Source: a virus. From it: DNA of 64,000 nt. Made by a program: the position numbers and the translations under genes. Shown here one piece after another: positions 1-64,000 of the stretch. Every line of letters starts with the position of its first letter. Positions within the stretch are counted from its first letter, which is position 1. A model generated the notes under the pieces. The model worked only from the letters and a program-made list of their open reading frames with translations, was not told the DNA's origin and did no database searches. The stretch is from positions 1 through 64,000 of the IMG/VR virus record IMGVR_UViG_3300028384_001275; one strand, 5' to 3'.

Positions 1-5
1 CTCGT

Positions 6-299
6 ATGCCTGAGGGTGAAGAGATCCCATACACCCCTAACGACGCTCCCAAGGGCACAGAGCACACGCTCCTGGAGAAGGAGGGTAGTAAGCTGTATTA
101 CTACTTCAAGGGTGGTGCAGACAACCTCCCTCAGATGAAGATTGAGCAGATGTTTATTGCCCTCCTGGAGGGTCTTCATAAGAGTGAAGCAGAAGTCCTG
201 GTGAAGGCAATGAATCGCTCCCTTCACAAGCGTTACAGGATCACTCAGGCAGTCGTTAAGGAAGCCTTCCCATCCATCGAGTGGGGCAATCGCGCTTGA
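6..299 (+). CDS. Conserved cyanophage hypothetical protein, probably 5'-truncated by the window edge
   Basis: Open frame from the window start; MFIALLEGLH...KRYRITQAVVKEAFP resembles the C-terminus of a common T4-like cyanophage protein found upstream of thyX. Confidence 0.6.
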   Translation: MPEGEEIPYTPNDAPKGTEHTLLEKEGSKLYYYFKGGADNLPQMKIEQMFIALLEGLHKSEAEVLVKAMNRSLHKRYRITQAVVKEAFPSIEWGNRA

Positions 300-559
300 A
301 AATTAAAATCCTTAAGAGTCAAGTAGATCCTTCTGCTGCTGAAGATACTTCTCTTCCAAACACAGCTTACCTAGTTGAATATATGCAAGATGGTATTGTT
401 TGTTTTGATATTGTTGTATCTTCAAAGCAAGTAGACATCTTTGATCATTACTATGACAAGTATCGTAAAGACTTCATTACAATGAAGCAGGCGAATGGCA
501 AAGTTAATCCTAAACTGTGGGTAGATCCAACGAAAGCGCAGGAGAAGAAAAAGAAATGA
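296..559 (+). CDS. Hypothetical protein
   Basis: TTG start overlaps the previous stop; LPNTAYLVEY...DIFDHYYD...G.VNPKLW; tightly packed. Confidence 0.65.
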   Translation: MKIKILKSQVDPSAAEDTSLPNTAYLVEYMQDGIVCFDIVVSSKQVDIFDHYYDKYRKDFITMKQANGKVNPKLWVDPTKAQEKKKK

Positions 560-708
560 TTGATGATGATTTTAGAAAATTTGCTGTGAAAACACAACTA
601 GAAAATGTATGTAAAATCTTGGGTGGGGAAGCAAAGCATTATATTTGCACAGATAAAACTACTCAACACGAAAAAATTGTAATCGAATATAACCACGAAA
701 AGAAATGA
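556..708 (+). CDS. Small hypothetical protein
   Basis: ATGA overlaps with both neighbours. Confidence 0.6.
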   Translation: MIDDDFRKFAVKTQLENVCKILGGEAKHYICTDKTTQHEKIVIEYNHEKK

Positions 709-986
709 CAAACAATGATGTTTACTTTGATGCCAAAGCAGTAATTGAGCAAAGACTGAAAGAGGTTGAGGCTAAAACTAAAGAGGCAGATGAAGAGAAA
801 GAGCGTCTAAAAAATATTGAGATGGGTGCTGCAGTAGTGGGATCAATTACTAGATTCTTCGTAGCACCAGTTATTCTTATGTTAGTATGGAATGTAACCA
901 TGCCTGCACTTGGTGTTGTCAATCTTGGTTACTTCACAGCAGTCGGTTTGTATGTAATTGCGAGGATTCTTTTCAGTCATGAGTAA
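705..986 (+). CDS. Hypothetical membrane protein
   Basis: N-terminal charged coil followed by two hydrophobic segments. Confidence 0.65.
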   Translation: MTNNDVYFDAKAVIEQRLKEVEAKTKEADEEKERLKNIEMGAAVVGSITRFFVAPVILMLVWNVTMPALGVVNLGYFTAVGLYVIARILFSHE

Positions 987-1665
987 AGTATGTTTGGTCT
1001 CTGTCACACCTGATGCAGAGAAAACTATTGGTTACATTGCTCGCGTGAGCAACCCAGCAAACCAGGACAACCCTAAGGTTGCTGGTCTGTTGAAGTATTG
1101 CATCAAGCATGGGCACTGGTCTGTGTTTGAGCAAGCGACGATGACTCTGGAGATCACCACTACCAGGGGACTGGCAGCTCAAATCCTGAGGCACCGTAGC
1201 TTCTGCTTCCAAGAGTTTTCCCAACGGTATGCAGACTCCTCTGCATTGGGTGATATCAAACTGCCTGAGTTGCGTCGTCAGGACACTAAGAATCGTCAGA
1301 ATTCTATTGATGATATTGATCCTTTTCTAAAGCAGAAGTATGAGATTCTCATGCAGCAGCACTTTGAGCAGGGTATGAAACTGTATCAAGATATGCTCGA
1401 TGATAACATTGCAAAAGAGTGTGCTCGTTTTGTGCTTCCTCTCGCTGTAGGGACAAAACTCTACATGACAGGCAACCTCAGGTCATGGATTCATTACATC
1501 AATCTGAGGACTGCCAATGGCACTCAGAAGGAGCATATGGAAATTGCTGAGTTGTGTAAGCAACACTTCATCTGTCAGTTTCCAATCGTCTCAGAGGCGC
1601 TTGGGTGGTGTGTAGAGGATGACTGTGGTTGTGATGATATTCAACCTTGTCTTCGTATTGATTGA
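979..1665 (+). CDS. thyX: FAD-dependent thymidylate synthase ThyX
   Basis: H.SVFEQ, QILRHRSF.FQEFSQRY signature, ARFVLP, AQ/TQ.EH motifs; ATG at 979. Confidence 0.95.
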   Translation: MSKVCLVSVTPDAEKTIGYIARVSNPANQDNPKVAGLLKYCIKHGHWSVFEQATMTLEITTTRGLAAQILRHRSFCFQEFSQRYADSSALGDIKLPELRRQDTKNRQNSIDDIDPFLKQKYEILMQQHFEQGMKLYQDMLDDNIAKECARFVLPLAVGTKLYMTGNLRSWIHYINLRTANGTQKEHMEIAELCKQHFICQFPIVSEALGWCVEDDCGCDDIQPCLRID

Positions 1666-1829
1666 TGAAAAATAAGAAATTCAAAAAATTAATACAGAGA
1701 CCTCTGAGGTTTCATCATCAAGACATCCATGAAGAATTGGAAACTATTAAAGAAGATATTGAGGTCATCAAATGCCTACTTATGAATTTAAGAATCGAGA
1801 TACAGGAGAAATCATCGAAGCCCGAATGA
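1665..1829 (+). CDS. Small hypothetical protein (54 aa, not in ORF track)
   Basis: TGATG coupling to thyX; MKNKKFKKLIQRPLRFHHQDIHEELETIK...; overlaps the next gene by 58 nt. Confidence 0.5.
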   Translation: MKNKKFKKLIQRPLRFHHQDIHEELETIKEDIEVIKCLLMNLRIEIQEKSSKPE

Positions 1830-2002
1830 GTATGTCGGAGCTCGATAAATACAAAGAAGAGCATCCTGAGCTTGAAAGATACTTTGGCAATCAAGGTGTC
1901 AACACTACATATGGGAAACCAAAACAATCCGATGGATTTAAGGAGGTTATGTCCCGTATGCAAGAAGCACATCCTCGTGCAAACCTGAGTCGATTTACCT
2001 GA
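1772..2002 (+). CDS. FmdB-like small protein
   Basis: MPTYEFKN.DTGE start typical of FmdB-like proteins; GAGG RBS; position before phoH. Confidence 0.7.
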   Translation: MPTYEFKNRDTGEIIEARMSMSELDKYKEEHPELERYFGNQGVNTTYGKPKQSDGFKEVMSRMQEAHPRANLSRFT

Positions 2003-2006
2003 TATT

Positions 2007-2759
2007 ATGCCTGCAGCAAGAAAGCGTACCAAGACCGCATCTTCGATGAGTGCTAAAGCTATGAGACGCAAAAAACCTATTAATCTAGATCATCTTAAGA
2101 TCATTGAGCCACTAACTCCAAATCAGGAGTCTGTATTTGAAGCATATGCTGAGGGTAAAAATTTAGTATTGCATGGTGCCGCTGGCACAGGTAAAACTTT
2201 TATCAGTCTTTACCTTGCGATGCAGCAAGTCCTTGATCCTGCATCACCTTATGAAAAAGTATACATGGTCAGGTCTCTAGTCCCCACAAGGGAGATTGGA
2301 TTCCTACCTGGAGATCATGAGGACAAGAGTAACCTTTACCAGATTCCATATAAGAATATGGTGAAGTATATGTTTGAGATGCCTGATGATGCAGCGTTTG
2401 ATAGTTTGTATGACAACCTGAGAGCACAGGAAACTGTTTCTTTCTGGTCCACGTCGTTTATTCGTGGTGTCACATTGGATAAATGTATTATCATCGTTGA
2501 TGAATTCTCTAACCTCAACTTCCACGAGCTAGACTCGATCATCACCCGAGTGGGTGAAGACTGTAAGATCATTTTCTCAGGTGACTATACTCAGTCTGAC
2601 CTGGTTAAGATGAATGAGAAGACTGGTGTGCTAGACTTCATGAAGATTCTTCAGTCCATGCCGTCCTTCCACTGCGTTGAGTTTGGCATTGAAGATATCG
2701 TTAGATCTGGTTTGGTGCGTGAGTATCTTGTCAGTAAAATCAACATGGGATTTGGGTGA
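2007..2759 (+). CDS. phoH: PhoH-family ATPase
   Basis: GAAGTGKT Walker A, IGFLPG, FIRG.T, IIVDE, GD..QSD, DIVRSGLV. Confidence 0.95.
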   Translation: MPAARKRTKTASSMSAKAMRRKKPINLDHLKIIEPLTPNQESVFEAYAEGKNLVLHGAAGTGKTFISLYLAMQQVLDPASPYEKVYMVRSLVPTREIGFLPGDHEDKSNLYQIPYKNMVKYMFEMPDDAAFDSLYDNLRAQETVSFWSTSFIRGVTLDKCIIIVDEFSNLNFHELDSIITRVGEDCKIIFSGDYTQSDLVKMNEKTGVLDFMKILQSMPSFHCVEFGIEDIVRSGLVREYLVSKINMGFG

Positions 2760-3433
2760 TGAGTTTTAATTATGTGGGTCCTGGTGCTCAACTCTCTGAG
2801 TATGAGTCTAGGACCCTTCCTCATGGACGTTTTTACAACATCGATGGGCAGTGGCTACCAAGTGTTACCACCGTTGTGGGGCACAATACAAAGCATAGTA
2901 TTCTGAAGTGGCAACAACGTGTCGGTGAGGAGCAGGCTGAGAAAGTAAGAAATGCTGCGTCGTGGCGTGGCACAAAGTATCACACTATCGTTGAGCACTA
3001 TCTTAAAAATGACTTGGAAAAAACTAAAGAGAGCGAGGGTCTTCCCCAGTACCTTTTTAGGGCTGCTCGTCAGGATCTTGATCGCATTTCTGATATACAC
3101 GTTCTTGAAGCCCCTCTTTACTCTCGTCGCCTTGGTATTGCTGGGCGCGTTGATTGCATTGCTCACTATGATGGTGAGCTTGCTATAATCGACTTCAAAA
3201 CTACTACCAAAATCAAAAAAGAAGCATACCTTGAGAAGTATTTTGTGCAGGAAGCAGCATATGCTTACATGTATTATGAGATGACAGGGATCGAAGTGGA
3301 CAAACTGGTTACATTATCTGTTGCTGAGGACATGACTACACAAGTTGTCCAAAAGTATGATAAAATTCCTTATATTAATACACTCATCGATTGGATCAGA
3401 GAGTATCGTTATTATGTTGGGAGTATTAAATGA
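2759..3433 (+). CDS. PD-(D/E)XK exonuclease (Cas4/RecB-like)
   Basis: LPSVTTV, RGT..H, AGRVDCIA...IIDFKT, Q..AY motifs; usual phoH-exo-gp33 synteny. Confidence 0.85.
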   Translation: MSFNYVGPGAQLSEYESRTLPHGRFYNIDGQWLPSVTTVVGHNTKHSILKWQQRVGEEQAEKVRNAASWRGTKYHTIVEHYLKNDLEKTKESEGLPQYLFRAARQDLDRISDIHVLEAPLYSRRLGIAGRVDCIAHYDGELAIIDFKTTTKIKKEAYLEKYFVQEAAYAYMYYEMTGIEVDKLVTLSVAEDMTTQVVQKYDKIPYINTLIDWIREYRYYVGSIK

Positions 3434-3675
3434 AAGAAATTGAAGAAAAGTTTATGACACAAGGTAAGTTTACGTCCCTTGTTGAATCCCGTGTTAAAGC
3501 AAGTCAAGGACTCATCAATTATATTGAAGCAGTAACTTCAGTATGTGAAGAGTTTGAGATTGAAGTTGAGACTGTAGGCAAGTTAATTTCCAAACCTCTA
3601 AAAGACAAACTCAAGTGGGATGCTCAACAACTTAATTATATTAAACGGACAACCCGAGGAGTACTCCCTCTATGA
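3430..3675 (+). CDS. gp33: Late-promoter transcription accessory protein gp33
   Basis: NYIEAV...KLISKPLKDKLK.DAQ.LN pattern and synteny. Confidence 0.85.
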   Translation: MKEIEEKFMTQGKFTSLVESRVKASQGLINYIEAVTSVCEEFEIEVETVGKLISKPLKDKLKWDAQQLNYIKRTTRGVLPL

Positions 3676-4034
3676 CTGAATCATTTTTCAAATCCGATGT
3701 CGTTGTAGAAGAGCTGGAAGATATCCAGAAGACATATACCGACCTACTAAAGATGTCACAAAACCTTTCCGAGTTTTCTCCTTCGGAAAGGTTGGATCAC
3801 ATCAATAAAACTCTAGAGTTAATCGCAAAGCAGAAAGTATTCTATGCACGATTGGCACTTGCTTCCCACGGTCTTGATCCTGATGAGGACACCGAGGAAG
3901 TTAACTATGTAAAAGATCGTATAGATATGTTATCCACGGAGTATTCTGGTGGAATGAATCTTCTGGCAATTCTTGACCAGATGGAAACTAAATTGCGTAA
4001 CTGGAAAAAGGAGATCCGAGATGCCGAATCCTAA
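3672..4034 (+). CDS. DUF1825-like hypothetical protein
   Basis: FFKSDVV..EL...KQKVFYARL.L pattern; sits between gp33 and gp32. Confidence 0.6.
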   Translation: MTESFFKSDVVVEELEDIQKTYTDLLKMSQNLSEFSPSERLDHINKTLELIAKQKVFYARLALASHGLDPDEDTEEVNYVKDRIDMLSTEYSGGMNLLAILDQMETKLRNWKKEIRDAES

Positions 4035-4173
4035 TCAACTTTACATAGACATGCAAAAGCTTGATGATTTATATGAAGAATTGATGTGGGACGTTGACGA
4101 CGACCTTCAGTTTACACACGACGGCGAGAAGGTCCTGATCATAAACCGCACACAGCAGGTTGACAAGGACTGA
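4021..4173 (+). CDS. Small hypothetical protein
   Basis: GGAG RBS upstream, ATG at 4021. Confidence 0.55.
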   Translation: MPNPNQLYIDMQKLDDLYEELMWDVDDDLQFTHDGEKVLIINRTQQVDKD

Positions 4174-4188
4174 TCAATACGCCATAAT
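4160..4188 (+). promoter_or_regulatory. Sigma70-type promoter for gp32
   Basis: TTGACA (4160-4165), 17 nt, CATAAT (4183-4188). Confidence 0.75.
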
Positions 4189-4194
4189 ACTTTT

Positions 4195-4268
4195 GTTGGG
4201 CAGATGAGTCGGGGAGACCCGCCTGGACGTAAGACCCAACGCTTAAACAAAAACAACGGAGAAACACA
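4195..4268 (+). promoter_or_regulatory. Structured 5' leader of gp32 (likely autogenous operator)
   Basis: GTTGGG/CCCAAC outer stem, CGGG-GAGA-CCCG GNRA hairpin, then an A/C-rich unstructured stretch to the RBS. Confidence 0.55.
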
Positions 4269-5204
4269 ATGTCCTTTTCTAGTCTCAAGAAAAAGTCTGG
4301 GTCCTTTGCTAATTTGACTCAGCAGATTGAGAAGATGTCTAAACCCAAGGGTGCAGGTCCCGATGAGCGCCTGTGGAAACCTGGTGTAGACAAGTCTGGT
4401 AATGGTTATGCGGTGATTCGATTCTTGCCTGAGCCCGATGGAGAGGACCTGCCCTGGGCACAAGTCTGGTCCCATGCCTTCAAAGGACCTCAAGGTCAAT
4501 GGTATATTGAAAACTCTCTCACGACTTTGAATCAAAAGGATCCTGTGGGTGAGCTCAACCGCACTCTTTGGAATAGTGGTATTGAATCCGACAAAGAGAT
4601 TGCTCGTAAGCAGAAGCGCAAGCTGTCTTACTACAGCAACATCTATGTTGTGAAGGATCAGCTGAATCCCGAGAATGAGGGTAAAGTTTTCCTCTATAAG
4701 TATGGTAAGAAGATCCACGATAAGATCGTGTCTTCTATGCAACCTCAGTTTGAGGATGAAGAGCCTATCAATCCTTTCGATCTGTGGAAAGGTGCTGACT
4801 TCCGTATCAAGATCCAGACCATTGGTGGTTATTGGAATTACGATAAGTCCGACTTTGCACAACCCGCCACTCTGGGTGGTTTTGAAGACGAGCGACTGGA
4901 AGAGATCTGGAAGTCCCAGTATTCTCTGAAGGAATTCACTGCTCCTTCCGCCTTCAAGTCTTATGAAGAGTTGGAAGCACGTCTTAACATGGTGCTGGGC
5001 ACCTCCTCTACGCCTTCAGTGCGTCGTAGTGATGAGAGTTTTGATGCTGAAGATGGTTTCAACTCACCTGACATTATGACACCTTCACCAGTGGTCCAAG
5101 CAGACCCCACTCCGAGTGGTTTTGGTGATAAGATTGAAGAGTTGAGCAAGTCGGACGATGGTCCTGACCTTGATTACTTTGCTTCTCTCGCTAACGACGA
5201 CTGA
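4269..5204 (+). CDS. gp32: Single-stranded DNA-binding protein gp32
   Basis: DERLWKP..DKSGNGYAVIRFLP, WYIENS.TT, KRKLSYYSNI, NYDKS.F, acidic tail DLDYFASLA. Confidence 0.95.
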   Translation: MSFSSLKKKSGSFANLTQQIEKMSKPKGAGPDERLWKPGVDKSGNGYAVIRFLPEPDGEDLPWAQVWSHAFKGPQGQWYIENSLTTLNQKDPVGELNRTLWNSGIESDKEIARKQKRKLSYYSNIYVVKDQLNPENEGKVFLYKYGKKIHDKIVSSMQPQFEDEEPINPFDLWKGADFRIKIQTIGGYWNYDKSDFAQPATLGGFEDERLEEIWKSQYSLKEFTAPSAFKSYEELEARLNMVLGTSSTPSVRRSDESFDAEDGFNSPDIMTPSPVVQADPTPSGFGDKIEELSKSDDGPDLDYFASLANDD

Positions 5205-5479
5205 TGAAACTGTTTGCCCTCCCTCTGCTGCTACTGACTGCGGCACCTGCCAATGCACTTACCTGGAAAGAATTCTGGGAGCCGTTTGATGGAGGGCATC
5301 ATCACCATCACTATTATCGAGACCATTACTATTACCCAAGACCAATGTGCGAAGTCTATGTAACTAAAAGACATTGGGTGCCAGGGTATTGGTTGGGTCC
5401 CAACAGATACGTTGAAGGATACTGGGAGAGTAGAGGACACACCAAGCTTCGTCCCTGCAAAAGGAGAAATCGAGTCTAA
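5204..5479 (+). CDS. Secreted/membrane-targeted His/Tyr-rich small protein
   Basis: Signal-peptide-like N-terminus (..AAPANA), His run, WVPGYW/YVEGYW repeats. Confidence 0.65.
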   Translation: MKLFALPLLLLTAAPANALTWKEFWEPFDGGHHHHHYYRDHYYYPRPMCEVYVTKRHWVPGYWLGPNRYVEGYWESRGHTKLRPCKRRNRV

Positions 5480-5502
5480 ACCAAAATCGACTTTTAATTC
5501 AC

Positions 5503-5535
5503 AAATACCCCGAAAAAAAATTCGGGGTATTTTTT
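5503..5535. terminator. Bidirectional intrinsic terminator
   Basis: AAATACCCCGAA / TTCGGGGTATTT inverted repeat plus T-run, between convergent genes. Confidence 0.8.
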
Positions 5536-5553
5536 GGTCTGTAGGGTTTTTAA

Positions 5554-6513
5554 TTAATATCCACTGCCACCAGACGATCCACTAGATCCCGAAGATCCGC
5601 TAGATTCACTCGAGCTGCTCGATCCACCTAAATTGTCATCAACGGTAGAACTACCAAATTGGTTAGTCGTAGAAGATGCCGTAGATCCTGTTGTTGTCCT
5701 AACTGTAGTAGATCCATCAGCAAGTGTCTGACCTTCAGTAATGCGACCAGTGGATCCAGAGCGAGTGAAGGTTTTCACACCATAATCCACATTGGATGCA
5801 AACGAGATTGTAGGTATCTGACCAATATTTGTCGAATACATCTCTTTTGTGCTGATAAACGACTCTTCGATAGCATCGAAAGTTTGCTTCATTCCCGACT
5901 CATTATCCAATTCAGCAGAATCGAGATATTCGACCAATTCTTCAAATTCATTAACAAAGTCTTGCAAATACTCATTTCTCAAAATGTAGATATTGCGTTT
6001 GTAGTCGTTAAGAGCAGATTCATGCTCGTAATTAGTAATTGGCACTATCAGGTCATCTGTGGGGACTACAGTGCCATCTGGGCGAGTATATGAGAAGTCC
6101 TGAGGAATGATTTTGCCTTCTTTAAGCAAAACTCTACCGTTAATGTCTTTTACCTCTAAAGATTCATAATGGTGAATTTTCTCAACCTCAGATGTGCCAT
6201 ATTTACGAGCACAGAATTTGTATAACTCATGCTCATCCATAGGCCACTCTTCGTAGACATTAATGACATTATTGACTAAGAGCACTACCCAGTCAAACGC
6301 AGAGTCGCCATATTCAGTAAAAGCAACTTGCTCAGGTCTTTCATTGTTTTTTACTGTATACTGGGAAAATCCCAAAATCATGTCATCAACCTGATCGCGA
6401 ATCTTAATTCGACGGAAGAGGTTTTTAGCTGCTACAAAAGGATCGATACTATCCGTCCGATAGCTAGATGTCCTAACTTTAACATTGGGCAGATAAGAAA
6501 AATAACTTGACAT
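5554..6513 (-). CDS. gp53: Baseplate wedge protein gp53
   Basis: MSSYFSYLPN, KNLFRR, ERPEQVA..YG....WVVLLVN, WP, IHHYE; Ser/Gly-rich tail. Confidence 0.85.
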   Translation of the reverse strand: MSSYFSYLPNVKVRTSSYRTDSIDPFVAAKNLFRRIKIRDQVDDMILGFSQYTVKNNERPEQVAFTEYGDSAFDWVVLLVNNVINVYEEWPMDEHELYKFCARKYGTSEVEKIHHYESLEVKDINGRVLLKEGKIIPQDFSYTRPDGTVVPTDDLIVPITNYEHESALNDYKRNIYILRNEYLQDFVNEFEELVEYLDSAELDNESGMKQTFDAIEESFISTKEMYSTNIGQIPTISFASNVDYGVKTFTRSGSTGRITEGQTLADGSTTVRTTTGSTASSTTNQFGSSTVDDNLGGSSSSSESSGSSGSSGSSGGSGY

Positions 6514-7455
6514 TTAGCCTCTCCCCTTATAACTTTCTTTGGTCAGGTAAGATGTTTCTTGGAATGAAAGTGAAATATTGTATGAAACAGGACCATAATC
6601 AAAATCTCTAGAAACAAAATTCTGGGTCTGAAGAGATGCATAGTTTCCATCGGGAGAATAATCAACTCCCATATTGGTAAGGACCATTTTAGATGGAAAA
6701 GACATCAATTTTTGAATAACGCCAGGCGCTTCACCAGTGCCAGGATTCTTGACTTTATCTTGTGTGGGAGATGAGACGTGTCTGATAATACTCATTCTGA
6801 AATAGTCAGGAATGGTCAACCAAGACTTACCATCCTTACCAGGAAGCATTGCAATTCTTAATTTGTCAATGATTTTGACAATAGTTTCAACGTCAGTAGT
6901 ATTTTTGGGCACCATCTTAAAATTGAAACTGTGGTTTCTAAAACCTGTACCCTGAAAGATTGCTTCTTCATATGGATTGAAGACTTTACCTGTCGTTAGA
7001 GCAGAAAGACTGTTTCTATCTAATCCTGGATTTGCACCAGTCAGACCAACTGCTTTATTAATGACATCAGCACCAATTTTATATCCAATAGAAGGTTTTG
7101 CTGCTTGTGCTGCAGCTGCAACTTGATTGCCGATAGAGTCTGGCAACCCACCAGCAGCAATAGCATCACCTGCTATCCCAACCGCAGCAGCACCAACCTC
7201 TCCCAATTCAACACCGTTGTATTTTGCAGAATATTGCTCGGAGAGTTTGTTTGGGAGGTAGAGATAAATAGGTTCACCGAGCTGTGCTTCTTCTGCTTGA
7301 ATAGCGTTGAAACCACCCTTGGTGTCTCCTTTGAAAATATCCAGTTTAAGATAATCGATAACCTCATTAGAGAATCTATTCTCTTTTCGGATTGCCGATG
7401 CGCTGGTATCACTATTAGGACCCGCTGGTTTATATCTTGGAAACACTAATGCCAT
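6514..7455 (-). CDS. gp48: Baseplate tail-tube cap gp48
   Basis: IYLYLP, FNP.EE.IFQG..FR.HSF.FKM.PK, LT...VDY.PDG, LSFQE; synteny with gp53/gp4. Confidence 0.8.
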   Translation of the reverse strand: MALVFPRYKPAGPNSDTSASAIRKENRFSNEVIDYLKLDIFKGDTKGGFNAIQAEEAQLGEPIYLYLPNKLSEQYSAKYNGVELGEVGAAAVGIAGDAIAAGGLPDSIGNQVAAAAQAAKPSIGYKIGADVINKAVGLTGANPGLDRNSLSALTTGKVFNPYEEAIFQGTGFRNHSFNFKMVPKNTTDVETIVKIIDKLRIAMLPGKDGKSWLTIPDYFRMSIIRHVSSPTQDKVKNPGTGEAPGVIQKLMSFPSKMVLTNMGVDYSPDGNYASLQTQNFVSRDFDYGPVSYNISLSFQETSYLTKESYKGRG

Positions 7456-7888
7456 GAGTTATTCTGGAAAATATCGCCCGTCAAATAGACATAAGTATAA
7501 GGGTGATCCTACAAATATTATTTATAGGTCTTTGTGGGAAAAGAAGTTTATGGTATGGTGTGATAAAAATGAGAATGTAGTGGAGTGGGGCAGTGAAGAG
7601 ATTGTCATCCCGTATATTAGTCCTGTCGATAATAGGATTCATCGCTATTTTCCAGACTTCTACGTCAGAGCACGGACCAGGAGTGGAAGGACTCAGAAGT
7701 TCATTATTGAGGTTAAACCGAAGTCGCAATGTGCTCCACCGAAGAAACAGAGAAAGCTTACCAAACGGTATTTGAGTGAAGTCAAGACCTATGCCGTCAA
7801 TGATGCGAAGTGGAAGGCAGCAAGGGAGTATTGTAAAGACCGCAAGATGGAATTCATGATACTTACTGAAAAAGAATTGAAGGTATGA
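7454..7888 (+). CDS. gp4: Head completion nuclease gp4
   Basis: KYKGDPTNIIYRSLWE, W.SEEIVIPY.SP.D...HRYFPDF, IEVKP, N.AKWKAA. Confidence 0.9.
   Translation: MSYSGKYRPSNRHKYKGDPTNIIYRSLWEKKFMVWCDKNENVVEWGSEEIVIPYISPVDNRIHRYFPDFYVRARTRSGRTQKFIIEVKPKSQCAPPKKQRKLTKRYLSEVKTYAVNDAKWKAAREYCKDRKMEFMILTEKELKV
7519..7526 (-). promoter_or_regulatory. T4-type late promoter TATAAATA for gp48-gp53, inside gp4
   Basis: Perfect TATAAATA on the - strand about 65 nt before the gp48 start. Confidence 0.6.
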
Positions 7889-8355
7889 GCATCTTTACTG
7901 ACGTTAAAGATCTGGCAGAGGGTCAGAAAAAGTCAAAGGACTGGTATCGCGATCAGTTATTTTATGGTCTTGAATCTTATACGGGATCATTTGAGCCTGG
8001 TGATATTATTATTTTCAGATATGCAGCTGCCACTGAAAAACTCCAGTTTTGGGATACTTGCCCAATGGTGTTAATCACAGATTTAGATGTTAAGAATCAG
8101 CAATTTTCAGGACACAATGCACATTATCTGAGACCCAGCACTAGAAGAGGTATATGTAATACCTGGGCAGCAGGTAGTAAGGCAGCACCTGGGCGTTGTT
8201 ATCATAAATACTTCATGTCTAATGCTAGTAGCATCTATAAGGTGCCGAATGCAGAACTTAAAAATATGACACCTCTCCCTGTTGAGCAATTTGTATTGAG
8301 GACTATAGGGAGGACTATGGAAGTGCCAAGCAGCTTTATCTGGGGTAGACTTTAA
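7885..8355 (+). CDS. gp2: DNA end protector gp2-like protein
   Basis: F.Y.A.....WD..P.V, F.G.N.HYL, .HKY, LPVEQF; follows gp4. Confidence 0.65.
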   Translation: MSIFTDVKDLAEGQKKSKDWYRDQLFYGLESYTGSFEPGDIIIFRYAAATEKLQFWDTCPMVLITDLDVKNQQFSGHNAHYLRPSTRRGICNTWAAGSKAAPGRCYHKYFMSNASSIYKVPNAELKNMTPLPVEQFVLRTIGRTMEVPSSFIWGRL

Positions 8356-9089
8356 TGTCAGCTAATTCATTTTCAGTATTCAGAGATTTGGCAACATCTG
8401 GCAGGATGGAGCCATCAAGATCCAATCTCTATTCAGTAGAGATTCAAGTTCCTGCTGTCTTGGCATTGGACAGTAGTCTTAGTAATACTTCTGGTAGAGC
8501 AGATTACTATCAGGCTATAAACTATTTTGCTGATAATGTGACTGCTCCTGGAAGAAGGATCACCACAGGGCAGGTGAGAGATGTTGGTGCAATGCGTCGT
8601 TTTGCTACAGATACTACATTTTCTGAGATAACGTGCTCATTCATTGTTACCAAGAATATGTTTCATAGACATTGGTTTGAAAAATGGATGAATTATACAG
8701 CATCTGACTCTGAGAATCGAGCATCCTTCTATGATGAATATACTGCCGACATTTATATCAATAAATGGGAAGTGGGGTCTAATGTAGTTTTTGAAGGTAG
8801 GACTGATGATGGGGAGAGATATACGCAGAGGATGAATAGATCCACAGCAACATGGGTGATGTATAATGCATTCCCATATGATATGTCAGAATTGACCTTC
8901 AATAATGGTGCTGCTGATCTTTTGAAATTAGATATTTCATTTTACTATGAAAGGTATCGTTTTGATACTATTGCCATGGATAAACTTAAGTTTGGTGGCA
9001 AAGACAAGTACATCAATAGTTTCCAAGATATTGCTGCAAAACTAGGTTATAGTCAACAGCAAGCAGATGTTACCCGATTTGGTGTCTAA
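8355..9089 (+). CDS. Tail-tube-like protein (gp19/gp54 family)
   Basis: R.NLY.V, V..PG, F..W, AFP...S...N, L.I.F.Y fold motifs; synteny before gp26. Confidence 0.65.
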   Translation: MSANSFSVFRDLATSGRMEPSRSNLYSVEIQVPAVLALDSSLSNTSGRADYYQAINYFADNVTAPGRRITTGQVRDVGAMRRFATDTTFSEITCSFIVTKNMFHRHWFEKWMNYTASDSENRASFYDEYTADIYINKWEVGSNVVFEGRTDDGERYTQRMNRSTATWVMYNAFPYDMSELTFNNGAADLLKLDISFYYERYRFDTIAMDKLKFGGKDKYINSFQDIAAKLGYSQQQADVTRFGV

Positions 9090-9092
9090 ATA
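9087..9092 (+). promoter_or_regulatory. Late promoter core TAAATA
   Basis: TAAATA 22 nt upstream of the gp26 ATG. Confidence 0.6.
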
Positions 9093-9114
9093 ATTTCAAT
9101 AATAATGGAGCATT

Positions 9115-9819
9115 ATGCCTTTACCACAACTCGCCATTCCCGAGTATGAGCTGACCCTGCCTCTTTCTGGCACTAAAGTTTCATATCGTCCTTTCCTCGT
9201 GAAAGAAGAGAAACTTTTGTATCTGGCAATGGAATCTCAAGACCAGAAAGAGATGATCAAGGCGGTGAAAACTATCATTAAAAACTGCACCAACCTGAAG
9301 GCTAAGGTTGAAGATCTCGCTACCTTTGAGATTGAATACATCTTCCTTCGTATCAGATCTAAGGCAGTTGGTGAAGTTAGTGAGTTTAAGATCGCTGCAC
9401 CAGACGATGAGGAAGTTAAAATTCCAGTCACCGTCCCCCTGGAGCAGGTGGGTGTAGTCATCCCTGACGGACACGACAAGAAAATCCAGCTTGACGATGA
9501 AGTTGGCATTGTAATGAAATATCCTTCATTGAATGTCTTTGTTAATCAAAATATGTCTGATGGACCAGATCTGGATGATATTTTTGAATTGGCAGCATCT
9601 TGCATTGAGCAAGTTTATACAAAAGATGAAGTATATGATACTTTCTCTCATGCAGAAGCAATGGAATTCCTTGAGAATTTGAATTCTGATCAATTCCAAC
9701 AGGTGCAGAAATTCTTCGAGACTATGCCTAAACTCTCTTACACTCTTGAGGTGTTTAATCCAAAGTCGAAGAAGAAGAGTGAAGTTGTCCTTGAGGGTCT
9801 TGCATCTTTTTTCGAGTAG
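9115..9819 (+). CDS. gp26: Baseplate hub assembly protein gp26
   Basis: MPLP....P.YEL.LP, YRPFLVKEEK.L..A.ES, EYIFL.IRSK.VGE, MKYPS, FFETMPKL, EGLASFF. Confidence 0.9.
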   Translation: MPLPQLAIPEYELTLPLSGTKVSYRPFLVKEEKLLYLAMESQDQKEMIKAVKTIIKNCTNLKAKVEDLATFEIEYIFLRIRSKAVGEVSEFKIAAPDDEEVKIPVTVPLEQVGVVIPDGHDKKIQLDDEVGIVMKYPSLNVFVNQNMSDGPDLDDIFELAASCIEQVYTKDEVYDTFSHAEAMEFLENLNSDQFQQVQKFFETMPKLSYTLEVFNPKSKKKSEVVLEGLASFFE

Positions 9820-9824
9820 CCCTA

Positions 9825-10010
9825 ATGCATAACACCTTGGAAAATTACTACAAGGTGAATTTCGCGTTAGTGCAGCATCACAAGTATTCTCTTACTGAGT
9901 TAGAAAATATGATGCCGTGGGAGAGGGATGTATATGTGAATCTCCTTTTAGCACACATTGCTGAAGAGGAAAGACGGCAAAACCAAGAACAAAACCGCAT
10001 GTCTCTCTAA
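9825..10010 (+). CDS. gp51: Baseplate hub assembly catalyst gp51
   Basis: LENYYK.NFAL.QHHKYSLTELENMMPWER..Y; may also be reached by -1 frameshift from gp26 (see findings). Confidence 0.85.
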   Translation: MHNTLENYYKVNFALVQHHKYSLTELENMMPWERDVYVNLLLAHIAEEERRQNQEQNRMSL

Positions 10011-13000
10011 TGGCAGTTATTAGAAGTTTTATAAAAATTGCCCCAACATCTACCAAGTCGGAGATCGGACTTAACTTTAACCAGTTAAGGAAAGCGATCA
10101 ACCGACAGGGGATGGTGGTCAATGACATCGGCAAAAATCTTGTAGAATCTTCCACATTACTTGAGTTTCAGCAAGATTATCTCAAGAATCAATCTGTAGT
10201 TATTATTAGAGAAGAGGAAGAGAAGGTCGTAAAAGAAAAGACTTTCATGCAGAAGATGCGTGATAAGTTTCGTCGTAAAACAAAGAAAAAACAGCGAGAT
10301 GCTGCAGAAGATGCTGCTGAAGAAGGGCTGAAAGAGGCAGAGAAGAAAGATAATAATAAATTAGTAGAGGGAATTAAGAAACCAATCAAAGGTTTCTTGG
10401 CTACAGTTTTAAGCACGCTTGGCACAATAATTGAATACTTTGTCGTATTTGGTGCCTTAGATTGGATAAGTAAGAATCCCGAAAAGGTAGAAAAACTTAT
10501 TAGACTTGTATTTGCTATTGGTAAGTTTGCAGCCACAATAGTTGGATTTGGTGTCAACCTTATCCTAGATGGACTTACTAATACCTTTGGTAATTATGAG
10601 GAAGAAGGACCCCTTAGAAGAGGTCTTCGCGGTGTTTTAGGTGTAATTCAACTATTCAGTGGATTAGCAGCGTTACGAGGTGCTCAGTATCTCCTCATGC
10701 CTTGGAAAATCCTGCAGGATGGTAATCGTATTAAAGATGCTTTGCAGCAGCAAAATCTAACCAAGCAGGAGATGGAGAAGGCGAATCAAGCTCGCATTAA
10801 AGGATATAAGGATAAAAAGACTGGTGCTGTCTACTCAAAGGAAGAGTATGACAGGATGAGGAAAGCTGCCCAACGTAAAGATAAAAAGGGTGGTAAGGGA
10901 TCTAATGTAAAAGCATTTGAAGAGCGTTTCGGCAGGCAATATAAAACCAGACAAAAGGGTCCTGTTTCTAAGATGAAACAGCGGGGACGCATTGGTCTCA
11001 AAAAATTAGGAAAAGGATTCAAGAAGGTTGCCACACCTGGAAGAGTTGCTGGTGGTTTATCTGTCCTTGGTGGTGGACTTCGTATCGCTTCTGGAATTGC
11101 TGCTGGTGAAAGTGCAGGCACTGCGGTTGGTGCTGGTGTCGGTCAGGCAGTTGGTGGTATCGCTGGCGCTGCTGCTCTGACGGCAGTTGCACCATTCCTC
11201 GGACCCTTTGCACCTATGATCGGTAGTGCAATCGGTGGATTCTTAGGTGAGTTTATTGGTAAGCAGATTGGACCGATTATTGAGCCTATCTTTGGACCTA
11301 TTGGAAGATTCTTCCAAATGTCGTTTGATGTATTTAAGGATGTTTTCGCAGAGATTGCTGGTCCCTTCCAAGAATTATTTGAAGCAGCTTTCTCGTTAGC
11401 ATCAAAAGTTGGTAGTTTCTTCATGGACAGTGCTAAGGTCCTCTTGGACTTTGGTAAATTTGTCTTTGGTCCAATCTTCAATAAAATCGGTGCTGTCATT
11501 GGATTTATCATTGACAAGGCAAAAGTTTTGATGGATCCTCTAGGTGCTGCTGCTAAAGCAACTGGTGACTTATTTGGCGGTGCGGCAAAGGCAACTGGTA
11601 ATGCTTTAGCAGGCACTGTAGATTTTCTAACTTTTGGTATAACAGACTTAGATGGTAAGAGTCGCCCTGCTGGTGGTGGTAATGGAGCGTCTGGTGGATC
11701 ACCCACCATGAGTGGTAACTTTGATGAGAAGTTTGCAGCAGTCCTGGGTGACTATGAAGGTCTGAGACTAAAAGCATATCCTGATGCCAACTATGGGTGG
11801 GAGATTCCCACTATTGGTATTGGTGCAACATACTATCCTGCTGGTTTCCGTCTCTCGGGCAAGGTAAAGAAAGGTGACACGATCACCAAGGAAGAAGCAT
11901 ATTGGATCAAGTCAAAACATATTGAAGAGCACCGTAAGCGCCTTGTTAATGAGATAGGTGCTGAGCTTTATGGCAAGACAACTGAAAGGCAAAAGGTAGG
12001 ACTTGAGTCCGTAGTTTTCAACTATGGATCTCTGTCTGGTGCTGGCATTAAGGAAACAGTTAAGAATGCAATTCAGTCGGGTAACTTTGCTCCTGTAATC
12101 TCAGCGTATAGAAACAAACTTGCAAAGCACAATGGTGGTGTCAATAGCTGGCGTCGTAATGACGAAGCAGATATTATGGAGAAGGGGAGTGGCACAAGGG
12201 TCCCTGGTATTCAGTTTGCTTCTGCTGGTGGCAAGATCATCCAAGATGTGCCCTATATCAACCAGAGAGCAAACAAGGCAGACAAGTATGGTCGCCCTGG
12301 TGATACTCAGTGCTACTCAACTACGATGGCAATGTGGGCGTCCCAACTTACTGGCAAACCCATGACTGCTGAGGATTATAATCAGGTCCGTAGTAAGTAT
12401 GGCATCTCTACACAAGCATATCCTCAGAAGAAAGCACTTGCTGACTTTGGTATTAACTCATCCCTGCAGACTGGAATGGGTTGGAATGCACTCCGTGATG
12501 AGATTAAAGCAGGATATCCTGTGCCCGTTGGATTCAAATATAAGGGATCGGGTCACTGGGGTATGGTTGTTGGTATGAAGGATGATGGATTCGTAGTCCA
12601 TGATCCATTCGGACAACTTGGCATGGGTGGCACCTGGAAGAAGACTAACAGTGCTGGTAATAAGACAGATGGTCCTGGTAAGTATTACTTCATGGACAAG
12701 AATCTCTTCCAGAATCAGTTGCCTGACGGTGATGTCTACATGTGGAAAGCACCTAGATCTATCAAACCATCTAAGAAACTTGGTGATGTAACGACACAAG
12801 GTGAGGGATCATCCCCACAGCCTGGATCAACTGCTGGTCCTGGAAGCGAAGCTGGACTGAGAGATTCTGCTACTGGTGAATTATTCAAAACTGATACTAT
12901 TGAGGGCGCATTGGCAGCAATGACGCAACTTCTTACTACGGGTATCGGTAAATTATCTGAAGGTATGGCAAATGAAATACCTTCAGAATCACCACAACCA

Positions 13001-13228
13001 GCAACGACTCCTAAAGTTTCAGAAATGTCAGTGGTTGATACTAAACTGAAGCAAATGGAAAATATCCAGAAAACAGTGCAGAAGAAAGCAGAAAAAGATG
13101 CTGATCAAGAGATGCAGGCTGCTCCTCCCGTTATTATTAACAATAATGTTACTAAACAGGTCATAAATAAGAGTGGTGGGAAAGCAGTGCCCATCTACAG
13201 CACTCCATCACCAATGCTGACTAACTAA
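10010..13228 (+). CDS. Tape-measure-like virion protein with phage lysozyme (GH24-like) and C39-like peptidase domains
   Basis: Coiled/hydrophobic Gly-Ala helices; YEGLRLKAY.D...TIGIGAT...RR.DEA lysozyme motif; VPYINQ...QCYSTT.AM...GHW..VVG.....VHDP peptidase motif. Confidence 0.7.
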   Translation: MAVIRSFIKIAPTSTKSEIGLNFNQLRKAINRQGMVVNDIGKNLVESSTLLEFQQDYLKNQSVVIIREEEEKVVKEKTFMQKMRDKFRRKTKKKQRDAAEDAAEEGLKEAEKKDNNKLVEGIKKPIKGFLATVLSTLGTIIEYFVVFGALDWISKNPEKVEKLIRLVFAIGKFAATIVGFGVNLILDGLTNTFGNYEEEGPLRRGLRGVLGVIQLFSGLAALRGAQYLLMPWKILQDGNRIKDALQQQNLTKQEMEKANQARIKGYKDKKTGAVYSKEEYDRMRKAAQRKDKKGGKGSNVKAFEERFGRQYKTRQKGPVSKMKQRGRIGLKKLGKGFKKVATPGRVAGGLSVLGGGLRIASGIAAGESAGTAVGAGVGQAVGGIAGAAALTAVAPFLGPFAPMIGSAIGGFLGEFIGKQIGPIIEPIFGPIGRFFQMSFDVFKDVFAEIAGPFQELFEAAFSLASKVGSFFMDSAKVLLDFGKFVFGPIFNKIGAVIGFIIDKAKVLMDPLGAAAKATGDLFGGAAKATGNALAGTVDFLTFGITDLDGKSRPAGGGNGASGGSPTMSGNFDEKFAAVLGDYEGLRLKAYPDANYGWEIPTIGIGATYYPAGFRLSGKVKKGDTITKEEAYWIKSKHIEEHRKRLVNEIGAELYGKTTERQKVGLESVVFNYGSLSGAGIKETVKNAIQSGNFAPVISAYRNKLAKHNGGVNSWRRNDEADIMEKGSGTRVPGIQFASAGGKIIQDVPYINQRANKADKYGRPGDTQCYSTTMAMWASQLTGKPMTAEDYNQVRSKYGISTQAYPQKKALADFGINSSLQTGMGWNALRDEIKAGYPVPVGFKYKGSGHWGMVVGMKDDGFVVHDPFGQLGMGGTWKKTNSAGNKTDGPGKYYFMDKNLFQNQLPDGDVYMWKAPRSIKPSKKLGDVTTQGEGSSPQPGSTAGPGSEAGLRDSATGELFKTDTIEGALAAMTQLLTTGIGKLSEGMANEIPSESPQPATTPKVSEMSVVDTKLKQMENIQKTVQKKAEKDADQEMQAAPPVIINNNVTKQVINKSGGKAVPIYSTPSPMLTN

Positions 13229-15957
13229 TGGCAGAGAAAAAACCACAAGTCAGAATTAGCAGGGCAAAACTTTATAAGATGGTTTCTTATAAAGGGAAAG
13301 ATGGTGGAGTTAAAAATTACACCCCGTTAACTGCTGCAAGTCAATTACCAAAAATTGAAAATGATATTGGTGGTGGATTTAAGTCCCTTATATCAGGTGT
13401 CAACTCTTTAGGCGCAACACTGAATAGTATCAGTCTTGCCATGGAGAATATGACAAATATTCTCAAAACCAATGTCATGAATGACATTGAGCAGCAAGCA
13501 AAGATTGAAGCTGCAAAGAAGAAGACGGAGAGAGATCTAGAAAAACTTAGAAAATCTGAAGAGAAGGAGAAGGCAAGGAAAGAAAAGAAAGCACAACGTG
13601 ATGAGTCTGAGGATGACTCTGAGAAAGAGCAAGGAGCACTTGCAAAGATTACTGGTAAGTTTGCCGAGGGTGCCAGAAAAGCAGTCGGTGGATTATTTGG
13701 GACATTAGCAAAATTAGCAAAAACATTCTTAGGATATGCAATCGGATTTGCTGTCCTTGATTGGTTATCAAAAAATCCAGATAAGATTAAAAGACTTGCC
13801 GAAACCTTATATGCTATTGGTAAGTTTGTTTTCAAGGTTAGTAGTTTCTTAGTTGGATCTGCATTTGATGGGTTAATCAAATTCTTAGAAAATCCTGTAA
13901 GTTTACAAGGTCTATTTGGCGTAGTCCAATTCTTATTGTCTGCTGCACCCATATTCTTGGGTATTGCAGCACTTAAGAATCCAATGCTGGTCATCAAAGG
14001 TGTTTCCTGGCTGGTAAAAACACTTGCTGGTGGACTCTTAAATATTGGAAAACTTGGTGGTGCAGCAAAAGGATTCCGCACCTTTACCAAAGGTGGATTG
14101 GGTCTCGCTACTGGTGCGCTTGGCGCTGCTGGTTTAGCAGCTTTTGGAGCATCGATGGATGAGGGTGCTGATGCATATAGTGTTGGTGGTGCTGCCGCTG
14201 GTGCTGCTGGTGGTCAACTGTTGGGAGCTACGTTAGGAGCAGCAACTGGCATCCCAGGGATGGGAATGATCGGTGGTCTTGCAGGTGGTGCCGCTGGTGC
14301 TGCGATTGGCAAGTCAATCGGTCCTATGCTCAAACCGATTGTTGAACCAATCAAGAGATTCTTTAATAAAATTGGTGAGGTTGCTGCAGCAATTTTAGCA
14401 CCTATTAAAGATACGTTTGAGGACTTCTTTGTTGCACTTGGTGCTTTTATGAATGGTATGCTCGATGCTATCGAGCCACATCTGCCAATGATCAAGAAAA
14501 TCTTGAGTTTTGGTGTGAATCTAGCATTTTTGCCTCTATTGACAGGGATAAAAGCATTGACTGCTGTGATGAAATTCTTTGCTGGTGATGCTGAGAAAGC
14601 AGCTTCCGATCTCGAAGGCAAAGCAAAGGGAGGTTTTGTCCAACCTCAAGGTGCTGCTGGTGGTGGGTGGATCAGTGGACCTATGTCTGGATATCCTGTG
14701 TCTTTAGATGGTGGTAAGAGTGCTGCATTTATCGGGCATGGCACCGAATGGGTAGGCACAAAGGGATTCGCAAAAGGTGGAGCATTTGTTGTCCCATTTA
14801 ATACACCTGCAACAAAGCAGAATCCAAGACTAACCTCCATGAGAATGAAAGAGGCATCTCGTGGTGGATATGCCATGCCTTCCATCAAATATAACTTTGG
14901 TGGGAATAATACTACATCTTCTATCAAATATAACTTTGGCGGTGCTGTGATGAATACTACTATTCCTAAATTCGCAGAGGGTGGTAAATTCGATCCAAAG
15001 GAATACGCAAAGAATGCAAAAACTACCACAGGTCTAACACTGAATAATAAAACATACTATGTTGTCTATGATCCAAAAGAAGACGGCACAGTTACTGTTA
15101 AACACATGACCAAGAGATTGAAGGCAGGTCTATTTGGTATGGGTGAAGAAACAATTCCAGTTGAGCCTGGTAGTGATGAATTTAAGGCAGTTATTGATTC
15201 CAAAGGTCTAAAAGATTATATTGGTAAAGCACACCAGACTAAACGTGGGACTGGTAGATCGGCAAAGATAGTGCCCTATAAAATTAAAGAAGTGAAACTA
15301 GATCCTATGATTAAGGAGAAGTTTTATCATCATAAATCTTATCAACAAAATCTAAAGGCATGGGAAGAGAAAGGTGTTACGGGAAAACAAGCAGAAGCAC
15401 TTGCTGCTAGAGCTGCTGCTGAATACTCCTTAGAAAGTGCTGATGGTAAAGCATCAGTAACCAAAGGTATGGCAGATCCCAATGCTGCACCTGCCGATCT
15501 TGCAGACATTGATGTGCCAGTGCCAGCGGAGACCCAAGCGGAGACCCAAAAGGAGGCAGAGAAAAAGACAGGGGGTGATAAAAGTAGCGACAAAAGCAAC
15601 GATAAAAGTGGAAGCGGACCTGACGCCAACACTATCGATGGTGCCCTGGAGTTACTCAAGAAGGGGCTCACAAAATTTACTAGCACAGTTGTGGAAGCAA
15701 ACAATCCTAATGCCAAAGCAGGATCAAAGTTAGAAGAGGGTAAACAATCACAAACTGAGCGTAGATCTCAACAGCAAACTGCAACTATAGTAAATAATAC
15801 ACAACAGGCTGCGCCCGAAGTAAATGGTGGTGGTGGAGAAGATCAACCATTCATTATCCCCAACACCAGCATTACTGGTTTGGATTCTGATGATTATATG
15901 AAACCTAGATTTGGGTTGGTCGCTGAGTTTAACAACGATGTAGTGGATTTCATGTAA
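13228..15957 (+). CDS. Second tape-measure-like virion protein (paralogue of 10010..13228)
   Basis: Shared LDW.SKNP.K...L.....AIGKF and TI.GAL segments; GGWISGP.SGYPVSLDG motif. Confidence 0.65.
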   Translation: MAEKKPQVRISRAKLYKMVSYKGKDGGVKNYTPLTAASQLPKIENDIGGGFKSLISGVNSLGATLNSISLAMENMTNILKTNVMNDIEQQAKIEAAKKKTERDLEKLRKSEEKEKARKEKKAQRDESEDDSEKEQGALAKITGKFAEGARKAVGGLFGTLAKLAKTFLGYAIGFAVLDWLSKNPDKIKRLAETLYAIGKFVFKVSSFLVGSAFDGLIKFLENPVSLQGLFGVVQFLLSAAPIFLGIAALKNPMLVIKGVSWLVKTLAGGLLNIGKLGGAAKGFRTFTKGGLGLATGALGAAGLAAFGASMDEGADAYSVGGAAAGAAGGQLLGATLGAATGIPGMGMIGGLAGGAAGAAIGKSIGPMLKPIVEPIKRFFNKIGEVAAAILAPIKDTFEDFFVALGAFMNGMLDAIEPHLPMIKKILSFGVNLAFLPLLTGIKALTAVMKFFAGDAEKAASDLEGKAKGGFVQPQGAAGGGWISGPMSGYPVSLDGGKSAAFIGHGTEWVGTKGFAKGGAFVVPFNTPATKQNPRLTSMRMKEASRGGYAMPSIKYNFGGNNTTSSIKYNFGGAVMNTTIPKFAEGGKFDPKEYAKNAKTTTGLTLNNKTYYVVYDPKEDGTVTVKHMTKRLKAGLFGMGEETIPVEPGSDEFKAVIDSKGLKDYIGKAHQTKRGTGRSAKIVPYKIKEVKLDPMIKEKFYHHKSYQQNLKAWEEKGVTGKQAEALAARAAAEYSLESADGKASVTKGMADPNAAPADLADIDVPVPAETQAETQKEAEKKTGGDKSSDKSNDKSGSGPDANTIDGALELLKKGLTKFTSTVVEANNPNAKAGSKLEEGKQSQTERRSQQQTATIVNNTQQAAPEVNGGGGEDQPFIIPNTSITGLDSDDYMKPRFGLVAEFNNDVVDFM
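14884..14939 (+). repeat. 17-nt direct repeat ATCAAATATAACTTTGG (SIKYNFGG twice)
   Basis: Copies at 14884-14900 and 14923-14939. Confidence 0.8.
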
Positions 15958-15958
15958 G

Positions 15959-17338
15959 ATGGCAGAAAGAAAGTCTAGACTTTTTAAGATTAAAAAGTTT
16001 GAATTAACAACTATTACTGATGAAACCTTCGATATCCGTGATATTGTAGCAGATTTTGAGTATCATGAATCTATTGATGCAGCATTTATTCGTTGCGATT
16101 TCAATATTGTTGATGCTGTTGATTTTAATAAAACTCTTCAAGGTGGAGAGACAATCAATATCAATATTGAAACTGCAAGCTCTGATGAGAGACCATTGAA
16201 GGCTGAATTAAAAGTCTATAAGATTGGTAGTATTATCAAGTCTGAGAGGGGTCAATTATATCGCTTACATACAGTCTCGCCTGAGATGTATAATAACGAA
16301 ATTTATAAAGTATTCCAAGCGTTTGGTCCTGGAGAGGGTGCGAAAGATGAAGAAAATGTGCCAAAGTTTATCTGCAAAAAATATTTGAAGGCACCAAGAA
16401 AAAAACTTAAAGATGAAAACTTTGAGAATCATTCAAAGATCACATTCATATCACCAAGTTGGAGACCTGTGGAAGCAATCACTTACATGAGTGATAAAGT
16501 TACCAGGATAAACAAAAGTAAAGGTAGTGCAAAGCAATCTGGTTTTCTTTTTTATGAAAACCGTTATGGATTCCAATTCAAGTCTATTGATATGATGTGC
16601 GAGGGTGGTGGTGCGCCAGAGGCACCAATTTTTGAATATTCATATCAACAACAGGGATCTGATCCTGGAAATAATGGCATGTTTGTAATTGAAAGTGTGC
16701 AGTATCCAGATAAAGGTAATCATCTGCAGCACATGAGAATGGGCACTTATAAGAATATCTCCCAAGGTATTTCGTTACCATCACCCACAAATAATTTTGC
16801 AACTAACTCAGGAAAGTCTGGTAAGAATTCTCCTGCTGGTGTAATTCGTGGTCCAAGAGTTATAACGTATAAACAAATTTTTGAAAAGGCATCAACGATT
16901 CATAAGAAGCTTCCTTTTGAAGAACCTGTTGATATGCAAGGAGAAAATGTCCCACCCACCAGACAAAAGATTCGTGTATTGCCTGGTCTGAAGAATCAGA
17001 ATAATTCCCAAGAAGATGTCCCAGGGCAGGCAAATCAAGATGGCGGATCTACACCTGATATAGATACTATGGCAGCAGCAGAATACGCTGCTGGACGTTT
17101 CAGTCTTTTGAAAGCCATTCAATTAACTATTGTCGTGCCTGGTAATTCAGCACTTACAGCTGGACAACTTCTCGATGTAGTTATTCCCGCTTCCGAGCAA
17201 AAAGGAAAGAGGGTGATTGAAGATAAACGGTATAGCGGTAGATATCTAGTAGCAGGTGTAACTCATGTGTTTAAGCGTGAAGGATTAACATCCAAAGTAT
17301 ATCTTGTAAGGGATTCTCTCAAGCGATACAGTTATTAA
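15959..17338 (+). CDS. Baseplate hub-like protein (gp27/late-control D-like)
   Basis: Y.ESI, FLFYEN..GF.FKSID, VPGN..L.AG, SG.YLV..V.H; lies between the TMP-like genes and gp5. Confidence 0.55.
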   Translation: MAERKSRLFKIKKFELTTITDETFDIRDIVADFEYHESIDAAFIRCDFNIVDAVDFNKTLQGGETININIETASSDERPLKAELKVYKIGSIIKSERGQLYRLHTVSPEMYNNEIYKVFQAFGPGEGAKDEENVPKFICKKYLKAPRKKLKDENFENHSKITFISPSWRPVEAITYMSDKVTRINKSKGSAKQSGFLFYENRYGFQFKSIDMMCEGGGAPEAPIFEYSYQQQGSDPGNNGMFVIESVQYPDKGNHLQHMRMGTYKNISQGISLPSPTNNFATNSGKSGKNSPAGVIRGPRVITYKQIFEKASTIHKKLPFEEPVDMQGENVPPTRQKIRVLPGLKNQNNSQEDVPGQANQDGGSTPDIDTMAAAEYAAGRFSLLKAIQLTIVVPGNSALTAGQLLDVVIPASEQKGKRVIEDKRYSGRYLVAGVTHVFKREGLTSKVYLVRDSLKRYSY

Positions 17339-17345
17339 ATAAATA
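17336..17345 (+). promoter_or_regulatory. Late promoter (overlapping TAAATA x2) upstream of cp12
   Basis: TAAATAAATA, then GGAGG RBS. Confidence 0.55.
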
Positions 17346-17369
17346 ATATTATACCTCTAGGAGGGAAAT

Positions 17370-17582
17370 ATGGAAAGCATCGAGAAGCACATCGAGGAAG
17401 ATAAGAAAATCTTAGATAATCCTCAAACTTCGCCTCAGTCTCGTAGACATATTGAGAATCAACTGGATCAACTTGAGAGATTTCAGAAGACACATCCAGG
17501 AGATCACCACGACCCAACTGATTTGGAGTTGTATTGTGAAGATTGGCCAGAAGCAGATGAATGTCGTATCTATGAGGATTGA
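17370..17582 (+). CDS. cp12: Calvin-cycle inhibitor CP12 (phage type)
   Basis: C-terminal LELYC...PEADECRIYED CP12 signature. Confidence 0.92.
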   Translation: MESIEKHIEEDKKILDNPQTSPQSRRHIENQLDQLERFQKTHPGDHHDPTDLELYCEDWPEADECRIYED

Positions 17583-17607
17583 CAATTAATTGAATAATTA
17601 TTATAAT
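17579..17607 (+). promoter_or_regulatory. Consensus sigma70 promoter for cpeT
   Basis: TTGACA (17579-17584), 17 nt, TATAAT (17602-17607). Confidence 0.85.
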
Positions 17608-17626
17608 CAACCATGTAGGGGTTGCA

Positions 17627-18088
17627 ATGGAACTCTTTGAAGAACTACTGATTGGTGAATACACAAATAAGAAACAGGCTCAGAGTAATCCTTCTATGTG
17701 GCCTCAGATAAATGTAGAGATCATAAAAAAAGGATTACATACAGTAGAATTTAAGTCTTGGTATAAGTATCAAGGAAAGACAAATGCGTATAGACATTAT
17801 CGTTGGGTCTATACTGTATTGACAGATAATATTGTGACGGTGGAATCGGAGAATTTAATCGACGGTAAACCAACATGTCCTTATATTTTCAAGTATCATA
17901 ATGAAGACGGTTGGTGGCGGGGCACGACTAATGGAGTGTGTCAATTTGGGAATACAAGAGTAATCTCAAGGACAAGATTCAATGGAAAGGAATATAGATC
18001 GATTGATAGTGGTTATCACGCAGAGACTAAAGACTTATTGTGGGGTAAATCGCAGAGAGAAGGAGAGTTTATCTTTTTAGCTAAATAA
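17627..18088 (+). CDS. cpeT: CpeT/CpcT-type bilin lyase
   Basis: G.Y.N..QAQSNP..WP, KSWY.Y....AYR, D.G......WG...G.F.F. Confidence 0.8.
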   Translation: MELFEELLIGEYTNKKQAQSNPSMWPQINVEIIKKGLHTVEFKSWYKYQGKTNAYRHYRWVYTVLTDNIVTVESENLIDGKPTCPYIFKYHNEDGWWRGTTNGVCQFGNTRVISRTRFNGKEYRSIDSGYHAETKDLLWGKSQREGEFIFLAK

Positions 18089-18108
18089 TTTCACGAAAAA
18101 ACAACGCA

Positions 18109-20820
18109 ATGAAAGCACGGACAGATTATCTCGGTAGAGACGGTTATACATGGTGGGTTGGTGAAGTTGAGTCTGTTTCAGACCCCTCTCAACTGGGACG
18201 TGTCAAGGTGCGTATTCTTGGTTGGTATACAGGTCATAAAGAAAAAGAAGCATATCAGAAGATTATTCCTACTGAGATTCTTCCTTGGGCAAATGTATTG
18301 CTGCCTACTGATAAACCTCAGACTAAAAACACAGGCACTACATCTGAGTTGCAACCTGGTGCATGGGTATTAGGTTTCTTTCTTGATGGTGAAGAAGCAC
18401 AGTTGCCTATCGTTATGGGTGCATTCCGTGGATTTCAGGAGCGGGATCCAGAGAAGAAAACAACGGTTGCAGATGGGACAGAGGCAAGAAAACTAGAAAC
18501 AGTTTCTCCTCAGAAAAAAGATTTAAGTAATCAAGAGAGAAATGATGGTGCATCTTTTAACAAGGTGCAAACTACTACTCCATCAACGCCTGCAGCTGCT
18601 ATAGAAGAGTCTAGAGGTGCTATATCTACTGCTGAGCAAACCTTGCCAGGTAATGCTGTTACCAACCCAATCAAACCTCCTGTCGAGACACATGCTGTTG
18701 CTGATGGTGTTGGTGGTCCTAGTGGTGAAGGATTTTTGACTGATGTTGAGCGTATGCTCACTGAATTGGGCAATATGACTTCATCGATCGCTAAAGGTGG
18801 TGGTGGTTTTACTGCTATTGCAACTGGCAATAAGATTGCTGGTGACCCAATTAGAGAGCATTTGGGTAAGATTGCTAATTTCTTGGCTGGTGGTATCGCT
18901 GGTCTTCTTGCACCGCTTAAAGAATTGCTAGCAAAAATTATTGCTGAAGTTATTAATGAGTTGGTAAAAATTATCAGTAATTTTATACCACTTGGTGTTA
19001 TCAATGCAATTCTCAGTCTAGTCCAAGAGATCTTTGCAATTTTCTGTGCTAAGACTCCAATGTGGCTAGGACTTGTGCAGTCTGCTATTAATGATACAGT
19101 CAACTTTGCCAATAAAATGGCATCACTTGCCATTGATAAAATTGCTGATCTTGTCGATCAAAGTGGTGTCGGTAAAGCAGTAAAAGGTGTCACTGATCGT
19201 ATTTTGAGCGGCATTACTAATGCCATGGAGCGTGTTAAAGGCGTTGCAGGTGATGTATTGTCTGCTATTAATGCAGCGAAGCAGGCAGCAGGTGTTGCAA
19301 GATCAGTCAAAGAGCAAGTTGATATGATCTTTGAGTTTGACTTTACTTCTTTGGATTGGGGATCACTGATTGCTATTATCAAAGCAATCTTGGGTCTTTT
19401 CTTTAAGAAAGATTGTAATAGGAAAATTAAACGACCGAAAGCAAAGGCTTGGTATCCACTAATTGGATCTACAGAATGTAGTAACATTAGTGAGGCAATT
19501 ATTGGCACACCATTTGATACATCACAACAAGCATTTGATGGTGAATCTAAAGGTAGTTTTATTGATCAGTTGTTCCAGGGGTTGAATCCATATCTTATGG
19601 AGGCTCAGACCTTCATGAATGGTGCAAAGATTATTAATGATGCAACTCCTGGCAAGGAAAAGCAGATTAAGTCTGGTCCTGGTGGTGTTTCCACTTTTGA
19701 AGATTCTTTTGGTAATAAGCATACCAATGTCCCAAATAATGAGACAAAGATTATTTCTCGTGATAAGTGTGAAACTATTAAAGGAAATTATGTATTGACA
19801 GTTGAAGGTGACTTCTACCTAAAAGTAATGGGTAATTTCCATGAAGAAGTTACTGGTGCCCACAATGAGCACAATTCTAATGGACCACAGGCAAAATCTG
19901 GTGGATCTGCAAAGAAACCCGATAAAGCATCTGCAGATGATGCAGACAAGAAAAAGTCTAATCTGGACAAGACTGATACTAATGTCACTAAGACTGCTAC
20001 TCAAAGTGACACTTTCAAAAAGAATACTTCTAAGGTTGCAAAGTCTCTTGCTAAGGATGCAAATAAACCTTATGATCTTGCTAGAGAAAGGAGATATACT
20101 TACCTGAAAGCTGATAATGTTGGTGGTTTTTATCCTGTAGATAAAATTCCATATGTAGATGGTGCTGACCATCAGGGTAGGACTCCTACTGGTCCTCAAC
20201 TGTCTGGTAAACTAGAAGATAAAAAGGAGCAGAAGTCTGCAAATCGTATTGAAGGTGATCATGAGATTGCATATACTGGTGAAGTAAAGATTCAAGGATC
20301 TAAGGTTAAACTGACTGGTATTGAAGCAATTCAAATTAATGCTCAAACTGTCAAGACTGAAGCAAATACTATTGAGATGCAGGCAGATGGTGAGATTATT
20401 CAAGAAGCAAACTGGATTACATCATTCCTGAATGCTGGACGATTTGAATTCATCGGTGTCTTTAATCCTTTCTCTGCTATTACTGGTCGCTATAGTTTGG
20501 TTAAGGGCACTATCCTGGATGTGGCAACTGATACGCCTTCTCTAGGTGGATCTCTGACACCTCCTACCTGCACCCGTATTTCTGTAGGCACCACCCAACC
20601 AGCATCGATCAATGACATCACAACAGGTAGCAACGTGGGTATCCATAACACCTTTGTGGCAGCACCTACAGGCACCATCACTGAGTTTGTGCCTAATGGC
20701 ACATTGGTCAATCAGGTGGTGACTGGTATGATCTCAAACGTCGTCGGCACAGGATACGCCGCAACTGGATGCACCTTTGGACCCCATCAGGTCTTTGGCT
20801 TGCCATTGCTCCTAAACTAG
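18109..20820 (+). CDS. gp5: Baseplate central spike gp5
   Basis: G..WWVG.VE..DP..LGRVKVRI.G, LPWA, V.GFFLDG...Q.P..MG OB-fold; C-terminal beta-helix-like repeats; TAAATA at 18082. Confidence 0.85.
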   Translation: MKARTDYLGRDGYTWWVGEVESVSDPSQLGRVKVRILGWYTGHKEKEAYQKIIPTEILPWANVLLPTDKPQTKNTGTTSELQPGAWVLGFFLDGEEAQLPIVMGAFRGFQERDPEKKTTVADGTEARKLETVSPQKKDLSNQERNDGASFNKVQTTTPSTPAAAIEESRGAISTAEQTLPGNAVTNPIKPPVETHAVADGVGGPSGEGFLTDVERMLTELGNMTSSIAKGGGGFTAIATGNKIAGDPIREHLGKIANFLAGGIAGLLAPLKELLAKIIAEVINELVKIISNFIPLGVINAILSLVQEIFAIFCAKTPMWLGLVQSAINDTVNFANKMASLAIDKIADLVDQSGVGKAVKGVTDRILSGITNAMERVKGVAGDVLSAINAAKQAAGVARSVKEQVDMIFEFDFTSLDWGSLIAIIKAILGLFFKKDCNRKIKRPKAKAWYPLIGSTECSNISEAIIGTPFDTSQQAFDGESKGSFIDQLFQGLNPYLMEAQTFMNGAKIINDATPGKEKQIKSGPGGVSTFEDSFGNKHTNVPNNETKIISRDKCETIKGNYVLTVEGDFYLKVMGNFHEEVTGAHNEHNSNGPQAKSGGSAKKPDKASADDADKKKSNLDKTDTNVTKTATQSDTFKKNTSKVAKSLAKDANKPYDLARERRYTYLKADNVGGFYPVDKIPYVDGADHQGRTPTGPQLSGKLEDKKEQKSANRIEGDHEIAYTGEVKIQGSKVKLTGIEAIQINAQTVKTEANTIEMQADGEIIQEANWITSFLNAGRFEFIGVFNPFSAITGRYSLVKGTILDVATDTPSLGGSLTPPTCTRISVGTTQPASINDITTGSNVGIHNTFVAAPTGTITEFVPNGTLVNQVVTGMISNVVGTGYAATGCTFGPHQVFGLPLLLN

Positions 20821-20828
20821 GGTATGAT
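20800..20828 (+). promoter_or_regulatory. Sigma70-type promoter
   Basis: TTGCCA, 17 nt, TATGAT; followed by GGGAGTC/GACTCCC hairpin (20831-20851) directly before the ATG at 20852. Confidence 0.6.
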
Positions 20829-20851
20829 ATGGGAGTCCAAGACAGACTCCC

Positions 20852-21049
20852 ATGATTCCTGACCAAGATTCAGTCCTAGAGCACATCTGGGTCACTATCT
20901 CCGATCGCACCATCAAAATCCTTGATTCTGAAGGATATGACGAGGTGATCAGGTATAAATTTGATATGGAGGGTGCCGAAGGTTTTACTGAAACTATTGC
21001 AGCCTTCAAAGAAAATGTCCCTGAAGATATGGTTACTTACGTCTCATGA
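20852..21049 (+). CDS. Hypothetical protein
   Basis: ORF after promoter, coupled to next gene. Confidence 0.6.
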   Translation: MIPDQDSVLEHIWVTISDRTIKILDSEGYDEVIRYKFDMEGAEGFTETIAAFKENVPEDMVTYVS

Positions 21050-21297
21050 ATTTGATCTCACTATCACAAGATGAGTTTCAGGAAAACTCATCGTTTGTCT
21101 TTTCTCTCCTTGAAAAAGGACATACGGTAAAGATTGTTACGAGTGGTGGCATGACAGTGCTTATGACACCCATGCAACAACTACAAACCCAACAACCTCA
21201 GATAAATATTCCTAACCCAGAAGAGTTTCAACCCGATCCAGTTGCGGTAAGGGAATATGTAAACGAATCTCTGGAGGAAATGACTGAGAATTTCTAA
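21046..21297 (+). CDS. Hypothetical protein
   Basis: ATGA overlap with the previous ORF. Confidence 0.6.
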   Translation: MNLISLSQDEFQENSSFVFSLLEKGHTVKIVTSGGMTVLMTPMQQLQTQQPQINIPNPEEFQPDPVAVREYVNESLEEMTENF

Positions 21298-21298
21298 C

Positions 21299-21583
21299 AT
21301 GAAGAAGATCCGCATTGAATACAGTTATTCTTATCTCGATCTAGATGATAAGAATTCAATGATTGTGCAAATGTGGACTATTCAGGGGTTACCATTCACT
21401 TTTGAGGAATTGCCTGAAGTGATGCAATCAATGGAAGAAGTCAAGCTTGACGCAGAGACAGGCAGACGTTATACTATGGAAGAGCTCCACAGGGTTAGTG
21501 ATTATCTAATTGCTGAAGAGTGTCATCCAGTGTTGTTTGACTTGTCATGGATGGTTGAAAACTATGAAGAAGTGCCTGACTAA
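21299..21583 (+). CDS. Hypothetical protein
   Basis: Acidic ORF with PFTFEE and YL..EECHP..F; tightly packed. Confidence 0.65.
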   Translation: MKKIRIEYSYSYLDLDDKNSMIVQMWTIQGLPFTFEELPEVMQSMEEVKLDAETGRRYTMEELHRVSDYLIAEECHPVLFDLSWMVENYEEVPD

Positions 21584-22191
21584 TGTTTGAGATTGGTAAT
21601 TGGGAAGTTAGTGAGTATGACATCGAAGGTAGCAAGATCTTTGTCATCGATAACTTCTATGCTAATCCTAATGAGGTCTACTCTTTATGTCTAAACCCAC
21701 TTCCAGATTACTGGAAGAAGTCAGATGTCTTGGGTTGGAATTCGGTTAAATACGAAGACCGACGTAAAATTGAATACTATGAAGATCTAGGGATAGTTTA
21801 TGATAAACTATCAAACTTATGTAATCAACCACCCGAAAAACCAAACGTATTCACAACCAACGTAACTAAGTTTATTTGTCCCCAATACAACGACTTTAGT
21901 AAAAAATATTGGTGGCCACATAGAGACATTGGTTACAATGGTATTGTATACTTTGATAACTCTGGCACGAATCTATATGCCAAAGATTCACTTAACCCCT
22001 TATTGCCAGAGTGGGTTTGTCCATGGGTCTCAAAAAGTGAGTGGAATGTTATCCACACTACAGATGCAAGACCAAATAGATGTATACTGTTTGACGGAGC
22101 AATGTTTCCACATGGAATGAATGTTTCAAACCGTAACTACTTTGACAAGTATCGGGTCAATCAAGTATACTTCTTCAAGACGCCACTCTAG
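21583..22191 (+). CDS. 2OG-Fe(II) oxygenase-like protein (DUF6445-like)
   Basis: IDNFY.NP start, PHRD (HxD), GT.LY, NR...FDG...HG, R..QV.F. Confidence 0.65.
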   Translation: MFEIGNWEVSEYDIEGSKIFVIDNFYANPNEVYSLCLNPLPDYWKKSDVLGWNSVKYEDRRKIEYYEDLGIVYDKLSNLCNQPPEKPNVFTTNVTKFICPQYNDFSKKYWWPHRDIGYNGIVYFDNSGTNLYAKDSLNPLLPEWVCPWVSKSEWNVIHTTDARPNRCILFDGAMFPHGMNVSNRNYFDKYRVNQVYFFKTPL

Positions 22192-22255
22192 CTCAGCTGG
22201 ATAGAGCAACGGTTTTGTAAACCGTAGGTCGTCGGTTCAAGTCCGACGAGTGGCT
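22182..22255 (+). tRNA. tRNA-Thr(TGT)
   Basis: GCCACTC/GAGTGGC acceptor; ACGGT-TTTGTAA-ACCGT anticodon arm; GTTCAAGTC T-loop; no encoded CCA. Confidence 0.92.
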
Positions 22256-22258
22256 CTC

Positions 22259-22331
22259 GGGGAATTAGCTCAGTTGGTAGAGCGCCTGCTTTGCAAGCAG
22301 GATGTCAGCGGTTCGAGTCCGCTATTCTCCA
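22259..22331 (+). tRNA. tRNA-Ala(TGC)
   Basis: GGGGAAT/ATTCTCC acceptor with G3:U70; CCTGC-TTTGCAA-GCAGG anticodon arm; GTTCGAGTC. Confidence 0.93.
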
Positions 22332-22386
22332 TTCACACAAATGCTACGGCAACGTGTGATACCAATGCATTATGCTAGTTTTTATT

Positions 22387-23343
22387 ATGCCAATTTATCG
22401 CGAAATACTAAAATCCTCTCCTACTCCTGAGTGGTTTGAGTCACTCCCTCTCCCCGAGGGTGAGACATGGGTGTGTGTGGGTCGTCAAGAGATCGAGCTT
22501 GACAAACTTACATTGACTAATGATAAAGGTCAAATCACTAACATTGCCCGTGCTAAAGGCACTGACAAAGAGCATTCACAAGAGATTGCTGGTGCTATTA
22601 AAAATAGAGGTGTGTTGCTTGATGCCCAACCCCCTTATGTCACCACCAGTAATCGTCTTATCGATGGTTACACTCGAACTGAGGCAATCAGATCCCTTGG
22701 TTTTGAATCTTGGGTTTACAACGTAGTTGAGCCTAAAGAAGGATTCACTGAGCAAGATGTTTGGGATGACATCGGACTTGGTGCCAATGATCATCCCCCT
22801 GCTAAACGAGCAACTCGATCGGACTTTACTATCCGTCTGAAAGCTCACCTTCAAACCTTGGACCCCTCTAAGATTACTGAAGGTTACTGTCTCGATTGGA
22901 TTGAGCGTATTCCACACTCTTTCTCTAAAGCAGTTGTTAACAGCATTGCTAGCAAGTGCGTAAAATCAGTACGTGCAGCTGCGACCATGGAGTCACTGAC
23001 TGGTAAGGATGTTGCCAAAATCTACAAAAACCAGATTGAAGGTGTGATCGTCCCGATCAACATCTCAGGTAACATTGATTACTTCCGTCGTGCTGCGATG
23101 GAGTCGATGAGGCAAATTTCTATAGGTAAAGATCCTGTGGGAATTACTTATGTGAATGATACGGAAGCAGATGAGTTGGAGTCTGTCCGCAACAGTGCGA
23201 ATTCGCAAGTTGACCGTATTAATGCTGAGTTTGAAGCATTGTTTCAACGTCGGTTGAAGGAAGGTGAGAATTTCAAAGTAGTGCGTCTTAATTACCATGC
23301 ACCTCAAGTGTTGGGAGCTGAGACAAGTCTGATCGAAGCATAA
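22387..23343 (+). CDS. Hypothetical protein with a ParB/Srx-like N-terminal motif
   Basis: I...G.....PP......LIDGYTR..A resembles the ParB-N DG.HR motif; alternative ATG at 22372. Confidence 0.55.
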   Translation: MPIYREILKSSPTPEWFESLPLPEGETWVCVGRQEIELDKLTLTNDKGQITNIARAKGTDKEHSQEIAGAIKNRGVLLDAQPPYVTTSNRLIDGYTRTEAIRSLGFESWVYNVVEPKEGFTEQDVWDDIGLGANDHPPAKRATRSDFTIRLKAHLQTLDPSKITEGYCLDWIERIPHSFSKAVVNSIASKCVKSVRAAATMESLTGKDVAKIYKNQIEGVIVPINISGNIDYFRRAAMESMRQISIGKDPVGITYVNDTEADELESVRNSANSQVDRINAEFEALFQRRLKEGENFKVVRLNYHAPQVLGAETSLIEA

Positions 23344-23371
23344 TATATACTGGGACCTTGAGGTCCCACAT

Positions 23372-23443
23372 TCCTCTGTAGCTCAGCGGTAGAGCCATCG
23401 ACTGTTAATCGATTGGTCCCAGGTTCGAATCCTGGCGGGGGAG
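23372..23443 (+). tRNA. tRNA-Asn(GTT)
   Basis: TCCTCTG/CGGGGGA acceptor; ATCGA-CTGTTAA-TCGAT anticodon arm; GTTCGAATC; preceded by TGGGACC-TTGA-GGTCCCA hairpin. Confidence 0.92.
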
Positions 23444-23458
23444 TTAGTCAATTACTTT

Positions 23459-24106
23459 ATGACTATGAAAATTTTTCTGGACACTGCCGACTACAACGCC
23501 ATTGCTGAAAGGTATCCCACTGGATTAGTGGATGGTGTCACAACTAACCCAACACTGGTGCGTAAAGCTGGTGTAAATTATCTTGACTTCATTAAAACAC
23601 TAGCAAATGATTTTGCTTTTGAAAGTATCTCTGCTGAAGTGGATGGTGAGACTCATGATGTGATGCTTGAGAATGCTAATCAGTTTCTTAACATTGATCC
23701 TTCAATCACTATCAAACTACCTCTAACTAAAGAAGGTCTCATCGCCTGTCGTGATCTTTCCGAGAGTGGTATCAAGACTAATGTCACTCTATGTTTCAGT
23801 GCTGCTCAGGCAATTATGGCGGCAAAGGCAGGTGCTACATACATTTCGCCCTTCGTTGGTAGAATGAATGACAATTCTCTCAGTGGTGTCGAGCTTGTCC
23901 GTAGTATTGCTGGACTTTATGCACAACATAGAGTAGAGACTCAGGTCCTTGCAGCATCACTTCGTGACTGTCATCATGTATCACGTTGTTTCCTTTATGG
24001 TGCAGATGTTTGCACTTTGCCTACTAAAGTCTTCGATAAGATGTATAATCATGTCTTGACTGATGCTGGTCTTGCTATCTTCGCTGAGGACTTCAAAGCC
24101 CTGTGA
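23459..24106 (+). CDS. talC: Transaldolase TalC
   Basis: KIFLDTA, GVTTNPTL, IKLP, TNVTLCFS..QA..AAKAGATYISPFVGR, LAAS.R. Confidence 0.95.
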   Translation: MTMKIFLDTADYNAIAERYPTGLVDGVTTNPTLVRKAGVNYLDFIKTLANDFAFESISAEVDGETHDVMLENANQFLNIDPSITIKLPLTKEGLIACRDLSESGIKTNVTLCFSAAQAIMAAKAGATYISPFVGRMNDNSLSGVELVRSIAGLYAQHRVETQVLAASLRDCHHVSRCFLYGADVCTLPTKVFDKMYNHVLTDAGLAIFAEDFKAL

Positions 24107-24564
24107 TGTTTCAATATCTTAAAAACTATTCTGATGTATCACAATTTAAGTGGGATAGTGTTATTGAGAAACTTGATACTGATATTCGCTTAAAGCAGTG
24201 GGGATACGCAGGAGAATATAAAGAAGGATCTCTACCAACTCTTATTGCTGAGAGTTGGTGGACTCCCGATAAGTGGGTAGAGTTGCAAGATAAGGTATAT
24301 GATGATTTTGGTATGAATGCTATGCACTCATACATTTCTTTTACGGCAAGCACTACCACTTTGGGTAGACATTGTGATGGTATGAATGTTTTAATCGTGC
24401 AAGCGATTGGACTTACATCATATATGTTTGATGATGGTAGTTTTATTACACTTCGCCCTGGAGATGCTATCTACATACCAAAAGGGGTGTATCATAATCC
24501 ACATCCACATGGACCAAGAGTGTCTCTTAGTTTTTCGGAGGTGAATAATGAAGGGGATGTATAG
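24103..24564 (+). CDS. Cupin/JmjC-like oxygenase
   Basis: RHCD (HxD), L.PGD.IYIPKG.YH, R.SLSF. Confidence 0.7.
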   Translation: MMFQYLKNYSDVSQFKWDSVIEKLDTDIRLKQWGYAGEYKEGSLPTLIAESWWTPDKWVELQDKVYDDFGMNAMHSYISFTASTTTLGRHCDGMNVLIVQAIGLTSYMFDDGSFITLRPGDAIYIPKGVYHNPHPHGPRVSLSFSEVNNEGDV

Positions 24565-24868
24565 TAGAATATACACCAGTTATGATTTAGGACCAGGGTT
24601 TTGGAATCGTGAATGTCATTTTCAAGATTCTAGTTGTGGTGAATATTGGTTAGATCCATCTGGTAAACTATGGACTATTGATTATACTGGATGTGCAGTC
24701 TTTGGTGATAATGGTAATATTCAAAAGAGTGGATGCAATGGTAAAATATATGTTTCGGGATTGACTCGCGAGATCATTATCATGCCAGCTGAATGGACTG
24801 TTAAATATGCACCATACCCACAAAAGAAAGTATTATTCATCAATGGCATCCTAGAAGGTTATAAATAA
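24548..24868 (+). CDS. Hypothetical protein
   Basis: GAGG RBS; YWLDPSG.LW.IDY motif. Confidence 0.6.
   Translation: MKGMYSRIYTSYDLGPGFWNRECHFQDSSCGEYWLDPSGKLWTIDYTGCAVFGDNGNIQKSGCNGKIYVSGLTREIIIMPAEWTVKYAPYPQKKVLFINGILEGYK
24860..24867 (+). promoter_or_regulatory. T4-type late promoter TATAAATA
   Basis: Perfect consensus upstream of the virion gene block. Confidence 0.75.
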
Positions 24869-24895
24869 AACTGTAGCAAATCGTGTTGAGATTTC

Positions 24896-26236
24896 GTGGC
24901 AACTAAAAGAATTTCCCAGTTAGATACGATCGCAGACGCATTGGTCACTGGTGAAGCAGTCCTGCCTATCGTTATCTCTGACCCTCTGATTCCTAACCGT
25001 AAGGCAAAAGTAAATCAACTTTTCCGTGGTTTGACAGCAGGCAGTCAGACTGCGCCAGGACTAGCTTTTGACCTAGACCGTGACACTGGACTATATCAAA
25101 GTGCAGTAAATGAGATCGGCATTACATTTGGTAGTGCAGCATTTTATAATACTAGAAGATCAAATACTGATGGATCTTCCACTCTGGTGGTTAGAGCAAT
25201 CGATAGTGCATCTTCTACATCTAGTATGGAATTTACTCCTCAGGGTAGTGGATTTTTTACAGTTAATGGTCCTATTATCCAAACGGATGCACAGTTTTTC
25301 CTGCAAGGTGATCAGAATACTGGTAAACGAGCACAGTTTAACGTAGATACAATCTCAGCACAGTCTGGCACTCGTCGTTTTGATATGCCTAATGTGGGCA
25401 CATCGACCAGCACAACACTGCTGGCAACTGACACTTTCCAGACAATTACAAACAAGACAATCATTATTAAGGACGCAGAGCTTTCTATTACTGGATCGAC
25501 TGCTACTGATAAGATTGCTAAATTTGAGTGTGATGCTTGGGAATCTCCTGGACTTCACACTTATAAGTTGCCAGACTTTGGTGCTGCACAAACTCAGTCA
25601 ACACTCCTTGATGATATTACATCACAGAATATCTTTAATAAGAATTTGGTTAACCCCAAATTCTCCAACACGCCTTCTGATGATGAAAATAATCCCACTC
25701 GTTATGTCATCTTCAATCAGCAGGAGCTGACACAAGATCGCACCGTTACTTTCCCCGACCTCAACATCAAGGTGGTTGGTGAAGCATCGGCACAAACTGT
25801 CAGTAATAAAGTTTATCAGGGTGCAGTATTCTGTGATACTGATCCCGCTGATGGTCTTGGAAGAAAGATTTCTTTTGACCTTTCTAATATTGAGGATAAC
25901 CAAAACTATGTGTTTGGTTTCCCTGATAATGATCCTACTGCTCCCCTGAATACTACAGGGACAAACATCCTCGTCTCAGAGAATAAAACACAGACTCTGA
26001 AGAATAAGACGATGGAATTGATGAAGATAAATAACCCAGATGATTTGAATGGTATCATTACTATTGATGCATCAAACATCACTGGATCTGTCAACATCCG
26101 ATTCCCAGACGCCGATGCAACGTTGCTATCTACTAATAACATTAGTGATGTAGCAATTACATTTGGTGGTGCTCTATCTGCCCCTGTTTTGGGTGGACGT
26201 ATTCGACTTCAACAACATTTCCTTACAGGTTGGTAA
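24896..26236 (+). CDS. Virion structural protein (tail-fibre associated)
   Basis: MAT.RISQL start, PGL.F..D.DTGLY, repeated Q.(L/I).NK / R....FPD units; late promoter. Confidence 0.7.
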   Translation: MATKRISQLDTIADALVTGEAVLPIVISDPLIPNRKAKVNQLFRGLTAGSQTAPGLAFDLDRDTGLYQSAVNEIGITFGSAAFYNTRRSNTDGSSTLVVRAIDSASSTSSMEFTPQGSGFFTVNGPIIQTDAQFFLQGDQNTGKRAQFNVDTISAQSGTRRFDMPNVGTSTSTTLLATDTFQTITNKTIIIKDAELSITGSTATDKIAKFECDAWESPGLHTYKLPDFGAAQTQSTLLDDITSQNIFNKNLVNPKFSNTPSDDENNPTRYVIFNQQELTQDRTVTFPDLNIKVVGEASAQTVSNKVYQGAVFCDTDPADGLGRKISFDLSNIEDNQNYVFGFPDNDPTAPLNTTGTNILVSENKTQTLKNKTMELMKINNPDDLNGIITIDASNITGSVNIRFPDADATLLSTNNISDVAITFGGALSAPVLGGRIRLQQHFLTGW

Positions 26237-26242
26237 ACACAC

Positions 26243-28447
26243 ATGACAGCAGGAAGACTTGCAGCTGCTAAACCAGCAGCAACTACTAATACAGTTATCT
26301 ATAGATGCCCTCCCACTTTAACTGGTAGCACAGTCGTGAATGTGTGCAACCAAAGTGGTAGTGCTGCTACTTATCGTTTGGGTCTGCGTGACTATGACCA
26401 AGTATTGCACTTAGATGGTCAAGAAGCAGAAAACGGTGGCACAGCATCCACATATAAATTTGAAAGGGGAAATCCCGTTAGCGCATATAAATTATCTCTC
26501 ACTCCTGGATTTCAATATTCAGATGCAATTCCTGGCACTGAGTTCTTGTCAACTAATGGTGCAACTGGAAAGATCCTTGACATTTTCAAGGCAACTTCAG
26601 ATGTTACTTACTACACCATTGTTGATTCGGTAACCAATGTTTCTCTACAAGCAGATTCTACTGCGGGCACATTTGAGGGTGGTGAAACTCTAACAGGATC
26701 AATTTCTGGACTAACTGCAACATATCGTGGTGGTGATGCTACGGCATTAACCCTGGCTTTGGATGATGTTGCATCTGGTGCTACTTCAGTTAAAATTTCT
26801 CGCACAACAGGTCTTGCAGATGGTCAAGTCTTGACTATCGGTGGTGTTTCTGATGGTGGTGAAATTGTTTCGATTGATGCATCAGGTATTAACACAACCA
26901 CCAACACGCTGACTATTACTCGAGCTGCTCTCGGCACCACCGCTGCTGCTATTCCTGTTGGTTTGGCAGTCACTGCCTGGTCTGAATCTGCGGTTACGTC
27001 AACAATTGATGAGGGTGCAACTTATGCAACCTCTGATACAACTTTGACTGTGGCAGATTCCACGGGTTTTGTTACTGGTAGTATTATTAAAATCGATAAT
27101 GAATTGCTGGCGATCACGGATGTTAATGGTAACGACATTACTGTTGATAGAGGAGTCTATGGCACTTCTGATGTCGATCACAACAATGGATCCACCGTCA
27201 CGCAAATGACAGATAATGGCACTTATCTGATTAATCACTTCTCAGAGGGCGAAACTTTGACTGGTGGTAGCTCTAATGCAACTGCAATTCTAGATTTTGA
27301 TGCTGCTACTTCAGCAACAAATTCTACAAAGTATCTGTTTACTACTACCTCAGATTCTGCTACTGATCATGTCCAATTTACTGCTATTGATTTCAATCTA
27401 GATCGGACATATATCTTTGATCTGAGTGATTCAACTTGCAATAATTATCCTTTGAAGATCTCTGCTGATGATCCTGAAGGTCCTAATGGTAGTGGCACAG
27501 AATATACTCAAGGTGTATCTAAGGTTGGCACAGCTGGCACAACGGGAGCATTTACTTCTATTGTAATTACAACTAATACTACTCCCAACCTTTTCTTGTA
27601 TGCAGATGGCACTCCTTCTGGAGAAACGCAAGGTATTGGTTTAGGTGCTACAGTGCAAACTAATCCCACTTATGAAGAAGTGTTTATCTATGATGTTGGT
27701 GGTGAAGCACTTGTAGATGCAGATACGTTTACTATTAATGGTGTAACACAAACTATCAATGCTAGTGGTGTTACTGCTGGTCCTTTTGGAATTGTCACTA
27801 ATTGGGATCCTGATAAGGCACACCTCAAGATTGCACTATCTCCTGGATCTGAGGCATTTGCAAATGGTGATGAATTTTATGATACTCCCACACTGAATAA
27901 TGGTAATCGTACTATTGTTAGGGTTGTCGATGGTAAAATTCTAACAGTCACCAACATTGCTGCTGCAAACGCATCACGCTCCGAAGGCACATATTCTAAT
28001 CTGACTGCCAATTCAACTAGCGGAAGTGGTGATATTACGACAGCACGTTTTACTGTGGATGTTGATAACTCTGGAGCAGCAACTATTACCATTGTAAATG
28101 GTGGTAAAGATTTCGTATTGAATGAAACCGTTACTATTAACGATTCTCAACTTGGTGCTGGTGGTGCTCCTGCTTTGACATTCGATGTTGCAACTTTCTC
28201 CACTGGAGTTACTGCTGATCAGACAGACATTTATAACGCTGAAGATTATCTTTTCTATGATAATGCTATCGGAGCAAATGAGACTGAAAAGAATAGTGCA
28301 ATCGTTGTAGGTCCTGGGCAAAGCCTGGTTGCTTATTCCTCAGCAGGTGATCTTAGCTATGTTGTTAATGGATTTGAGTCTGTATCGGACGATCTCCCTG
28401 TTGTCAATATGACTAAGGTCAATACAGATGGTGGCGTTGCTCCATAA
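26243..28447 (+). CDS. Virion structural protein
   Basis: Thr/Gly/Ser-rich beta repeats (GETLTG..S..TA; ID.E...IT; RG..GT...H). Confidence 0.7.
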   Translation: MTAGRLAAAKPAATTNTVIYRCPPTLTGSTVVNVCNQSGSAATYRLGLRDYDQVLHLDGQEAENGGTASTYKFERGNPVSAYKLSLTPGFQYSDAIPGTEFLSTNGATGKILDIFKATSDVTYYTIVDSVTNVSLQADSTAGTFEGGETLTGSISGLTATYRGGDATALTLALDDVASGATSVKISRTTGLADGQVLTIGGVSDGGEIVSIDASGINTTTNTLTITRAALGTTAAAIPVGLAVTAWSESAVTSTIDEGATYATSDTTLTVADSTGFVTGSIIKIDNELLAITDVNGNDITVDRGVYGTSDVDHNNGSTVTQMTDNGTYLINHFSEGETLTGGSSNATAILDFDAATSATNSTKYLFTTTSDSATDHVQFTAIDFNLDRTYIFDLSDSTCNNYPLKISADDPEGPNGSGTEYTQGVSKVGTAGTTGAFTSIVITTNTTPNLFLYADGTPSGETQGIGLGATVQTNPTYEEVFIYDVGGEALVDADTFTINGVTQTINASGVTAGPFGIVTNWDPDKAHLKIALSPGSEAFANGDEFYDTPTLNNGNRTIVRVVDGKILTVTNIAAANASRSEGTYSNLTANSTSGSGDITTARFTVDVDNSGAATITIVNGGKDFVLNETVTINDSQLGAGGAPALTFDVATFSTGVTADQTDIYNAEDYLFYDNAIGANETEKNSAIVVGPGQSLVAYSSAGDLSYVVNGFESVSDDLPVVNMTKVNTDGGVAP

Positions 28448-28481
28448 TCCATAAATACTCATATCAAAGGACTCCAAGTAA

Positions 28482-31400
28482 ATGGCACTTACTCGTCTTA
28501 AAAATATCATCACGTCTAGGACTGGACGTATTATCTACGTCAACCCTGATGACTTTGATGCATCGGACGCATATGATAATAGAGGCAACTCTGCATTGCG
28601 TCCATTTAAGACGTTGCAACGTGCCTTTCTTGAAGTGGCACGATTCTCTTATCGTGTTGGTTTGAGTAATGACGAATTTGATGCATTTTCGATCTATCTG
28701 TATCCATCCGAATATGTAATTGATAATCGTCCTGGTCTTGGTGATTATAACCAGATTCAACCATTCAACGAAAACACAAACTTCGATATTACATCACCAT
28801 CAAACGAGTTATATAAATTTAACTCAACTGAAGGTGGTGTTATTGTTCCTAGGGGTGCTTCTGTTGTTGGCAGTGACCTGAGACGTACTAAGTTTATTCC
28901 TAAGTATGTCCCATATCCTACAGTGCAAGGTAGTTTAGGTATCACTGCTGCAAATGAGCCTGGTGCCTCGGCCATGTTTCGTGTCACAGGTGGCACATAT
29001 TTTTGGCAGGCATCTTTCTTTGATGGTGATACTAATGGTGTTTACTATCGTGATGACCTGAGTCAGATTGCCCCTAACTTTTCGCACCATAAACTCACTT
29101 GCTTTGAGTATGCGAATGTAACTGACCTGAATCTTTACTATCAGAAGATCTCGAAAGGTTACGCTGTTATTCCTGATACTTCTGGTATTACTGCACAAGA
29201 CCAGTTGCAACCAAGAGTCGAAGAAAACAGGATCGTGGGTCCTATTTCGGACGAATTTGCTGTCTCACAGATTATCCGAAATGGACAAACCGCAACTGCA
29301 TTCACTGTTGACGAATTGGGCAACCCGAAGAATCATGGATTCTCCGTGGGTGTCGCTGTTAATATATCTGGTGTCACTGGTCCTACTGACCAAGATGCTC
29401 TCCTCTATAATGGATCATTCCTGGTAACATCTGCACAAGGCAACCAGTTTACCTATCAAATGTCATCTGAGCCATCAGGTAATGCACTTGGTAGTAACAT
29501 TCTTGTTAAGGTTGAGATTGATACTGTTGACTCAGCATCACCATACATTTTTAACATGAGTCTGCGATCTGTGTGGGGCATCAATGGTATGCACGCTGAT
29601 GGTAGTAGAGCAACTGGTTTCAAATCGATGGTGGTTGCACAGTTTACGGGTATCTCTCTACAAAAAGATGACCGTGCCTTTGTATTGTATAATCAGTCTA
29701 CTGGTAATTATGAAGTCCAAGCTGCGGGATCTGGCGCACATATTAATGGTCTGTGTAAATACCGTAGGGGATGGCGTCACGTCCACATTAAAGCATCCAA
29801 TGATTCATTCATTCAGGTTGTGTCTGTGTTTGCTGTGGGATTTGGTGATCATTTCTTCGCTGACAGTGGTGGTGACCTTTCTATTACCAATAGTAATAGT
29901 AATTTCGGAAATACTTCACTTAGATCTAAAGGATTTAAGGCAGCTGCATTTACAAAGGATAAGGCAGGAGAGATTACACACGTTATCCCACCCAAGTCCC
30001 TAGAAGATGTTGATGAAATTTCAGTCAACTGGGTGACTATTGACATCACAAAGACGAGATCTGTAGCAGATCCAACAAAACTTTTCCTGTATGGTTATAC
30101 AGTAGAAACTGGCAGACCACCTAGTAAGATTCAGGGTTACACTATTGGCGCACGACGCGATGATGTCAATACTCCTGACCGTCTTTATGTGCTGCTTGTC
30201 GCGTCTGGCGCGTCTGAACCTACTACTCACTATGCTGAGATCAATCCTTCTGGTCCCGATGTTACTGGCACCCGAGGTGGTGATGAGCAGTCTCCCCTGA
30301 AGTGGGATAGCACCAACAACCAATGGTATATTCAGGTTGATGGTAGTGCTAACACAATTTATACCACATTGCTCGCTAACCCCACTTATCAAAATCTTGG
30401 ATTCACACCCACAACATTCATCCGAAGAGTGCCCGACGCAAGAAACCTTGTCGATAGAGTCTATCGTTATCGGTATGTACTTGACAAAGATGCATTTCCT
30501 GTGCCCCGCCCTCCTATCACTGGTTTTGTGCTCCAACCAAGATCTTCGGAGACAAACTCTCCAGCATACGGAAAAACTTACTACATCTATGCCGTAGAGA
30601 CACATCAAGAGTTTGAAAGAGGTGTAGCAGATGGTATCTATTACCTGACACTTTTGAATGCTTCAGTGTCTCCTTCTACATCTAACTTTAACGACTTTGC
30701 ATTCTCTCAGTATACTGTTGATCTTTATCCAGCATTTGATAGAGATAATCCTGTTGCTGATCCTGCAGCTGCAGTATCTATTGCAGATAACGAAACATTG
30801 GGTTTGGTTACAACAACTGATGGTGCATCACCTACACCAAATGAAGATACTCAGAGATCTATCACCAAGGAGACATCACAATTCTTCCTGTTGGAATCTG
30901 AAAACAACCTTGGATATAACACCACATCTAATGTATTGAATGGTATCTCAGTTACTGCACGTCTTGGTGATGAAGAAGAGCGTAAGATTCCTCTGAAACT
31001 TAATGCTGATAATAGTGTCCAACCTCTTCTCTGTGAATTAAGGAGATACTCTATTCTTAGAGCATCTGGTCACACGTTTGAGTATCTTGGTTTCGGTCCT
31101 GGTAACTATTCAACAGCATTCCCATCTACACAGGTTGAGGTTCTCTCACCTGAGCAGGTTAGACTGTCACAGTCACTCAAAGAAGCAGCAGGTGTTGCAT
31201 ACTACTCTGGTGTGAATAGTGATGGTGAGTTGTTTGTTGGTAACCAGGTGATTAACCCTGTTACGGGTCAGATCACTAACGAAGATATTGCACAGTTGAA
31301 TGTGTTGGGTGAAGAAGGCACAACGATTGAGACATTCTCTGAGTTGGTGTTGACTGATAAACTGACTGTTATCGGTGGTGCATCTAACCAGTTGGAATCT

Positions 31401-32054
31401 GTATTCTCTGGTCCTGTTACTTTCCAGAAGAAAGTTACATCACAGGATACAGTCCAAACTCTCAATTTCACTCTGTCTAATGACGACGGCACGGTGTTGA
31501 GAAACACTTTCCTCGCTGAGGATAATGGATCAGGTTTGCCCGAAGTGACAGCCAACGTTGCATACAATGATGGTGACATTGCATATAACATTGATTGGAC
31601 ACCTGGCACATTCTTGGGTTGGATTTATGACTCAGGAGACTGGTATAAGTTTGGTCTGAGTGATACTGCACCCATTACATCTAATCGTTTTGCTGGTGTA
31701 ACTAACTATGGTATTGGTGAAGCACCTGATGCAAACAATAGAATGAGAATTTCTGGTAATGTTGCAGTTACAGGTGACATTGATGTGAGTGGTAAATATG
31801 GTTGTGTTGACAAATATAGTCTTGCAACTGGTATAACTAATGATAATGATGGTGTCATGTATACAGGTAATGGCTCAACTACTACGTTTGCTATTTCACC
31901 TGGACACAGTGCATATTCTGTTTTGGTATTCTTGAATGGTGTCTGTCAGCGCCCTGGTGTTGATTATTCTGTGACTGGTAACGCTGTTGACTTCTCAGTC
32001 GGCACTGTGCCACAAACAGGAGATAACATTCAGATCCGTGAATTGGTCATCTAA
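28482..32054 (+). CDS. Large virion/tail-fibre structural protein
   Basis: MALTRL.N, YVNP.D.DA.D...N.GNS..RPFKT.QRA, PRG.S.VG.DLR.T; C-terminal V.LNGV.Q.P..DY domain; CATAAATA at 28450. Confidence 0.75.
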   Translation: MALTRLKNIITSRTGRIIYVNPDDFDASDAYDNRGNSALRPFKTLQRAFLEVARFSYRVGLSNDEFDAFSIYLYPSEYVIDNRPGLGDYNQIQPFNENTNFDITSPSNELYKFNSTEGGVIVPRGASVVGSDLRRTKFIPKYVPYPTVQGSLGITAANEPGASAMFRVTGGTYFWQASFFDGDTNGVYYRDDLSQIAPNFSHHKLTCFEYANVTDLNLYYQKISKGYAVIPDTSGITAQDQLQPRVEENRIVGPISDEFAVSQIIRNGQTATAFTVDELGNPKNHGFSVGVAVNISGVTGPTDQDALLYNGSFLVTSAQGNQFTYQMSSEPSGNALGSNILVKVEIDTVDSASPYIFNMSLRSVWGINGMHADGSRATGFKSMVVAQFTGISLQKDDRAFVLYNQSTGNYEVQAAGSGAHINGLCKYRRGWRHVHIKASNDSFIQVVSVFAVGFGDHFFADSGGDLSITNSNSNFGNTSLRSKGFKAAAFTKDKAGEITHVIPPKSLEDVDEISVNWVTIDITKTRSVADPTKLFLYGYTVETGRPPSKIQGYTIGARRDDVNTPDRLYVLLVASGASEPTTHYAEINPSGPDVTGTRGGDEQSPLKWDSTNNQWYIQVDGSANTIYTTLLANPTYQNLGFTPTTFIRRVPDARNLVDRVYRYRYVLDKDAFPVPRPPITGFVLQPRSSETNSPAYGKTYYIYAVETHQEFERGVADGIYYLTLLNASVSPSTSNFNDFAFSQYTVDLYPAFDRDNPVADPAAAVSIADNETLGLVTTTDGASPTPNEDTQRSITKETSQFFLLESENNLGYNTTSNVLNGISVTARLGDEEERKIPLKLNADNSVQPLLCELRRYSILRASGHTFEYLGFGPGNYSTAFPSTQVEVLSPEQVRLSQSLKEAAGVAYYSGVNSDGELFVGNQVINPVTGQITNEDIAQLNVLGEEGTTIETFSELVLTDKLTVIGGASNQLESVFSGPVTFQKKVTSQDTVQTLNFTLSNDDGTVLRNTFLAEDNGSGLPEVTANVAYNDGDIAYNIDWTPGTFLGWIYDSGDWYKFGLSDTAPITSNRFAGVTNYGIGEAPDANNRMRISGNVAVTGDIDVSGKYGCVDKYSLATGITNDNDGVMYTGNGSTTTFAISPGHSAYSVLVFLNGVCQRPGVDYSVTGNAVDFSVGTVPQTGDNIQIRELVI

Positions 32055-32085
32055 AAATAAATAGATAGTAAACAGAGGGTAACCA

Positions 32086-32955
32086 ATGTCCACCAAAATT
32101 ATAGGCAATCAGATTGATGCCACAACTAGGGCGATTATGGAAGCTCTAGATGTGACCGAGCAAATCAATCTGCCTGCTCTCAATCAATCTTCCATCAATG
32201 CCTTAGGCACACCTGCTTATGGCACTTTAGTGTATAATAGCACTGAAGATATGGCGCAGATTTATCTGCAAGATGCTGCACAAGGCGTGCCTGGTTGGGA
32301 TGATGTTGGTGGCGGTGGTCCTTCTGTTGGTGAAGACTCCATTATTCGTACTAATGGACCCACCATTGAGCAAAACATCACTGTTGGTCCTGTTGCAAAC
32401 GGTGGTGTTGAGTTTACTAATGGTTTCACAGCGGGTCCTGTGACTATCGCAAACGGTTATACAGTTACTATTGAGAATAATGCTACTTGGCAGGTTCTCG
32501 GTGATGATGCAGATGCAGTCCTGGAATACAGTGACATTTCAACTGGCACTCTATCGGTGTCTGGTATTCTTCACTTTACAGAAACTAAAGAAGCAGTCAC
32601 TTACTATAATTCAAGTGGCACTGTCACACATAGTTTCAACAATAACAATACTGTTTGGGTCACGAAGACTGGCGGTGGTAATTTCACATTTAATCTGAAT
32701 GATGTGCCAGCTGGCGGTTTCGCTGATGGTAACGCATTCGGCATTACTGTGATCATTGAAAATGCTGGTGGTGCAGGTATACCTAGCACCTTCAATATCA
32801 ATGGCGTAAGTCATACAATCTACTGGTCAGGTGGAGCTGCTCCAGCTATGGCCGATACCTATATGGTATGCTCGTTTGCAATTACTGCAAAACAACCAGC
32901 AGGACAGTCTAGTCAATCTTACACTGTTTTTGGCAGTGCAGGTCAATACGGTTGA
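32086..32955 (+). CDS. Tail-fibre-associated structural protein
   Basis: GPS.GEDSIIRTN...I..NIT...N...AGP.TI..G.TVT motif; TAAATA at 32058. Confidence 0.7.
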   Translation: MSTKIIGNQIDATTRAIMEALDVTEQINLPALNQSSINALGTPAYGTLVYNSTEDMAQIYLQDAAQGVPGWDDVGGGGPSVGEDSIIRTNGPTIEQNITVGPVANGGVEFTNGFTAGPVTIANGYTVTIENNATWQVLGDDADAVLEYSDISTGTLSVSGILHFTETKEAVTYYNSSGTVTHSFNNNNTVWVTKTGGGNFTFNLNDVPAGGFADGNAFGITVIIENAGGAGIPSTFNINGVSHTIYWSGGAAPAMADTYMVCSFAITAKQPAGQSSQSYTVFGSAGQYG

Positions 32956-32963
32956 GGTAAATT

Positions 32964-33755
32964 ATGGGAAGATTTGGTGCATTTTCGGGGCAAACTCCTA
33001 CAGGATCAGGACTATATTCTGCTGGCAATAGCGGCGGCGGTGGTGGAGCTGCTCCTTTAGGTAGTGCTTCTAATCCTGCCCCTAATGCTGAGGCACTTCG
33101 TGCAGCTGGTATTACAACAGAAGGGGCGTATTACATTAGTCTTCCTAATGTGGGATCGAAACTGACATATTGTGCTCCATCATCAGGATTTGCTGGTGGT
33201 GGTTGGATGCTTGCATGGAAATGCACTCGTGGATCTAGATTCTCTTGGGGATCTAACTACTGGACAAGCTCCAATATATATCGTGAGACTGATATGGGTC
33301 GGTCTGATAATGATGCAAAGTATGATGTATTCAATAACTACAGTGCTTCTGCATTCCTTGCTATCTTCCCTGATATTGGTCGTAATGGTGGGCAAGCATC
33401 TGGATATGGTAATGGTTGGAGTTGGTTGCAAACAGGACAAAATAGCACCTGTTTGAGTAGATTCCAAACCCAAAGCCAGATCTCAGGTAACCCTCGTGGG
33501 CAGAATATGTGGCAGGGATCTGGATTCTCTGCACAGGGTGGATTCCAATGGTATGGATTTAACTATACAGGCAATGGTAGTCATAGAGTCCGTTGGGGAT
33601 TTGGTTGGAATAATGAAGGCGATCAAAATTCTAATGACGTGCAAGGTGGTATCGGCACTCAGCGTGGCGGATCATCAGCAGGAGATCATATCTATTGTTG
33701 TCAGACAACAACTGGTGTAAATAGGACTATCAGAGCGGAGATTTGGGTCAGATGA
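32964..33755 (+). CDS. Fibrinogen-C-like/lectin-like tail-fibre-associated protein
   Basis: G..SNPA..A..L.....G.YYI.LP.....YC.....GGGWML motif. Confidence 0.6.
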   Translation: MGRFGAFSGQTPTGSGLYSAGNSGGGGGAAPLGSASNPAPNAEALRAAGITTEGAYYISLPNVGSKLTYCAPSSGFAGGGWMLAWKCTRGSRFSWGSNYWTSSNIYRETDMGRSDNDAKYDVFNNYSASAFLAIFPDIGRNGGQASGYGNGWSWLQTGQNSTCLSRFQTQSQISGNPRGQNMWQGSGFSAQGGFQWYGFNYTGNGSHRVRWGFGWNNEGDQNSNDVQGGIGTQRGGSSAGDHIYCCQTTTGVNRTIRAEIWVR

Positions 33756-33985
33756 CATATGAAAGTTATTTGAGAGAAGCAAAGAAGTTATATCAATCTC
33801 GTGATGGTCAGCATGTTATAGACTTCGCGAAGAAGGTTGCTACTGAGTTTGATAAGGTAGTCGCAGAAGAGATTACTATTGAGCAGTTTGCGGATAATGT
33901 GCCTGACAGTGAATACACTGAAGATGCTCCGATCAGACACCTTAACTACATCAAGTCTCAGTTAATTCATTATTATCCTGAATAA
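33752..33985 (+). CDS. Hypothetical protein
   Basis: ATGA overlap with the previous stop. Confidence 0.55.
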   Translation: MTYESYLREAKKLYQSRDGQHVIDFAKKVATEFDKVVAEEITIEQFADNVPDSEYTEDAPIRHLNYIKSQLIHYYPE

Positions 33986-34013
33986 ATAAAATAGGAAAGG
34001 ACCTTTATCCAAT

Positions 34014-34823
34014 ATGGCACAGTTAAGAGTTGGAGCTGTAAAAGACCTCAGTAACATTGGTGGATTTACATTTTCCTCTGGTGGAGTTACTGCTAATGGT
34101 GCATTGACAGTTACTAATCTGGAAGTTACTGGATCTATCACAGGATCGTCTAATTTCTTGATCCCTAATCCATCAGGTAATGCAGGTCAATATCTGACTA
34201 CCAATGGATCTTCTATGTCATATGGTGAGCTGAGTACTGCAGCGGGTGCCAGATCTATGCAGGTCTGGACATCTAATGGGACCTGGACTAGACCGAGTGG
34301 TGTTAAAACCATTATGGTCACAGTTACTGGTGCTGGTGGAGGTGGATCTGGTCACTGTGAATCGGGTGGTGCAGGTGGCACATCTCAAAGACAATTAGAT
34401 GTTACAAATATCTCTTCCGTATCCGTTACTGTAGGTAATCCTGGTGGAGGCACTAATTACTCTGGTTGTGGTGGAGGTGGTAACTCATCTTCATTCGGAT
34501 CTTACTGTAGTGCAGGAGGTGGTACGGGAGCTAACTGTAGACAGCAACACTCTGGTGGAATCGGTGGTAACGGATCTGGCGGATCGCTAAACATCTATGG
34601 TGGCGGCGGTAACGGTCATGGGTCACACTATTCCTATGGCAATCACACTGCTGGTCCATCATATTGGGGTGGCACTCAGCCCTCATCTCATAGACAGAGT
34701 AACTACTCCCACCGTCATCAGAACCATTGTGCCTGGGGTGCTGGCGGTAACGGCGCTCAGCACGGCAACCGTGGCGCTCGCGGTCGTGAAGGTGTAGTTG
34801 TTGTCCATGAATTCTTCGGCTAA
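34014..34823 (+). CDS. Glycine-rich tail-fibre tip/adhesin-like protein, paralogue 1
   Basis: Fibre-like N-terminus (G..G.YL.TNG), WT.PSGV..I.V...GAGGGG glycine-rich domain, G..G.V.V.E end; TAAATA at 33983. Confidence 0.75.
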   Translation: MAQLRVGAVKDLSNIGGFTFSSGGVTANGALTVTNLEVTGSITGSSNFLIPNPSGNAGQYLTTNGSSMSYGELSTAAGARSMQVWTSNGTWTRPSGVKTIMVTVTGAGGGGSGHCESGGAGGTSQRQLDVTNISSVSVTVGNPGGGTNYSGCGGGGNSSSFGSYCSAGGGTGANCRQQHSGGIGGNGSGGSLNIYGGGGNGHGSHYSYGNHTAGPSYWGGTQPSSHRQSNYSHRHQNHCAWGAGGNGAQHGNRGARGREGVVVVHEFFG

Positions 34824-36140
34824 ATACTAAAAAAGACCTAACATGTCACAGATTAAAGTATCTTCAATTAGGGATCTTACTGACGCTGCTGGTTTTACTC
34901 TGGCATCTGGTAAGATTATTACTGTAGGCACACTGACAGTTTCTAATATCACTATTAATGGTGATATTTTTGGTGGGTCTTCCTATATTATTCCTGAGCA
35001 ATCTGGTAACGCTGGTAAACTCCTGAGATCTACAGGTAGTGGTCTTGAGTGGGCTGAAGGTGCTGGGGCTGCTGGTATTAGATCCATGCAAGTGTGGACA
35101 TCTAATGGCACCTGGACACGCCCCACTGGTGTTAAATCTATTATTGTAACAGTTGTTGGTGCTGGTGGAGGTGGATCTGGTCACTGTGAATCTGGCGGTG
35201 CTGGTGGTATGGCTGAGCGTGTAGTTGATGTTACTAATGTTTCATCAGTTTCGGTAACCGTAGGTAATCCTGGTGGAGGCACTAATTACTCTGGTTGTGG
35301 TGGAAACGGAGGTACAACATCTTTCGGGTCCTATTGCTCAGCATCTGGCGGATATGGTGCTAACTGCCGCACACAACATGCTGGAGGTATCGGCGGCAAC
35401 GGATCTGGTGGTAGTGTTAATGTATACGGTGGTGGTGGTAATGGTCATGGATCTCACTATTCCTACGGAAATAATGTAGGGGGTAAGTCTTACATGGGTG
35501 GTTCTCAAGCATCGTCACATAGTCAGAATAACTATGCACATAGACACCAAAATCATTGTGCTTGGGGTGCTGGTGGCAACGGTGCTAAGCATGGTAACCG
35601 TGGTGCTAGAGGACGCGAAGGTGTAGTTGTCGTCCAAGAATTTTTCGGTTGATAAATAACTAAACAAGGGCATAAGACATGAGTGTACTCAAAGTAAGTC
35701 AAGTCAGAGACGTTGCTGGTATTGGTGGATTCAACCTTTCTAGTGGGTCGATTACTTCTGTGGGCACACTTAAAGTGAATAATATTGTTATTAATGGCAA
35801 TATTTCTGGATCTTCAAACTATGTGGTCCCTTCACAATCTGGTCAGTCAGGTAAATATCTGACTACCAATGGATCAACTTTGAGCTGGGGGGAAGTATCC
35901 CAAACATCTGGATTTAGATCTATGCAGGTGTGGACATCTAATGGCACTTGGAATAAACCATCAGGTGTCAAGTCTATTAGAGTGCAGGTAGTTGGTGCTG
36001 GTGGAGGTGGATCGGGTTATTGTGAATCGGGTGGTGCTGGTGGTATGTCTGAACGTGTGATTGATGTTACTAATGTTTCATCGGTCAGTGTCACTATAGG
36101 TAATCCTGGTGGAGGCACTAATTACTCTGGTTGTGGTGGA
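34432..36140 (+). repeat. 44-nt identical repeat x3 (TAGGTAATCCTGGTGGAGGCACTAATTACTCTGGTTGTGGTGGA)
   Basis: Copies at 34432-34475, 35261-35304 and 36097-36140. Confidence 0.9.
34843..35652 (+). CDS. Glycine-rich tail-fibre tip/adhesin-like protein, paralogue 2
   Basis: 269 aa, colinear with paralogue 1; TAAATA at 34821. Confidence 0.75.
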   Translation: MSQIKVSSIRDLTDAAGFTLASGKIITVGTLTVSNITINGDIFGGSSYIIPEQSGNAGKLLRSTGSGLEWAEGAGAAGIRSMQVWTSNGTWTRPTGVKSIIVTVVGAGGGGSGHCESGGAGGMAERVVDVTNVSSVSVTVGNPGGGTNYSGCGGNGGTTSFGSYCSASGGYGANCRTQHAGGIGGNGSGGSVNVYGGGGNGHGSHYSYGNNVGGKSYMGGSQASSHSQNNYAHRHQNHCAWGAGGNGAKHGNRGARGREGVVVVQEFFG

Positions 36141-36488
36141 AATGGTAACACAAGTAGTTTTGGTAGTTATTGCTCAGCATCTGGTGGATATGGTGCTAAT
36201 TGTCGTCAACAACATGCTGGCGGTATTGGTGGCAACGGATCAGGTGGCACTTTGAATGTGTATGGTGGTGGTGGCAATGGTCACGGATCTAACCACTCTT
36301 ATGGTAACTATAGTGCTGGCATGTCTTATATGGGTGGATCACAACCTGGATCCCATAGACAACAAAATTATGCCCACAGACATCAAAACCACGCTGCGTG
36401 GGGTGCTGGTGGCAACGGGGCTAGAAACTCAAACCGTGGTGCCCGTGGTCGCGAAGGTGTCGTAGTTGTATTTGAATACTACGGTTGA
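35679..36488 (+). CDS. Glycine-rich tail-fibre tip/adhesin-like protein, paralogue 3
   Basis: 269 aa, colinear; TAAATA at 35653. Confidence 0.75.
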   Translation: MSVLKVSQVRDVAGIGGFNLSSGSITSVGTLKVNNIVINGNISGSSNYVVPSQSGQSGKYLTTNGSTLSWGEVSQTSGFRSMQVWTSNGTWNKPSGVKSIRVQVVGAGGGGSGYCESGGAGGMSERVIDVTNVSSVSVTIGNPGGGTNYSGCGGNGNTSSFGSYCSASGGYGANCRQQHAGGIGGNGSGGTLNVYGGGGNGHGSNHSYGNYSAGMSYMGGSQPGSHRQQNYAHRHQNHAAWGAGGNGARNSNRGARGREGVVVVFEYYG

Positions 36489-36518
36489 TAAATAACAACG
36501 AAGGAGATTTTTCTAACA

Positions 36519-36947
36519 ATGGCTAAGTACGCAATCGTTAATGGTGAAAACGGATCTTTTAGTGACATCGTAGATGAAGAAGATAAGTTTGAAATCTATG
36601 AGGGTCCCGATTCTAAAGTCCGCTGGATGGAAGTGCCCGATGACACCACTTATGAGCATCTGATGGTTAATGGTGTTGTTATTCACCATAGTGAGCAAGA
36701 AGATCTTCGTGAAGGTGCTGTTGTTAATCGCATGATTGCTTATGGTGACATCGGTGAGCAAATGGACATGATGTTTAGAGATGCCCGTGATGGCACAACT
36801 ACATGGAAAGATCATATTGCTAATGTGAAAGAAACTACAACTTCACCTGGATCTATTCCTGAATTTGTACCCGATCCTAAAAAGACTCAACTTGAAGGAC
36901 GTATGGCATGGGATCCCTGGGTTGACAACTGGGTAGCACCCGAGTAG
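36519..36947 (+). CDS. Tail-fibre assembly-like protein
   Basis: R..AY..IGEQ.DM...D...GTTTW.D.I..VK pattern; TAAATA at 36489; AGGAG RBS. Confidence 0.6.
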   Translation: MAKYAIVNGENGSFSDIVDEEDKFEIYEGPDSKVRWMEVPDDTTYEHLMVNGVVIHHSEQEDLREGAVVNRMIAYGDIGEQMDMMFRDARDGTTTWKDHIANVKETTTSPGSIPEFVPDPKKTQLEGRMAWDPWVDNWVAPE

Positions 36948-36950
36948 TAT
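36922..36950 (+). promoter_or_regulatory. Sigma70-type promoter for the halogenase/oxygenase cluster
   Basis: TTGACA (36922-36927), 17 nt, TAGTAT (36945-36950). Confidence 0.55.
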
Positions 36951-36973
36951 ACATAATGTAAAGACTTTACATT

Positions 36974-38596
36974 ATGCGCGTAGAAAGTATTTGCATTGTT
37001 GGTGGTGGAAGCAGCGGATGGATGTCCGCTGCTTTGTTGTCTAAAACCTTTCCAGATATTGAGGTAGCATTAATAGAACCTGAAGACAGTAATCCTATTG
37101 GTGTAGGTGAATCTACATTAGGACACTTCAATCGGTTTCTAGCTAGATTAGACTTGCATGATGAAGATTGGATGCGAGAATGTCAAGCAACCTATAAAAC
37201 TTCTATTGCATTCAAAAACTTTAGAGAGGGTAATGGGGAGAGATTCCAGTATCCTTTCGGTGGATTTGATATGACCGAATTCAAAGATGGAATCATGAGA
37301 TTCTTTGAATTGCAATGTCAATATGGTCAAGAAGAATATCCACCAGAAGAATTTGCCCGTTTTGCCAATCACAACACTTATCTAGCAGAAGAGTGTCGTA
37401 TTACAGACGAAGAGATTCCATTCTCAAATTACAGTTTTAAGAATGACACTGCATATCACTTTGATGCTGCATTATTTGGTCAATATCTAAAGACTAACAT
37501 TGCAATTCCCAATGGTGTAACACACCTGTTGGGTGATGTTGAGAATGTTGTAAAGCGCCCCGATGGATCTATTGAGTCCATTGTGACAACCACAGGTGGT
37601 GTAGTTAGTGCAGATCTATTCGTTGATTGCACAGGATTTAAGTCATTGTTGCTTGAGCAACATATGGGCGTTGAGTTTCATTCTTATAATGATCTTCTCT
37701 TTAATGATAGAGCACTTGCCACTCAAATTCCTTACACTGAGGGTAAGCGTGAGCAACAAATGGAGACCTACACTGATTGTGTAGCTATGGATCATGGTTG
37801 GGTGTGGAATATCCCACTATGGCATCGTGTGGGCACAGGATATGTTTATAGTAGTAAATATACCACTGATGATGATGCTGAGCGAGAGTTTAGAGAATAT
37901 CTATATTTTAGATATGGACCTAAGATTGCTGAAGAAGCATATATGCGACCCATCAAAATTAAGCACGGTAAGCATACGAAAGGGTGGGAGAAAAATGTTG
38001 TTGGTATCGGACTATCTTATGGATTCCTTGAGCCTTTGGAATCTACGGGGTTGATGACAACACACGAAAATCTTATTTACTTGTGTGATACATTACTGCG
38101 TCGTAATAGAATTATTACGAAGATGGATTGTGATAGTTATAATTACACAGTGGATCAGATGATTGAAACTATGAAGAATTTCGTAGCACTTCACTATTCA
38201 TTGAGTAGTCGTGAAGATAATCAATACTGGTCTGATTGTGTTAATAAAATGGAATTTATCAATCCAGTAGATTCACCACTGTCAACAATTCTGGGTCAAA
38301 GTGGTATTGAATCACTAATGAATAGTGTTGAAAATAGTTTCTTTAATGAAGAGAAATTTGCTGGATTCATTTATATCACTGCTGGTCAAGGATACCGTCC
38401 AATCAACCCTGAAATATATAAAGAAAGATCTGACATTGATCGAAAATCTGTCGTTGCAACTATTCGCGAAGAATATATACGACAGAAAAAGTTTATGCTA
38501 CAATGGGCAAGCGAGCAACCTACACATTACCAATATCTTTTGGAGCACATTTATGGGACTGATGAATATCTTCAAGAAAAGGAAACCTTGGGTTAG
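36974..38596 (+). CDS. Flavin-dependent halogenase (tryptophan halogenase/PrnA family)
   Basis: IVGGGSSGW (GxGxxG), IGVGEST, ATYK (catalytic Lys position), FVDCTGF, GWVWNIPL (WxWxIP), FLEPLESTG. Confidence 0.9.
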   Translation: MRVESICIVGGGSSGWMSAALLSKTFPDIEVALIEPEDSNPIGVGESTLGHFNRFLARLDLHDEDWMRECQATYKTSIAFKNFREGNGERFQYPFGGFDMTEFKDGIMRFFELQCQYGQEEYPPEEFARFANHNTYLAEECRITDEEIPFSNYSFKNDTAYHFDAALFGQYLKTNIAIPNGVTHLLGDVENVVKRPDGSIESIVTTTGGVVSADLFVDCTGFKSLLLEQHMGVEFHSYNDLLFNDRALATQIPYTEGKREQQMETYTDCVAMDHGWVWNIPLWHRVGTGYVYSSKYTTDDDAEREFREYLYFRYGPKIAEEAYMRPIKIKHGKHTKGWEKNVVGIGLSYGFLEPLESTGLMTTHENLIYLCDTLLRRNRIITKMDCDSYNYTVDQMIETMKNFVALHYSLSSREDNQYWSDCVNKMEFINPVDSPLSTILGQSGIESLMNSVENSFFNEEKFAGFIYITAGQGYRPINPEIYKERSDIDRKSVVATIREEYIRQKKFMLQWASEQPTHYQYLLEHIYGTDEYLQEKETLG

Positions 38597-39431
38597 ATTT
38601 TATTCTATTGATCCTGGTGTAGCTGATCTTCACCCATGGTTTCCTGCTCGTAAGTTACATCGTAAATGGAGGACTGATGCCCTAAAGGCACAAAATGCTC
38701 CTGAAAAACGCTGCCCTTATAAGAAGGTAGAATCGATGTGGAAAAGAATGTCCGCTGAAATGATGGGTGAGCAAGCAATGCCTGAGATTTATACTCATGG
38801 TGTTACATGTCCTGCCCTCGCATCTGTAATGGATTCGGGATATATTCTTCCTGCTCCAGCTGATATTTTGATTAAAACTGATGGTAGTGGTGTCAACTTT
38901 GAGTGGTTATCTCCAATGTTGTTTCACAACAACAGTCAATATGTAAAGGCACACATTCCCCAACAAACTGAGGGTATGAGAGAGTTAGTCAATCAGCAAG
39001 AAGATGTGCTTGATTGGACTATCAAACTAGAGTTGCCATGGCGGGTCCAGTCTCATCCAGATATTTTATTTTTACAGCAACCTATTCCATATTGGGATGA
39101 AGATAGATTTACACCACCTACAGGTATTGTAGATCCATCATTTTCATATGATATTAATCTTCAACTATTCTGGCATAAAATAGAAGCAGGGGAATACTAT
39201 ATAAAAGCAGGCACACCTTTGTGTCAGTGGATTCCCTTACATCGTGACTTCTTCAAGATGAAAAACTGGGATATTTTCATTGAAACTGCAAATGATCATG
39301 ATATTGAAAACAATAAGATCATGGATTATCAACGAGGCAGAATCTTTATTGAAGGTGACGACTTAAAGGGTAGAATTAAAGTCCAGAGGCAAATACTTGG
39401 ACTAAATAAAAACATCAAGAGGTTTATGTAG
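38553..39431 (+). CDS. Conserved hypothetical protein (possible dUTPase-like beta fold)
   Basis: CP......GYI..APAD, K...PW, PP.GIVD, IKAGTPL.Q.IP; likely start ATG 38553 or 38562 rather than 38325. Confidence 0.6.
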   Translation: MGLMNIFKKRKPWVRFYSIDPGVADLHPWFPARKLHRKWRTDALKAQNAPEKRCPYKKVESMWKRMSAEMMGEQAMPEIYTHGVTCPALASVMDSGYILPAPADILIKTDGSGVNFEWLSPMLFHNNSQYVKAHIPQQTEGMRELVNQQEDVLDWTIKLELPWRVQSHPDILFLQQPIPYWDEDRFTPPTGIVDPSFSYDINLQLFWHKIEAGEYYIKAGTPLCQWIPLHRDFFKMKNWDIFIETANDHDIENNKIMDYQRGRIFIEGDDLKGRIKVQRQILGLNKNIKRFM

Positions 39432-39432
39432 T

Positions 39433-39789
39433 ATGTCTGAAAATGTAAAAGAAGTCAACCTGACTGAGGTTGCTGGTGTGAAAACAACTGAAGAGAAACT
39501 TCAAGAAAGCAAAGAGAATGAGGTTACTGATCTTATCTCTTATGACGATCTTGTTTATAATTTCTTGCAACAGTTTGAGGATACTAAAGAGGAGTATAAG
39601 AAACTGCAAGAAGCACTAGACAATATGCACTACACTTCTACAATCACCAAGATTTCACTAGAAGAAATGCAAACGAAGAAAGACCATATGAATAAGCTTG
39701 CGGGTGCTATTGAGGCAATGTATCTGTATAAAAAGCATGTCAATCCCGAGTGCTCCGATAAAGATTTTACTTTTGAAGATGAAGACTAA
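39433..39789 (+). CDS. Acidic coiled-coil hypothetical protein
   Basis: Heptad-like helix, L.GAIEA; TAAATA near 39403. Confidence 0.6.
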   Translation: MSENVKEVNLTEVAGVKTTEEKLQESKENEVTDLISYDDLVYNFLQQFEDTKEEYKKLQEALDNMHYTSTITKISLEEMQTKKDHMNKLAGAIEAMYLYKKHVNPECSDKDFTFEDED

Positions 39790-40429
39790 ATTATTATTTC
39801 CCACACCTGTCTGGATTCAAGATGAGTGTGGGATTGATCTTAATAAATTAACTGAATTTTGTTATTTTGTAGAGAAAGAAGATCCAGAAGGAAGACACGC
39901 AACCAATGATGGTGGTTGGCAATCTCATGACTTTGTTGATAGTGTCATGAAAGATAACCCACTATCTGAAATACGTCAAAAAATTTATGAGTTAGCATAT
40001 GCAGCTTGTGATCAATGGGGGTATCAATATTATTCTCTAAAGATGACTAATTTGTGGATTAATATCAATCGCAAAGGTCATTCTAACCTTATGCACACAC
40101 ATCCTGGATGTATTTTGTCGGGAGTTTATTATGCTAAAGTGCCCGAATGTTGTGCTGGAGCACTTTCTTTTGTCCGAGATTTTAGAGAGCAACATCTAAA
40201 AGAATCATGGGGCAATGCTGCTAACTTTTCAAAGTGGGATGAAGACATGAATATGGATGAATATGATGTTTATCCAGAGGCAGATAAGATGGTATTGTTT
40301 CCGTCATGGATGCCACATGTGGTGAGTAGATCTTCATCCGATGGTGATAGAGTATCTCTATCTTTTAATATCCTTGCATTTTCCAATCATTATAATGAAA
40401 TATATCCAACTGGACAACATAATCGGTAA
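39779..40429 (+). CDS. 2OG-Fe(II) oxygenase (TIGR02466-like)
   Basis: LFPTP, GGWQS, WININ....N..HTHP..LSGVYY, FPSW.PH.V, R.S.SFN. Confidence 0.85.
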   Translation: MKTKLLFPTPVWIQDECGIDLNKLTEFCYFVEKEDPEGRHATNDGGWQSHDFVDSVMKDNPLSEIRQKIYELAYAACDQWGYQYYSLKMTNLWININRKGHSNLMHTHPGCILSGVYYAKVPECCAGALSFVRDFREQHLKESWGNAANFSKWDEDMNMDEYDVYPEADKMVLFPSWMPHVVSRSSSDGDRVSLSFNILAFSNHYNEIYPTGQHNR

Positions 40430-41060
40430 GACACATCTGTCTAGGTTGTTTCATATTTTATCCGCACCTGCTGGTGGATTCCCTTGGTTTTTCCTATCGG
40501 AAGATGTTAGCTATAGCACCAATGATTATACCTTTGGTGATGTGCATATTTTAGATATTCCTGAAAAACAAAAAAGTATTGGTTTCACTCATGTGTTGTT
40601 AGATAGTGATGGAAGTAAGAGTCCTTATTATGAGATCTTTGCAGCACTATTAGATGAAATCCAAGATGCCTTACCTGCCCCTATCGAGTTTTTTCGTGTT
40701 AGACTTGCATTGCAGTTGAATAATGGTATAGACTCACATAATGCAGCACATACTGATAGTGAGAAAGATCATTATGCTGCATTATTTTACTTTCATGATT
40801 CATCTGGAGACACTGTATTCATGGATCAATATGATAATCCCAATGAAGGTACAATTGATGAAAGATGGATGAGAGCGAGGACTCAAAACTACACTATTCA
40901 AAAGAGAGTAACACCCAAAGCGAATAGATTGTTTGTATTTGATGGTCATCAATTTCATTCATCATCCAATCCAACTGACAATAAGTTTCGTATTATTCTG
41001 AATCTCAATTTCACTTCTGATGTCGATCTCTTCGCTGCTGCAAACACTAACAACAACTAA
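40395..41060 (+). CDS. 2OG-Fe(II) oxygenase
   Basis: FPWF, HTD, Y..DSSGDTV, PK.NR..VFDG..FHSS, R...N.NF. Confidence 0.8.
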   Translation: MKYIQLDNIIGKTHLSRLFHILSAPAGGFPWFFLSEDVSYSTNDYTFGDVHILDIPEKQKSIGFTHVLLDSDGSKSPYYEIFAALLDEIQDALPAPIEFFRVRLALQLNNGIDSHNAAHTDSEKDHYAALFYFHDSSGDTVFMDQYDNPNEGTIDERWMRARTQNYTIQKRVTPKANRLFVFDGHQFHSSSNPTDNKFRIILNLNFTSDVDLFAAANTNNN

Positions 41061-41724
41061 AAACTGGGATATTGATGATACTCCCCAATATTGGCAGAAT
41101 ATATGTGATGATCCCAGTGTATTTGCTACATGGAAAGAAGTTGAGTATTGCCTTAATAATCCACAGGTATTTGATATTCAGCTAATTGATTCTAGGACTA
41201 ATCAATACTACGATCTGCAATACTTCCCCAGACACTGGTCTAAACCTTGCCCTGATGTGTCTGATATTATGGATGCTGTCTCCAATGGACATAATATCGT
41301 AATCAATAATTTTAGCTGGGTTAATCACAAAAAACAAATACTATTGGATCAAATTGAGAATACTTTTCATGGTATAACTGCTGACTTTCATGTTTATGCT
41401 GGCATCAAAACTTCAAAGTCATTTAGAATACATGAGGATTATTCTAATAACTTTATTGTCCAAGTGGAAGGAGAAACGCACTGGAAAGTATATAACAATC
41501 GTCGATCATTCTTAAACACACAAATAAATTATATTCTTAATGAGGATGATTTAGATTGTATTATTGATGTTAAAATGCAACCAGGAGATATTCTCTACAT
41601 ACCACAAGGGTGTTATCATTTAGCACAACCACAAGAAAAAAGATTGTCTATTAGTATTCCTATGCAATCTAGATTGGCACACTTAAAAATGACAGATCGT
41701 AAGTATTATGCTCTCCCCAGTTAA
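41020..41724 (+). CDS. JmjC/cupin-family oxygenase
   Basis: SF.IHED..NFIVQ.EG.T.WKVY, PGD.LYIP.G.YH.A, RLSIS. Confidence 0.8.
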   Translation: MSISSLLQTLTTTKNWDIDDTPQYWQNICDDPSVFATWKEVEYCLNNPQVFDIQLIDSRTNQYYDLQYFPRHWSKPCPDVSDIMDAVSNGHNIVINNFSWVNHKKQILLDQIENTFHGITADFHVYAGIKTSKSFRIHEDYSNNFIVQVEGETHWKVYNNRRSFLNTQINYILNEDDLDCIIDVKMQPGDILYIPQGCYHLAQPQEKRLSISIPMQSRLAHLKMTDRKYYALPS

Positions 41725-42313
41725 TGTATTTCCATACATTTATAAAGCACAGTATGATTTTAATTTTGAATCTATTCAGCATGTAGTAGATCAACATTTA
41801 GATGATGCTCGTGAGCGTGGCAATCCTGTTACCTTAGAAAAGAATGGTGGCGTCACGAGTGTTGTATTGTGCAAGGAGAATCCTCCTCATGGGTGGCCTT
41901 TGTTTGATGATTTTAAGGAGTGGTTGTTTCCTACTGTAGATGAATTGTGGGAAACTTGGAGAATGCAACCATGCTGTAAAACATTATCTGAGTCTTGGAT
42001 TAATGTGCATCCCCCTGGTGCATATACTGCTGAGCATCATCATCAAAATGTCCAAGTTGCTGTATCCTGCTATCTCTCAGTGCCAGAAAATAGCGGTAGG
42101 TTTGTCATACAAAATCCACTAAACATTTATAAGTTGGGTGAACCACTCAACTATCACTATTATGATCAGGAGATGGATTGGATGCCTATTGATGTGCAAA
42201 CGAATGATGTGCTATTCTTCCCAGGTTGGTTAAACCATAAAACTGAAGTCAATAAATCAAACGACAATAGATATATTATGTCAATGAATATCATGGGTAA
42301 TCTTAATGCTTGA
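41708..42313 (+). CDS. 2OG-Fe(II) oxygenase (TIGR02466-like)
   Basis: SWIN.H.PG....EHHH, YL.VP.NSG, FFPGWL.HKT, R...S.N. Confidence 0.8.
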   Translation: MLSPVNVFPYIYKAQYDFNFESIQHVVDQHLDDARERGNPVTLEKNGGVTSVVLCKENPPHGWPLFDDFKEWLFPTVDELWETWRMQPCCKTLSESWINVHPPGAYTAEHHHQNVQVAVSCYLSVPENSGRFVIQNPLNIYKLGEPLNYHYYDQEMDWMPIDVQTNDVLFFPGWLNHKTEVNKSNDNRYIMSMNIMGNLNA

Positions 42314-43010
42314 AGTCCACGACACTAAAATTGTAAATTGGCAGTTGTTTGAGAAGATTGTGCATCTTCCCTACAAATTCACACGCACTGATGTGCCACC
42401 AACAGAATCACGTCCAGAGATAGATTTCGCTGGTCTTTATTGGACTCATCAGCTATACAATTACTGTCCAGTTTCTGACCCTGACTATTTTCAGAATGCA
42501 GGACTTGATGGTAGTGATGATCCTATGTGGAAAGATATCCTCACCTATCTAGAGGCAACTGTGCCTAGTATGCCCCCTCGGGATAATCTTTATAGTGCAT
42601 ATATTAATGTATTGCGAGAGGGCAACAATCCTGGCATTCATGTTGATGCACCATATTTTGTGCCTGACAATCAAACAGTGCTGTTATATTTGAATCCTGA
42701 TTGGGATCCAGAATGGGGTGGCGAAACTATATTTTTTGATCATGATCTTGACGCAAAAACTCTTGTTGCTCCTCGTGCTGGTCGTATTGTTATCTTTGAT
42801 GGCAGGATCCCCCACACAGGAAGACCACCAACGCCAAAATACAACCACAACAGGTATATTATGGCATTCAAATATATGAATCCAGAAGAGCGAGAGAAAC
42901 TATTTGTTGACTATGAATTGAATAACATGCCACCTGTTGAGGATCGTGGCATCGCGGGTTTTGATTCCCTGACAGTAAAAGAAATCTGGAAAACACTTGA
43001 CAAAATCTAA
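42306..43010 (+). CDS. 2OG-Fe(II) oxygenase (prolyl-hydroxylase-like)
   Basis: HVD, LYLN..W...WGGET.F, GR.V.FDG.IPH, R...AFK. Confidence 0.85.
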   Translation: MLEVHDTKIVNWQLFEKIVHLPYKFTRTDVPPTESRPEIDFAGLYWTHQLYNYCPVSDPDYFQNAGLDGSDDPMWKDILTYLEATVPSMPPRDNLYSAYINVLREGNNPGIHVDAPYFVPDNQTVLLYLNPDWDPEWGGETIFFDHDLDAKTLVAPRAGRIVIFDGRIPHTGRPPTPKYNHNRYIMAFKYMNPEEREKLFVDYELNNMPPVEDRGIAGFDSLTVKEIWKTLDKI

Positions 43011-43056
43011 AGAGTGGATATTGTTAAATAGTATTGGACCCTCTAGGGAGGATCAA

Positions 43057-43218
43057 ATGTTCACAGTCAAGTCAGCACTCCTCAATCGTGAGGAAAAAAA
43101 CCTAGTCAGACGTGCCCTCTTTCTTTATCAGAAAGATTGTTATAATCGATATGGTGATCTGACAGACGAGCAACACGAACTAATAGCGGAGATTGCGGAC
43201 AAACTACATTTACGATAA
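43057..43218 (+). CDS. Small hypothetical protein
   Basis: GGAGG RBS, ATG at 43057. Confidence 0.55.
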   Translation: MFTVKSALLNREEKNLVRRALFLYQKDCYNRYGDLTDEQHELIAEIADKLHLR

Positions 43219-43220
43219 TT

Positions 43221-43841
43221 ATGGAAGTATTGCCTTTATTTTCTACCCCTGTTTATCTTGATACCTGTGACATTCCTGAGATAGACTTTAACATGGAGTG
43301 GCAGAATCCTTGCGGTGATGATCCTACTTACGGCAACAATGGTAAGATCTCAGCTAATACTAATTGGTTAGAAGTTGGATTGTATAGTGATCTGAAACGC
43401 ACGATTGAAGCACACCTCTCACAATATGTTTTTGGTGTGCTGGGTAGTGGTAAAGGCATCACATTAGAGCACCAATCCTCCTGGGTCAATAGACACGACA
43501 GGGGAGATCGTGCTGCCAATCATGTGCATGTGAATAGCATGTTTAGTGGTGTTTTATACTTAGAGGTCCCACCAGATTCGGGGGATCTAATTTTTAATGT
43601 TCCTGCATCTGTGCCAACCTATTGCACCAACACCGTAAGTTTGGATATTGTAGAACCCAACGTCTACAATCAGCGTGAAGTCCCATTCACACCTGATAGG
43701 GGAGATATTATTATTTTCCCATCACATCTTCCACATTATGTTACAGCTAACAACAGCGATTTGCCAAGATATAGTCTGGCATTCAACTATTTTGCTAAAG
43801 GTGTGGTAGGATACAACGAATCGCGGTTGCATCTGAAATGA
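43221..43841 (+). CDS. 2OG-Fe(II) oxygenase (TIGR02466-like)
   Basis: LFSTP, SW.N, H.H.NS..SGV.Y, FPS.L.H.V..N....R.SLAFN. Confidence 0.85.
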   Translation: MEVLPLFSTPVYLDTCDIPEIDFNMEWQNPCGDDPTYGNNGKISANTNWLEVGLYSDLKRTIEAHLSQYVFGVLGSGKGITLEHQSSWVNRHDRGDRAANHVHVNSMFSGVLYLEVPPDSGDLIFNVPASVPTYCTNTVSLDIVEPNVYNQREVPFTPDRGDIIIFPSHLPHYVTANNSDLPRYSLAFNYFAKGVVGYNESRLHLK

Positions 43842-44185
43842 CAACACCTTTAATGATCGGTGAAAGTGTGCCACTAGAAGTTAAAAAGATTATAGAGACA
43901 CTTACATTGGGACGTAGAGCAAGATTTAGAGGTTGTGAGGGATTCATTGATTTTATTTCAGATCAATATATAACTATTTGTTATAAGCAGAAGAAAAGTT
44001 TGCCTGGTAGTCGTAGACCATATGAAAACTCTAGTATTTTAGTATATCATTGGGACTGGGATGATTTAGAGGTTGATGATAGTGCCATGCACGATGTTAG
44101 GCAATATAGAGGAAAGATTAATGATCACCCAGGTAACGAAATGTTACCGTATACGCCCCAGGCGGCGGATGTTGCCATTCTCTAG
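43838..44185 (+). CDS. Hypothetical protein
   Basis: G.I.FI...YIT.C pattern; ATGA overlap. Confidence 0.6.
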   Translation: MTTPLMIGESVPLEVKKIIETLTLGRRARFRGCEGFIDFISDQYITICYKQKKSLPGSRRPYENSSILVYHWDWDDLEVDDSAMHDVRQYRGKINDHPGNEMLPYTPQAADVAIL

Positions 44186-44201
44186 CGTGATGGTGTATAA
44201 T
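44172..44201 (+). promoter_or_regulatory. Sigma70-type promoter
   Basis: TTGCCA, 18 nt, TATAAT upstream of 44225. Confidence 0.55.
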
Positions 44202-44224
44202 TTCAGAGTAACGCACCCCACCCG

Positions 44225-44827
44225 ATGACCAGCACCCTCTCCAAGGTATACCGCGACCTGATCCCCGTTGCCCTGAATGAGATGACCAGCATCCTGAATC
44301 AAATGCTTAGTGTGATCGATAAGGACCTGGATGGTATGGGTGGCACTGTTGATAAGACTAAGTTTCTGGCACATGTGCAACCCGTAGCTTTTAAGAATGC
44401 TGCTGCACGTCTTGGCATTGACTATAACTTTGTCAATGCAAATGGTTACGACACTGAGATCAACATCCACGAAGAAGGTGCTGAGATCCGTTTTCGTATT
44501 GAGGACAAAATGTCTCTGATGGAATCCACTGATTCTTTTGCTACTGGCAATAACCACAGCAAAGTCAAAGATTACACTCACTTTGTGATGAAGTTGCAGA
44601 ATGTGGGTAACATCTTCACATCATGCTTTGCTGCTCTAATTGATGTCCCCAATCTGTCAGATGGCAGCGGTTGGAATGATACTGTCACCAAGTCAGGTAA
44701 GAATAACAATGGTTTCTCTTCCCTGAAGATTCTTAAGGAAGATGCTGATAAGATTGAGGTGATCTATGGTAGCATTCGTAATGCCAAGAAATTCATCCAC
44801 TCCGAATACGAAACTCTCGATGCTTGA
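44225..44827 (+). CDS. Hypothetical protein, possible PD-(D/E)XK restriction-like endonuclease
   Basis: GYD...IEDK spacing fits PD-(D/E)xK; overlaps the methyltransferase start. Confidence 0.45.
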   Translation: MTSTLSKVYRDLIPVALNEMTSILNQMLSVIDKDLDGMGGTVDKTKFLAHVQPVAFKNAAARLGIDYNFVNANGYDTEINIHEEGAEIRFRIEDKMSLMESTDSFATGNNHSKVKDYTHFVMKLQNVGNIFTSCFAALIDVPNLSDGSGWNDTVTKSGKNNNGFSSLKILKEDADKIEVIYGSIRNAKKFIHSEYETLDA

Positions 44828-45607
44828 TATTAATACCACACACCACATGAATTGCATCGATGGGATGCAACAAATGGATGCTGAAAGTGTTGACCTAGTT
44901 ATCACCTCTCCTCCATATTCATGAAGGTTGCAGATGAGTTGTCTCGTGTGCTCAAACCTGGTGGAGTCATTATGTGGAATGTCAACGATGCCACGGTGAA
45001 AGGTAGTGAAACTGGTAGTAGTTTTCGGCAGTGCCTTTACTTTATGGATGCTCATGGTCTCCGTTTACATGATACTATGATCTATGAAAAGACAGGCACA
45101 GCGTTTGCATCTGGTCCAAATAGTGTGAGATATACTCAGATCTTTGAGTATTGTTTTATTCTATCCAAGGGCAAACCTAAGACAATTAATCTTATTCAAG
45201 ACAAGAAGAATAAGTGGGCAGGATATACTTCATTCGGCAATGCTGTGACTAGGAAGAAGGATGGCACCTTCAATGATCCTGGTAAGAAGAGTAATGCCAT
45301 CAGAGAATGGGGAGTGAGGACTAACATCTGGAAGATCAAGAATAGTGGTGGTTTTGGACAATCATCCAAGGCAAGTTACAAACATCCTGCTACAATGCCT
45401 GAAGAGTTAGCTAGAGGTCATGTAATTACATGGTCTAATGAGAAAGATCTAATTCTTGATCCTTTTATGGGTGCTGGCACCACTGCCCAGGTTGCCCTAG
45501 AAGAAAACCGCAATTTTATTGGTTTTGAGATTGATGATACATATCATCAAATGTGTGTTGACAGAATCACACCAATGCAGGACAATTTATTGACACGGTT
45601 ATGCTAA
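44820..45607 (+). pseudogene. Beta-class N4-C/N6-A DNA methyltransferase, split by a frameshift
   Basis: 44820-44924 reads MLDINTTHHMNCIDGM...SVDLVITSPPYS*; the rest (RVLKPGG, HPA, LDPFMGAGTT, GFEID) is in another frame from ATG 44921. Confidence 0.8.
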
Positions 45608-45804
45608 GAAACAAAGCAAAAGTAACACCTAAGAGTGATAAAGCAAAGAAGATCTTTGCTGAATATCTCAACAGTAAACCTATTGTAACTGTTGAGCATA
45701 AACGTGAGGACCGTTGGTTTTTCTCTAGCATAGATAATCCAGACTTCTGGTTTTGGGTTGATGTGCCTAAAGATATCAACTGGGAGTATACTTTAATCGA
45801 TTAA
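45601..45804 (+). CDS. Hypothetical protein
   Basis: V.PKS.KAK..F...FWFWV....D.NW pattern. Confidence 0.6.
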   Translation: MLRNKAKVTPKSDKAKKIFAEYLNSKPIVTVEHKREDRWFFSSIDNPDFWFWVDVPKDINWEYTLID

Positions 45805-45858
45805 TTGCCCCAACTGCCCTACATGTCCATGACTGTAACTATCACCAGCGAGAAATCT

Positions 45859-46137
45859 ATGTCTAACTATGAGAAATTGGTAGAAGACCTGAAAGAATTG
45901 ATTTCAGGATATGTTGAAGAAGATCAAGTATCTCCCACACAATTTGTGTGTGCTCTAAGAGCAGCATTGGCAGAGTGTCATGAATGGCATGAAACTAGAT
46001 CAGTATTGCTCGAAGATACTCTAGAATTGCTCAAGACAAGGAAAACTGTAGTCACTGAGCGTGAGTTACTCTTAGAGACCACAGAAGATGTCGCTAAAGT
46101 AAACTATCAAGCAGGTTTTTGGCCTGGAAATGATTAA
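45859..46137 (+). CDS. Hypothetical protein
   Basis: Likely ATG at 45859 after GAG. Confidence 0.55.
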   Translation: MSNYEKLVEDLKELISGYVEEDQVSPTQFVCALRAALAECHEWHETRSVLLEDTLELLKTRKTVVTERELLLETTEDVAKVNYQAGFWPGND

Positions 46138-46364
46138 TGAGTGCAGCAGATAACGCAGAGCAAGCATCACGAAAGATGCTTGCTAAATTACAAGAATATA
46201 ACAATAAGATTCTTGGTAGTGATGACATCGAAGAATCAATTATTGAGCGAGTGAATGCAGCAACAGAATTGCGGGACATATTGCAATCAACCCGAAAAAT
46301 GCAAGAGTTGGCAGCAAAGCAACATCGACATTCTAAGCAGAGTGAGACTACCGATGAAGTATGA
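46137..46364 (+). CDS. Hypothetical protein
   Basis: TAATG coupling with the previous stop. Confidence 0.55.
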   Translation: MSAADNAEQASRKMLAKLQEYNNKILGSDDIEESIIERVNAATELRDILQSTRKMQELAAKQHRHSKQSETTDEV

Positions 46365-46911
46365 TAAACCTATAGTTATTGATAATTACTTTCCAGATTG
46401 GTTAGTTGATCATGTTGGAGATTATTTTGCTGGTTATCCTGTAACCTTTACAAATTCTCCAACTGCTGTATATGAAAATGCCAAATTCTTTGGCAATATG
46501 ATAATGACTGACGATCAATGGACTGTGCCTGAAGATATTCAGTCTTGGTTTATTGAATACTTTAATAACTGCATTTATTTTGATATTTGTAAGAATGATA
46601 ACATCACACATTGTCATCGCATTCTATTAAATGGGCAGGTGAAAGGTCAAAAATCACAGAATCACTGTGATTCAGATTATGATTGTTATTTGAGTGTGAT
46701 TTATCATGCTTCAGGCACATCTGGAAGCACAGTGTTTGTGAATGATTCTGATGAGGATGTGCAAGAGGTAGAGTTTAAGCCTGGGCGCATGATTCTCTTC
46801 AATTCTACACTCTGGCATCGTGGAGATCCACCAGTTGATGATAACTATCGTGTGAGTCTTGGTTGTGTTTATCCCATGGTGCCCATTCAGGATCTTCCCC
46901 ACCCCGTGTGA
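46354..46911 (+). CDS. 2OG-Fe(II) oxygenase
   Basis: VIDN, NGQ, HCD, G.T.F, PGR.ILF.S...HRG, R.SL. Confidence 0.8.
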   Translation: MKYDKPIVIDNYFPDWLVDHVGDYFAGYPVTFTNSPTAVYENAKFFGNMIMTDDQWTVPEDIQSWFIEYFNNCIYFDICKNDNITHCHRILLNGQVKGQKSQNHCDSDYDCYLSVIYHASGTSGSTVFVNDSDEDVQEVEFKPGRMILFNSTLWHRGDPPVDDNYRVSLGCVYPMVPIQDLPHPV

Positions 46912-46977
46912 CGGTCGGCAAGGTGCCCACTAATCTGGCACAGCACCTCTAAAGCATGTATATTAAAAGAGTCAAAG
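46908..46977 (+). promoter_or_regulatory. Early promoter module 1
   Basis: GTGACG-N10-TGCCCAC, 28 nt, TATATT within TGTATATTAAAAGAGTCAAAG. Confidence 0.7.
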
Positions 46978-46992
46978 GGATCGCACCAAACG

Positions 46993-47157
46993 ATGACCAA
47001 ACGCGAAGCAAAAGCTAACTTTCTGGCAGTATCTGTCCCCGAAGGTCTCAACGATAAACCTGCAATGCGTTACGCTTGGGGTTTATATACCGACCTACTT
47101 TGCAAAGAAGGTTACATCACCATGAAACAGTATGAAACCTGGACCTGCCCTTTCTGA
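46993..47157 (+). CDS. Small early protein (54 aa, not in ORF track)
   Basis: MTKREAKANF...WGLYTDLLCKEGYITMKQYETWTCPF; directly after module 1. Confidence 0.65.
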   Translation: MTKREAKANFLAVSVPEGLNDKPAMRYAWGLYTDLLCKEGYITMKQYETWTCPF

Positions 47158-47194
47158 CCGCAAAAGTTACATCAAACCTCCAACATTTTCTACG

Positions 47195-47434
47195 ATGTCT
47201 GACTTTATTTGTGCTTACTTTGGTAAAGATTGGACCATCACTGCCCGAGGATTTGCATCACTCAAGCAGGCAGAATCGCATGGTAAATACATGATGCCAA
47301 TGGCAGGATGTTTCGGTTTCGCTGTTATCTCAGAAGACCCAGATTCTTGGATTGTGTTTGATCAATTCAGCATGTTGTCTGGTAAAGAGACAGTAACTCG
47401 CGACGACTTCAAAAACTTCACTGTTTCCTTCTGA
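47195..47434 (+). CDS. Hypothetical early protein
   Basis: ATG at 47195; coupled to the next ORF. Confidence 0.6.
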   Translation: MSDFICAYFGKDWTITARGFASLKQAESHGKYMMPMAGCFGFAVISEDPDSWIVFDQFSMLSGKETVTRDDFKNFTVSF

Positions 47435-47601
47435 TGATTACTTCCAAGAGTCAAATGCTCCGCATAATGAAAAATTGTGATGGAGCAGATATTCTCACCC
47501 GAGAGGAAAAGTTTCAGGTATTTGTGAGAGTTTGCGACAACATGTTGGAGCAAGGTAGAATGACCAAAGCAACTCACAAACGTTTCACCCACATTTTCTG
47601 A
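47434..47601 (+). CDS. Small early protein (55 aa, not in ORF track)
   Basis: TGATG coupling both sides; MITSKSQML...VCDNMLEQGRMTKATHKRFTHIF. Confidence 0.6.
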   Translation: MITSKSQMLRIMKNCDGADILTREEKFQVFVRVCDNMLEQGRMTKATHKRFTHIF

Positions 47602-47741
47602 TGCCATCATTCACTGATAAACAACTAGAAATCATTCTTGATGCTGTTGAGGATTATGGTGTGCTAGCTGATGAGAATCTTGCCGACGATTGTGCTGAGA
47701 TTCTTGACATCATCGAAGCATACATGCTTAACAAGAAATAG
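47601..47741 (+). CDS. Small acidic early protein (46 aa, not in ORF track)
   Basis: MPSFTDKQLEIILDAVEDY...; stop abuts module 2. Confidence 0.55.
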   Translation: MPSFTDKQLEIILDAVEDYGVLADENLADDCAEILDIIEAYMLNKK

Positions 47742-47812
47742 GTGGACAGTCGGCAAAGCGCACACTGATCCACCCATTCGCCCCTAAATCCTGTATATTA
47801 AAAGAGTCAAAG
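47742..47812 (+). promoter_or_regulatory. Early promoter module 2
   Basis: TGGACA-N10-CGCACAC, 28 nt, TATATT within TGTATATTAAAAGAGTCAAAG. Confidence 0.7.
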
Positions 47813-47825
47813 GAATTCACACCAC

Positions 47826-48077
47826 ATGCAACTCACTTCCAAAGATGGTAACATGGTTGTTGACTTTTATCCCATCAAATTTGCAACGGGTGAAACTCAC
47901 AATCGTCTGATGCTTAAGATTGTTACTTTCATGGGACAATCTCAGTCTAAGCGTTACATCAACAAGAAAGAAATGCAGCGTGAGATAGATTCTCGCGTTG
48001 AGGGTTATGGTTACGAAGTAACCGAGATTCACACAATCCCACAACTCTTCAACTCTGCAATGGGGATGGCGTGCTGA
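47826..48077 (+). CDS. Hypothetical early protein
   Basis: MQLTSK.G.MVVDFYP start; first gene after module 2. Confidence 0.65.
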   Translation: MQLTSKDGNMVVDFYPIKFATGETHNRLMLKIVTFMGQSQSKRYINKKEMQREIDSRVEGYGYEVTEIHTIPQLFNSAMGMAC

Positions 48078-48379
48078 TGACAACTTACGAAGATGTGCTA
48101 GAGTATGAAAACTATTCTCCTTCAAGTCCTATGTCAATGATGAAACAAATTGTGATTGATAAGATGAATTCAAGTGACAATCGTGTGCCATTATGTGACA
48201 TCGACATGACATCAGAGGAGGAGAATTGTATTCTCTGTCTGCTTGAAGAATATGGTTTGGATGATCCTCTCTGGGGTGAAACTGTCCGATCTATTCTTAA
48301 CAAGAATCTGCAAAAACTGCGTGAGCTAAATGATACAACGTCTTCTGAATTGGTTGACAGTTCGTTTTACATTCTCTAA
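48077..48379 (+). CDS. Hypothetical protein
   Basis: TGATG coupling. Confidence 0.5.
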   Translation: MTTYEDVLEYENYSPSSPMSMMKQIVIDKMNSSDNRVPLCDIDMTSEEENCILCLLEEYGLDDPLWGETVRSILNKNLQKLRELNDTTSSELVDSSFYIL

Positions 48380-48382
48380 ACT
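48354..48382 (+). promoter_or_regulatory. Sigma70-type promoter
   Basis: TTGACA, 17 nt, TAAACT. Confidence 0.55.
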
Positions 48383-48408
48383 TGGTATACCTTACTATCC
48401 GCCAAAAA

Positions 48409-48663
48409 ATGAATCCAATCGTGAATCCTGACACAACTTATCACAGTCAAAGATTTGATCGACTCGTTGATGCTGTCGATGACTATCTTACTGATGAAGA
48501 TATATCTTCAGAAAGATTCTACAAAGACTTACTAGAGGCGATCAAAAATGGGGCAGACTATCACGATCGCTATGCGAGAAAGTATCATGAATCATACCTA
48601 AAAGTGTGTGGATTGTTGAAAGATGTCAGTGTGCCACCTGACGAGGTGTCCACTATCGGTTGA
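48409..48663 (+). CDS. Hypothetical protein
   Basis: RL.DA..DYL.DE pattern; ATG at 48409. Confidence 0.6.
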   Translation: MNPIVNPDTTYHSQRFDRLVDAVDDYLTDEDISSERFYKDLLEAIKNGADYHDRYARKYHESYLKVCGLLKDVSVPPDEVSTIG

Positions 48664-48687
48664 TCTGGACCCGTTTTCCTGTATTCT
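48631..48687 (+). promoter_or_regulatory. Early promoter module 3
   Basis: GTGCCA-N10-TGTCCAC, 28 nt, TATTCT. Confidence 0.65.
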
Positions 48688-48714
48688 AAGGACATGGAAA
48701 ACAACGCAACCACA

Positions 48715-48921
48715 ATGGTCTCACTGCTCCAAGACTCCAAATTCATCGATGCTATTCAATCGATGCAATCTTTCGCTTTTGAGATGAATCCTGACATCGA
48801 CATGTGTTACGATTATGTGTGTGAAATGGCAGGCATTTCCACCTTCGTTGCTGATGCTCCCGCATGGGATCTTTTCTACGATATGTGGGAAGTAGTTAAG
48901 GAGGAAAATGGTCTTGACTGA
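48715..48921 (+). CDS. Hypothetical early protein
   Basis: After module 3; acidic/aromatic. Confidence 0.6.
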   Translation: MVSLLQDSKFIDAIQSMQSFAFEMNPDIDMCYDYVCEMAGISTFVADAPAWDLFYDMWEVVKEENGLD

Positions 48922-48958
48922 CACTAAATCTTATCCACTGTTTTCTAATCTCACTAAA

Positions 48959-49195
48959 ATGATCATCTCTTCCGAATCTCGCACCATCAACAACATGGAT
49001 CATAAAGTTATCACTGCCGATGGTCTTGATCGTGTCCAGATTAACAATCAGCTCCACTATCTGAATGTGGAGATGGATAAACTTAAAGCGAAACAATCTG
49101 TTTTGCTTGCTGCTCGCGATGCCATTGATTATGAGTGCGAGCGTATGGAAATCGGCAACGATTGTGACAACTTGTTTGAGCAGATGTTTGAATGA
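48959..49195 (+). CDS. Hypothetical protein
   Basis: Coiled-coil-like; ends NLFEQMFE. Confidence 0.55.
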   Translation: MIISSESRTINNMDHKVITADGLDRVQINNQLHYLNVEMDKLKAKQSVLLAARDAIDYECERMEIGNDCDNLFEQMFE

Positions 49196-49239
49196 TTTCC
49201 CTACCTAATTACAGCAAACCACTCTCAACATTTCATCCC

Positions 49240-49443
49240 ATGATTACTGAAAAGGATCTCACTAATCTCAAAGAGAAGTATTTTGATTTCATCATTGATA
49301 ACATGGACTACGATGGTTTATGTCAATTAGCATGGGATGCGTTGAGTGATTCCTACAAAGATTCTTCATGGGATGATGTAACCGAAGAGATCAAAGATCT
49401 TTATGATGAAGAGACTCTAATCCAACTTATTCCAGAATCATGA
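49240..49443 (+). CDS. Small acidic hypothetical protein
   Basis: LKE.Y...IIDNMD...EEI...YDEE.L; alternative start 49192. Confidence 0.6.
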   Translation: MITEKDLTNLKEKYFDFIIDNMDYDGLCQLAWDALSDSYKDSSWDDVTEEIKDLYDEETLIQLIPES

Positions 49444-49574
49444 GAATTTGTCTTGCTGCTATTGTTATCATCATTACTGCTAACATTGGTCTATTAGCTA
49501 TCAACAAGGTCCAAGATCTTCAGGATCAAAGAATGCAGAAACTTTGCAAAGTTGATGCAACTTATTGCATGTGA
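49440..49574 (+). CDS. Small membrane-anchored protein (44 aa, not in ORF track)
   Basis: ATGA overlap; MRICLAAIVIIITANIGL...LCKVDATYCM. Confidence 0.55.
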   Translation: MRICLAAIVIIITANIGLLAINKVQDLQDQRMQKLCKVDATYCM

Positions 49575-49640
49575 CACCTCACATGCTGTCCACTCGGGAC
49601 GCTACGGCGTCCCTTTTCCTGTATATTAAAAGAGTCAAAG
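49571..49640 (+). promoter_or_regulatory. Early promoter module 4
   Basis: GTGACA-N10-TGTCCAC, 28 nt, TATATT within TGTATATTAAAAGAGTCAAAG. Confidence 0.7.
49596..49617 (+). terminator. Intrinsic terminator-like hairpin inside module 4
   Basis: GGGACGC-TACG-GCGTCCC-TTTT (UNCG tetraloop). Confidence 0.65.
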
Positions 49641-49650
49641 AAACGCACCA

Positions 49651-50889
49651 ATGATCACCCTTCGTCCCCATCAGTCCCGTGCTCTCGCAGCAATGAGCGC
49701 CGCTGATCACGGTCAGGTTATTGTGCCAACTGGTGGCGGCAAGACTATCATCATGATTGAGCACGCTAAGCAACAACTAGAGCAAAAACCTTCCACCATT
49801 GTTGTTGTCGCTCCGCGCATTCTCCTCGCTAATCAACTCAGCACGGAGTTTATGCAAACAATCAGCGCAACATGGACGCATGTTTGCCATGCTCACAGTG
49901 GCGAAACGCATTACTTTAGCTCTACCAAGAGTGACAAAATTGCACTCTTCAATGATACTGCACGGGCAGCAGGTGAGTCCTGCATCATCTTCACTACCTA
50001 CCACAGTTTGCGTCGTGTTGTTGATAGTGGCATCGACGTTGATGCTATCTATTTTGATGAAGCACACAATGCTTGCACTAAACACTTCTTTGTAAGTGTT
50101 GCTGCTATGAGTATGATTGCAGACAAAAAGTATTTCTTCACTGCAACACCTCGCGTCAGCAATAAGCATGACCGTGGTATGAATAACCGTGAGATCTTCG
50201 GTCCCGTTATTGAGAATGTCCCTGCCCCTGAGTTAATTCAAGGCGGTCACATTCTTCCCCCTACGATTGTCCCTTTCGAGACAGATCACACCGTTGATAA
50301 GAAGAATCCACACCTTGTGCATAGCAACACTGTGCAGGATATTATTGACAATCTCGATGAGACTGACGCTGCAAAAGTGTTGGTAGCTGTGCCATCTTCC
50401 CGTGTGCTGGGTAACATTCTGGGTCACACAGATCTCTTGTCTGAGTTGTCTGATCGTGGATATGATGTCCTCCACGTTACATCTAAGTTTGGCGCATATG
50501 TCAACAAACAGAAAGTTTCCCGTGAAACATTCTTCGACACGTTGACAGCATGGGGCAAAGATTCTGATCGTAAATTTGTACTCTTCCACTACAGCATTCT
50601 GTCGGAAGGTATCAACGTCCCTGGTCTCACTCATTGCATCATGCTCCGTAATCTTAACGTGGTTGAGATGGCACAAACGATCGGACGTGTTATCCGTCTC
50701 GATCCTACTGACGCTGCTAAATTGCAGTCGGGTGAGTTACAGCCTCAGCAGTGGGGTTTCTATAACAAACCCACAGGATTTGTGACTGTCCCAGTTCATC
50801 GTAACTACGGCAAAGCAGTTATTAAGCGTTTGCAGCGTATCACGGATGAAATTTTTGTAAAGGGAGTGCCTGCCACTGCATTAGTCTAA
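49651..50889 (+). CDS. Superfamily 2 (DEAH/ResIII-like) helicase
   Basis: LRPHQ, PTGGGKT, FDEAH, FTATP, LSEGI.VP, QTIGRVIR. Confidence 0.9.
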   Translation: MITLRPHQSRALAAMSAADHGQVIVPTGGGKTIIMIEHAKQQLEQKPSTIVVVAPRILLANQLSTEFMQTISATWTHVCHAHSGETHYFSSTKSDKIALFNDTARAAGESCIIFTTYHSLRRVVDSGIDVDAIYFDEAHNACTKHFFVSVAAMSMIADKKYFFTATPRVSNKHDRGMNNREIFGPVIENVPAPELIQGGHILPPTIVPFETDHTVDKKNPHLVHSNTVQDIIDNLDETDAAKVLVAVPSSRVLGNILGHTDLLSELSDRGYDVLHVTSKFGAYVNKQKVSRETFFDTLTAWGKDSDRKFVLFHYSILSEGINVPGLTHCIMLRNLNVVEMAQTIGRVIRLDPTDAAKLQSGELQPQQWGFYNKPTGFVTVPVHRNYGKAVIKRLQRITDEIFVKGVPATALV

Positions 50890-50944
50890 CCAGTCGTTGA
50901 AGTGGCACAGAGGCGCTTGTAGGTGCCTCTCCGTGCCCTATATT
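50888..50944 (+). promoter_or_regulatory. Early promoter module 5 (degenerate) with hairpin
   Basis: CCA-GTCGTTGAAG-TGGCAC, AGAGGCGC/GTGCCTCT hairpin, TATATT at 50939. Confidence 0.55.
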
Positions 50945-50997
50945 AGATACATCGGAGGGGCACAGAAGACCGCCTCTCTTCACTCTCTTTTCTCATC

Positions 50998-51348
50998 ATG
51001 CGTAAGATCGAATCTCAAATGTGTGCCGCAGTCCAGAAAAACATTGACTGGCAATCTGGTAACACTTCTGTTCACTTTGATCCTGAAACTGGCGTCTCTG
51101 TTGTGCGTCTTCATGGCAACAAGATCGCTGAGGTTTCTGATAACGACATGACAATTTTTGATGGTGGTTGGCAGACTACTACCACTAAATCACGTCTGAA
51201 TGCACTTTGCCAAGAATTTTGCATTGCTGGTGAAGGTGTTTTCCAGAAAAACTATCAGTGGTTTGTGCGTAAGTTTGTTGCAGAATCTCCCATCACTGGT
51301 AAAGTTTATAACGTAGAAGATTTTGAGAATGGTTTCATCTTTGCCTGA
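50998..51348 (+). CDS. Conserved cyanophage early protein
   Basis: MRKIE.QM...W...NT.V...LHGN.IA...DGGWQ..TTKSRLNA. Confidence 0.7.
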   Translation: MRKIESQMCAAVQKNIDWQSGNTSVHFDPETGVSVVRLHGNKIAEVSDNDMTIFDGGWQTTTTKSRLNALCQEFCIAGEGVFQKNYQWFVRKFVAESPITGKVYNVEDFENGFIFA

Positions 51349-51350
51349 TT

Positions 51351-51539
51351 ATGTTTGCAACACTTTCTAAGAAAAGATCCAAATCTAATCTCATCACAAT
51401 TCACATGAAATTCCTTCTTCTCGTTATCATCGGTGTCCTGATCTACAATAGCAACGACACTCGATTTTTTATCTCAGATCAATTAAACAATGCTGCTGAG
51501 ATTGTCCGCCCCGATCCTAACATTCAAATTCGTTTCTGA
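51351..51539 (+). CDS. Small membrane protein
   Basis: Single hydrophobic helix; alternative ATG at 51405. Confidence 0.55.
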   Translation: MFATLSKKRSKSNLITIHMKFLLLVIIGVLIYNSNDTRFFISDQLNNAAEIVRPDPNIQIRF

Positions 51540-51574
51540 TCTGCTATAATTACTAACAAAGCTAATTAACAACA

Positions 51575-52207
51575 ATGTCTGACAATCTTTCACCTAATCT
51601 ATCTGATTCAATCACACAGGAAACTTATGCTCTCTTCCCAACTCCTGTCACTAGATATCATCTCCGTAACCACGATGATATAAAGAAACAAATCCTAGAT
51701 TGGATGAAAGAGCAACAAATCCTCCCACAAAATCCTAGACAAGCAATCTGCCATAACGTCGCACAAATTGGTCCTAATAATGCACCAACTAACGACATTC
51801 CTGACTTAACTAAATCCCTCCTCCAAGCAGTTGACTTTCATAATGCTAACGCATCTGCTTACCAATCTAACTTCCAAATCTCAGATTCTTACCTAGAGTT
51901 AGCTAATGAAGGTGCAATCTATGCTCCTCACGAACATTCAAACTGCATCTATTCCCTCACCTATTTCATTAACTTTCAAGACTCAACTCAACACTCTTTC
52001 CTTAAATTTAGAAAAAATGTTGCATCTAATCATTACCCAATCCTTCAATTAGATTCTGATACCCCAACAGCATATAATCTCACAGAAGCAACATTTAACA
52101 TGGAAGAAGGTGATGTTATCATCTATCCATCAAATCTTACTCATGGTTTTGACTCTAACCCACAACAAGATAGAATTACCCTAACCGCTAACATCATCAC
52201 TGCCTAA
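51575..52207 (+). CDS. 2OG-Fe(II) oxygenase (TIGR02466-like)
   Basis: LFPTP, PHEHSN, EGD.IIYPS.L.HG, RI....N; TGcTATAAT extended -10 at 51542. Confidence 0.8.
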   Translation: MSDNLSPNLSDSITQETYALFPTPVTRYHLRNHDDIKKQILDWMKEQQILPQNPRQAICHNVAQIGPNNAPTNDIPDLTKSLLQAVDFHNANASAYQSNFQISDSYLELANEGAIYAPHEHSNCIYSLTYFINFQDSTQHSFLKFRKNVASNHYPILQLDSDTPTAYNLTEATFNMEEGDVIIYPSNLTHGFDSNPQQDRITLTANIITA

Positions 52208-52217
52208 ACTAACAACA

Positions 52218-52400
52218 ATGCCCCAAAGACTTCAACTCCTACTTGACCTCTATGATCAACAAACTCTCCCCCCTGATCAACAAATAGAAATGGCACAGTT
52301 TCTAATAGATACGGGACTAAATGAAACCCTCTTACAATATCAACAACTATGCGACTATTTCATCATTGAAGGACTATGTTATGATGTCCAATATACATGA
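52218..52400 (+). CDS. Small hypothetical protein
   Basis: Compact ORF after the oxygenase. Confidence 0.55.
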   Translation: MPQRLQLLLDLYDQQTLPPDQQIEMAQFLIDTGLNETLLQYQQLCDYFIIEGLCYDVQYT

Positions 52401-52411
52401 CTAAACTAACA

Positions 52412-52785
52412 GTTTTCCACAACTATCCGCGTTTCTGTGGAAAACTAAAAAGCATTAAATAAATATAGGTTGGTGTTTTATATGCCCTCCTAAATAGGTC
52501 CACAAATAGTTACCTCGGACTGTAACACATCGACTCTGAGTTTGTCAACTATTCTCGGAGACTAACACAAACTGCCCACAGTGCTTGACAATGCCCACCA
52601 AATCTGCAACAATACATACATCAACTCAAGGAGGAGTTTCTAACATCAACTGACTTATGGGAAGGACTTACAAACGCAACGACCTGCACAATAGCAGACG
52701 ACCCAAATCTATCAGAGAAAAACGACAGTTTAGCTCTGGTAAAAAGAGATCTCTTGATGATGACTTTTCCACAGACTTTTCCACA
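52412..52785. repeat. Four TTTTCCACA (DnaA-box-type) 9-mers
   Basis: 52413-52421 (+) and 52436-52444 (-) as an inverted pair; 52765-52773 and 52777-52785 as a tandem pair. Confidence 0.75.
52585..52613 (+). promoter_or_regulatory. Sigma70-type promoter
   Basis: TTGACA, 17 nt (ending TGc), AACAAT. Confidence 0.5.
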
Positions 52786-52845
52786 GGAAAGTATCAACAA
52801 AAGAATCAACGTATTGATGACACTAACTGGCAGGACAATCAATGA
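52657..52845 (+). CDS. Small protein with a basic N-terminus
   Basis: MGRTYKRND...RRPKSIREKR. Confidence 0.55.
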   Translation: MGRTYKRNDLHNSRRPKSIREKRQFSSGKKRSLDDDFSTDFSTGKYQQKNQRIDDTNWQDNQ

Positions 52846-52961
52846 ATGACATCCTTAACGAAGATTGGATCGATTCTCTACTACAAGAGGACGAATCCTT
52901 AGACATTGATGACTCTATCCCTACAGAGTTTGATGAAGACCTCCGAGGTGATTGGACATGA
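52842..52961 (+). CDS. Very acidic 39-aa peptide (not in ORF track)
   Basis: ATGA overlaps both sides; 15 of 39 residues are D/E. Confidence 0.5.
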   Translation: MNDILNEDWIDSLLQEDESLDIDDSIPTEFDEDLRGDWT

Positions 52962-53122
52962 AAACTATTCAACTCCCCACACATCCCCCAGTAAATATCA
53001 AGATCTGGGACAAACATAACAAACACTTTTGGCAATACGATTACGACGGTTGTCCTAAGTATGGTCCCTTCAAATCCTCTCAGCAGGCTATCGCTGACGC
53101 AGAGGTATATTCAAGGGGTTGA
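52958..53122 (+). CDS. Small hypothetical protein (54 aa, not in ORF track)
   Basis: GAGG RBS; MKTIQL...FWQYDYDGCPKYGPFKS.Q.A..DA; followed by GGGACAG/CTGTCCC hairpin. Confidence 0.55.
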   Translation: MKTIQLPTHPPVNIKIWDKHNKHFWQYDYDGCPKYGPFKSSQQAIADAEVYSRG

Positions 53123-53285
53123 CAACACTCTGGGGACAGTTATTCTGTCCCTGTTTGTATCATCCGCGAAGCGGGTATATTAAAAACGCCTACTTCCCTA
53201 ACCTACAAAAGTATCTCAGCGACCTCGATATATTAATCAAATGAAATTGCGGGTCCCCCCTACACAAAAAAATTTTCCAGGGTAT

Positions 53286-53369
53286 AATTCCTCCTGGGAG
53301 GTCTCTACAAAGACGACCTTTCGGGAGGAATTCTTATATATTATAGAATGCGCCGTAGAGACCTCTAGG
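53286..53369. other. Interleaved inverted repeats (pseudoknot or switch-capable element)
   Basis: AATTCCTCCTG (53286) pairs with CGGGAGGAATT (53322); GAGGTCTCTAC (53298) pairs with GTAGAGACCTC (53355). Confidence 0.7.
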
Positions 53370-53413
53370 ATCGCCTGTAGCGCCCTTCTAAGTAAGTTTA
53401 CGAGGTAATCATC

Positions 53414-53917
53414 ATGACTAAGAGAGATCAAGAGTTTATGTCTTTACAGGAGGAGTATGCAGATCTGTTAGGGCATGTATGGAAGGGGAATAAGATGTAT
53501 GGATGTTATGAGATTATTCGGAAGTATTACAAGTGGAAGTATGATTATGAGATGATTGACTTCAATGGTAGGAGGAAGTTAACGTTATTTACTGAGGATG
53601 CGATTAAGGAGCAAGGAGGTAAGTGGGTATATCGCTCAGAGTGGGGAGATAGTGAGATTGATTTATCAGAGCTACAGCAAGATGATGTCCTAGTGTTTAG
53701 ATTGTATACCACTGCACTGGACGGATCATATAGCGTAAGCAGTAGGCATAATCTTCCAAATCATGGTGGTGTGTATCTAGGCAATGGATTTATGTTGCAT
53801 CATCCATATAAGCATCATTCAATGATTGTTGATTTACAAAATGAAACTAACTCAGTTTATCTAATGTCATGTGTAGGAGCGTTAAGGTCTGGTGAAAACC
53901 TGGACAATGCTACATAA
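53414..53917 (+). CDS. NlpC/P60-family protein (lambda gpK-like)
   Basis: GCY.IIR.YY, D.L.F, NHGGVYLG.G..LHH Cys/His/His set; GAGG RBS. Confidence 0.7.
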   Translation: MTKRDQEFMSLQEEYADLLGHVWKGNKMYGCYEIIRKYYKWKYDYEMIDFNGRRKLTLFTEDAIKEQGGKWVYRSEWGDSEIDLSELQQDDVLVFRLYTTALDGSYSVSSRHNLPNHGGVYLGNGFMLHHPYKHHSMIVDLQNETNSVYLMSCVGALRSGENLDNAT

Positions 53918-53939
53918 AAGTAATAAGGCGTATAGGGTT

Positions 53940-54107
53940 ATGAGTAAAAGGTATGTACTAGAAGTGCAAGAGGATGAGTATGGTGATGTATTTGTGACAC
54001 TACCTGATGAGTTACTTGAGGAAGCTGGTTGGGATGTTGGTGATGTGTTAGAGTATGAGGAAGATATTGATGGTAGTGTAATACTACATAAAATTATTGA
54101 AGAGTAA
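53940..54107 (+). CDS. AbrB/MazE/SpoVT-like DNA-binding protein
   Basis: V.LP.ELL...GW..GD.L.......GS..L.K. Confidence 0.65.
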   Translation: MSKRYVLEVQEDEYGDVFVTLPDELLEEAGWDVGDVLEYEEDIDGSVILHKIIEE

Positions 54108-54137
54108 AAAAATCGCGAAAAACCGCGTTTTAAGATT

Positions 54138-54392
54138 ATGAGTGAAAAAAATCCGATCCTGCAATTTGAAAGCGACGAAGAATATTTGAAGTGGGCGCTA
54201 GAGACGTTATCTAAGGCGGTGGAAAATTTATCTCGACGGCAAGCAATTATTGAGCAAGCGATTCAGAAGATGCCACCACCTGGTCCTGATATGATTCAAT
54301 ATAAGATTCCAGGTGATGATGACTATAGTAATATCAAAGTCATTTTAGATAATGTGTTTAAGCGTCTAAATAAATTGGAAACAGAATCTTAA
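54138..54392 (+). CDS. Hypothetical protein
   Basis: Coiled segment then YK.PG...Y......LD..F.RLN.LE. Confidence 0.6.
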   Translation: MSEKNPILQFESDEEYLKWALETLSKAVENLSRRQAIIEQAIQKMPPPGPDMIQYKIPGDDDYSNIKVILDNVFKRLNKLETES

Positions 54393-54398
54393 TACATA

Positions 54399-57300
54399 AT
54401 GGTTGCTTTTTTGCAGGAGACAGGTAGAAGTTTTCCGAATCCGATCAGCTCGGAGCAATACACTCGTCCATTTAAGCGACCATCATCAAGTAAGTATGAG
54501 TCTCATGATAAGTATCCCAATATTGGGACAGGGACTGATTACTATATTCAATTTGAGAAAGGTGGTCCTGGGTCTAAACCCCTAGGATCTGATACTGTAC
54601 ATTATTTGGGTGATACTCCTAAGATTGATGTGCGGTTTGATTCTAGTGGTAATATTGTAGTTGCGGGTGGCACATGTGATTTAGGACTCACACTACAATG
54701 GGATGATAATACAGGGACTGCTGGCACAACAGGTGCAGACGTATCAGCATCAATTAATGGATCAACAATTAGTGTATCACATGGTAGTGGTGAAAAAGGA
54801 AGTGATAGATCTAATTTAGTTTCTAACGTCGGACCTGGCACATACTCAACCAGTATTAGTAGTAATTACGGTAGGAGTATACGGGACGATCAGATTTGTT
54901 TTTATGATGATGATGGTAATGATTGTAATGCCACATTATCAATACGGGTGCAGAATCAAGAGCCAACACCAAATGCTCTTAGTTATGCAACCCATCCTAA
55001 TTTTGAGCGGCAAGCAATTTATCGTTTCTTCCGTGGTGCAAAGAATGATCACAAGTATAGTGATCTTGCTGGCATGTCTCGCGAAGACTTTGGTTGTGAG
55101 AATGAAGATTGGAGTGGAGTTGCGCGAGGGTATAACAAAGAGCCGCGTGATGGCAGACCTTCATTCTACCTGATGAATAAAGAGGTAACAGGCAGTAGTC
55201 CAATCAAACTATATTATTCATATTGGCCAGATAACACAGTATTACACTTTGGTAGCGGAAACCCATCGGGCATTACAGTTGGATGTGGTAGAAACAAATA
55301 CAAATATGTAAAGACCATTGGATATGGTTTTGCAACAGAATCTGCTGCGGGTGATTTCAAGGGATCTGCAGAGAATGCAGTGCCTTTATATCATTATCGC
55401 AAAGGTGTATATCAAAATGGACAGCAGGGAAAAGATATCGATGATTTATATACGATCGATCCCGCAAGTGAAGTTAACCTGAGTGGCGGTCCTATTGCTC
55501 CTAAGGATGCCCTGAGCGGAGAATATGTGTATCAGGGTATCTTGTGTTATATTTTTGCGTCAGATGTTGTAGATGCACCTACGATCGAATATGTTGAGGG
55601 CACTGCAATCGGACCCACAGGTCAATGTGTAGATAAAACTGACTGGTATGACTATGGAATTGAAGGTAGCGGATATGGCGATGATGAATATCGCAGATTT
55701 GATCCAGCCTCATATGCAAACTATGTGGCTGAGAGTGAGAATAGTAAAGGATATGCACCAACCACTCCTGGCACTGCGCTCTGGAATAGTGATAATGTAA
55801 CTATTCAAAATGAAGATGCACACTTCGAGTGGTTTTACGGATTGAATGGCGCAGTCAAAGCAGCACTTCCTCGTTATCTTGGATTTGAGGATGCATACGA
55901 TTCTCAGTTTATGTTTTATCTGTATGACACATCATACCCATGGAATGGTCCGATCTATGGAATCCAATATACATTGAATGATGTGCCATGTTGTCCCAAT
56001 ACAACTATTCCTGGACAAGGAGAAGATGATGATGAGCCTGGATGTGTTCCTCATGAATCATACCATTCACATTTTTATGAAATCAAACGAGACGCTTGGG
56101 AAACAACCAAGACACGTCTAAAGATCAATGATGGTAAAGAAGATGTCAATGCAAACTTTACTGAAATTGATACACTAAGTCCAAGAATTTTATTTCGTTA
56201 TACAAGTAGAGATGGTGATTGGAATCGTGGTGATACTATTAATGGATGGTTTGTTAACGCAGTTTTCTATTATGGAGATGAGTTGAAAGTTGGTGTTATG
56301 CACCTTAGTGGCAATGGTAATGATTTCACTTATAACTCGGCATATACATCTACAGACGGTGGTGCTATTCGCGTATTGGCAGGATATGGTATTCCTAACA
56401 AAGCTGCATTTGCTGGCGTCTATGAATTTCCAAAGAAGATTTCATATTGGAAGGTTGAGATTTCACCCAATGCATTGATTCCGAATCGCACACTTGATGA
56501 AGCGGTACTAAAAGCATATGTTAATAAGAAGGGTGAAGTCAGTGAAATTGAAATTATCAATTCTGGTAGAGGATATGAAAACCCTCTGATTAAAGTTATC
56601 AACCCAGGTCTACTGGAAGATTTTAATGCTAACGATACTGCAAAAATTATCAAAGCAAAAGTTGGCATGAATGCCGACTTTGAAAAAGCTATTGAAAATC
56701 CAAATGTCACTTTTTCATCAAGAGATATTGGAAAAGATAGTCATGAGGTATTTGGTATCAAGACAGGACAGTTTAGACCAAAGAATAAAAACAAAAGTCC
56801 TTATGTTTCTAAGGAAGCAGTCATTGAAGTAACTAAACTTACAGATGAGGGTGGTATTGATAGTGTCCGCATTATTGATGGTGGATCAGGATATAGTAGT
56901 GATGAAATTCCTGATGTGTTGGTAGCAGATCCTGAGTATATCAAATATGATTCACCTCCCCAACCAGGCAAACAAAAAAATAGATTTAATAAGTCTCTAG
57001 AATCTATGGGTGCTCATATGGCAGCATCATGGTCTGAAGTGCAAAACTTGAATTCACTTGCAACATCAAACAAATCGGGTAAGACTAACAAAAAAGAAAG
57101 TGGTCTATTAGATACCAGCACTGAATATACTCAGTCTTCTGTAAACTTTATCAGAGATGGTATTAGTGTAGAGATACCAGATTCTTACATTAGAGTGCCT
57201 CAAGAAGAGATTAGTGAAGACGAATTGCACATGTGCTTTGACTTGCCTGCAACATGTATTAAAGTTGATGCAAGAACAAACCTTAGTAAGGCATTACCCA

Positions 57301-58613
57301 AACAGGATCAATTTTCAGAAGTTAGTAAATTTAGCACTGGAATTTCAGAATTTGAAAAAGAAGCCATGCCCTATGTTGCTAGGGCAGGAGACTCGGTAGA
57401 TGCACATGGTGAAAATATGTCACACCTCTATGCGCCCTTCGGAAAAGATCGGTGTATTAAGATGGGACAACCTAAGCTTTATAATATTCAAAGATGGTTT
57501 GAGATGCCTTGTCCCTATTTGGCACAGAAGCAAGGGGGAGATGAAAACCTCGGTGAAGGTGTATCAAAGAAGAAAAGGAAGAATAGAAAATATGGAAATA
57601 AGCAAAGAGCATATGGATATCTTCCATATCAATATTGTGCATCTAAGGAAGAGAGTGCATCCTTCACAGTATCCATGGAATTTGAAGGTCGGACTATTGG
57701 ATCTCAGGGCGAAGCATTTATGAATTATCTAAACAGAATGCCCAAACCAAAACTTGCTCCTGTAAGAAAAGTTACTAATGGTAAGAAAACATGGAATTGT
57801 AATGATGGTGATGTTGAGGGTAGATGCTATCACAATGATGACGGTGATGTTGTATTTGTTGCTATCGGGGGAGATGAAAATACCTATGACTATAACAGCA
57901 TCGATGGGTATAGTGAGTATGATCAATTTCAAACTTGGTTACAAGACAACCTAACATCACAGCTAACTCCCACAAGTGCTTATTGGACATTTACAACCAC
58001 AACCACTACTCCTGGATCAGGTGTAGAAGGAGATCCAGATTATGTCCCCCCTGTTACTACCACTACTACCGACAATGAAGATGGTGTAGACTTTAATTAC
58101 CCATATACAGCGTTTAGTGTAGATTGCTCTACACCATATCCAGCGCATGAGTGTTGGGATACTTATGCTGGATCTAATGGACCCCTAAATGTCTATTGCG
58201 GATACGATAGAAATGGCACGGGCATACCTGGAAAACGGTGGTGGGAAATTACAGCATTTAATAGGACAAATCCATTTTGTACATCTTGCCCTCCTGTAGT
58301 TTATGGATCTGCATATGCATTCTTCAATATGAATCAGGGGTCAGGAGCTAGTGTCGGATTGACATATGTGAATGATGCATCTATTGCAATCAATCCACAA
58401 AGAATGACAGAAGATGATGAGTTAAATAATAAGAAAAGAATGGTGCTTGGTCCTTACGACGGAAAGGTTACTATTCGCAACTGGTTGACTGGTGGCACTA
58501 TTGCTCTAGGTAGATCCATTAACAATTTTGGCAATCCATTCTTTGATGAATGCTCTCAGCCAGATGAGGGTAGTGCATGGACAGATGGTCAAACAATTAA
58601 TGAGGAGTTTTAA
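54399..58613 (+). CDS. Large virion structural protein
   Basis: 1404 aa; I.IIN.G.GY..P repeats typical of T4-like cyanophage baseplate/fibre proteins; TAAATA at 54367. Confidence 0.7.
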   Translation: MVAFLQETGRSFPNPISSEQYTRPFKRPSSSKYESHDKYPNIGTGTDYYIQFEKGGPGSKPLGSDTVHYLGDTPKIDVRFDSSGNIVVAGGTCDLGLTLQWDDNTGTAGTTGADVSASINGSTISVSHGSGEKGSDRSNLVSNVGPGTYSTSISSNYGRSIRDDQICFYDDDGNDCNATLSIRVQNQEPTPNALSYATHPNFERQAIYRFFRGAKNDHKYSDLAGMSREDFGCENEDWSGVARGYNKEPRDGRPSFYLMNKEVTGSSPIKLYYSYWPDNTVLHFGSGNPSGITVGCGRNKYKYVKTIGYGFATESAAGDFKGSAENAVPLYHYRKGVYQNGQQGKDIDDLYTIDPASEVNLSGGPIAPKDALSGEYVYQGILCYIFASDVVDAPTIEYVEGTAIGPTGQCVDKTDWYDYGIEGSGYGDDEYRRFDPASYANYVAESENSKGYAPTTPGTALWNSDNVTIQNEDAHFEWFYGLNGAVKAALPRYLGFEDAYDSQFMFYLYDTSYPWNGPIYGIQYTLNDVPCCPNTTIPGQGEDDDEPGCVPHESYHSHFYEIKRDAWETTKTRLKINDGKEDVNANFTEIDTLSPRILFRYTSRDGDWNRGDTINGWFVNAVFYYGDELKVGVMHLSGNGNDFTYNSAYTSTDGGAIRVLAGYGIPNKAAFAGVYEFPKKISYWKVEISPNALIPNRTLDEAVLKAYVNKKGEVSEIEIINSGRGYENPLIKVINPGLLEDFNANDTAKIIKAKVGMNADFEKAIENPNVTFSSRDIGKDSHEVFGIKTGQFRPKNKNKSPYVSKEAVIEVTKLTDEGGIDSVRIIDGGSGYSSDEIPDVLVADPEYIKYDSPPQPGKQKNRFNKSLESMGAHMAASWSEVQNLNSLATSNKSGKTNKKESGLLDTSTEYTQSSVNFIRDGISVEIPDSYIRVPQEEISEDELHMCFDLPATCIKVDARTNLSKALPKQDQFSEVSKFSTGISEFEKEAMPYVARAGDSVDAHGENMSHLYAPFGKDRCIKMGQPKLYNIQRWFEMPCPYLAQKQGGDENLGEGVSKKKRKNRKYGNKQRAYGYLPYQYCASKEESASFTVSMEFEGRTIGSQGEAFMNYLNRMPKPKLAPVRKVTNGKKTWNCNDGDVEGRCYHNDDGDVVFVAIGGDENTYDYNSIDGYSEYDQFQTWLQDNLTSQLTPTSAYWTFTTTTTTPGSGVEGDPDYVPPVTTTTTDNEDGVDFNYPYTAFSVDCSTPYPAHECWDTYAGSNGPLNVYCGYDRNGTGIPGKRWWEITAFNRTNPFCTSCPPVVYGSAYAFFNMNQGSGASVGLTYVNDASIAINPQRMTEDDELNNKKRMVLGPYDGKVTIRNWLTGGTIALGRSINNFGNPFFDECSQPDEGSAWTDGQTINEEF

Positions 58614-58615
58614 TC

Positions 58616-59146
58616 ATGGCATTTGGATTTCTTAAACCAGTATCATCTTTGAATGGATTGCCTTGCTCAGGGCATGGACTGTGCCTACCCTCTACTATCC
58701 ACTCAGTGCAGGCATGTGGCACTCCTGCAATTCCATATCCAATATTGATTAAAAATTTCACATGTTGGTGGCCACCTCTCCCAATGGTGCCAACATTTCC
58801 TGTAACTCCTGAGCGAGCCACAGTTCTTGTGAATCGAGTGCCAGTTAGTGTAATGGGAGATACGTTTTCTTTGCACCCATCTACTTGCACAAATATTGTT
58901 GTCCATATATGTCCATGTGGCAAATCAATGTGTGCTATACCATCGCCAGTCCCCTGCAGTGCCTTAACGATTGAAGATGGTGGTGTTGGGCATGTGAGAG
59001 TTGTAGTTGCAACTAGCTTAACAGTTTTTGCATTCAAACGACCCATTGCTAGGATGCTAGACCCTCTTGGTGTTGGATTTCCTGGATTTTCACTGCCTTG
59101 CTCATCTACAGTTGCGTTTGGGCACCCGACTGTGCTATCATCATAG
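58616..59146 (+). CDS. Cys-rich PAAR-like spike tip protein (gp5.4-like)
   Basis: C.GH, TVLVN..P....GD....H, VFA..RPIAR..D, CSS.VA.G..TV. Confidence 0.7.
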   Translation: MAFGFLKPVSSLNGLPCSGHGLCLPSTIHSVQACGTPAIPYPILIKNFTCWWPPLPMVPTFPVTPERATVLVNRVPVSVMGDTFSLHPSTCTNIVVHICPCGKSMCAIPSPVPCSALTIEDGGVGHVRVVVATSLTVFAFKRPIARMLDPLGVGFPGFSLPCSSTVAFGHPTVLSS

Positions 59147-59163
59147 GGTCCTAAAGGAGCAAA

Positions 59164-59313
59164 ATGGCAGCAAAATCACGAGTAGGTCTCTCAGGAGGCA
59201 ACTTTATTGGTGGAAAACCGAAGACAACCCGACAAGGGTCATCTAAGAACACTAAATATTCAGCAACTTCCTCAAATGCAAAGAAAAAGCGGTATCGTGG
59301 ACAAGGACGCTAA
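59164..59313 (+). CDS. Small basic protein ending KKRYRGQGR (49 aa, not in ORF track)
   Basis: AGGAG RBS; GKPKTTRQG...KRYRGQGR. Confidence 0.7.
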   Translation: MAAKSRVGLSGGNFIGGKPKTTRQGSSKNTKYSATSSNAKKKRYRGQGR

Positions 59314-59470
59314 GGTAAAAACCACACCACAGTTGGTTAATGAGTCCAATTTGGCACTCTACCGTGTCTCTATGAATGTCCCGCAAGCAGCAAAGCATTG
59401 TGGAATGACTCTTAGAGAAATGAAAATGACATTTAGGGAGTTTCTAAAAACAAATCCTCCTGAAATGTAA
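59297..59470 (+). CDS. Small HTH-like hypothetical protein
   Basis: MN.P.AAKHCGMT..EMK.TF; GTG start at 59297 inferred. Confidence 0.55.
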   Translation: MDKDAKVKTTPQLVNESNLALYRVSMNVPQAAKHCGMTLREMKMTFREFLKTNPPEM

Positions 59471-59970
59471 TGAAAAATCTCCTCTTCATCAGTCAAGATC
59501 GGGAAATGGCTCTCATACAAGAGTTAATTTACAAGATCAAAAAGTGGCAACCTGATTGGCACCCCTCTCGGACTTGCTTTTTGTGTGTATCGCCCGACTA
59601 TTCAAGCATTGTTACTCAACATTTGAGTCATGCTTTGACTGTTGATGGGGAGATTTTCAATATTGAAGCGGTAAACGTGCCGTTTCCTGATGAAAGTCAT
59701 ATGAATTATAAGGTTGACTTTGAAATCAACCTTCAGCAATGGAAACAAAAGTGGGAAAGCTTTGTCTTAATTGAAGCTGGAGTCATCAGAGGGGGCAACT
59801 ACACCTGGTTGACTGAGACAATGGAAGCAAATAGTGTCTCAGATTACGACACAGTTGCACTATGTGAGAATGTTAAGAGTAAATTCCAGTCTGATTTTGT
59901 TTCGCTTTACTACGATAACGATATTGACGATCTCCATTTCTGGTGGGAGCAGCCAAACAATCATTGGTAA
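59470..59970 (+). CDS. Phosphoribosyltransferase-like hypothetical protein
   Basis: FVLIEAGVIRGGNY resembles a degenerate PRPP loop; ends L.FWWE. Confidence 0.5.
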   Translation: MKNLLFISQDREMALIQELIYKIKKWQPDWHPSRTCFLCVSPDYSSIVTQHLSHALTVDGEIFNIEAVNVPFPDESHMNYKVDFEINLQQWKQKWESFVLIEAGVIRGGNYTWLTETMEANSVSDYDTVALCENVKSKFQSDFVSLYYDNDIDDLHFWWEQPNNHW

Positions 59971-60002
59971 CCCAATAAATAACTCAGAGAGTCATCATTA
60001 CT

Positions 60003-60158
60003 ATGGCAAACTCCCCTGTCCCAGACCAGTCTGAAGATTTCCTATCAAGAATGACACTTATCACTGACCCGAGGAGTGATAAATATCTCAAGCGAGTCAA
60101 AAAATCACTAGAGTCTGATAAATGTCAAGATACAGATTCCGATCAGAAAAATATGTAA
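60003..60158 (+). CDS. Small hypothetical protein (51 aa, not in ORF track)
   Basis: After TAAATA (59976); MANSPVPDQS...LITDP.SD.YL. Confidence 0.5.
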   Translation: MANSPVPDQSEDFLSRMTLITDPRSDKYLKRVKKSLESDKCQDTDSDQKNM

Positions 60159-60535
60159 GTAGAGGATACAAGGATTTTGCAATTTCTTTTGCACCCAATC
60201 CTTCTACTGAAGATTTTGGAGCTGTTAAAAATGCAAATGCAATTAAACAGTCCGTAAGGAATCTTTTACTTACTCGTTTTGGGGAGAGACCCTTCCAAGA
60301 AAATATTGGGTCGCGGATTAAGTCTCTATTATTTGAGCCATTTGATCCATTTTCTGTGGATGAAATGAAAATGGAGATAATTAATGTCCTCACACGTCTA
60401 GAACCGCGCATCGAAATATCTAGAATTGAGATTTTAGACGAAAGTGATGTAAATTCCGTAAAAATTGAGCTAGATTTCAACATCGTTGGTGAAGAATTAG
60501 TCCAAACTATCGACTTCCTCTTGGAAAGAACGTAA
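60122..60535 (+). CDS. gp25: Baseplate wedge protein gp25
   Basis: AIKQSV.NL.LT..GERPF...GS....LFE, EPR. Confidence 0.9.
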   Translation: MSRYRFRSEKYVSRGYKDFAISFAPNPSTEDFGAVKNANAIKQSVRNLLLTRFGERPFQENIGSRIKSLLFEPFDPFSVDEMKMEIINVLTRLEPRIEISRIEILDESDVNSVKIELDFNIVGEELVQTIDFLLERT

Positions 60536-60536
60536 A

Positions 60537-62723
60537 ATGCCTGCAATTCCCTCACAATTAACGTCTTTAGACTTCTTTGAGATCAAAGAATCAATCAGAT
60601 CGTACTTGAGGACTCGTAAAGAGTTTACTGATTACGATTTTGAGGGAAGTGCTGCATCTTATTTGATTGATATCTTAGCATATAATACTTACTACACCGC
60701 ATTTAATGCCAACATGGCGCTGAATGAGGCATTTTTGGAGACTGCTACGGTTAGAGACAACATTGTCAAGCTAGCAAAACAGTTAAATTACACTCCTAGG
60801 TCGATTAAAGCTCCAAAGGGGTGTGTTAATTTGATTGTGCAGACCCAACAATCTATTAATGGTGCAACATTCCCCGAATTTGTCACTATGAAGGCGGGCG
60901 ATGTCTTTGTTGCTGATAATTCTACGGATAGTTTTACCTTTGCTTTGATGAGAGATATCAAAGTTCCCGTAGAATCGGGCACTGGTAAGGCATATTTTAA
61001 CAATGTCACCATTTATCAAGGCAATCGACTCCATTACAACTATACAGTTGATTATACGAAGAATCAAGAATTCATTATTCCCGATGAAAACGTCGATACT
61101 GAGCTTTTAGTAGTCTCAATTTCTCCAAATGCACAATCTTCAGAGAAAGATGCTTATAATTTGGCGGCAAATGTGACTACTCTCGATTCAAATTCGCGAA
61201 TTTACTATCTTGAAGAAGCAGAAGACCTTAGATATCGTCTAGTTTTCGGTGATGGTGTTATTGGACGCAAATTAATTGATGGAGAATACATCACAATTAC
61301 ATATTTGTCCACAGAAGGCGTTGAAGCTAACGGAGCAAGTGATTTTTCATTCATTGGACAAGTCGTAGACAGTGATAATCGAGTTATTGCCCCAAATAAG
61401 ATTTCTACAGAGACAAAGGACAAGGCACAGCAAGGAGAAAATCCCGAATCTGCATTATCAGTTAAGATGAATGCTCCTAGAGCATATGCAGCTCAAAATA
61501 GGGCAGTTACTGAGTCTGATTATGAAACCATCACTGCTCAGATCTATCCCCAGGCTGCGTCTGTAACCGCCTATGGGGGCGAGAAACTGACTCCTCCTGT
61601 ATATGGCAAGGTCTTCATTGCAATTCGCCCCAAAACTGGCACAAAGCTAAATGCATCGACTAAAAAGTCGATTGAGAATGATTTGAAAAAATATACAGTT
61701 GCATCAATTCTTCCTGAAGTAATTGATCCCACTACTTACTACATCATTCCAAAAACTTATGCATATTATGACGGTAATGCAACTAATCAAACAGGATCTG
61801 AAATTGGCACATCAATCCTGCAAAACATAGACAAGTTTAACAGGGATGGTCAGCAGAATCGTTTTGGTGGTCGTATTGATGGATCTAATTTTGGATCAAT
61901 GATTGATAATAGTGATACTGCAGTTAGGGGTAATGTCACTCAAATGACAGTTGGTCAAAACCTTGATCAATTTACATTTGGAAATGTTTTTACTCAGTGC
62001 CTTAACTATGGAAATCCACTTTCAGATCCAGGTAAATATTCTGGCACCCCAGATGGCAGTAATAACGGCGACGGCAATGGTGATGGAGATGGTAATAATG
62101 GAAATGGTGATGGAAATGGTGATGGTGATGGTGATAATGGAAATGGTGATGGTAACGGCGGTGATGGTAAATGTAAGCCTTCATTCTCGACAGTTAAGTC
62201 GGGCACTTTTTACGCAACAGGGTATACCGAGCAACTGGCAAACCTTGCTGCAGACGGAAGTGGTGTAGCACCAACTCTTGTCGATTCTGCATTTACATCG
62301 GGCGATACTACTGAAACTCTTGTCCCTGTAAATATTAGAGATGACGGTCAAGGAAACCTGATGTTGGTGACACTCAGAGACGAATCTGAAGTTGTCCTGA
62401 ATCCTACGGTAGGTACAGTTGATTATGCTAATGGTGTTGTTTGCGTAGGACCACTTGCAATTTCTGGCACACCCGATGATACTGAAAGGGTGCCTATTCA
62501 AGTCGTCCCATTTGGTGGATCTATTACTATTCCACCTGGTGTTGACCCCACTATCTTTAATCCTACGGTCAATCCAATCAACTTTAGAATTGAAGATATT
62601 TCAATCCCCAACTTCGATCCCAATAACTTTAGTGGTTATAACTACGGTGATGTGGGGGGTATAAATATCATTGATTATCCAACGGATAACTTCACATATC
62701 CAGTATCGGACTCTTGTTTCTGA
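60537..62723 (+). CDS. gp6: Baseplate wedge protein gp6
   Basis: LDF..IK....YL....FTDYDFEGS, LAYNTYY.A.N.NM..NE.FL, FGDG..G, AP..Y..QNRAVT..DY, GGE...PP.YGKV. Confidence 0.92.
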   Translation: MPAIPSQLTSLDFFEIKESIRSYLRTRKEFTDYDFEGSAASYLIDILAYNTYYTAFNANMALNEAFLETATVRDNIVKLAKQLNYTPRSIKAPKGCVNLIVQTQQSINGATFPEFVTMKAGDVFVADNSTDSFTFALMRDIKVPVESGTGKAYFNNVTIYQGNRLHYNYTVDYTKNQEFIIPDENVDTELLVVSISPNAQSSEKDAYNLAANVTTLDSNSRIYYLEEAEDLRYRLVFGDGVIGRKLIDGEYITITYLSTEGVEANGASDFSFIGQVVDSDNRVIAPNKISTETKDKAQQGENPESALSVKMNAPRAYAAQNRAVTESDYETITAQIYPQAASVTAYGGEKLTPPVYGKVFIAIRPKTGTKLNASTKKSIENDLKKYTVASILPEVIDPTTYYIIPKTYAYYDGNATNQTGSEIGTSILQNIDKFNRDGQQNRFGGRIDGSNFGSMIDNSDTAVRGNVTQMTVGQNLDQFTFGNVFTQCLNYGNPLSDPGKYSGTPDGSNNGDGNGDGDGNNGNGDGNGDGDGDNGNGDGNGGDGKCKPSFSTVKSGTFYATGYTEQLANLAADGSGVAPTLVDSAFTSGDTTETLVPVNIRDDGQGNLMLVTLRDESEVVLNPTVGTVDYANGVVCVGPLAISGTPDDTERVPIQVVPFGGSITIPPGVDPTIFNPTVNPINFRIEDISIPNFDPNNFSGYNYGDVGGINIIDYPTDNFTYPVSDSCF
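62052..62168 (+). repeat. Low-complexity GNGDG-type coding repeat in gp6
   Basis: DGSNNGDGNGDGDGNNGNGDGNGDGDGDNGNGDGNGGDG. Confidence 0.8.
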
Positions 62724-62728
62724 GATAG

Positions 62729-64000
62729 ATGCCTAAACAGAATATTAACGTATCGGACAGAGTTGAAAATCAACTTCCTGAATTTATTCGGGAAGAAGAT
62801 ACTCAGCTTGTAAACTTCCTTTTTCAATACTACAAGTCTCAGGAAAAAACAGGTCGTCCTTATGACATCCTGAATAACTTACTGAATTATCTCGACCTGG
62901 ATGCATATAGCACCCGAGAGTTGACAGGTAGCACTGAGCTCCTGAATGATATTGATACTGCGAATACTAAAATTGAAATCGAGTCAATCGATGGATTCCG
63001 TGATAAAAACGGATCGATCATGATTGATAATGAGGTGATCTACTACGAGACGGTCACCCGTGGTCCTGATGCGATTATTACTCCTGGACTATCTTATCCA
63101 CAATTCAAAAAGAAAGAGCAGCAACTAGAGAATCCATTTCCTCTGTTTGATGGGACTCGGACTGCATTCCCTCTTTCCTTTCTCGGCACCCCTGTAACAC
63201 CCCCTTCCGCCGAGCACCTGATTGTTATTGCATATAATCAGTTAATGATCCCTGGTGTTGATTACACCCTTGATAATAGCACTATTAATTTCACATCTGC
63301 TCCTAGAGCAAGGACTGGTGCGGATAACTCTGACTTCACACAGTTTACTTATCTGGTAGGTTACGCTGATCAGACTATTAAGACACTCGATACTGTCGAT
63401 GGTAGTGTTTATAATGGCAAAAAAGAATATCCATTAAAATTTAATACTGAAAATTATAGTCCAACATCAGAGAGTGGTCTTCTTGTCAATAAGAATGGCA
63501 GACTTCTCACACCATATGAAGATTATACTATCTTCTACGATAAGCTGATCTTTGATAATCCTGTAAGTGGATCAGACGCTATTCATATCAGATCTGTTGA
63601 ATATATTGCTCCTTCCTATGGATCTGGTGCTGTTGGTATTGTAGAAGTTGATGATTCTGGAAGTGTATCTAAAATTAGATCTAAGGTTGGTGGATCTGGT
63701 TATCGTTTGGATTTTAATCCAAAAGTTTCTATTCAATCAAATACTGGTAGAGGAGCAACCGCTCGATCTCTTGTCGGTGGTGTTAAAAACATTAATCTAA
63801 TTGATGGTGGACAAGGATACACTTCATATAACCCACCCATCCCCATAGTAGCACGACCATCTTCTGCTAACGGCAGTCCAGCTAAGTTGTCACTAACAGT
63901 CGATGATGAGACTGGTCAAGTTTCAGAGATTTCCCTTGACAATAGTGGTAGTGGATATGAATTTATTCCAGCTATTACGTTTGTTAACCCTGGTGGGGCA
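62729..64000 (+). CDS. gp7: Baseplate wedge initiator gp7-like giant protein (3'-truncated by the window)
   Basis: ATG 62729: MPKQNINVSDRVENQLPEFIREED..LVNFL..YYKSQE; follows gp6; G.GY...P repeats near the window end. Confidence 0.8.
   Translation, partial: MPKQNINVSDRVENQLPEFIREEDTQLVNFLFQYYKSQEKTGRPYDILNNLLNYLDLDAYSTRELTGSTELLNDIDTANTKIEIESIDGFRDKNGSIMIDNEVIYYETVTRGPDAIITPGLSYPQFKKKEQQLENPFPLFDGTRTAFPLSFLGTPVTPPSAEHLIVIAYNQLMIPGVDYTLDNSTINFTSAPRARTGADNSDFTQFTYLVGYADQTIKTLDTVDGSVYNGKKEYPLKFNTENYSPTSESGLLVNKNGRLLTPYEDYTIFYDKLIFDNPVSGSDAIHIRSVEYIAPSYGSGAVGIVEVDDSGSVSKIRSKVGGSGYRLDFNPKVSIQSNTGRGATARSLVGGVKNINLIDGGQGYTSYNPPIPIVARPSSANGSPAKLSLTVDDETGQVSEISLDNSGSGYEFIPAITFVNPGGA

Follow-up and report, generated by a model that had tools for sequence, protein, structure and literature searches.

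The genome of a T4-like marine cyanomyovirus has lost about 90% of its GAAC/GTTC and GTAC sites through synonymous codon choice, and this purge of the word GWAC goes together, among cyanomyoviruses, with a phage-borne pair of genes that resembles a restriction-modification (R-M) system, composed of a small nuclease with a restriction endonuclease (REase) fold and an SPPY methylase. Since among the relatives the purge is seen in phages that carry the nuclease and methylase pair, the likely source of the pressure is an enzyme of the phage itself rather than a phosphorothioate defence of the host, a reading to which we assign a probability of roughly 0.6; the direction of causality between cassette and purge is one that we infer. 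The window analysed here is the opening 64 kb of an IMG/VR fragment of 104,523 bp, and this fragment covers 58% of the genome. The features discussed below are listed in Table 1.

Table 1. Position and properties of the features in the window.
Feature	Position	Strand	Remarks
Synonymous purge of GWAC (GAAC/GTTC, GTAC), GGCC and CCGG	1..64000	.	persists across the other 40 kb of the record
gp32 ssDNA-binding protein gene	4269..5204	+	0 GWAC sites, 7 GATC
Ten GGCC of the window	6242..58773	.	8 forced Trp-Pro and 2 avoidable
734-aa ORF without Pfam match	26243..28447	+	2 GWAC sites: 26542, 27909
Sigma-70-like promoter match	44172..44201	+	TTGCCA, 18-nt spacer, TATAAT; 11/12, consensus match only; just upstream of the nuclease ATG
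Two-gene cassette (putative nuclease and methylase)	44225-45607	+	P0001, then SPPY (N4-cytosine-type) methylase
P0001, 200-aa candidate restriction-type nuclease	44225..44827	+	predicted PD-(D/E)XK fold, D76...E93-x-K95; gene tracking the GWAC purge
Methylase N-terminal fragment, 34 aa	44820..44924	+	ends in catalytic motif IV (SPPY); ATG overlaps nuclease stop, stop overlaps next ATG
Junction of the 49-nt deletion	44917..44918	+	DNA alignment with five intact orthologues; conserved DDLRTYNDSSKWDFNV segment lost, frame shifted
Beta-class N6_N4 DNA methylase C-terminal fragment, 228 aa	44921..45607	+	PF01555, E 1e-34, from profile position 34; SAM-binding half, without motif IV

Measured against base composition, the window holds 20 GAAC where 245 are expected, 21 GTTC (222 expected), 24 GTAC (233), 10 GGCC (113) and no CCGG at all (113). 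With a maximal-order Markov model of the whole 104.5-kb record, the observed/expected ratios (O/E) were 0.00 for CCGG, 0.08 for GAAC and GTTC combined, 0.15 for GTAC, 0.19 for GGCC and 0.32 for AGCC and GGCT combined, the following word already reaching 0.65, and GATC stood at 0.93. The total absence of CCGG and the partial depletion of AGCC/GGCT had been overlooked in the original prediction. As a codon-preserving null, synonymous codons were permuted inside each of 94 ORFs in 200 shuffles, which gave 318 GAAC against 29 observed (z -21), 378 GTTC against 24 (z -23), 330 GTAC against 42 (z -22), 111 GGCC against 17 (z -11.5) and 131 CCGG against 0 (z -14), while GATC lay above the null with 612 observed and 455 in the shuffles (z +11). 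The words are thus avoided selectively, whatever the codon usage, and depletion beyond a codon-preserving null is also what characterises classical anti-restriction avoidance. The avoidance of GAAC, GTTC, GTAC and GGCC had been proposed from hand counts; it is real and stronger than claimed, as Markov ratios and shuffles agree that these words are far from an O/E of 1, and it is window-wide as supposed and continues over the 40 kb that follow the window. The counts themselves were right for gp32, which is free of GAAC, GTTC and GTAC, and for 26281-28440, where GAAC is absent and GTTC and GTAC occur once each (at 26542 and 27909, respectively). The residual GWAC sites of the record (n=101, 95 of them coding) are evenly distributed with 0-10 per 5 kb, and neither a flank rule nor a longer recognition motif was found when sought at these sites and at those of all cassette phages.

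A megablast search of 26243-28447 against phage records gave no match, and relatives of the phage were gathered via protein search. The comparison set contained 21 cyanomyovirus genomes with 60 kb sampled per isolate. The O/E of GAAC/GTTC was 0.08-0.25 in exactly the seven cassette carriers; the other 14 genomes had 0.85-1.15, so that the two ranges are disjoint. In a k-mer contrast of cassette-bearing with cassette-free phages, GAAC/GTTC (0.12) and GTAC (0.32) were the only 4-mers that differed, with the next at 0.79, and flanking bases had little influence. GAAC/GTTC and GTAC are purged as a single signal, the avoidance of the asymmetric word GWAC, and the merging of the three words into GWAC/GTWC in the original prediction holds, since they alone separate the two sets of phages. 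GTAC has additional drivers, because some cassette-free phages are low in it as well (S-SM1 0.00, P-HM1 0.22). The balance of the purge between GAAC, GTAC and GATC shifts with the P0001 subfamily, the methylase meanwhile remaining 75-96% identical. The cassette phages make up just two clades on the gp32 tree, and the number of independent contrasts is therefore small. Most of the IMG/VR contigs with a P0001 homologue (n=55) and an adjacent methylase show a GAAC O/E of ~0-0.25, and on three contigs the purged gp32 locus is joined to the P0001 locus (L006/L337, L014/L318, L071/L331). The purge is partial or missing despite the cassette in L340-342 (~0.5), L311/L339 (0.46) and L306/L307 (~0.6-0.9). 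Five long gp32 contigs that were also searched for P0001 stop short of where the gene would lie.

The avoidance of GGCC and CCGG is separate from that of GWAC and common to all cyanomyoviruses sampled, and the cassette is not its explanation. GAAC/GTTC and GGCC had been listed together as avoided words; both are indeed depleted, but GGCC depletion is a family-wide trait that occurs in the 21 genomes with or without GAAC depletion. The window contains exactly ten GGCC, as had been counted, and eight are forced TGG-CCN Trp-Pro junctions at the coordinates predicted (6242, 17545, 17700, 21914, 41895, 46121, 55225 and 58770), those at 28970 (Ser-Ala) and 32850 (Met-Ala) being avoidable. Such junctions account for 13 of the 17 GGCC of the whole record, and selection reaching the protein level was rejected, with 13 Trp-Pro dipeptides observed and ~15 expected. 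Protection of the abundant GATC by a phage Dam methylase had also been suggested. A search of the 104 kb (58% of the genome) turned up no methylase of the D12, phage-type Dam or C5 classes, and GATC needs no special protection because it is near expectation in cassette-free relatives too.

The first gene of the cassette, P0001, has no Pfam family and matches only phrog_11812, to which no function is assigned. Its AF2 model (pLDDT 88.5) places D76, E93 and K95, which are invariant across 35 homologues (alignment A1), on consecutive strands. In a VIA structure search with this model, the top nine matches were all type II REases, with NaeI first (Z 9.3, 151 residues), followed by DpnI, BglI, 3ndh, SfiI, SwaI, NhoI, NlaIV and EcoRV; Foldseek returned the same REase families, weakly, and the P0001 profile had no meaningful match to any solved structure among PDB sequences. 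By its modelled fold and motif, P0001 would qualify as the separate endonuclease of an orthodox type II R-M system, with a predicted nuclease activity and, as suggested by the word missing in genomes with the pair, a putative specificity for GWAC. Among 185,579 prokaryote species genomes, members of the family were encountered in only two records, each of which looks like a mis-binned phage contig.

As in orthodox type II R-M systems, a separate methyltransferase gene adjoins the nuclease gene, although in this record it is split by a 49-nt deletion. A PF01555 methylase lies immediately 3' of the nuclease, its start overlapping the nuclease stop, not only in this record but also in six isolates, the examined IMG/VR loci of cyanomyovirus type and one bacterial chromosome. 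On the gammaproteobacterial chromosome L264 the nuclease is directly upstream of a TSPPYDD methylase, and here as in the cyanomyovirus-type copies the two genes often overlap. L312/L313 and L311/L339 were considered as cases of a nuclease lacking its cognate methylase, which was ruled out by an overlapping TSPPYDD methylase after the nuclease. The motif SPP[YF] marks N4-cytosine and [DN]PP[YF] N6-adenine methylases, and in the beta class motif IV is located N-terminal to motif I. With its PF01555 architecture and the motif IV TSPPY present in every orthologue, the methylase fits, as judged from its sequence, the beta-class N4-cytosine type; the best sequence match among solved structures is 8s9m, a DNA cytosine-N4 methyltransferase (E 8e-15), with the N6-adenine methylase M.MboIIA a close second. 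The 228-aa fragment shares 81-88% identity with intact orthologues of 263-281 aa, compared with an identity that falls to 37% among relatives of P0001. The methylase is thus far more conserved than the nuclease, which also fits the methylase as the selected function.

The deletion was recognised by alignment with the orthologues of S-H35, S-RIM4, Syn9, S-MS29 and P-TIM40, and the DDLRTYNDSSKWDFNV segment that it removes is kept in divergent and bacterial methylase copies as well. If real, it breaks the methylase, which looks dead in this record; an assembly error is possible. An exact search of viral and metagenome contigs for the deletion junction and for a lineage-specific 24-mer did not find them in any other assembly.

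We propose that the cassette pair would be expressed early and that the nuclease would cut unmethylated GWAC in the DNA of the host or of rival phages, while the methylase would mark the terminal C of GWAC/GTWC on both strands of the phage DNA, m4C being the presumed protective mark. Selection may in addition have stripped away ~90% of the sites through synonymous changes, because replicating phage DNA would never be fully methylated. If the deletion is real, the phage would depend on the scarcity of sites or on some limit to the action of the nuclease. With 101 GWAC sites and a methylase that looks dead, an active nuclease cutting every GWAC would be lethal, which leaves an assembly error at the deletion or at least one incomplete link in the model. 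More tentatively, P0001 could represent an uncharacterised, nearly phage-restricted family of mini type II REases that is specific for GWAC and used offensively together with an m4C methylase, and whose present lineage survives the loss of the methylase by site scarcity alone; as a whole, this extended version is possible but doubtful.

An unlikely alternative, though one that deserves weighing, is that some picocyanobacterial system, perhaps with an enzyme unrelated to the cassette proteins, cuts GWAC and that the exposed phage lineages lose sites and gain a protective methylase, with P0001 as an accessory or hitch-hiker. Host type II enzymes drive classical site avoidance (Rusinov et al., 2018, PMC6286503), phage methylases are commonly interpreted as counter-defence (PMC12801897), and both the different conservation of the two proteins and an incomplete purge with ~1 site per kb would suit methylase-backed evasion of host restriction. 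However, classical anti-restriction would involve a host enzyme that cuts the word and a pressure shared by other phages of that host, and this is not what is seen. P-TIM40 (GAAC O/E 0.08), P-SSM4 (1.11) and P-RSM6 (0.94) have the same isolation strain, Prochlorococcus NATL2A, and for WH7803 the contrast between purged and unpurged genomes is provided via S-MbCM25 and its near-twin S-MbCM6, again according to the cassette. The host as selective agent, as originally supposed, is not supported, since the purge follows the phage gene pair and phages of one strain differ. T7-like cyanopodoviruses of the same host genera are not purged of GWAC either (80 loci, GAAC 0.97, GTAC 0.94). Nuclease or methylase relatives were not found in cyanobacteria, including among the 42 close relatives of the methylase, no isolate has the methylase without the nuclease, and P0001 combines an intact nuclease motif and a predicted restriction-enzyme fold with a position next to the methylase in the cyanomyovirus-type copies. 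Prochlorococcus and Synechococcus DNA likewise shows no GWAC purge (GAAC O/E 0.93-1.08). Host DNA is rich in GWAC sites.

It is far less probable that Dnd or Ssp phosphorothioate marking of GAAC/GTTC, and of GGCC, by the host selects against these words, a basis that had been suggested at first. GAAC/GTTC and GGCC match the known phosphorothioate consensus (GpsAAC/GpsTTC, GpsGCC) and are documented as Dnd motifs (e.g., PMC6435447, PMC9521924). Unlike in a Dnd system, DndC (TIGR03183) was found in none of the four named hosts and none of 201 sampled genomes of the same family, in a search in which none of 14 control genomes exceeded the cut-off either, and the driver is apparently phage-borne, the purge following the phage cassette and not the host. 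GTAC is part of the same signal and co-varies with GAAC, although to our knowledge it is not a Dnd motif, nor is CCGG, the most depleted word, and GGCC depletion is independent of that of GAAC. That the pattern merely follows from codon usage, dinucleotide bias or mutation pressure, as the generally low level of CpG-containing words in this genome might suggest, can be dismissed in view of shuffle z values of about -12 to -23, low Markov O/E computed from 3-mers and a GAAC ratio near 1.0 in close gp32 relatives of equal GC content.

An origin of the pressure in the phage's own enzyme can be compared with several known systems. R-M recognition sites are reported to be avoided in genomes carrying the system (Rusinov et al., 2015, PMC4687349), and virulent phages show site avoidance (Rusinov et al., 2018, PMC6286503). 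The present case shares with them a short word far below composition, its synonymous removal and a two-gene orthodox arrangement of predicted nuclease and methylase, but the carrier is a lytic T4-like phage instead of a bacterium as in the former, and what is avoided, about tenfold, is not a palindrome but a degenerate, asymmetric word of four letters. Cyanophages are outside both surveys. In the literature on cyanophage site avoidance and on methylase or restriction in Syn9, the coverage of which is partial, no account of the purge or the cassette was found. Like the REases of the NaeI/EcoRV branch (1ev7, 1iaw, 1eo3, 5tgq, 1dmu, 2ezv), P0001 has a D...ExK motif on consecutive strands and a similar predicted fold (Z 9.3 to 5.0 over 140-180 residues), but the sequence identity is just 5-10%, and with 200 aa compared with 295-304 aa in NaeI it lacks the second DNA-binding domain. 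No characterised enzyme with GWAC as its recognition word is known to us. Chloroviruses encode R-M pairs, e.g., CviQI (GTAC) and CviJI (RGCY), which are thought to degrade host DNA and spare viral DNA. They are, like this phage, lytic viruses of phototrophs with a site-specific nuclease and methylase of their own, here predicted; however, chlorovirus DNA is protected by heavy methylation and retains the sites, whereas in this phage the sites are mostly lost and the methylase is broken in this record, and P0001 has neither a Pfam family nor a sequence match to solved structures.

A large share of the picocyanobacteria in the ocean is killed by cyanomyoviruses, which are known to degrade host DNA but do so without the hydroxymethylcytosine marking by which T4 separates self from host. 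If the proposed reading is true, a phage-borne restriction enzyme together with the deletion of its target from the phage's own genome would be a simple means of distinguishing self from host, which could serve phage-phage competition too, and an enzyme specific for GWAC would add a new specificity to the restriction-enzyme toolbox. The proposal is directly testable, as an intact pair is present in Syn9 and P-TIM40, both of which are available as cultured isolates. Word avoidance in phages is not automatically a fingerprint of host defences, and its uncritical use for host prediction is unsafe.

The window covers the first 64 kb of a 104,523-bp IMG/VR record. The record belongs to a T4-like cyanomyovirus whose gp32 shares 67% identity with the P-TIM40 and S-WAM1 proteins, and gp5-lysozyme, gp6 and tryptophan halogenase genes were found in it. 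Its CheckV completeness is 58%, its GC content 41%, and 88 of the 94 called ORFs lie on the plus strand. In a maximal-order Markov analysis of the whole record, five words were far outliers among all 4-mers, as listed in the table below; the next lowest observed/expected ratio (O/E) was 0.65, and GATC reached 0.93. The original prediction that GAAC, GTTC, GTAC and GGCC are avoided also survived a codon-preserving null, in which synonymous codons were permuted inside each gene with proteins and per-gene codon usage unchanged: z was −21 to −23 for GAAC, GTTC and GTAC, −11.5 for GGCC and −14 for CCGG, and no shuffle approached the observed counts. The hand counts behind it were all correct on recount, including eight GGCC at Trp-Pro junctions; the complete absence of CCGG had been overlooked. 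Since TGG-CCN accounts for 13 of the 17 GGCC in the record and the Trp-Pro dipeptide shows no avoidance (13 occurrences, about 15 expected), GGCC has been stripped nearly to the limit of synonymous change and not beyond it.

Depleted words in the record (counts from the maximal-order Markov analysis) and location of the genes discussed; positions are those of the window unless an accession is given
Feature	Position	Strand	Observed/expected	O/E
CCGG	whole record		0/92	
GAAC+GTTC	whole record		58/721	0.08
GTAC	whole record		43/287	0.15
GGCC	whole record		17/91	0.19
AGCC+GGCT	whole record		111/347	0.32
Tryptophan halogenase (PF04820, E 2e-112), then 2OG-Fe(II) oxygenase gene run, just upstream of the cassette	36974-43841			
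P0001, candidate nuclease (200 aa, no Pfam family)	44225-44827	+		
Cassette: P0001 and the methylase directly downstream	44225-45607			
L264, Gammaproteobacteria MAG chromosome	OZ244916.1, 1320399-1327151			

The window contains a single PF01555 methylase gene, with P0001 directly upstream of it. A tblastn search found P0001 homologues in only 17 of 50,697 phage records, those of S-H35, S-RIM4, S-MS29, Syn9, Syn10, P-TIM40 and S-MbCM6/25, and in every annotated one a DNA methyltransferase adjoins the homologue. When 20 isolate genomes, sampled at 60 kb each, were compared together with this record, the O/E of GAAC/GTTC was 0.08-0.25 in the six isolates carrying the pair and in this record, and 0.85-1.15 in all 14 isolates without it; for GTAC it was 0.15-0.32 with the pair and 0.00 (S-SM1) to 0.93 without. 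Among all k-mers, the only 4-mers differing between the pooled sets were GAAC/GTTC (ratio 0.12) and GTAC (0.32), followed by a word at 0.79; no flanking base was required and GATC was slightly enriched, which supports the earlier fusion of these words into one motif, GWAC/GTWC. The cassette phages form two clades in the gp32 tree, one with this phage and P-TIM40, the other with Syn9, S-RIM4 and S-MbCM6 on very short branches amid unpurged phages, so that the split of seven against 14 represents few independent events. In the 55 IMG/VR contigs that encode a P0001 homologue, three of which also supplied purged gp32 loci, GAAC was mostly at 0-0.25 of expectation; exceptions were L340-342 (about 0.5), L311/L339 (0.46) and the barely purged L306/L307. 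The P0001 subfamilies differ, L304/L305 purging GAAC much more than GTAC, and methylase identity across them is 75-96% throughout. GATC is purged as well in L308 and L343. Contigs with distant homologues (about 41-47% identity; L252-L256, L335, L336, L338, L344) contain CCGG and therefore probably come from another group of phages; beside these homologues no methylase was detected, and the purge is partial and GTAC-leaning (GTAC 0.2-0.4, GAAC 0.55-0.7).

The 112 homologues of P0001 are all unnamed and mostly lie on phage-sized contigs. Residues D76, E93 and K95 and an ATGNNHSK block do not vary across 35 aligned homologues. The AlphaFold2 model built from this alignment is confident (pLDDT 88.5, pTM 0.86) and puts D76 and E93-x-K95 on successive beta strands in the classical PD-(D/E)XK layout. 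The top nine matches of an all-against-all structural search were type II restriction endonucleases, led by NaeI (Z 9.3, 151 residues, rmsd 3.7) and followed in order by DpnI, BglI, 3ndh, SfiI, SwaI, NhoI, NlaIV and EcoRV; Foldseek returned the same families weakly. The methylase is of the beta class with SPPY as motif IV, the N4-cytosine signature. Among solved structures its best relative is an N4-cytosine methyltransferase, narrowly ahead of the N6-adenine enzyme M.MboIIA. An m4C enzyme would suit GWAC well, because GWAC and GTWC both end in C and GTTC has no adenine. The two genes overlap (ATGCTTGA), and 24 nt before the nuclease ATG there is a putative sigma-70-type promoter close to the consensus. 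The same gene order occurs in one gammaproteobacterial chromosome, L264 (P0001 family 36% identity, methylase 63%), where the local words are GATC 4/27, GGCC 0/34 and GAAC only mildly low at 41/63. No cyanobacteria were among the 42 closest cellular relatives of the methylase. A pattern scan of 185,579 prokaryotic species genomes, which missed the L264 copy, found the P0001 family in only two, on contigs that are evidently mis-binned cyanophage. Contigs deposited with bacterial or archaeal genomes but likely mis-binned from T4-like cyanophages are L258/L260 (NZ_RMVE01000006.1, 'Nonlabens xiamenensis'), L257/L259 ('Euryarchaeota TMED129') and L261 ('Flavobacteriales TMED113'), one of them 188 kb long; they contain the cassette, no CCGG, and 0-5 GAAC against 30-45 expected.

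GGCC and CCGG are purged in all cyanomyoviruses sampled, whether or not they carry the cassette, and these two purges thus have a different cause from the GWAC purge. CCGG was absent from this record and from the 60 kb sampled of every one of the 20 cyanomyovirus isolates. Around gp32, the 80 IMG/VR relatives form a mosaic: CCGG is zero and GGCC low in almost all, some clades have purged GAAC/GTTC and GTAC, others have them at normal frequency, and further clades purge RGCY, GCGC or GATC instead. T7-like cyanopodoviruses infect the same host genera, and their 80 loci showed CCGG at 0.95, GAAC at 0.97 and GTAC at 0.94, with GGCC (0.54) the sole reduced word; the hosts (29 Prochlorococcus and 10 Synechococcus/Cyanobium loci) avoid none of them (GAAC 0.93-1.08, GGCC 1.06-1.09, CCGG 0.76-0.90). 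The CCGG purge therefore looks intrinsic to myoviruses, whereas a host factor is possible for GGCC, which is half depleted in podoviruses too. GTAC is absent from 60 kb of S-SM1, which has normal GAAC/GTTC and no cassette, so a separate GTAC-specific pressure must exist. Among the isolates sampled, the GCGC purge follows the host, with zero sites in all five phages isolated on Prochlorococcus (P-SSM2, P-SSM4, P-HM1, P-TIM40, P-RSM6) and in no Synechococcus phage; CGCG is zero or near zero in P-SSM2, P-SSM4 and P-RSM6. Some lineages (S-WAM1; loci L056, L059, L060, L061, L066) have reduced AGCC/GGCT and AGCT to 0.0-0.1, while RGCY depletion is mild in this record (AGCC 0.32, AGCT 0.74). GATC is nearly eliminated in some relatives (0-3 sites per 9-21 kb in L026, L030, L036 and L037) and stands at 0.34 in S-IOM18; its tolerance is hence lineage-specific.

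We favour, with a probability of about 0.6, the reading that the GWAC purge is self-avoidance, directed at a type II restriction-modification-like pair that the phage carries and whose cleavage and methylation are predicted. That host restriction in general drives the purge is unlikely, as phages of one host strain differ and cyanopodoviruses are unpurged. For the three phages isolated on Prochlorococcus NATL2A, the O/E of GAAC is 0.08 (P-TIM40), 1.11 (P-SSM4) and 0.94 (P-RSM6); the cassette carrier S-MbCM25, whose near-twin S-MbCM6 is purged, shares host WH7803 with the unpurged S-PM2, Syn30 and S-IOM18. The same observations argue against the possible host phosphorothioate system of the original prediction, which is rejected, and DndC was found in none of four named host genomes and 201 sampled same-family genomes in a search run without a positive control; protection of GATC by Dam was likewise not borne out.

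The self-avoidance reading may be incomplete, given that the record has an intact nuclease ORF, a broken methylase and 101 residual GWAC sites that follow no flank rule. A 49-nt deletion directly 3′ of the SPPY codons splits the methylase into ORFs of 34 and 228 aa, removing a segment whose conservation extends to the bacterial copy. An exact search of viral and metagenome contigs found the junction in no other assembly, and the deletion may stem from misassembly or mark a defective variant. The methylase fragments may still act together, or nuclease action may be restricted in time or depend on more than one site; NaeI needs more than one. Syn9 and P-TIM40 are in culture, and self-avoidance is directly testable in them.

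Follow-up and report, generated by a model that had tools for sequence, protein, structure and literature searches.

Genes and sequence elements at the locus

The window, by which the whole analysed stretch of 64,000 nt is meant, belongs to a contig of 104,523 bp on which psbA was not found. Between 52.4 and 52.85 kb it comprises DnaA boxes, an AT-rich tract and two back-to-back sigma70-type promoters (Table 1), which, judged by sequence comparison, are a single-copy control module conserved in the phage family. All genes of the region lie on the + strand, as noted in the preliminary description. Its statement that one of the largest non-coding gaps is found here was only partly right, since three ATGA-coupled small ORFs, two of them with PHROG support, occupy 52657-53122, leaving 52401-52656 and 53123-53413 as the true gaps. 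The region is also a hot spot of cassette exchange, with one moved gene and with metagenome contigs in which 52721 is fused to 53164 and 51021 to 53181.

Table 1. Genes and sequence elements around the control module (positions in the window).
Feature	Position	Strand	Remarks
phrog_2128 gene	51351-51539	+	left, G-depleted block (51351-52400)
2OG-Fe(II) oxygenase-like gene	51575-52207	+	left, G-depleted block
phrog_14990 gene	52218-52400	+	left, G-depleted block
Site A, inverted pair of TTTTCCACA	52413-52444		exact 9-mers at 52413-52421 (+) and 52436-52444 (-); spacer 14 nt
AT-rich tract	52445-52483		conserved; candidate DNA unwinding element directly beside the box pair 52413-52444
PL, leftward sigma70-type promoter-like site	52519-52548	-	TTGACA-18-TACAGT with TG; predicted start near 52512
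PR, rightward sigma70-type promoter of the small-ORF operon	52585-52613	+	TTGACA-17-AACAAT
Small basic protein gene (MGRTYKRNDLHN...)	52657-52845	+	phrog_3226 (4e-6); contains site B
Site B, tandem boxes	52765-52773 and 52777-52785	+	exact TTTTCCACA at 52765(+) and 52777(+), within the small basic protein gene; encode DFSTDFST
ORF of an acidic 39-aa peptide	52842-52961	+	ATGA-coupled; sequence reading
phrog_24597 protein ORF	52958-53122	+	ATGA-coupled; 1.5e-32
Second intergenic region	53123-53413	+	GC skew switches sign here
Promoter-like sites, second intergenic region	53119-53146 and 53261-53288
Hairpin, second intergenic region	53131-53153
Conserved CCTAACCTACAA element, second intergenic region	53197-53208
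Degenerate box TTTTCCAGG, second intergenic region	53273-53281
NlpC/P60-like gene	53414-53917	+	right, C-depleted block (53414-54392)
MazE/AbrB-like gene	53940-54107	+	right, C-depleted block
phrog_699 gene	54138-54392	+	right, C-depleted block

DnaA boxes in the window and in related phages

The four 9-mers reported previously were confirmed as exact copies of TTTTCCACA, with the inverted pair adjoining the AT-rich tract. Their assignment as a match to TTWTNCACA and as the cyanobacterial DnaA box agrees with the literature, in which TTWTNCACA is given as the DnaA box consensus and TTTTCCACA as its cyanobacterial form (PMC4674748). The impression that the 9-mer occurs nowhere else was nearly correct: four copies are clustered, and one further copy was found in the window at 38737(-). 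The resulting 5 copies compare with 1.31 expected and were reached in 0 of 100 shuffles, while the whole contig contains 6. Nonetheless, the four boxes represent two events, namely the intergenic inverted pair of site A and the tandem duplication of site B, a perfect 12-bp duplication (GACTTTTCCACA x2) inside the small ORF. Since four copies are really two events, the clustering within this one genome is modest, with a p of about 0.04 by our own estimate for two of four independent events inside 373 bp. The strong evidence for the boxes comes from their conservation in relatives rather than from this clustering.

With the phrog_24597 ORF as anchor, 26 related IMG/VR metagenome loci were collected, of which 25 had the exact TTTTCCACA in the syntenic position. 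Among the isolates checked, boxes were found in all eight Synechococcus phages (S-WAM1, S-SZBM1, Syn9, S-RIM8, S-8S29, S-SSM5, S-SM1 and S-MS29) and in one of eight Prochlorococcus phages, P-SSM7, which carries two perfect boxes at the place homologous to the second intergenic region. This distribution hints at a host-linked trait, although a strict rule confining the boxes to Synechococcus phages fails with P-SSM7. Most or all copies of TTTTCCACA in complete genomes lie at the box locus (3 of 3 in G001, 2 of 2 in S-SSM5). To judge by these genomes, T4-like cyanophages of many genera have kept the box at this single locus and carry few copies in the rest of the genome, as would be consistent with docking or sequestration of host DnaA by the phage at a defined site. 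Two further searches contributed less: an IMG/VR scan for direct box pairs returned mostly unrelated contigs and was little informative (6 of 80 fetched loci matched proteins of the locus), and the phrog_699 gene, used as a protein query, led to no more than 6 IMG/VR loci.

The first box of site A was invariant in every aligned relative reaching that column. Around it, the relatives differ: their pairs are direct or inverted, or the boxes take the variant forms TTATCCACA and TATTCCACA; S-WAM1 comprises direct repeats only, and S-RIM8 and S-8S29 carry an extra box in front of the preceding small gene, between its start codon and a TATAAT. A spacer of 14-15 nt was the dominant class among viral contigs with box pairs. 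Since the 9-mer stays exact while copy number and orientation vary, it can be regarded as a DNA site for a protein and not as an RNA hairpin. Readings of the inverted boxes as hairpin, sRNA or terminator were dropped, as a consensus fold of the first intergenic region from 16 phages predicted 0 pairs and S-WAM1 has no inverted arrangement. An Rfam search of 48-58 kb with E up to 1 gave two chance-level matches, none of them in the module. For site B, a set of 24 unique orthologues of the small basic protein gene contained 18 FST tripeptides, all 18 coded as TTT-TCC-ACA, compared to a background usage in the same genes of 55% for TTT, 20% for TCC and 31% for ACA. From this codon choice, the box within the small gene is evidently held at the nucleotide level.

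The identity of the binding protein is less certain in marine Synechococcus than the literature consensus suggests, because in the three chromosomes inspected perfect box pairs were found at scattered intergenic loci and not at dnaN, while the region upstream of dnaN contained one-mismatch boxes only; box clusters at dnaN or dnaA were absent from all three. The non-origin pairs show the same 21-22-nt phasing as those of the phage, and an extended motif, TTTTCCACAG, is common to phage and host sites. These observations could be explained by a binder other than DnaA, encoded by the phage or by the host, the identity with the DnaA box being coincidence or mimicry. This explanation is considered decidedly improbable, as the variants TTATCCACA and TTTTTCACA of the relatives, like the four copies in the window, stay within TTWTNCACA, and the same inverted pair with a 14-15-nt spacer is also found upstream of dnaA-dnaN in Enterococcus, a genuine origin region. 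Moreover, a search of the phages for an encoded DnaA domain IV found none, and no candidate for another binder is known. In the following, DnaA is taken as the putative binder.

The AT-rich tract and the adjacent promoter-like sites

Across the relatives, the AT-rich tract follows the consensus AATTAAATg..tAAaTAAAtATAc. Calculated in 30-bp windows, duplex stability places it in the lowest 0.2% of the contig, although the minimum lies elsewhere. Phages without boxes still keep both the tract and the promoters. On the - strand, the leftward site PL precedes the tract by approximately 30-70 nt and points into the tract and the boxes. The same back-to-back arrangement was observed in S-WAM1, S-SZBM1, L004, L025, L016, P-TIM40 and IMG151/154. 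PL is conserved in the G000 clade; phages of the Syn9 group have a weak PL or none. Since promoter-like matches in the region occur at chance frequency (13 found compared to 11.2 expected), the case for PL is one of conservation, which together with the consensus match suggests a putative promoter. For PR, the best + strand site scored 10-12 of 12 in all 20 relatives scanned; in 19 of them it begins with TTGACA or TTGACT and has a spacer of 17 or 18 nt. Depths of metatranscriptome contigs were 138-165 over 51.9-52.8 kb compared to 27-49 on the flanks; as these are contig depths without strand information, they hint, weakly at best, that the module is strongly transcribed.

A possible function of the boxes would be the control of a promoter outside of any origin, with DnaA at sites A and B acting as repressor or activator of the early operon or of PL. 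In support, boxes lie on both sides of an early promoter that is strongly conserved, the extra box of S-RIM8 and S-8S29 occupies a typical operator position, and the perfect pairs of marine Synechococcus, with their common phasing, also lie at non-origin intergenic loci. In that case, early expression of the phage would be coupled to the replication or energy state of the host. However, PR is separated from site A, upstream of it, by about 150-190 bp and from site B, downstream of it, by about 150 bp, which is far for direct control, only a single such locus exists per genome, and the AT-rich tract beside the boxes and downstream of PL would be left without a role. We therefore consider promoter control without an origin rather unlikely.

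Another explanation, already raised in the preliminary description, would be a sink or modulator of DnaA comparable to datA or DARS, in which the boxes multiplied with the phage DNA titrate or reset host DnaA and thereby block or redirect host initiation. While the boxes are perfect, of the high-affinity type, present in 2-4 copies per genome and would be amplified by phage replication, this number is very low for titration. Neither the fixed placement by tract and promoters nor the 14-15-nt spacing would be required, and seven of eight Prochlorococcus phage isolates manage without boxes. A function as DnaA sink is thus very unlikely.

Mirrored local skew

In 300-bp windows, the GC skew of the + strand amounted to -0.39 to -0.45 over 51.4-52.45 kb and to +0.43 to +0.45 over 53.35-54.25 kb. 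The flip from a C-rich left to a G-rich right side that had been pointed out earlier is thus real and local: it extends over only about 1 kb to either side, and its sign changes at about 53.2-53.35 kb, so that the switch is displaced rightward from the intergenic box pair by approximately 0.8 kb. The two arms represent the lowest (-0.40, z of about -5) and the highest (+0.37) 1-kb windows of the contig. At third codon positions, the left genes phrog_2128, oxygenase-like and phrog_14990 showed GC3 skews of -0.62, -0.75 and -0.53 (G3 counts of 5/62, 8/210 and 4/60), the three lowest values among the 86 genes of the contig, and the right genes NlpC/P60-like, MazE/AbrB-like and phrog_699 showed the three highest with +0.59, +1.0 and +0.59 (C3 counts of 13/167, 0/55 and 6/84). 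The module is thus bordered by the six most extreme genes of the contig, three neighbours with negative values on the left and three with positive values on the right.

The polarity of this pattern is that of an origin, and it had been taken as evidence for a bidirectional origin, whose leading and lagging strands would differ in composition. However, the cumulative skew of the contig rises over its whole length except for a dip of 2 kb, and a genome-wide V was found neither in the contig nor in the complete genomes of S-WAM1 and Syn9. Together with the short reach of the asymmetry and the offset of the sign change from the box pair, this largely refutes the replichore reading, which was dropped as highly improbable. 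In the relatives, the skew is conserved in part: the lowest 1-kb window also abuts the boxes on the left in S-WAM1 and Syn9, whereas the local skew is missing in the box-bearing S-RIM8, S-MS29, S-SSM5 and P-SSM7. A simple link between boxes and skew fails with these four phages. Since boxes without skew and AT-rich tract plus promoters without boxes both occur, boxes, skew and core are separable.

A comparison of phrog_14990 with its orthologues indicates a dependence on position. The gene lies left of the boxes in this phage only and has a G3:C3 of 4:13, while its 24 orthologues, 23 of them right of the boxes and one in a box-less locus, gave a pooled G3:C3 of 237:241. By this comparison, the moved gene has evidently lost third-position G with its change of position. 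On the right arm, the AT skew lacks the excess of T that deamination of cytosines would produce, which counts against the origin reading. Within 51300-54450, no direct or inverted repeat of more than 32 nt was found. Genetic repeats of intense nucleotide skews (GRINS) resemble the locus in their kb-scale intense skew within intact coding sequence at a site of cassette exchange. Unlike GRINS, which are repeats, the two arms are joined by no repeats, and G3 is avoided on one side and C3 on the other, mirrored about the control module.

The skew could also originate solely from selection at the codon or mRNA level in gene modules, or from recombination-linked skew islands of the kind known beside swappable cassettes. 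GC3 skew indeed differs between modules, from -0.46 to +0.3 in G000, S-WAM1 and Syn9, the local skew is lineage-specific and absent in some box phages, and the moved gene and the two contig joins mark the region as a cassette hot spot. On the other hand, the six extreme genes form two runs, opposite in sign, right at the two borders of the module, GRINS-type repeats are lacking, and phrog_14990 shifted its G3 with its position. An origin of the skew from codon selection or cassettes alone is therefore regarded as unlikely, and the mirrored, position-dependent third-position skew would instead point to a strand-asymmetric process acting over about 1 kb on each side.

Comparison with known replication origins

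T4 oriF (uvsY) and oriG (gene 34) are R-loop origins, and oriE is known in addition (Kreuzer and Brister 2010, PMC3016281); the earlier remark that T4 uses R-loop origins was correct in this respect. A minimal T4 origin comprises a promoter followed downstream by an A+T-rich unwinding element (PMC3016281). The module shares with oriF and oriG a size of about 100-250 bp and a location beside late (baseplate) genes, and the A+T-rich element would lie just downstream of a promoter if the putative PL is active. This easily melted tract downstream of PL would match the minimal T4 origin and so favour the reading as an origin (PMC3016281). Like the promoter of oriE, the cyanophage promoter is early and of the sigma70 type (PMC3016281), so that no phage factor would be needed for it. 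Cyanophage relatives also encode gp59, gp41 and RNase H, with gp59 present in Syn9 and RNase H in S-WAM1. In contrast to the sigma70-type cyanophage promoter, T4 origins lie on MotA-dependent middle promoters, and a MotA_activ domain was found in none of G000, Syn9, S-WAM1, S-RIM8 and P-SSM7. Since MotA is absent, the T4 middle-promoter origins cannot apply directly to T4-like cyanophages. Furthermore, T4 possesses several origins and no DnaA boxes, whereas here one module is present per genome with host-type boxes directly beyond the AT-rich tract. T4 itself needs no DnaA.

In the origins of lambda, P1 (oriR), F, RK2 and pSC101, host DnaA boxes serve as accessories beside an AT-rich stretch, and lambda ori sits inside gene O, just as some of the sites described here lie inside a small gene. 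Origins of this type have iterons and a cognate initiator protein. The module differs from them, as it comprises no iteron family and no recognisable initiator gene; besides the boxes no repeat family was found, and the neighbouring small proteins belong to no known family. With bacterial and cyanobacterial oriC it shares perfect TTTTCCACA boxes clustered beside an AT-rich tract (PMC4674748). In contrast to oriC, there are only 2-4 boxes, dnaA or dnaN is not a neighbour, a genome-wide switch of skew is missing, and the carrier is a lytic T4-like phage with a replisome of its own. A DnaA-trio pattern was not recognised by eye in the module.

Proposed mechanism of initiation

Altogether, the most likely of the readings considered, quite possible though short of probable, is that the module is an early, origin-dependent start of replication, built like T4 oriF and oriG and supplemented by docking of host DnaA. 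Host RNA polymerase would start leftward from PL, and the transcript would reach the AT-rich tract after approximately 30-70 nt, where an R-loop or an open complex could form. Host DnaA on the adjoining boxes may aid in the opening, holding or timing of the melted tract, before the phage replisome (gp59/gp41 and gp43) takes over. On each flank the outward-reading strand is poor in C, corresponding to a + strand poor in G on the left and in C on the right, which may be a footprint of outward transcription, R-loops or single-strandedness. Under the origin reading, the skew would thus be a regional footprint and not a replichore skew.

An extended version of this mechanism assumes one hybrid origin in T4-like cyanophages, with host DnaA beside a T4-type promoter and unwinding element. 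Divergent C-poor transcripts would form R-loops that prime both leading strands, and in some lineages kb-scale mirrored cytosine depletion would be left on the displaced strands. This version is distinctly unlikely in its full extent; if true, the mirrored skew would be a footprint readable from sequence alone, by which origins could be located in uncultured T4-like phages.

Significance for T4-like cyanophages

T4-like cyanophages are among the most abundant viruses of the ocean. The only published statement found on the start of their replication is the prediction of a single theta origin for Syn9, as reported in PMC2984593, and a published description of the box module or the mirrored skew was not found in the literature. 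Based on the sequence evidence, the box module is the best candidate for the replication start of this T4-like marine cyanophage. It provides a precise and testable origin candidate in the model phage Syn9, at about 52.55-52.8 kb. Furthermore, it suggests that a T4-type phage may depend on, or listen to, the initiator of its host. If the host initiator is indeed used, infection would be linked to the cell cycle of the host and to light.

Gene layout and 9-mers of the module

The DNA originates from a T4-like cyanophage (Kyanoviridae) with a contig of 104,523 bp and an estimated completeness of 58%. Its closest isolates are the Synechococcus phages S-WAM1 and S-SZBM1, which in parts of the region are about 70-72% identical to it at the DNA level. 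The gene run around the module lies entirely on the + strand, as described preliminarily, while the large non-coding gap claimed there has to be divided into two intergenic regions, IG1 and IG2, since three small ORFs intervene.

Features of the module and the surrounding genes
Feature	Position	Strand	Remark
Helicase	49651-50889	+	
Kyano_Gp96	50998-51348	+	
phrog_2128	51351-51539	+	
2OG-Fe(II) oxygenase-like gene	51575-52207	+	
phrog_14990	52218-52400	+	
IG1	52401-52656		true intergenic region
AT-rich tract	52445-52483		conserved, directly after site A boxes
PL	52548-52519	-	candidate leftward sigma70-type promoter, TTGACA-18-TACAGT with TG; two conserved blocks between AT tract and PR
PR	52585-52613	+	invariant rightward promoter, TTGACA-17-AACAAT
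Small ORF, basic protein	52657-52845	+	first of three ATGA-coupled ORFs
Small ORF, acidic protein	52842-52961	+	second of three ATGA-coupled ORFs
Small ORF, phrog_24597	52958-53122	+	third of three ATGA-coupled ORFs
IG2	53123-53413		true intergenic region
NlpC/P60-like gene	53414-53917	+	
MazE/AbrB-like gene	53940-54107	+	
phrog_699	54138-54392	+	
1404-aa protein gene		+	3' of phrog_699; baseplate/structural protein by relatives' annotation

All four reported copies of the 9-mer TTTTCCACA (box) are present, as an inverted pair (site A, 52413 on + and 52436 on -) and a tandem pair (site B, 52765 and 52777, both +). The clustering at these places stands; the remark that none were noticed elsewhere is nearly right, the window containing five copies vs 1.3 expected, and the whole contig six. 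Site A has a 14-nt spacer and begins 12 nt past the phrog_14990 stop codon, while site B is a perfect 12-bp tandem duplication within the basic-protein gene. Copy number and arrangement in this genome alone are only modest evidence.

Conservation of the boxes in related phages

The decisive result for the 9-mers is their conservation. In 25 of 26 IMG/VR loci gathered with the phrog_24597 protein (about 6 kb examined per locus), the exact 9-mer occurred at the same two places, just 3' of the upstream gene (site A) and within the basic-protein gene (site B), and was nearly absent from the remainder of each locus. Counting genome-wide and in relatives, as suggested preliminarily, thus confirmed that the motif is kept in the family and greatly strengthens the original observation.

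In the site A alignment the first box is invariant, while the second is variable (inverted, direct, TTATCCACA or TATTCCACA). The three copies of S-WAM1 are all direct, so that a hairpin is impossible there, and when a consensus structure for IG1 was folded from 16 phages, 0 base pairs were predicted. At site B, Phe-Ser-Thr was encoded by TTT-TCC-ACA in 18 of 18 tripeptides (24 unique genes), compared to a background use in the same genes of 55% for TTT, 20% for TCC and 31% for ACA. The varying orientation, the missing RNA fold and the fixed codons indicate that the selected unit is a double-stranded DNA site, functional in either orientation.

The module of Syn9 comprises TTTTTCACA at 52553, TTTTCCACA at 52565 and an inverted copy at 52589, and the same module was found in S-RIM8, S-8S29, S-SSM5, S-SM1, S-MS29 and P-SSM7. 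All copies of the complete genome G001 (3/3) and of S-SSM5 (2/2) lie at the module locus; module-less genomes showed 1-6 scattered copies. By isolate host, 8/8 Synechococcus phages and 1/8 Prochlorococcus phages (P-SSM7) carry the module, counts that lack phylogenetic independence. Of 82 viral contigs with an inverted pair, 36 showed a 14-nt spacer and 16 a 15-nt spacer.

At a distance of 1.5-2 kb to the right of the main cluster, an extra - strand box recurs in Syn9 (54597), S-RIM8 (43342), S-MS29 (11617), S-SM1 (locus L162, 5464) and S-WAM1 (50269). In the first four, the large baseplate gene starts at most about 300 nt away from it; the S-WAM1 copy is close to where a 2OG-Fe(II) oxygenase gene starts. 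The closest counterpart in the window is a one-mismatch copy, TTTTCCACC, at 54218(-). S-RIM8 (locus L160, 3540-3575) and S-8S29 (locus L157, 3650-3685) showed a further box between TATAAT and ATG of the small gene preceding the inverted pair, by its placement an operator-like position.

Mirrored GC skew and the position of phrog_14990

The GC skew around the module is extreme, yet local. The three genes immediately left of site A comprise the lowest GC3 skews of 86 genes (-0.62, -0.75 and -0.53), and the three immediately right of IG2 the highest (+0.59, +1.0 and +0.59). The left arm shuns third-position G (8/210 codons in the oxygenase gene), the right arm third-position C (0/55 codons in the MazE-like gene), and codon positions 1 and 2 are likewise shifted. 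Close relatives showed the same sign, averaging -0.27 in the 1 kb to the left of the boxes, and the lowest 1-kb windows of the S-WAM1 (-0.31) and Syn9 genomes (-0.15, marginally lowest) abut the boxes. The local skew was missing in the box-bearing S-RIM8, S-MS29, S-SSM5 and P-SSM7, and GC3 skew differs among gene modules generally. The reported sharp flip remains as a local anomaly, and its interpretation as a replichore signature is rejected. GRINS (genetic repeats of intense nucleotide skews) were ruled out as well, since the skewed arms contain no repeats.

In our reading, the skew reflects a regional, strand-asymmetric process that points away from the module, in which the displaced strand would lose C through outward transcription, R-loops or single-strandedness. 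The right arm weakens this reading, as it lacks the expected T enrichment. A natural experiment is provided by phrog_14990, which lies left of the boxes in this phage only. Its G3:C3 here is 4:13, compared to 237:241 pooled for 24 orthologues (6-17 G3 each), 23 of which are situated on the right side of the boxes, the remaining one in a box-less locus. This argues for a position-dependent skew bias. The gene apparently moved at the CTAAACTAACA junction, as if a cassette had recently changed place inside the locus.

In relatives, phrog_14990 lies 3' of the phrog_24597 gene, and here the junction T(G)(C/A)CTAAACTAACA flanks it on both sides (52201-52220, 52398-52411). In contigs of near-identical phages from metagenomes and metatranscriptomes, 51021 is joined to 53181, 52721 to 53164 and 52727 to 53175; population variants therefore seem to lack parts of the module or to have them replaced.

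Putative binder of the boxes

In the literature, TTTTCCACA is given as the 'species-specific' cyanobacterial DnaA box (PMC4674748). An inverted pair of the same arrangement occurs upstream of dnaA-dnaN in Enterococcus (within an 8-box cluster), near yidC in Liquorilactobacillus (8 boxes inside 600 bp) and near a parA-type gene in Hominifimenecus. The phages themselves carry no DnaA domain IV. A caution comes from three complete marine Synechococcus chromosomes, which showed no overall enrichment of the perfect 9-mer and only one-mismatch boxes upstream of dnaN; perfect pairs occur at scattered intergenic loci, either spaced by 21-22 nt or inverted around a 35-nt spacer. These pairs may mark DnaA-box clusters away from oriC or belong to a different factor. 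Judged from sequence, the putative binder of the phage boxes is most likely host DnaA.

The host pairs of TTTTCCACA(G) at loci L474 (1944/1965), L475 (2005/2027), L476 (2002/2046) and L477 (1947/1991) are far from dnaA/dnaN. Direct pairs share the 21-22-nt phasing with the phage direct pairs, and the 35-nt inverted spacer is common to two species.

Promoters, AT-rich tract and a possible origin

By 30-bp stability, the AT-rich tract falls into the contig's least stable 0.2%, yet is not its minimum. PL, back to back with PR, is conserved in several IMG/VR loci as well as in S-WAM1 and S-SZBM1; in the Syn9 group it is weaker, and it also occurs in P-TIM40, which has no boxes. The leftward transcript of PL would first cross the AT tract (about +30 to +70), then the boxes, and would continue antisense across the upstream genes.

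The IG2 element is kept in nearly all Kyanoviridae compared, box-less phages included (L001 locus, about 5040-5250; Syn9, 53431-53613; L066 locus, 8700-8860). It comprises, in order, a promoter-like TTGACA, a hairpin, TATA(A/T)AAA, CCCTAACCTACAAAGGT, TATATTA and a AAAAAATTTCCCAG-like block resembling a degenerate box, where P-SSM7 has two perfect boxes. Neither an Rfam match nor an ORF was found in it.

In one metatranscriptome run, contig depth was 138-165 over 51840-52775 (3' oxygenase gene, phrog_14990, IG1), compared to 49 immediately before it and 27 within the baseplate gene; DNA runs were mostly flat here. The depths hint weakly at an additional transcript over the module.

In the literature searched, no description of DnaA boxes in cyanophages was found, and the sole origin statement (PMC2984593) is that a single theta origin was predicted for Syn9. 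The tract and promoters are kept in box-less phages, so that the boxes seem to have been added to a conserved core. The main rival explanation is a purely regulatory role of DnaA, with no origin. The minimal T4 origins oriF and oriG consist of a promoter and a downstream A+T-rich unwinding element, where the transcript forms the priming R-loop (PMC3016281), the same layout as predicted for PL and the AT tract. MotA is absent from the phages searched; the annotations of relatives include gp59 and RNase H. Altogether, the module is a plausible, mechanistically coherent candidate for a replication origin of these phages.
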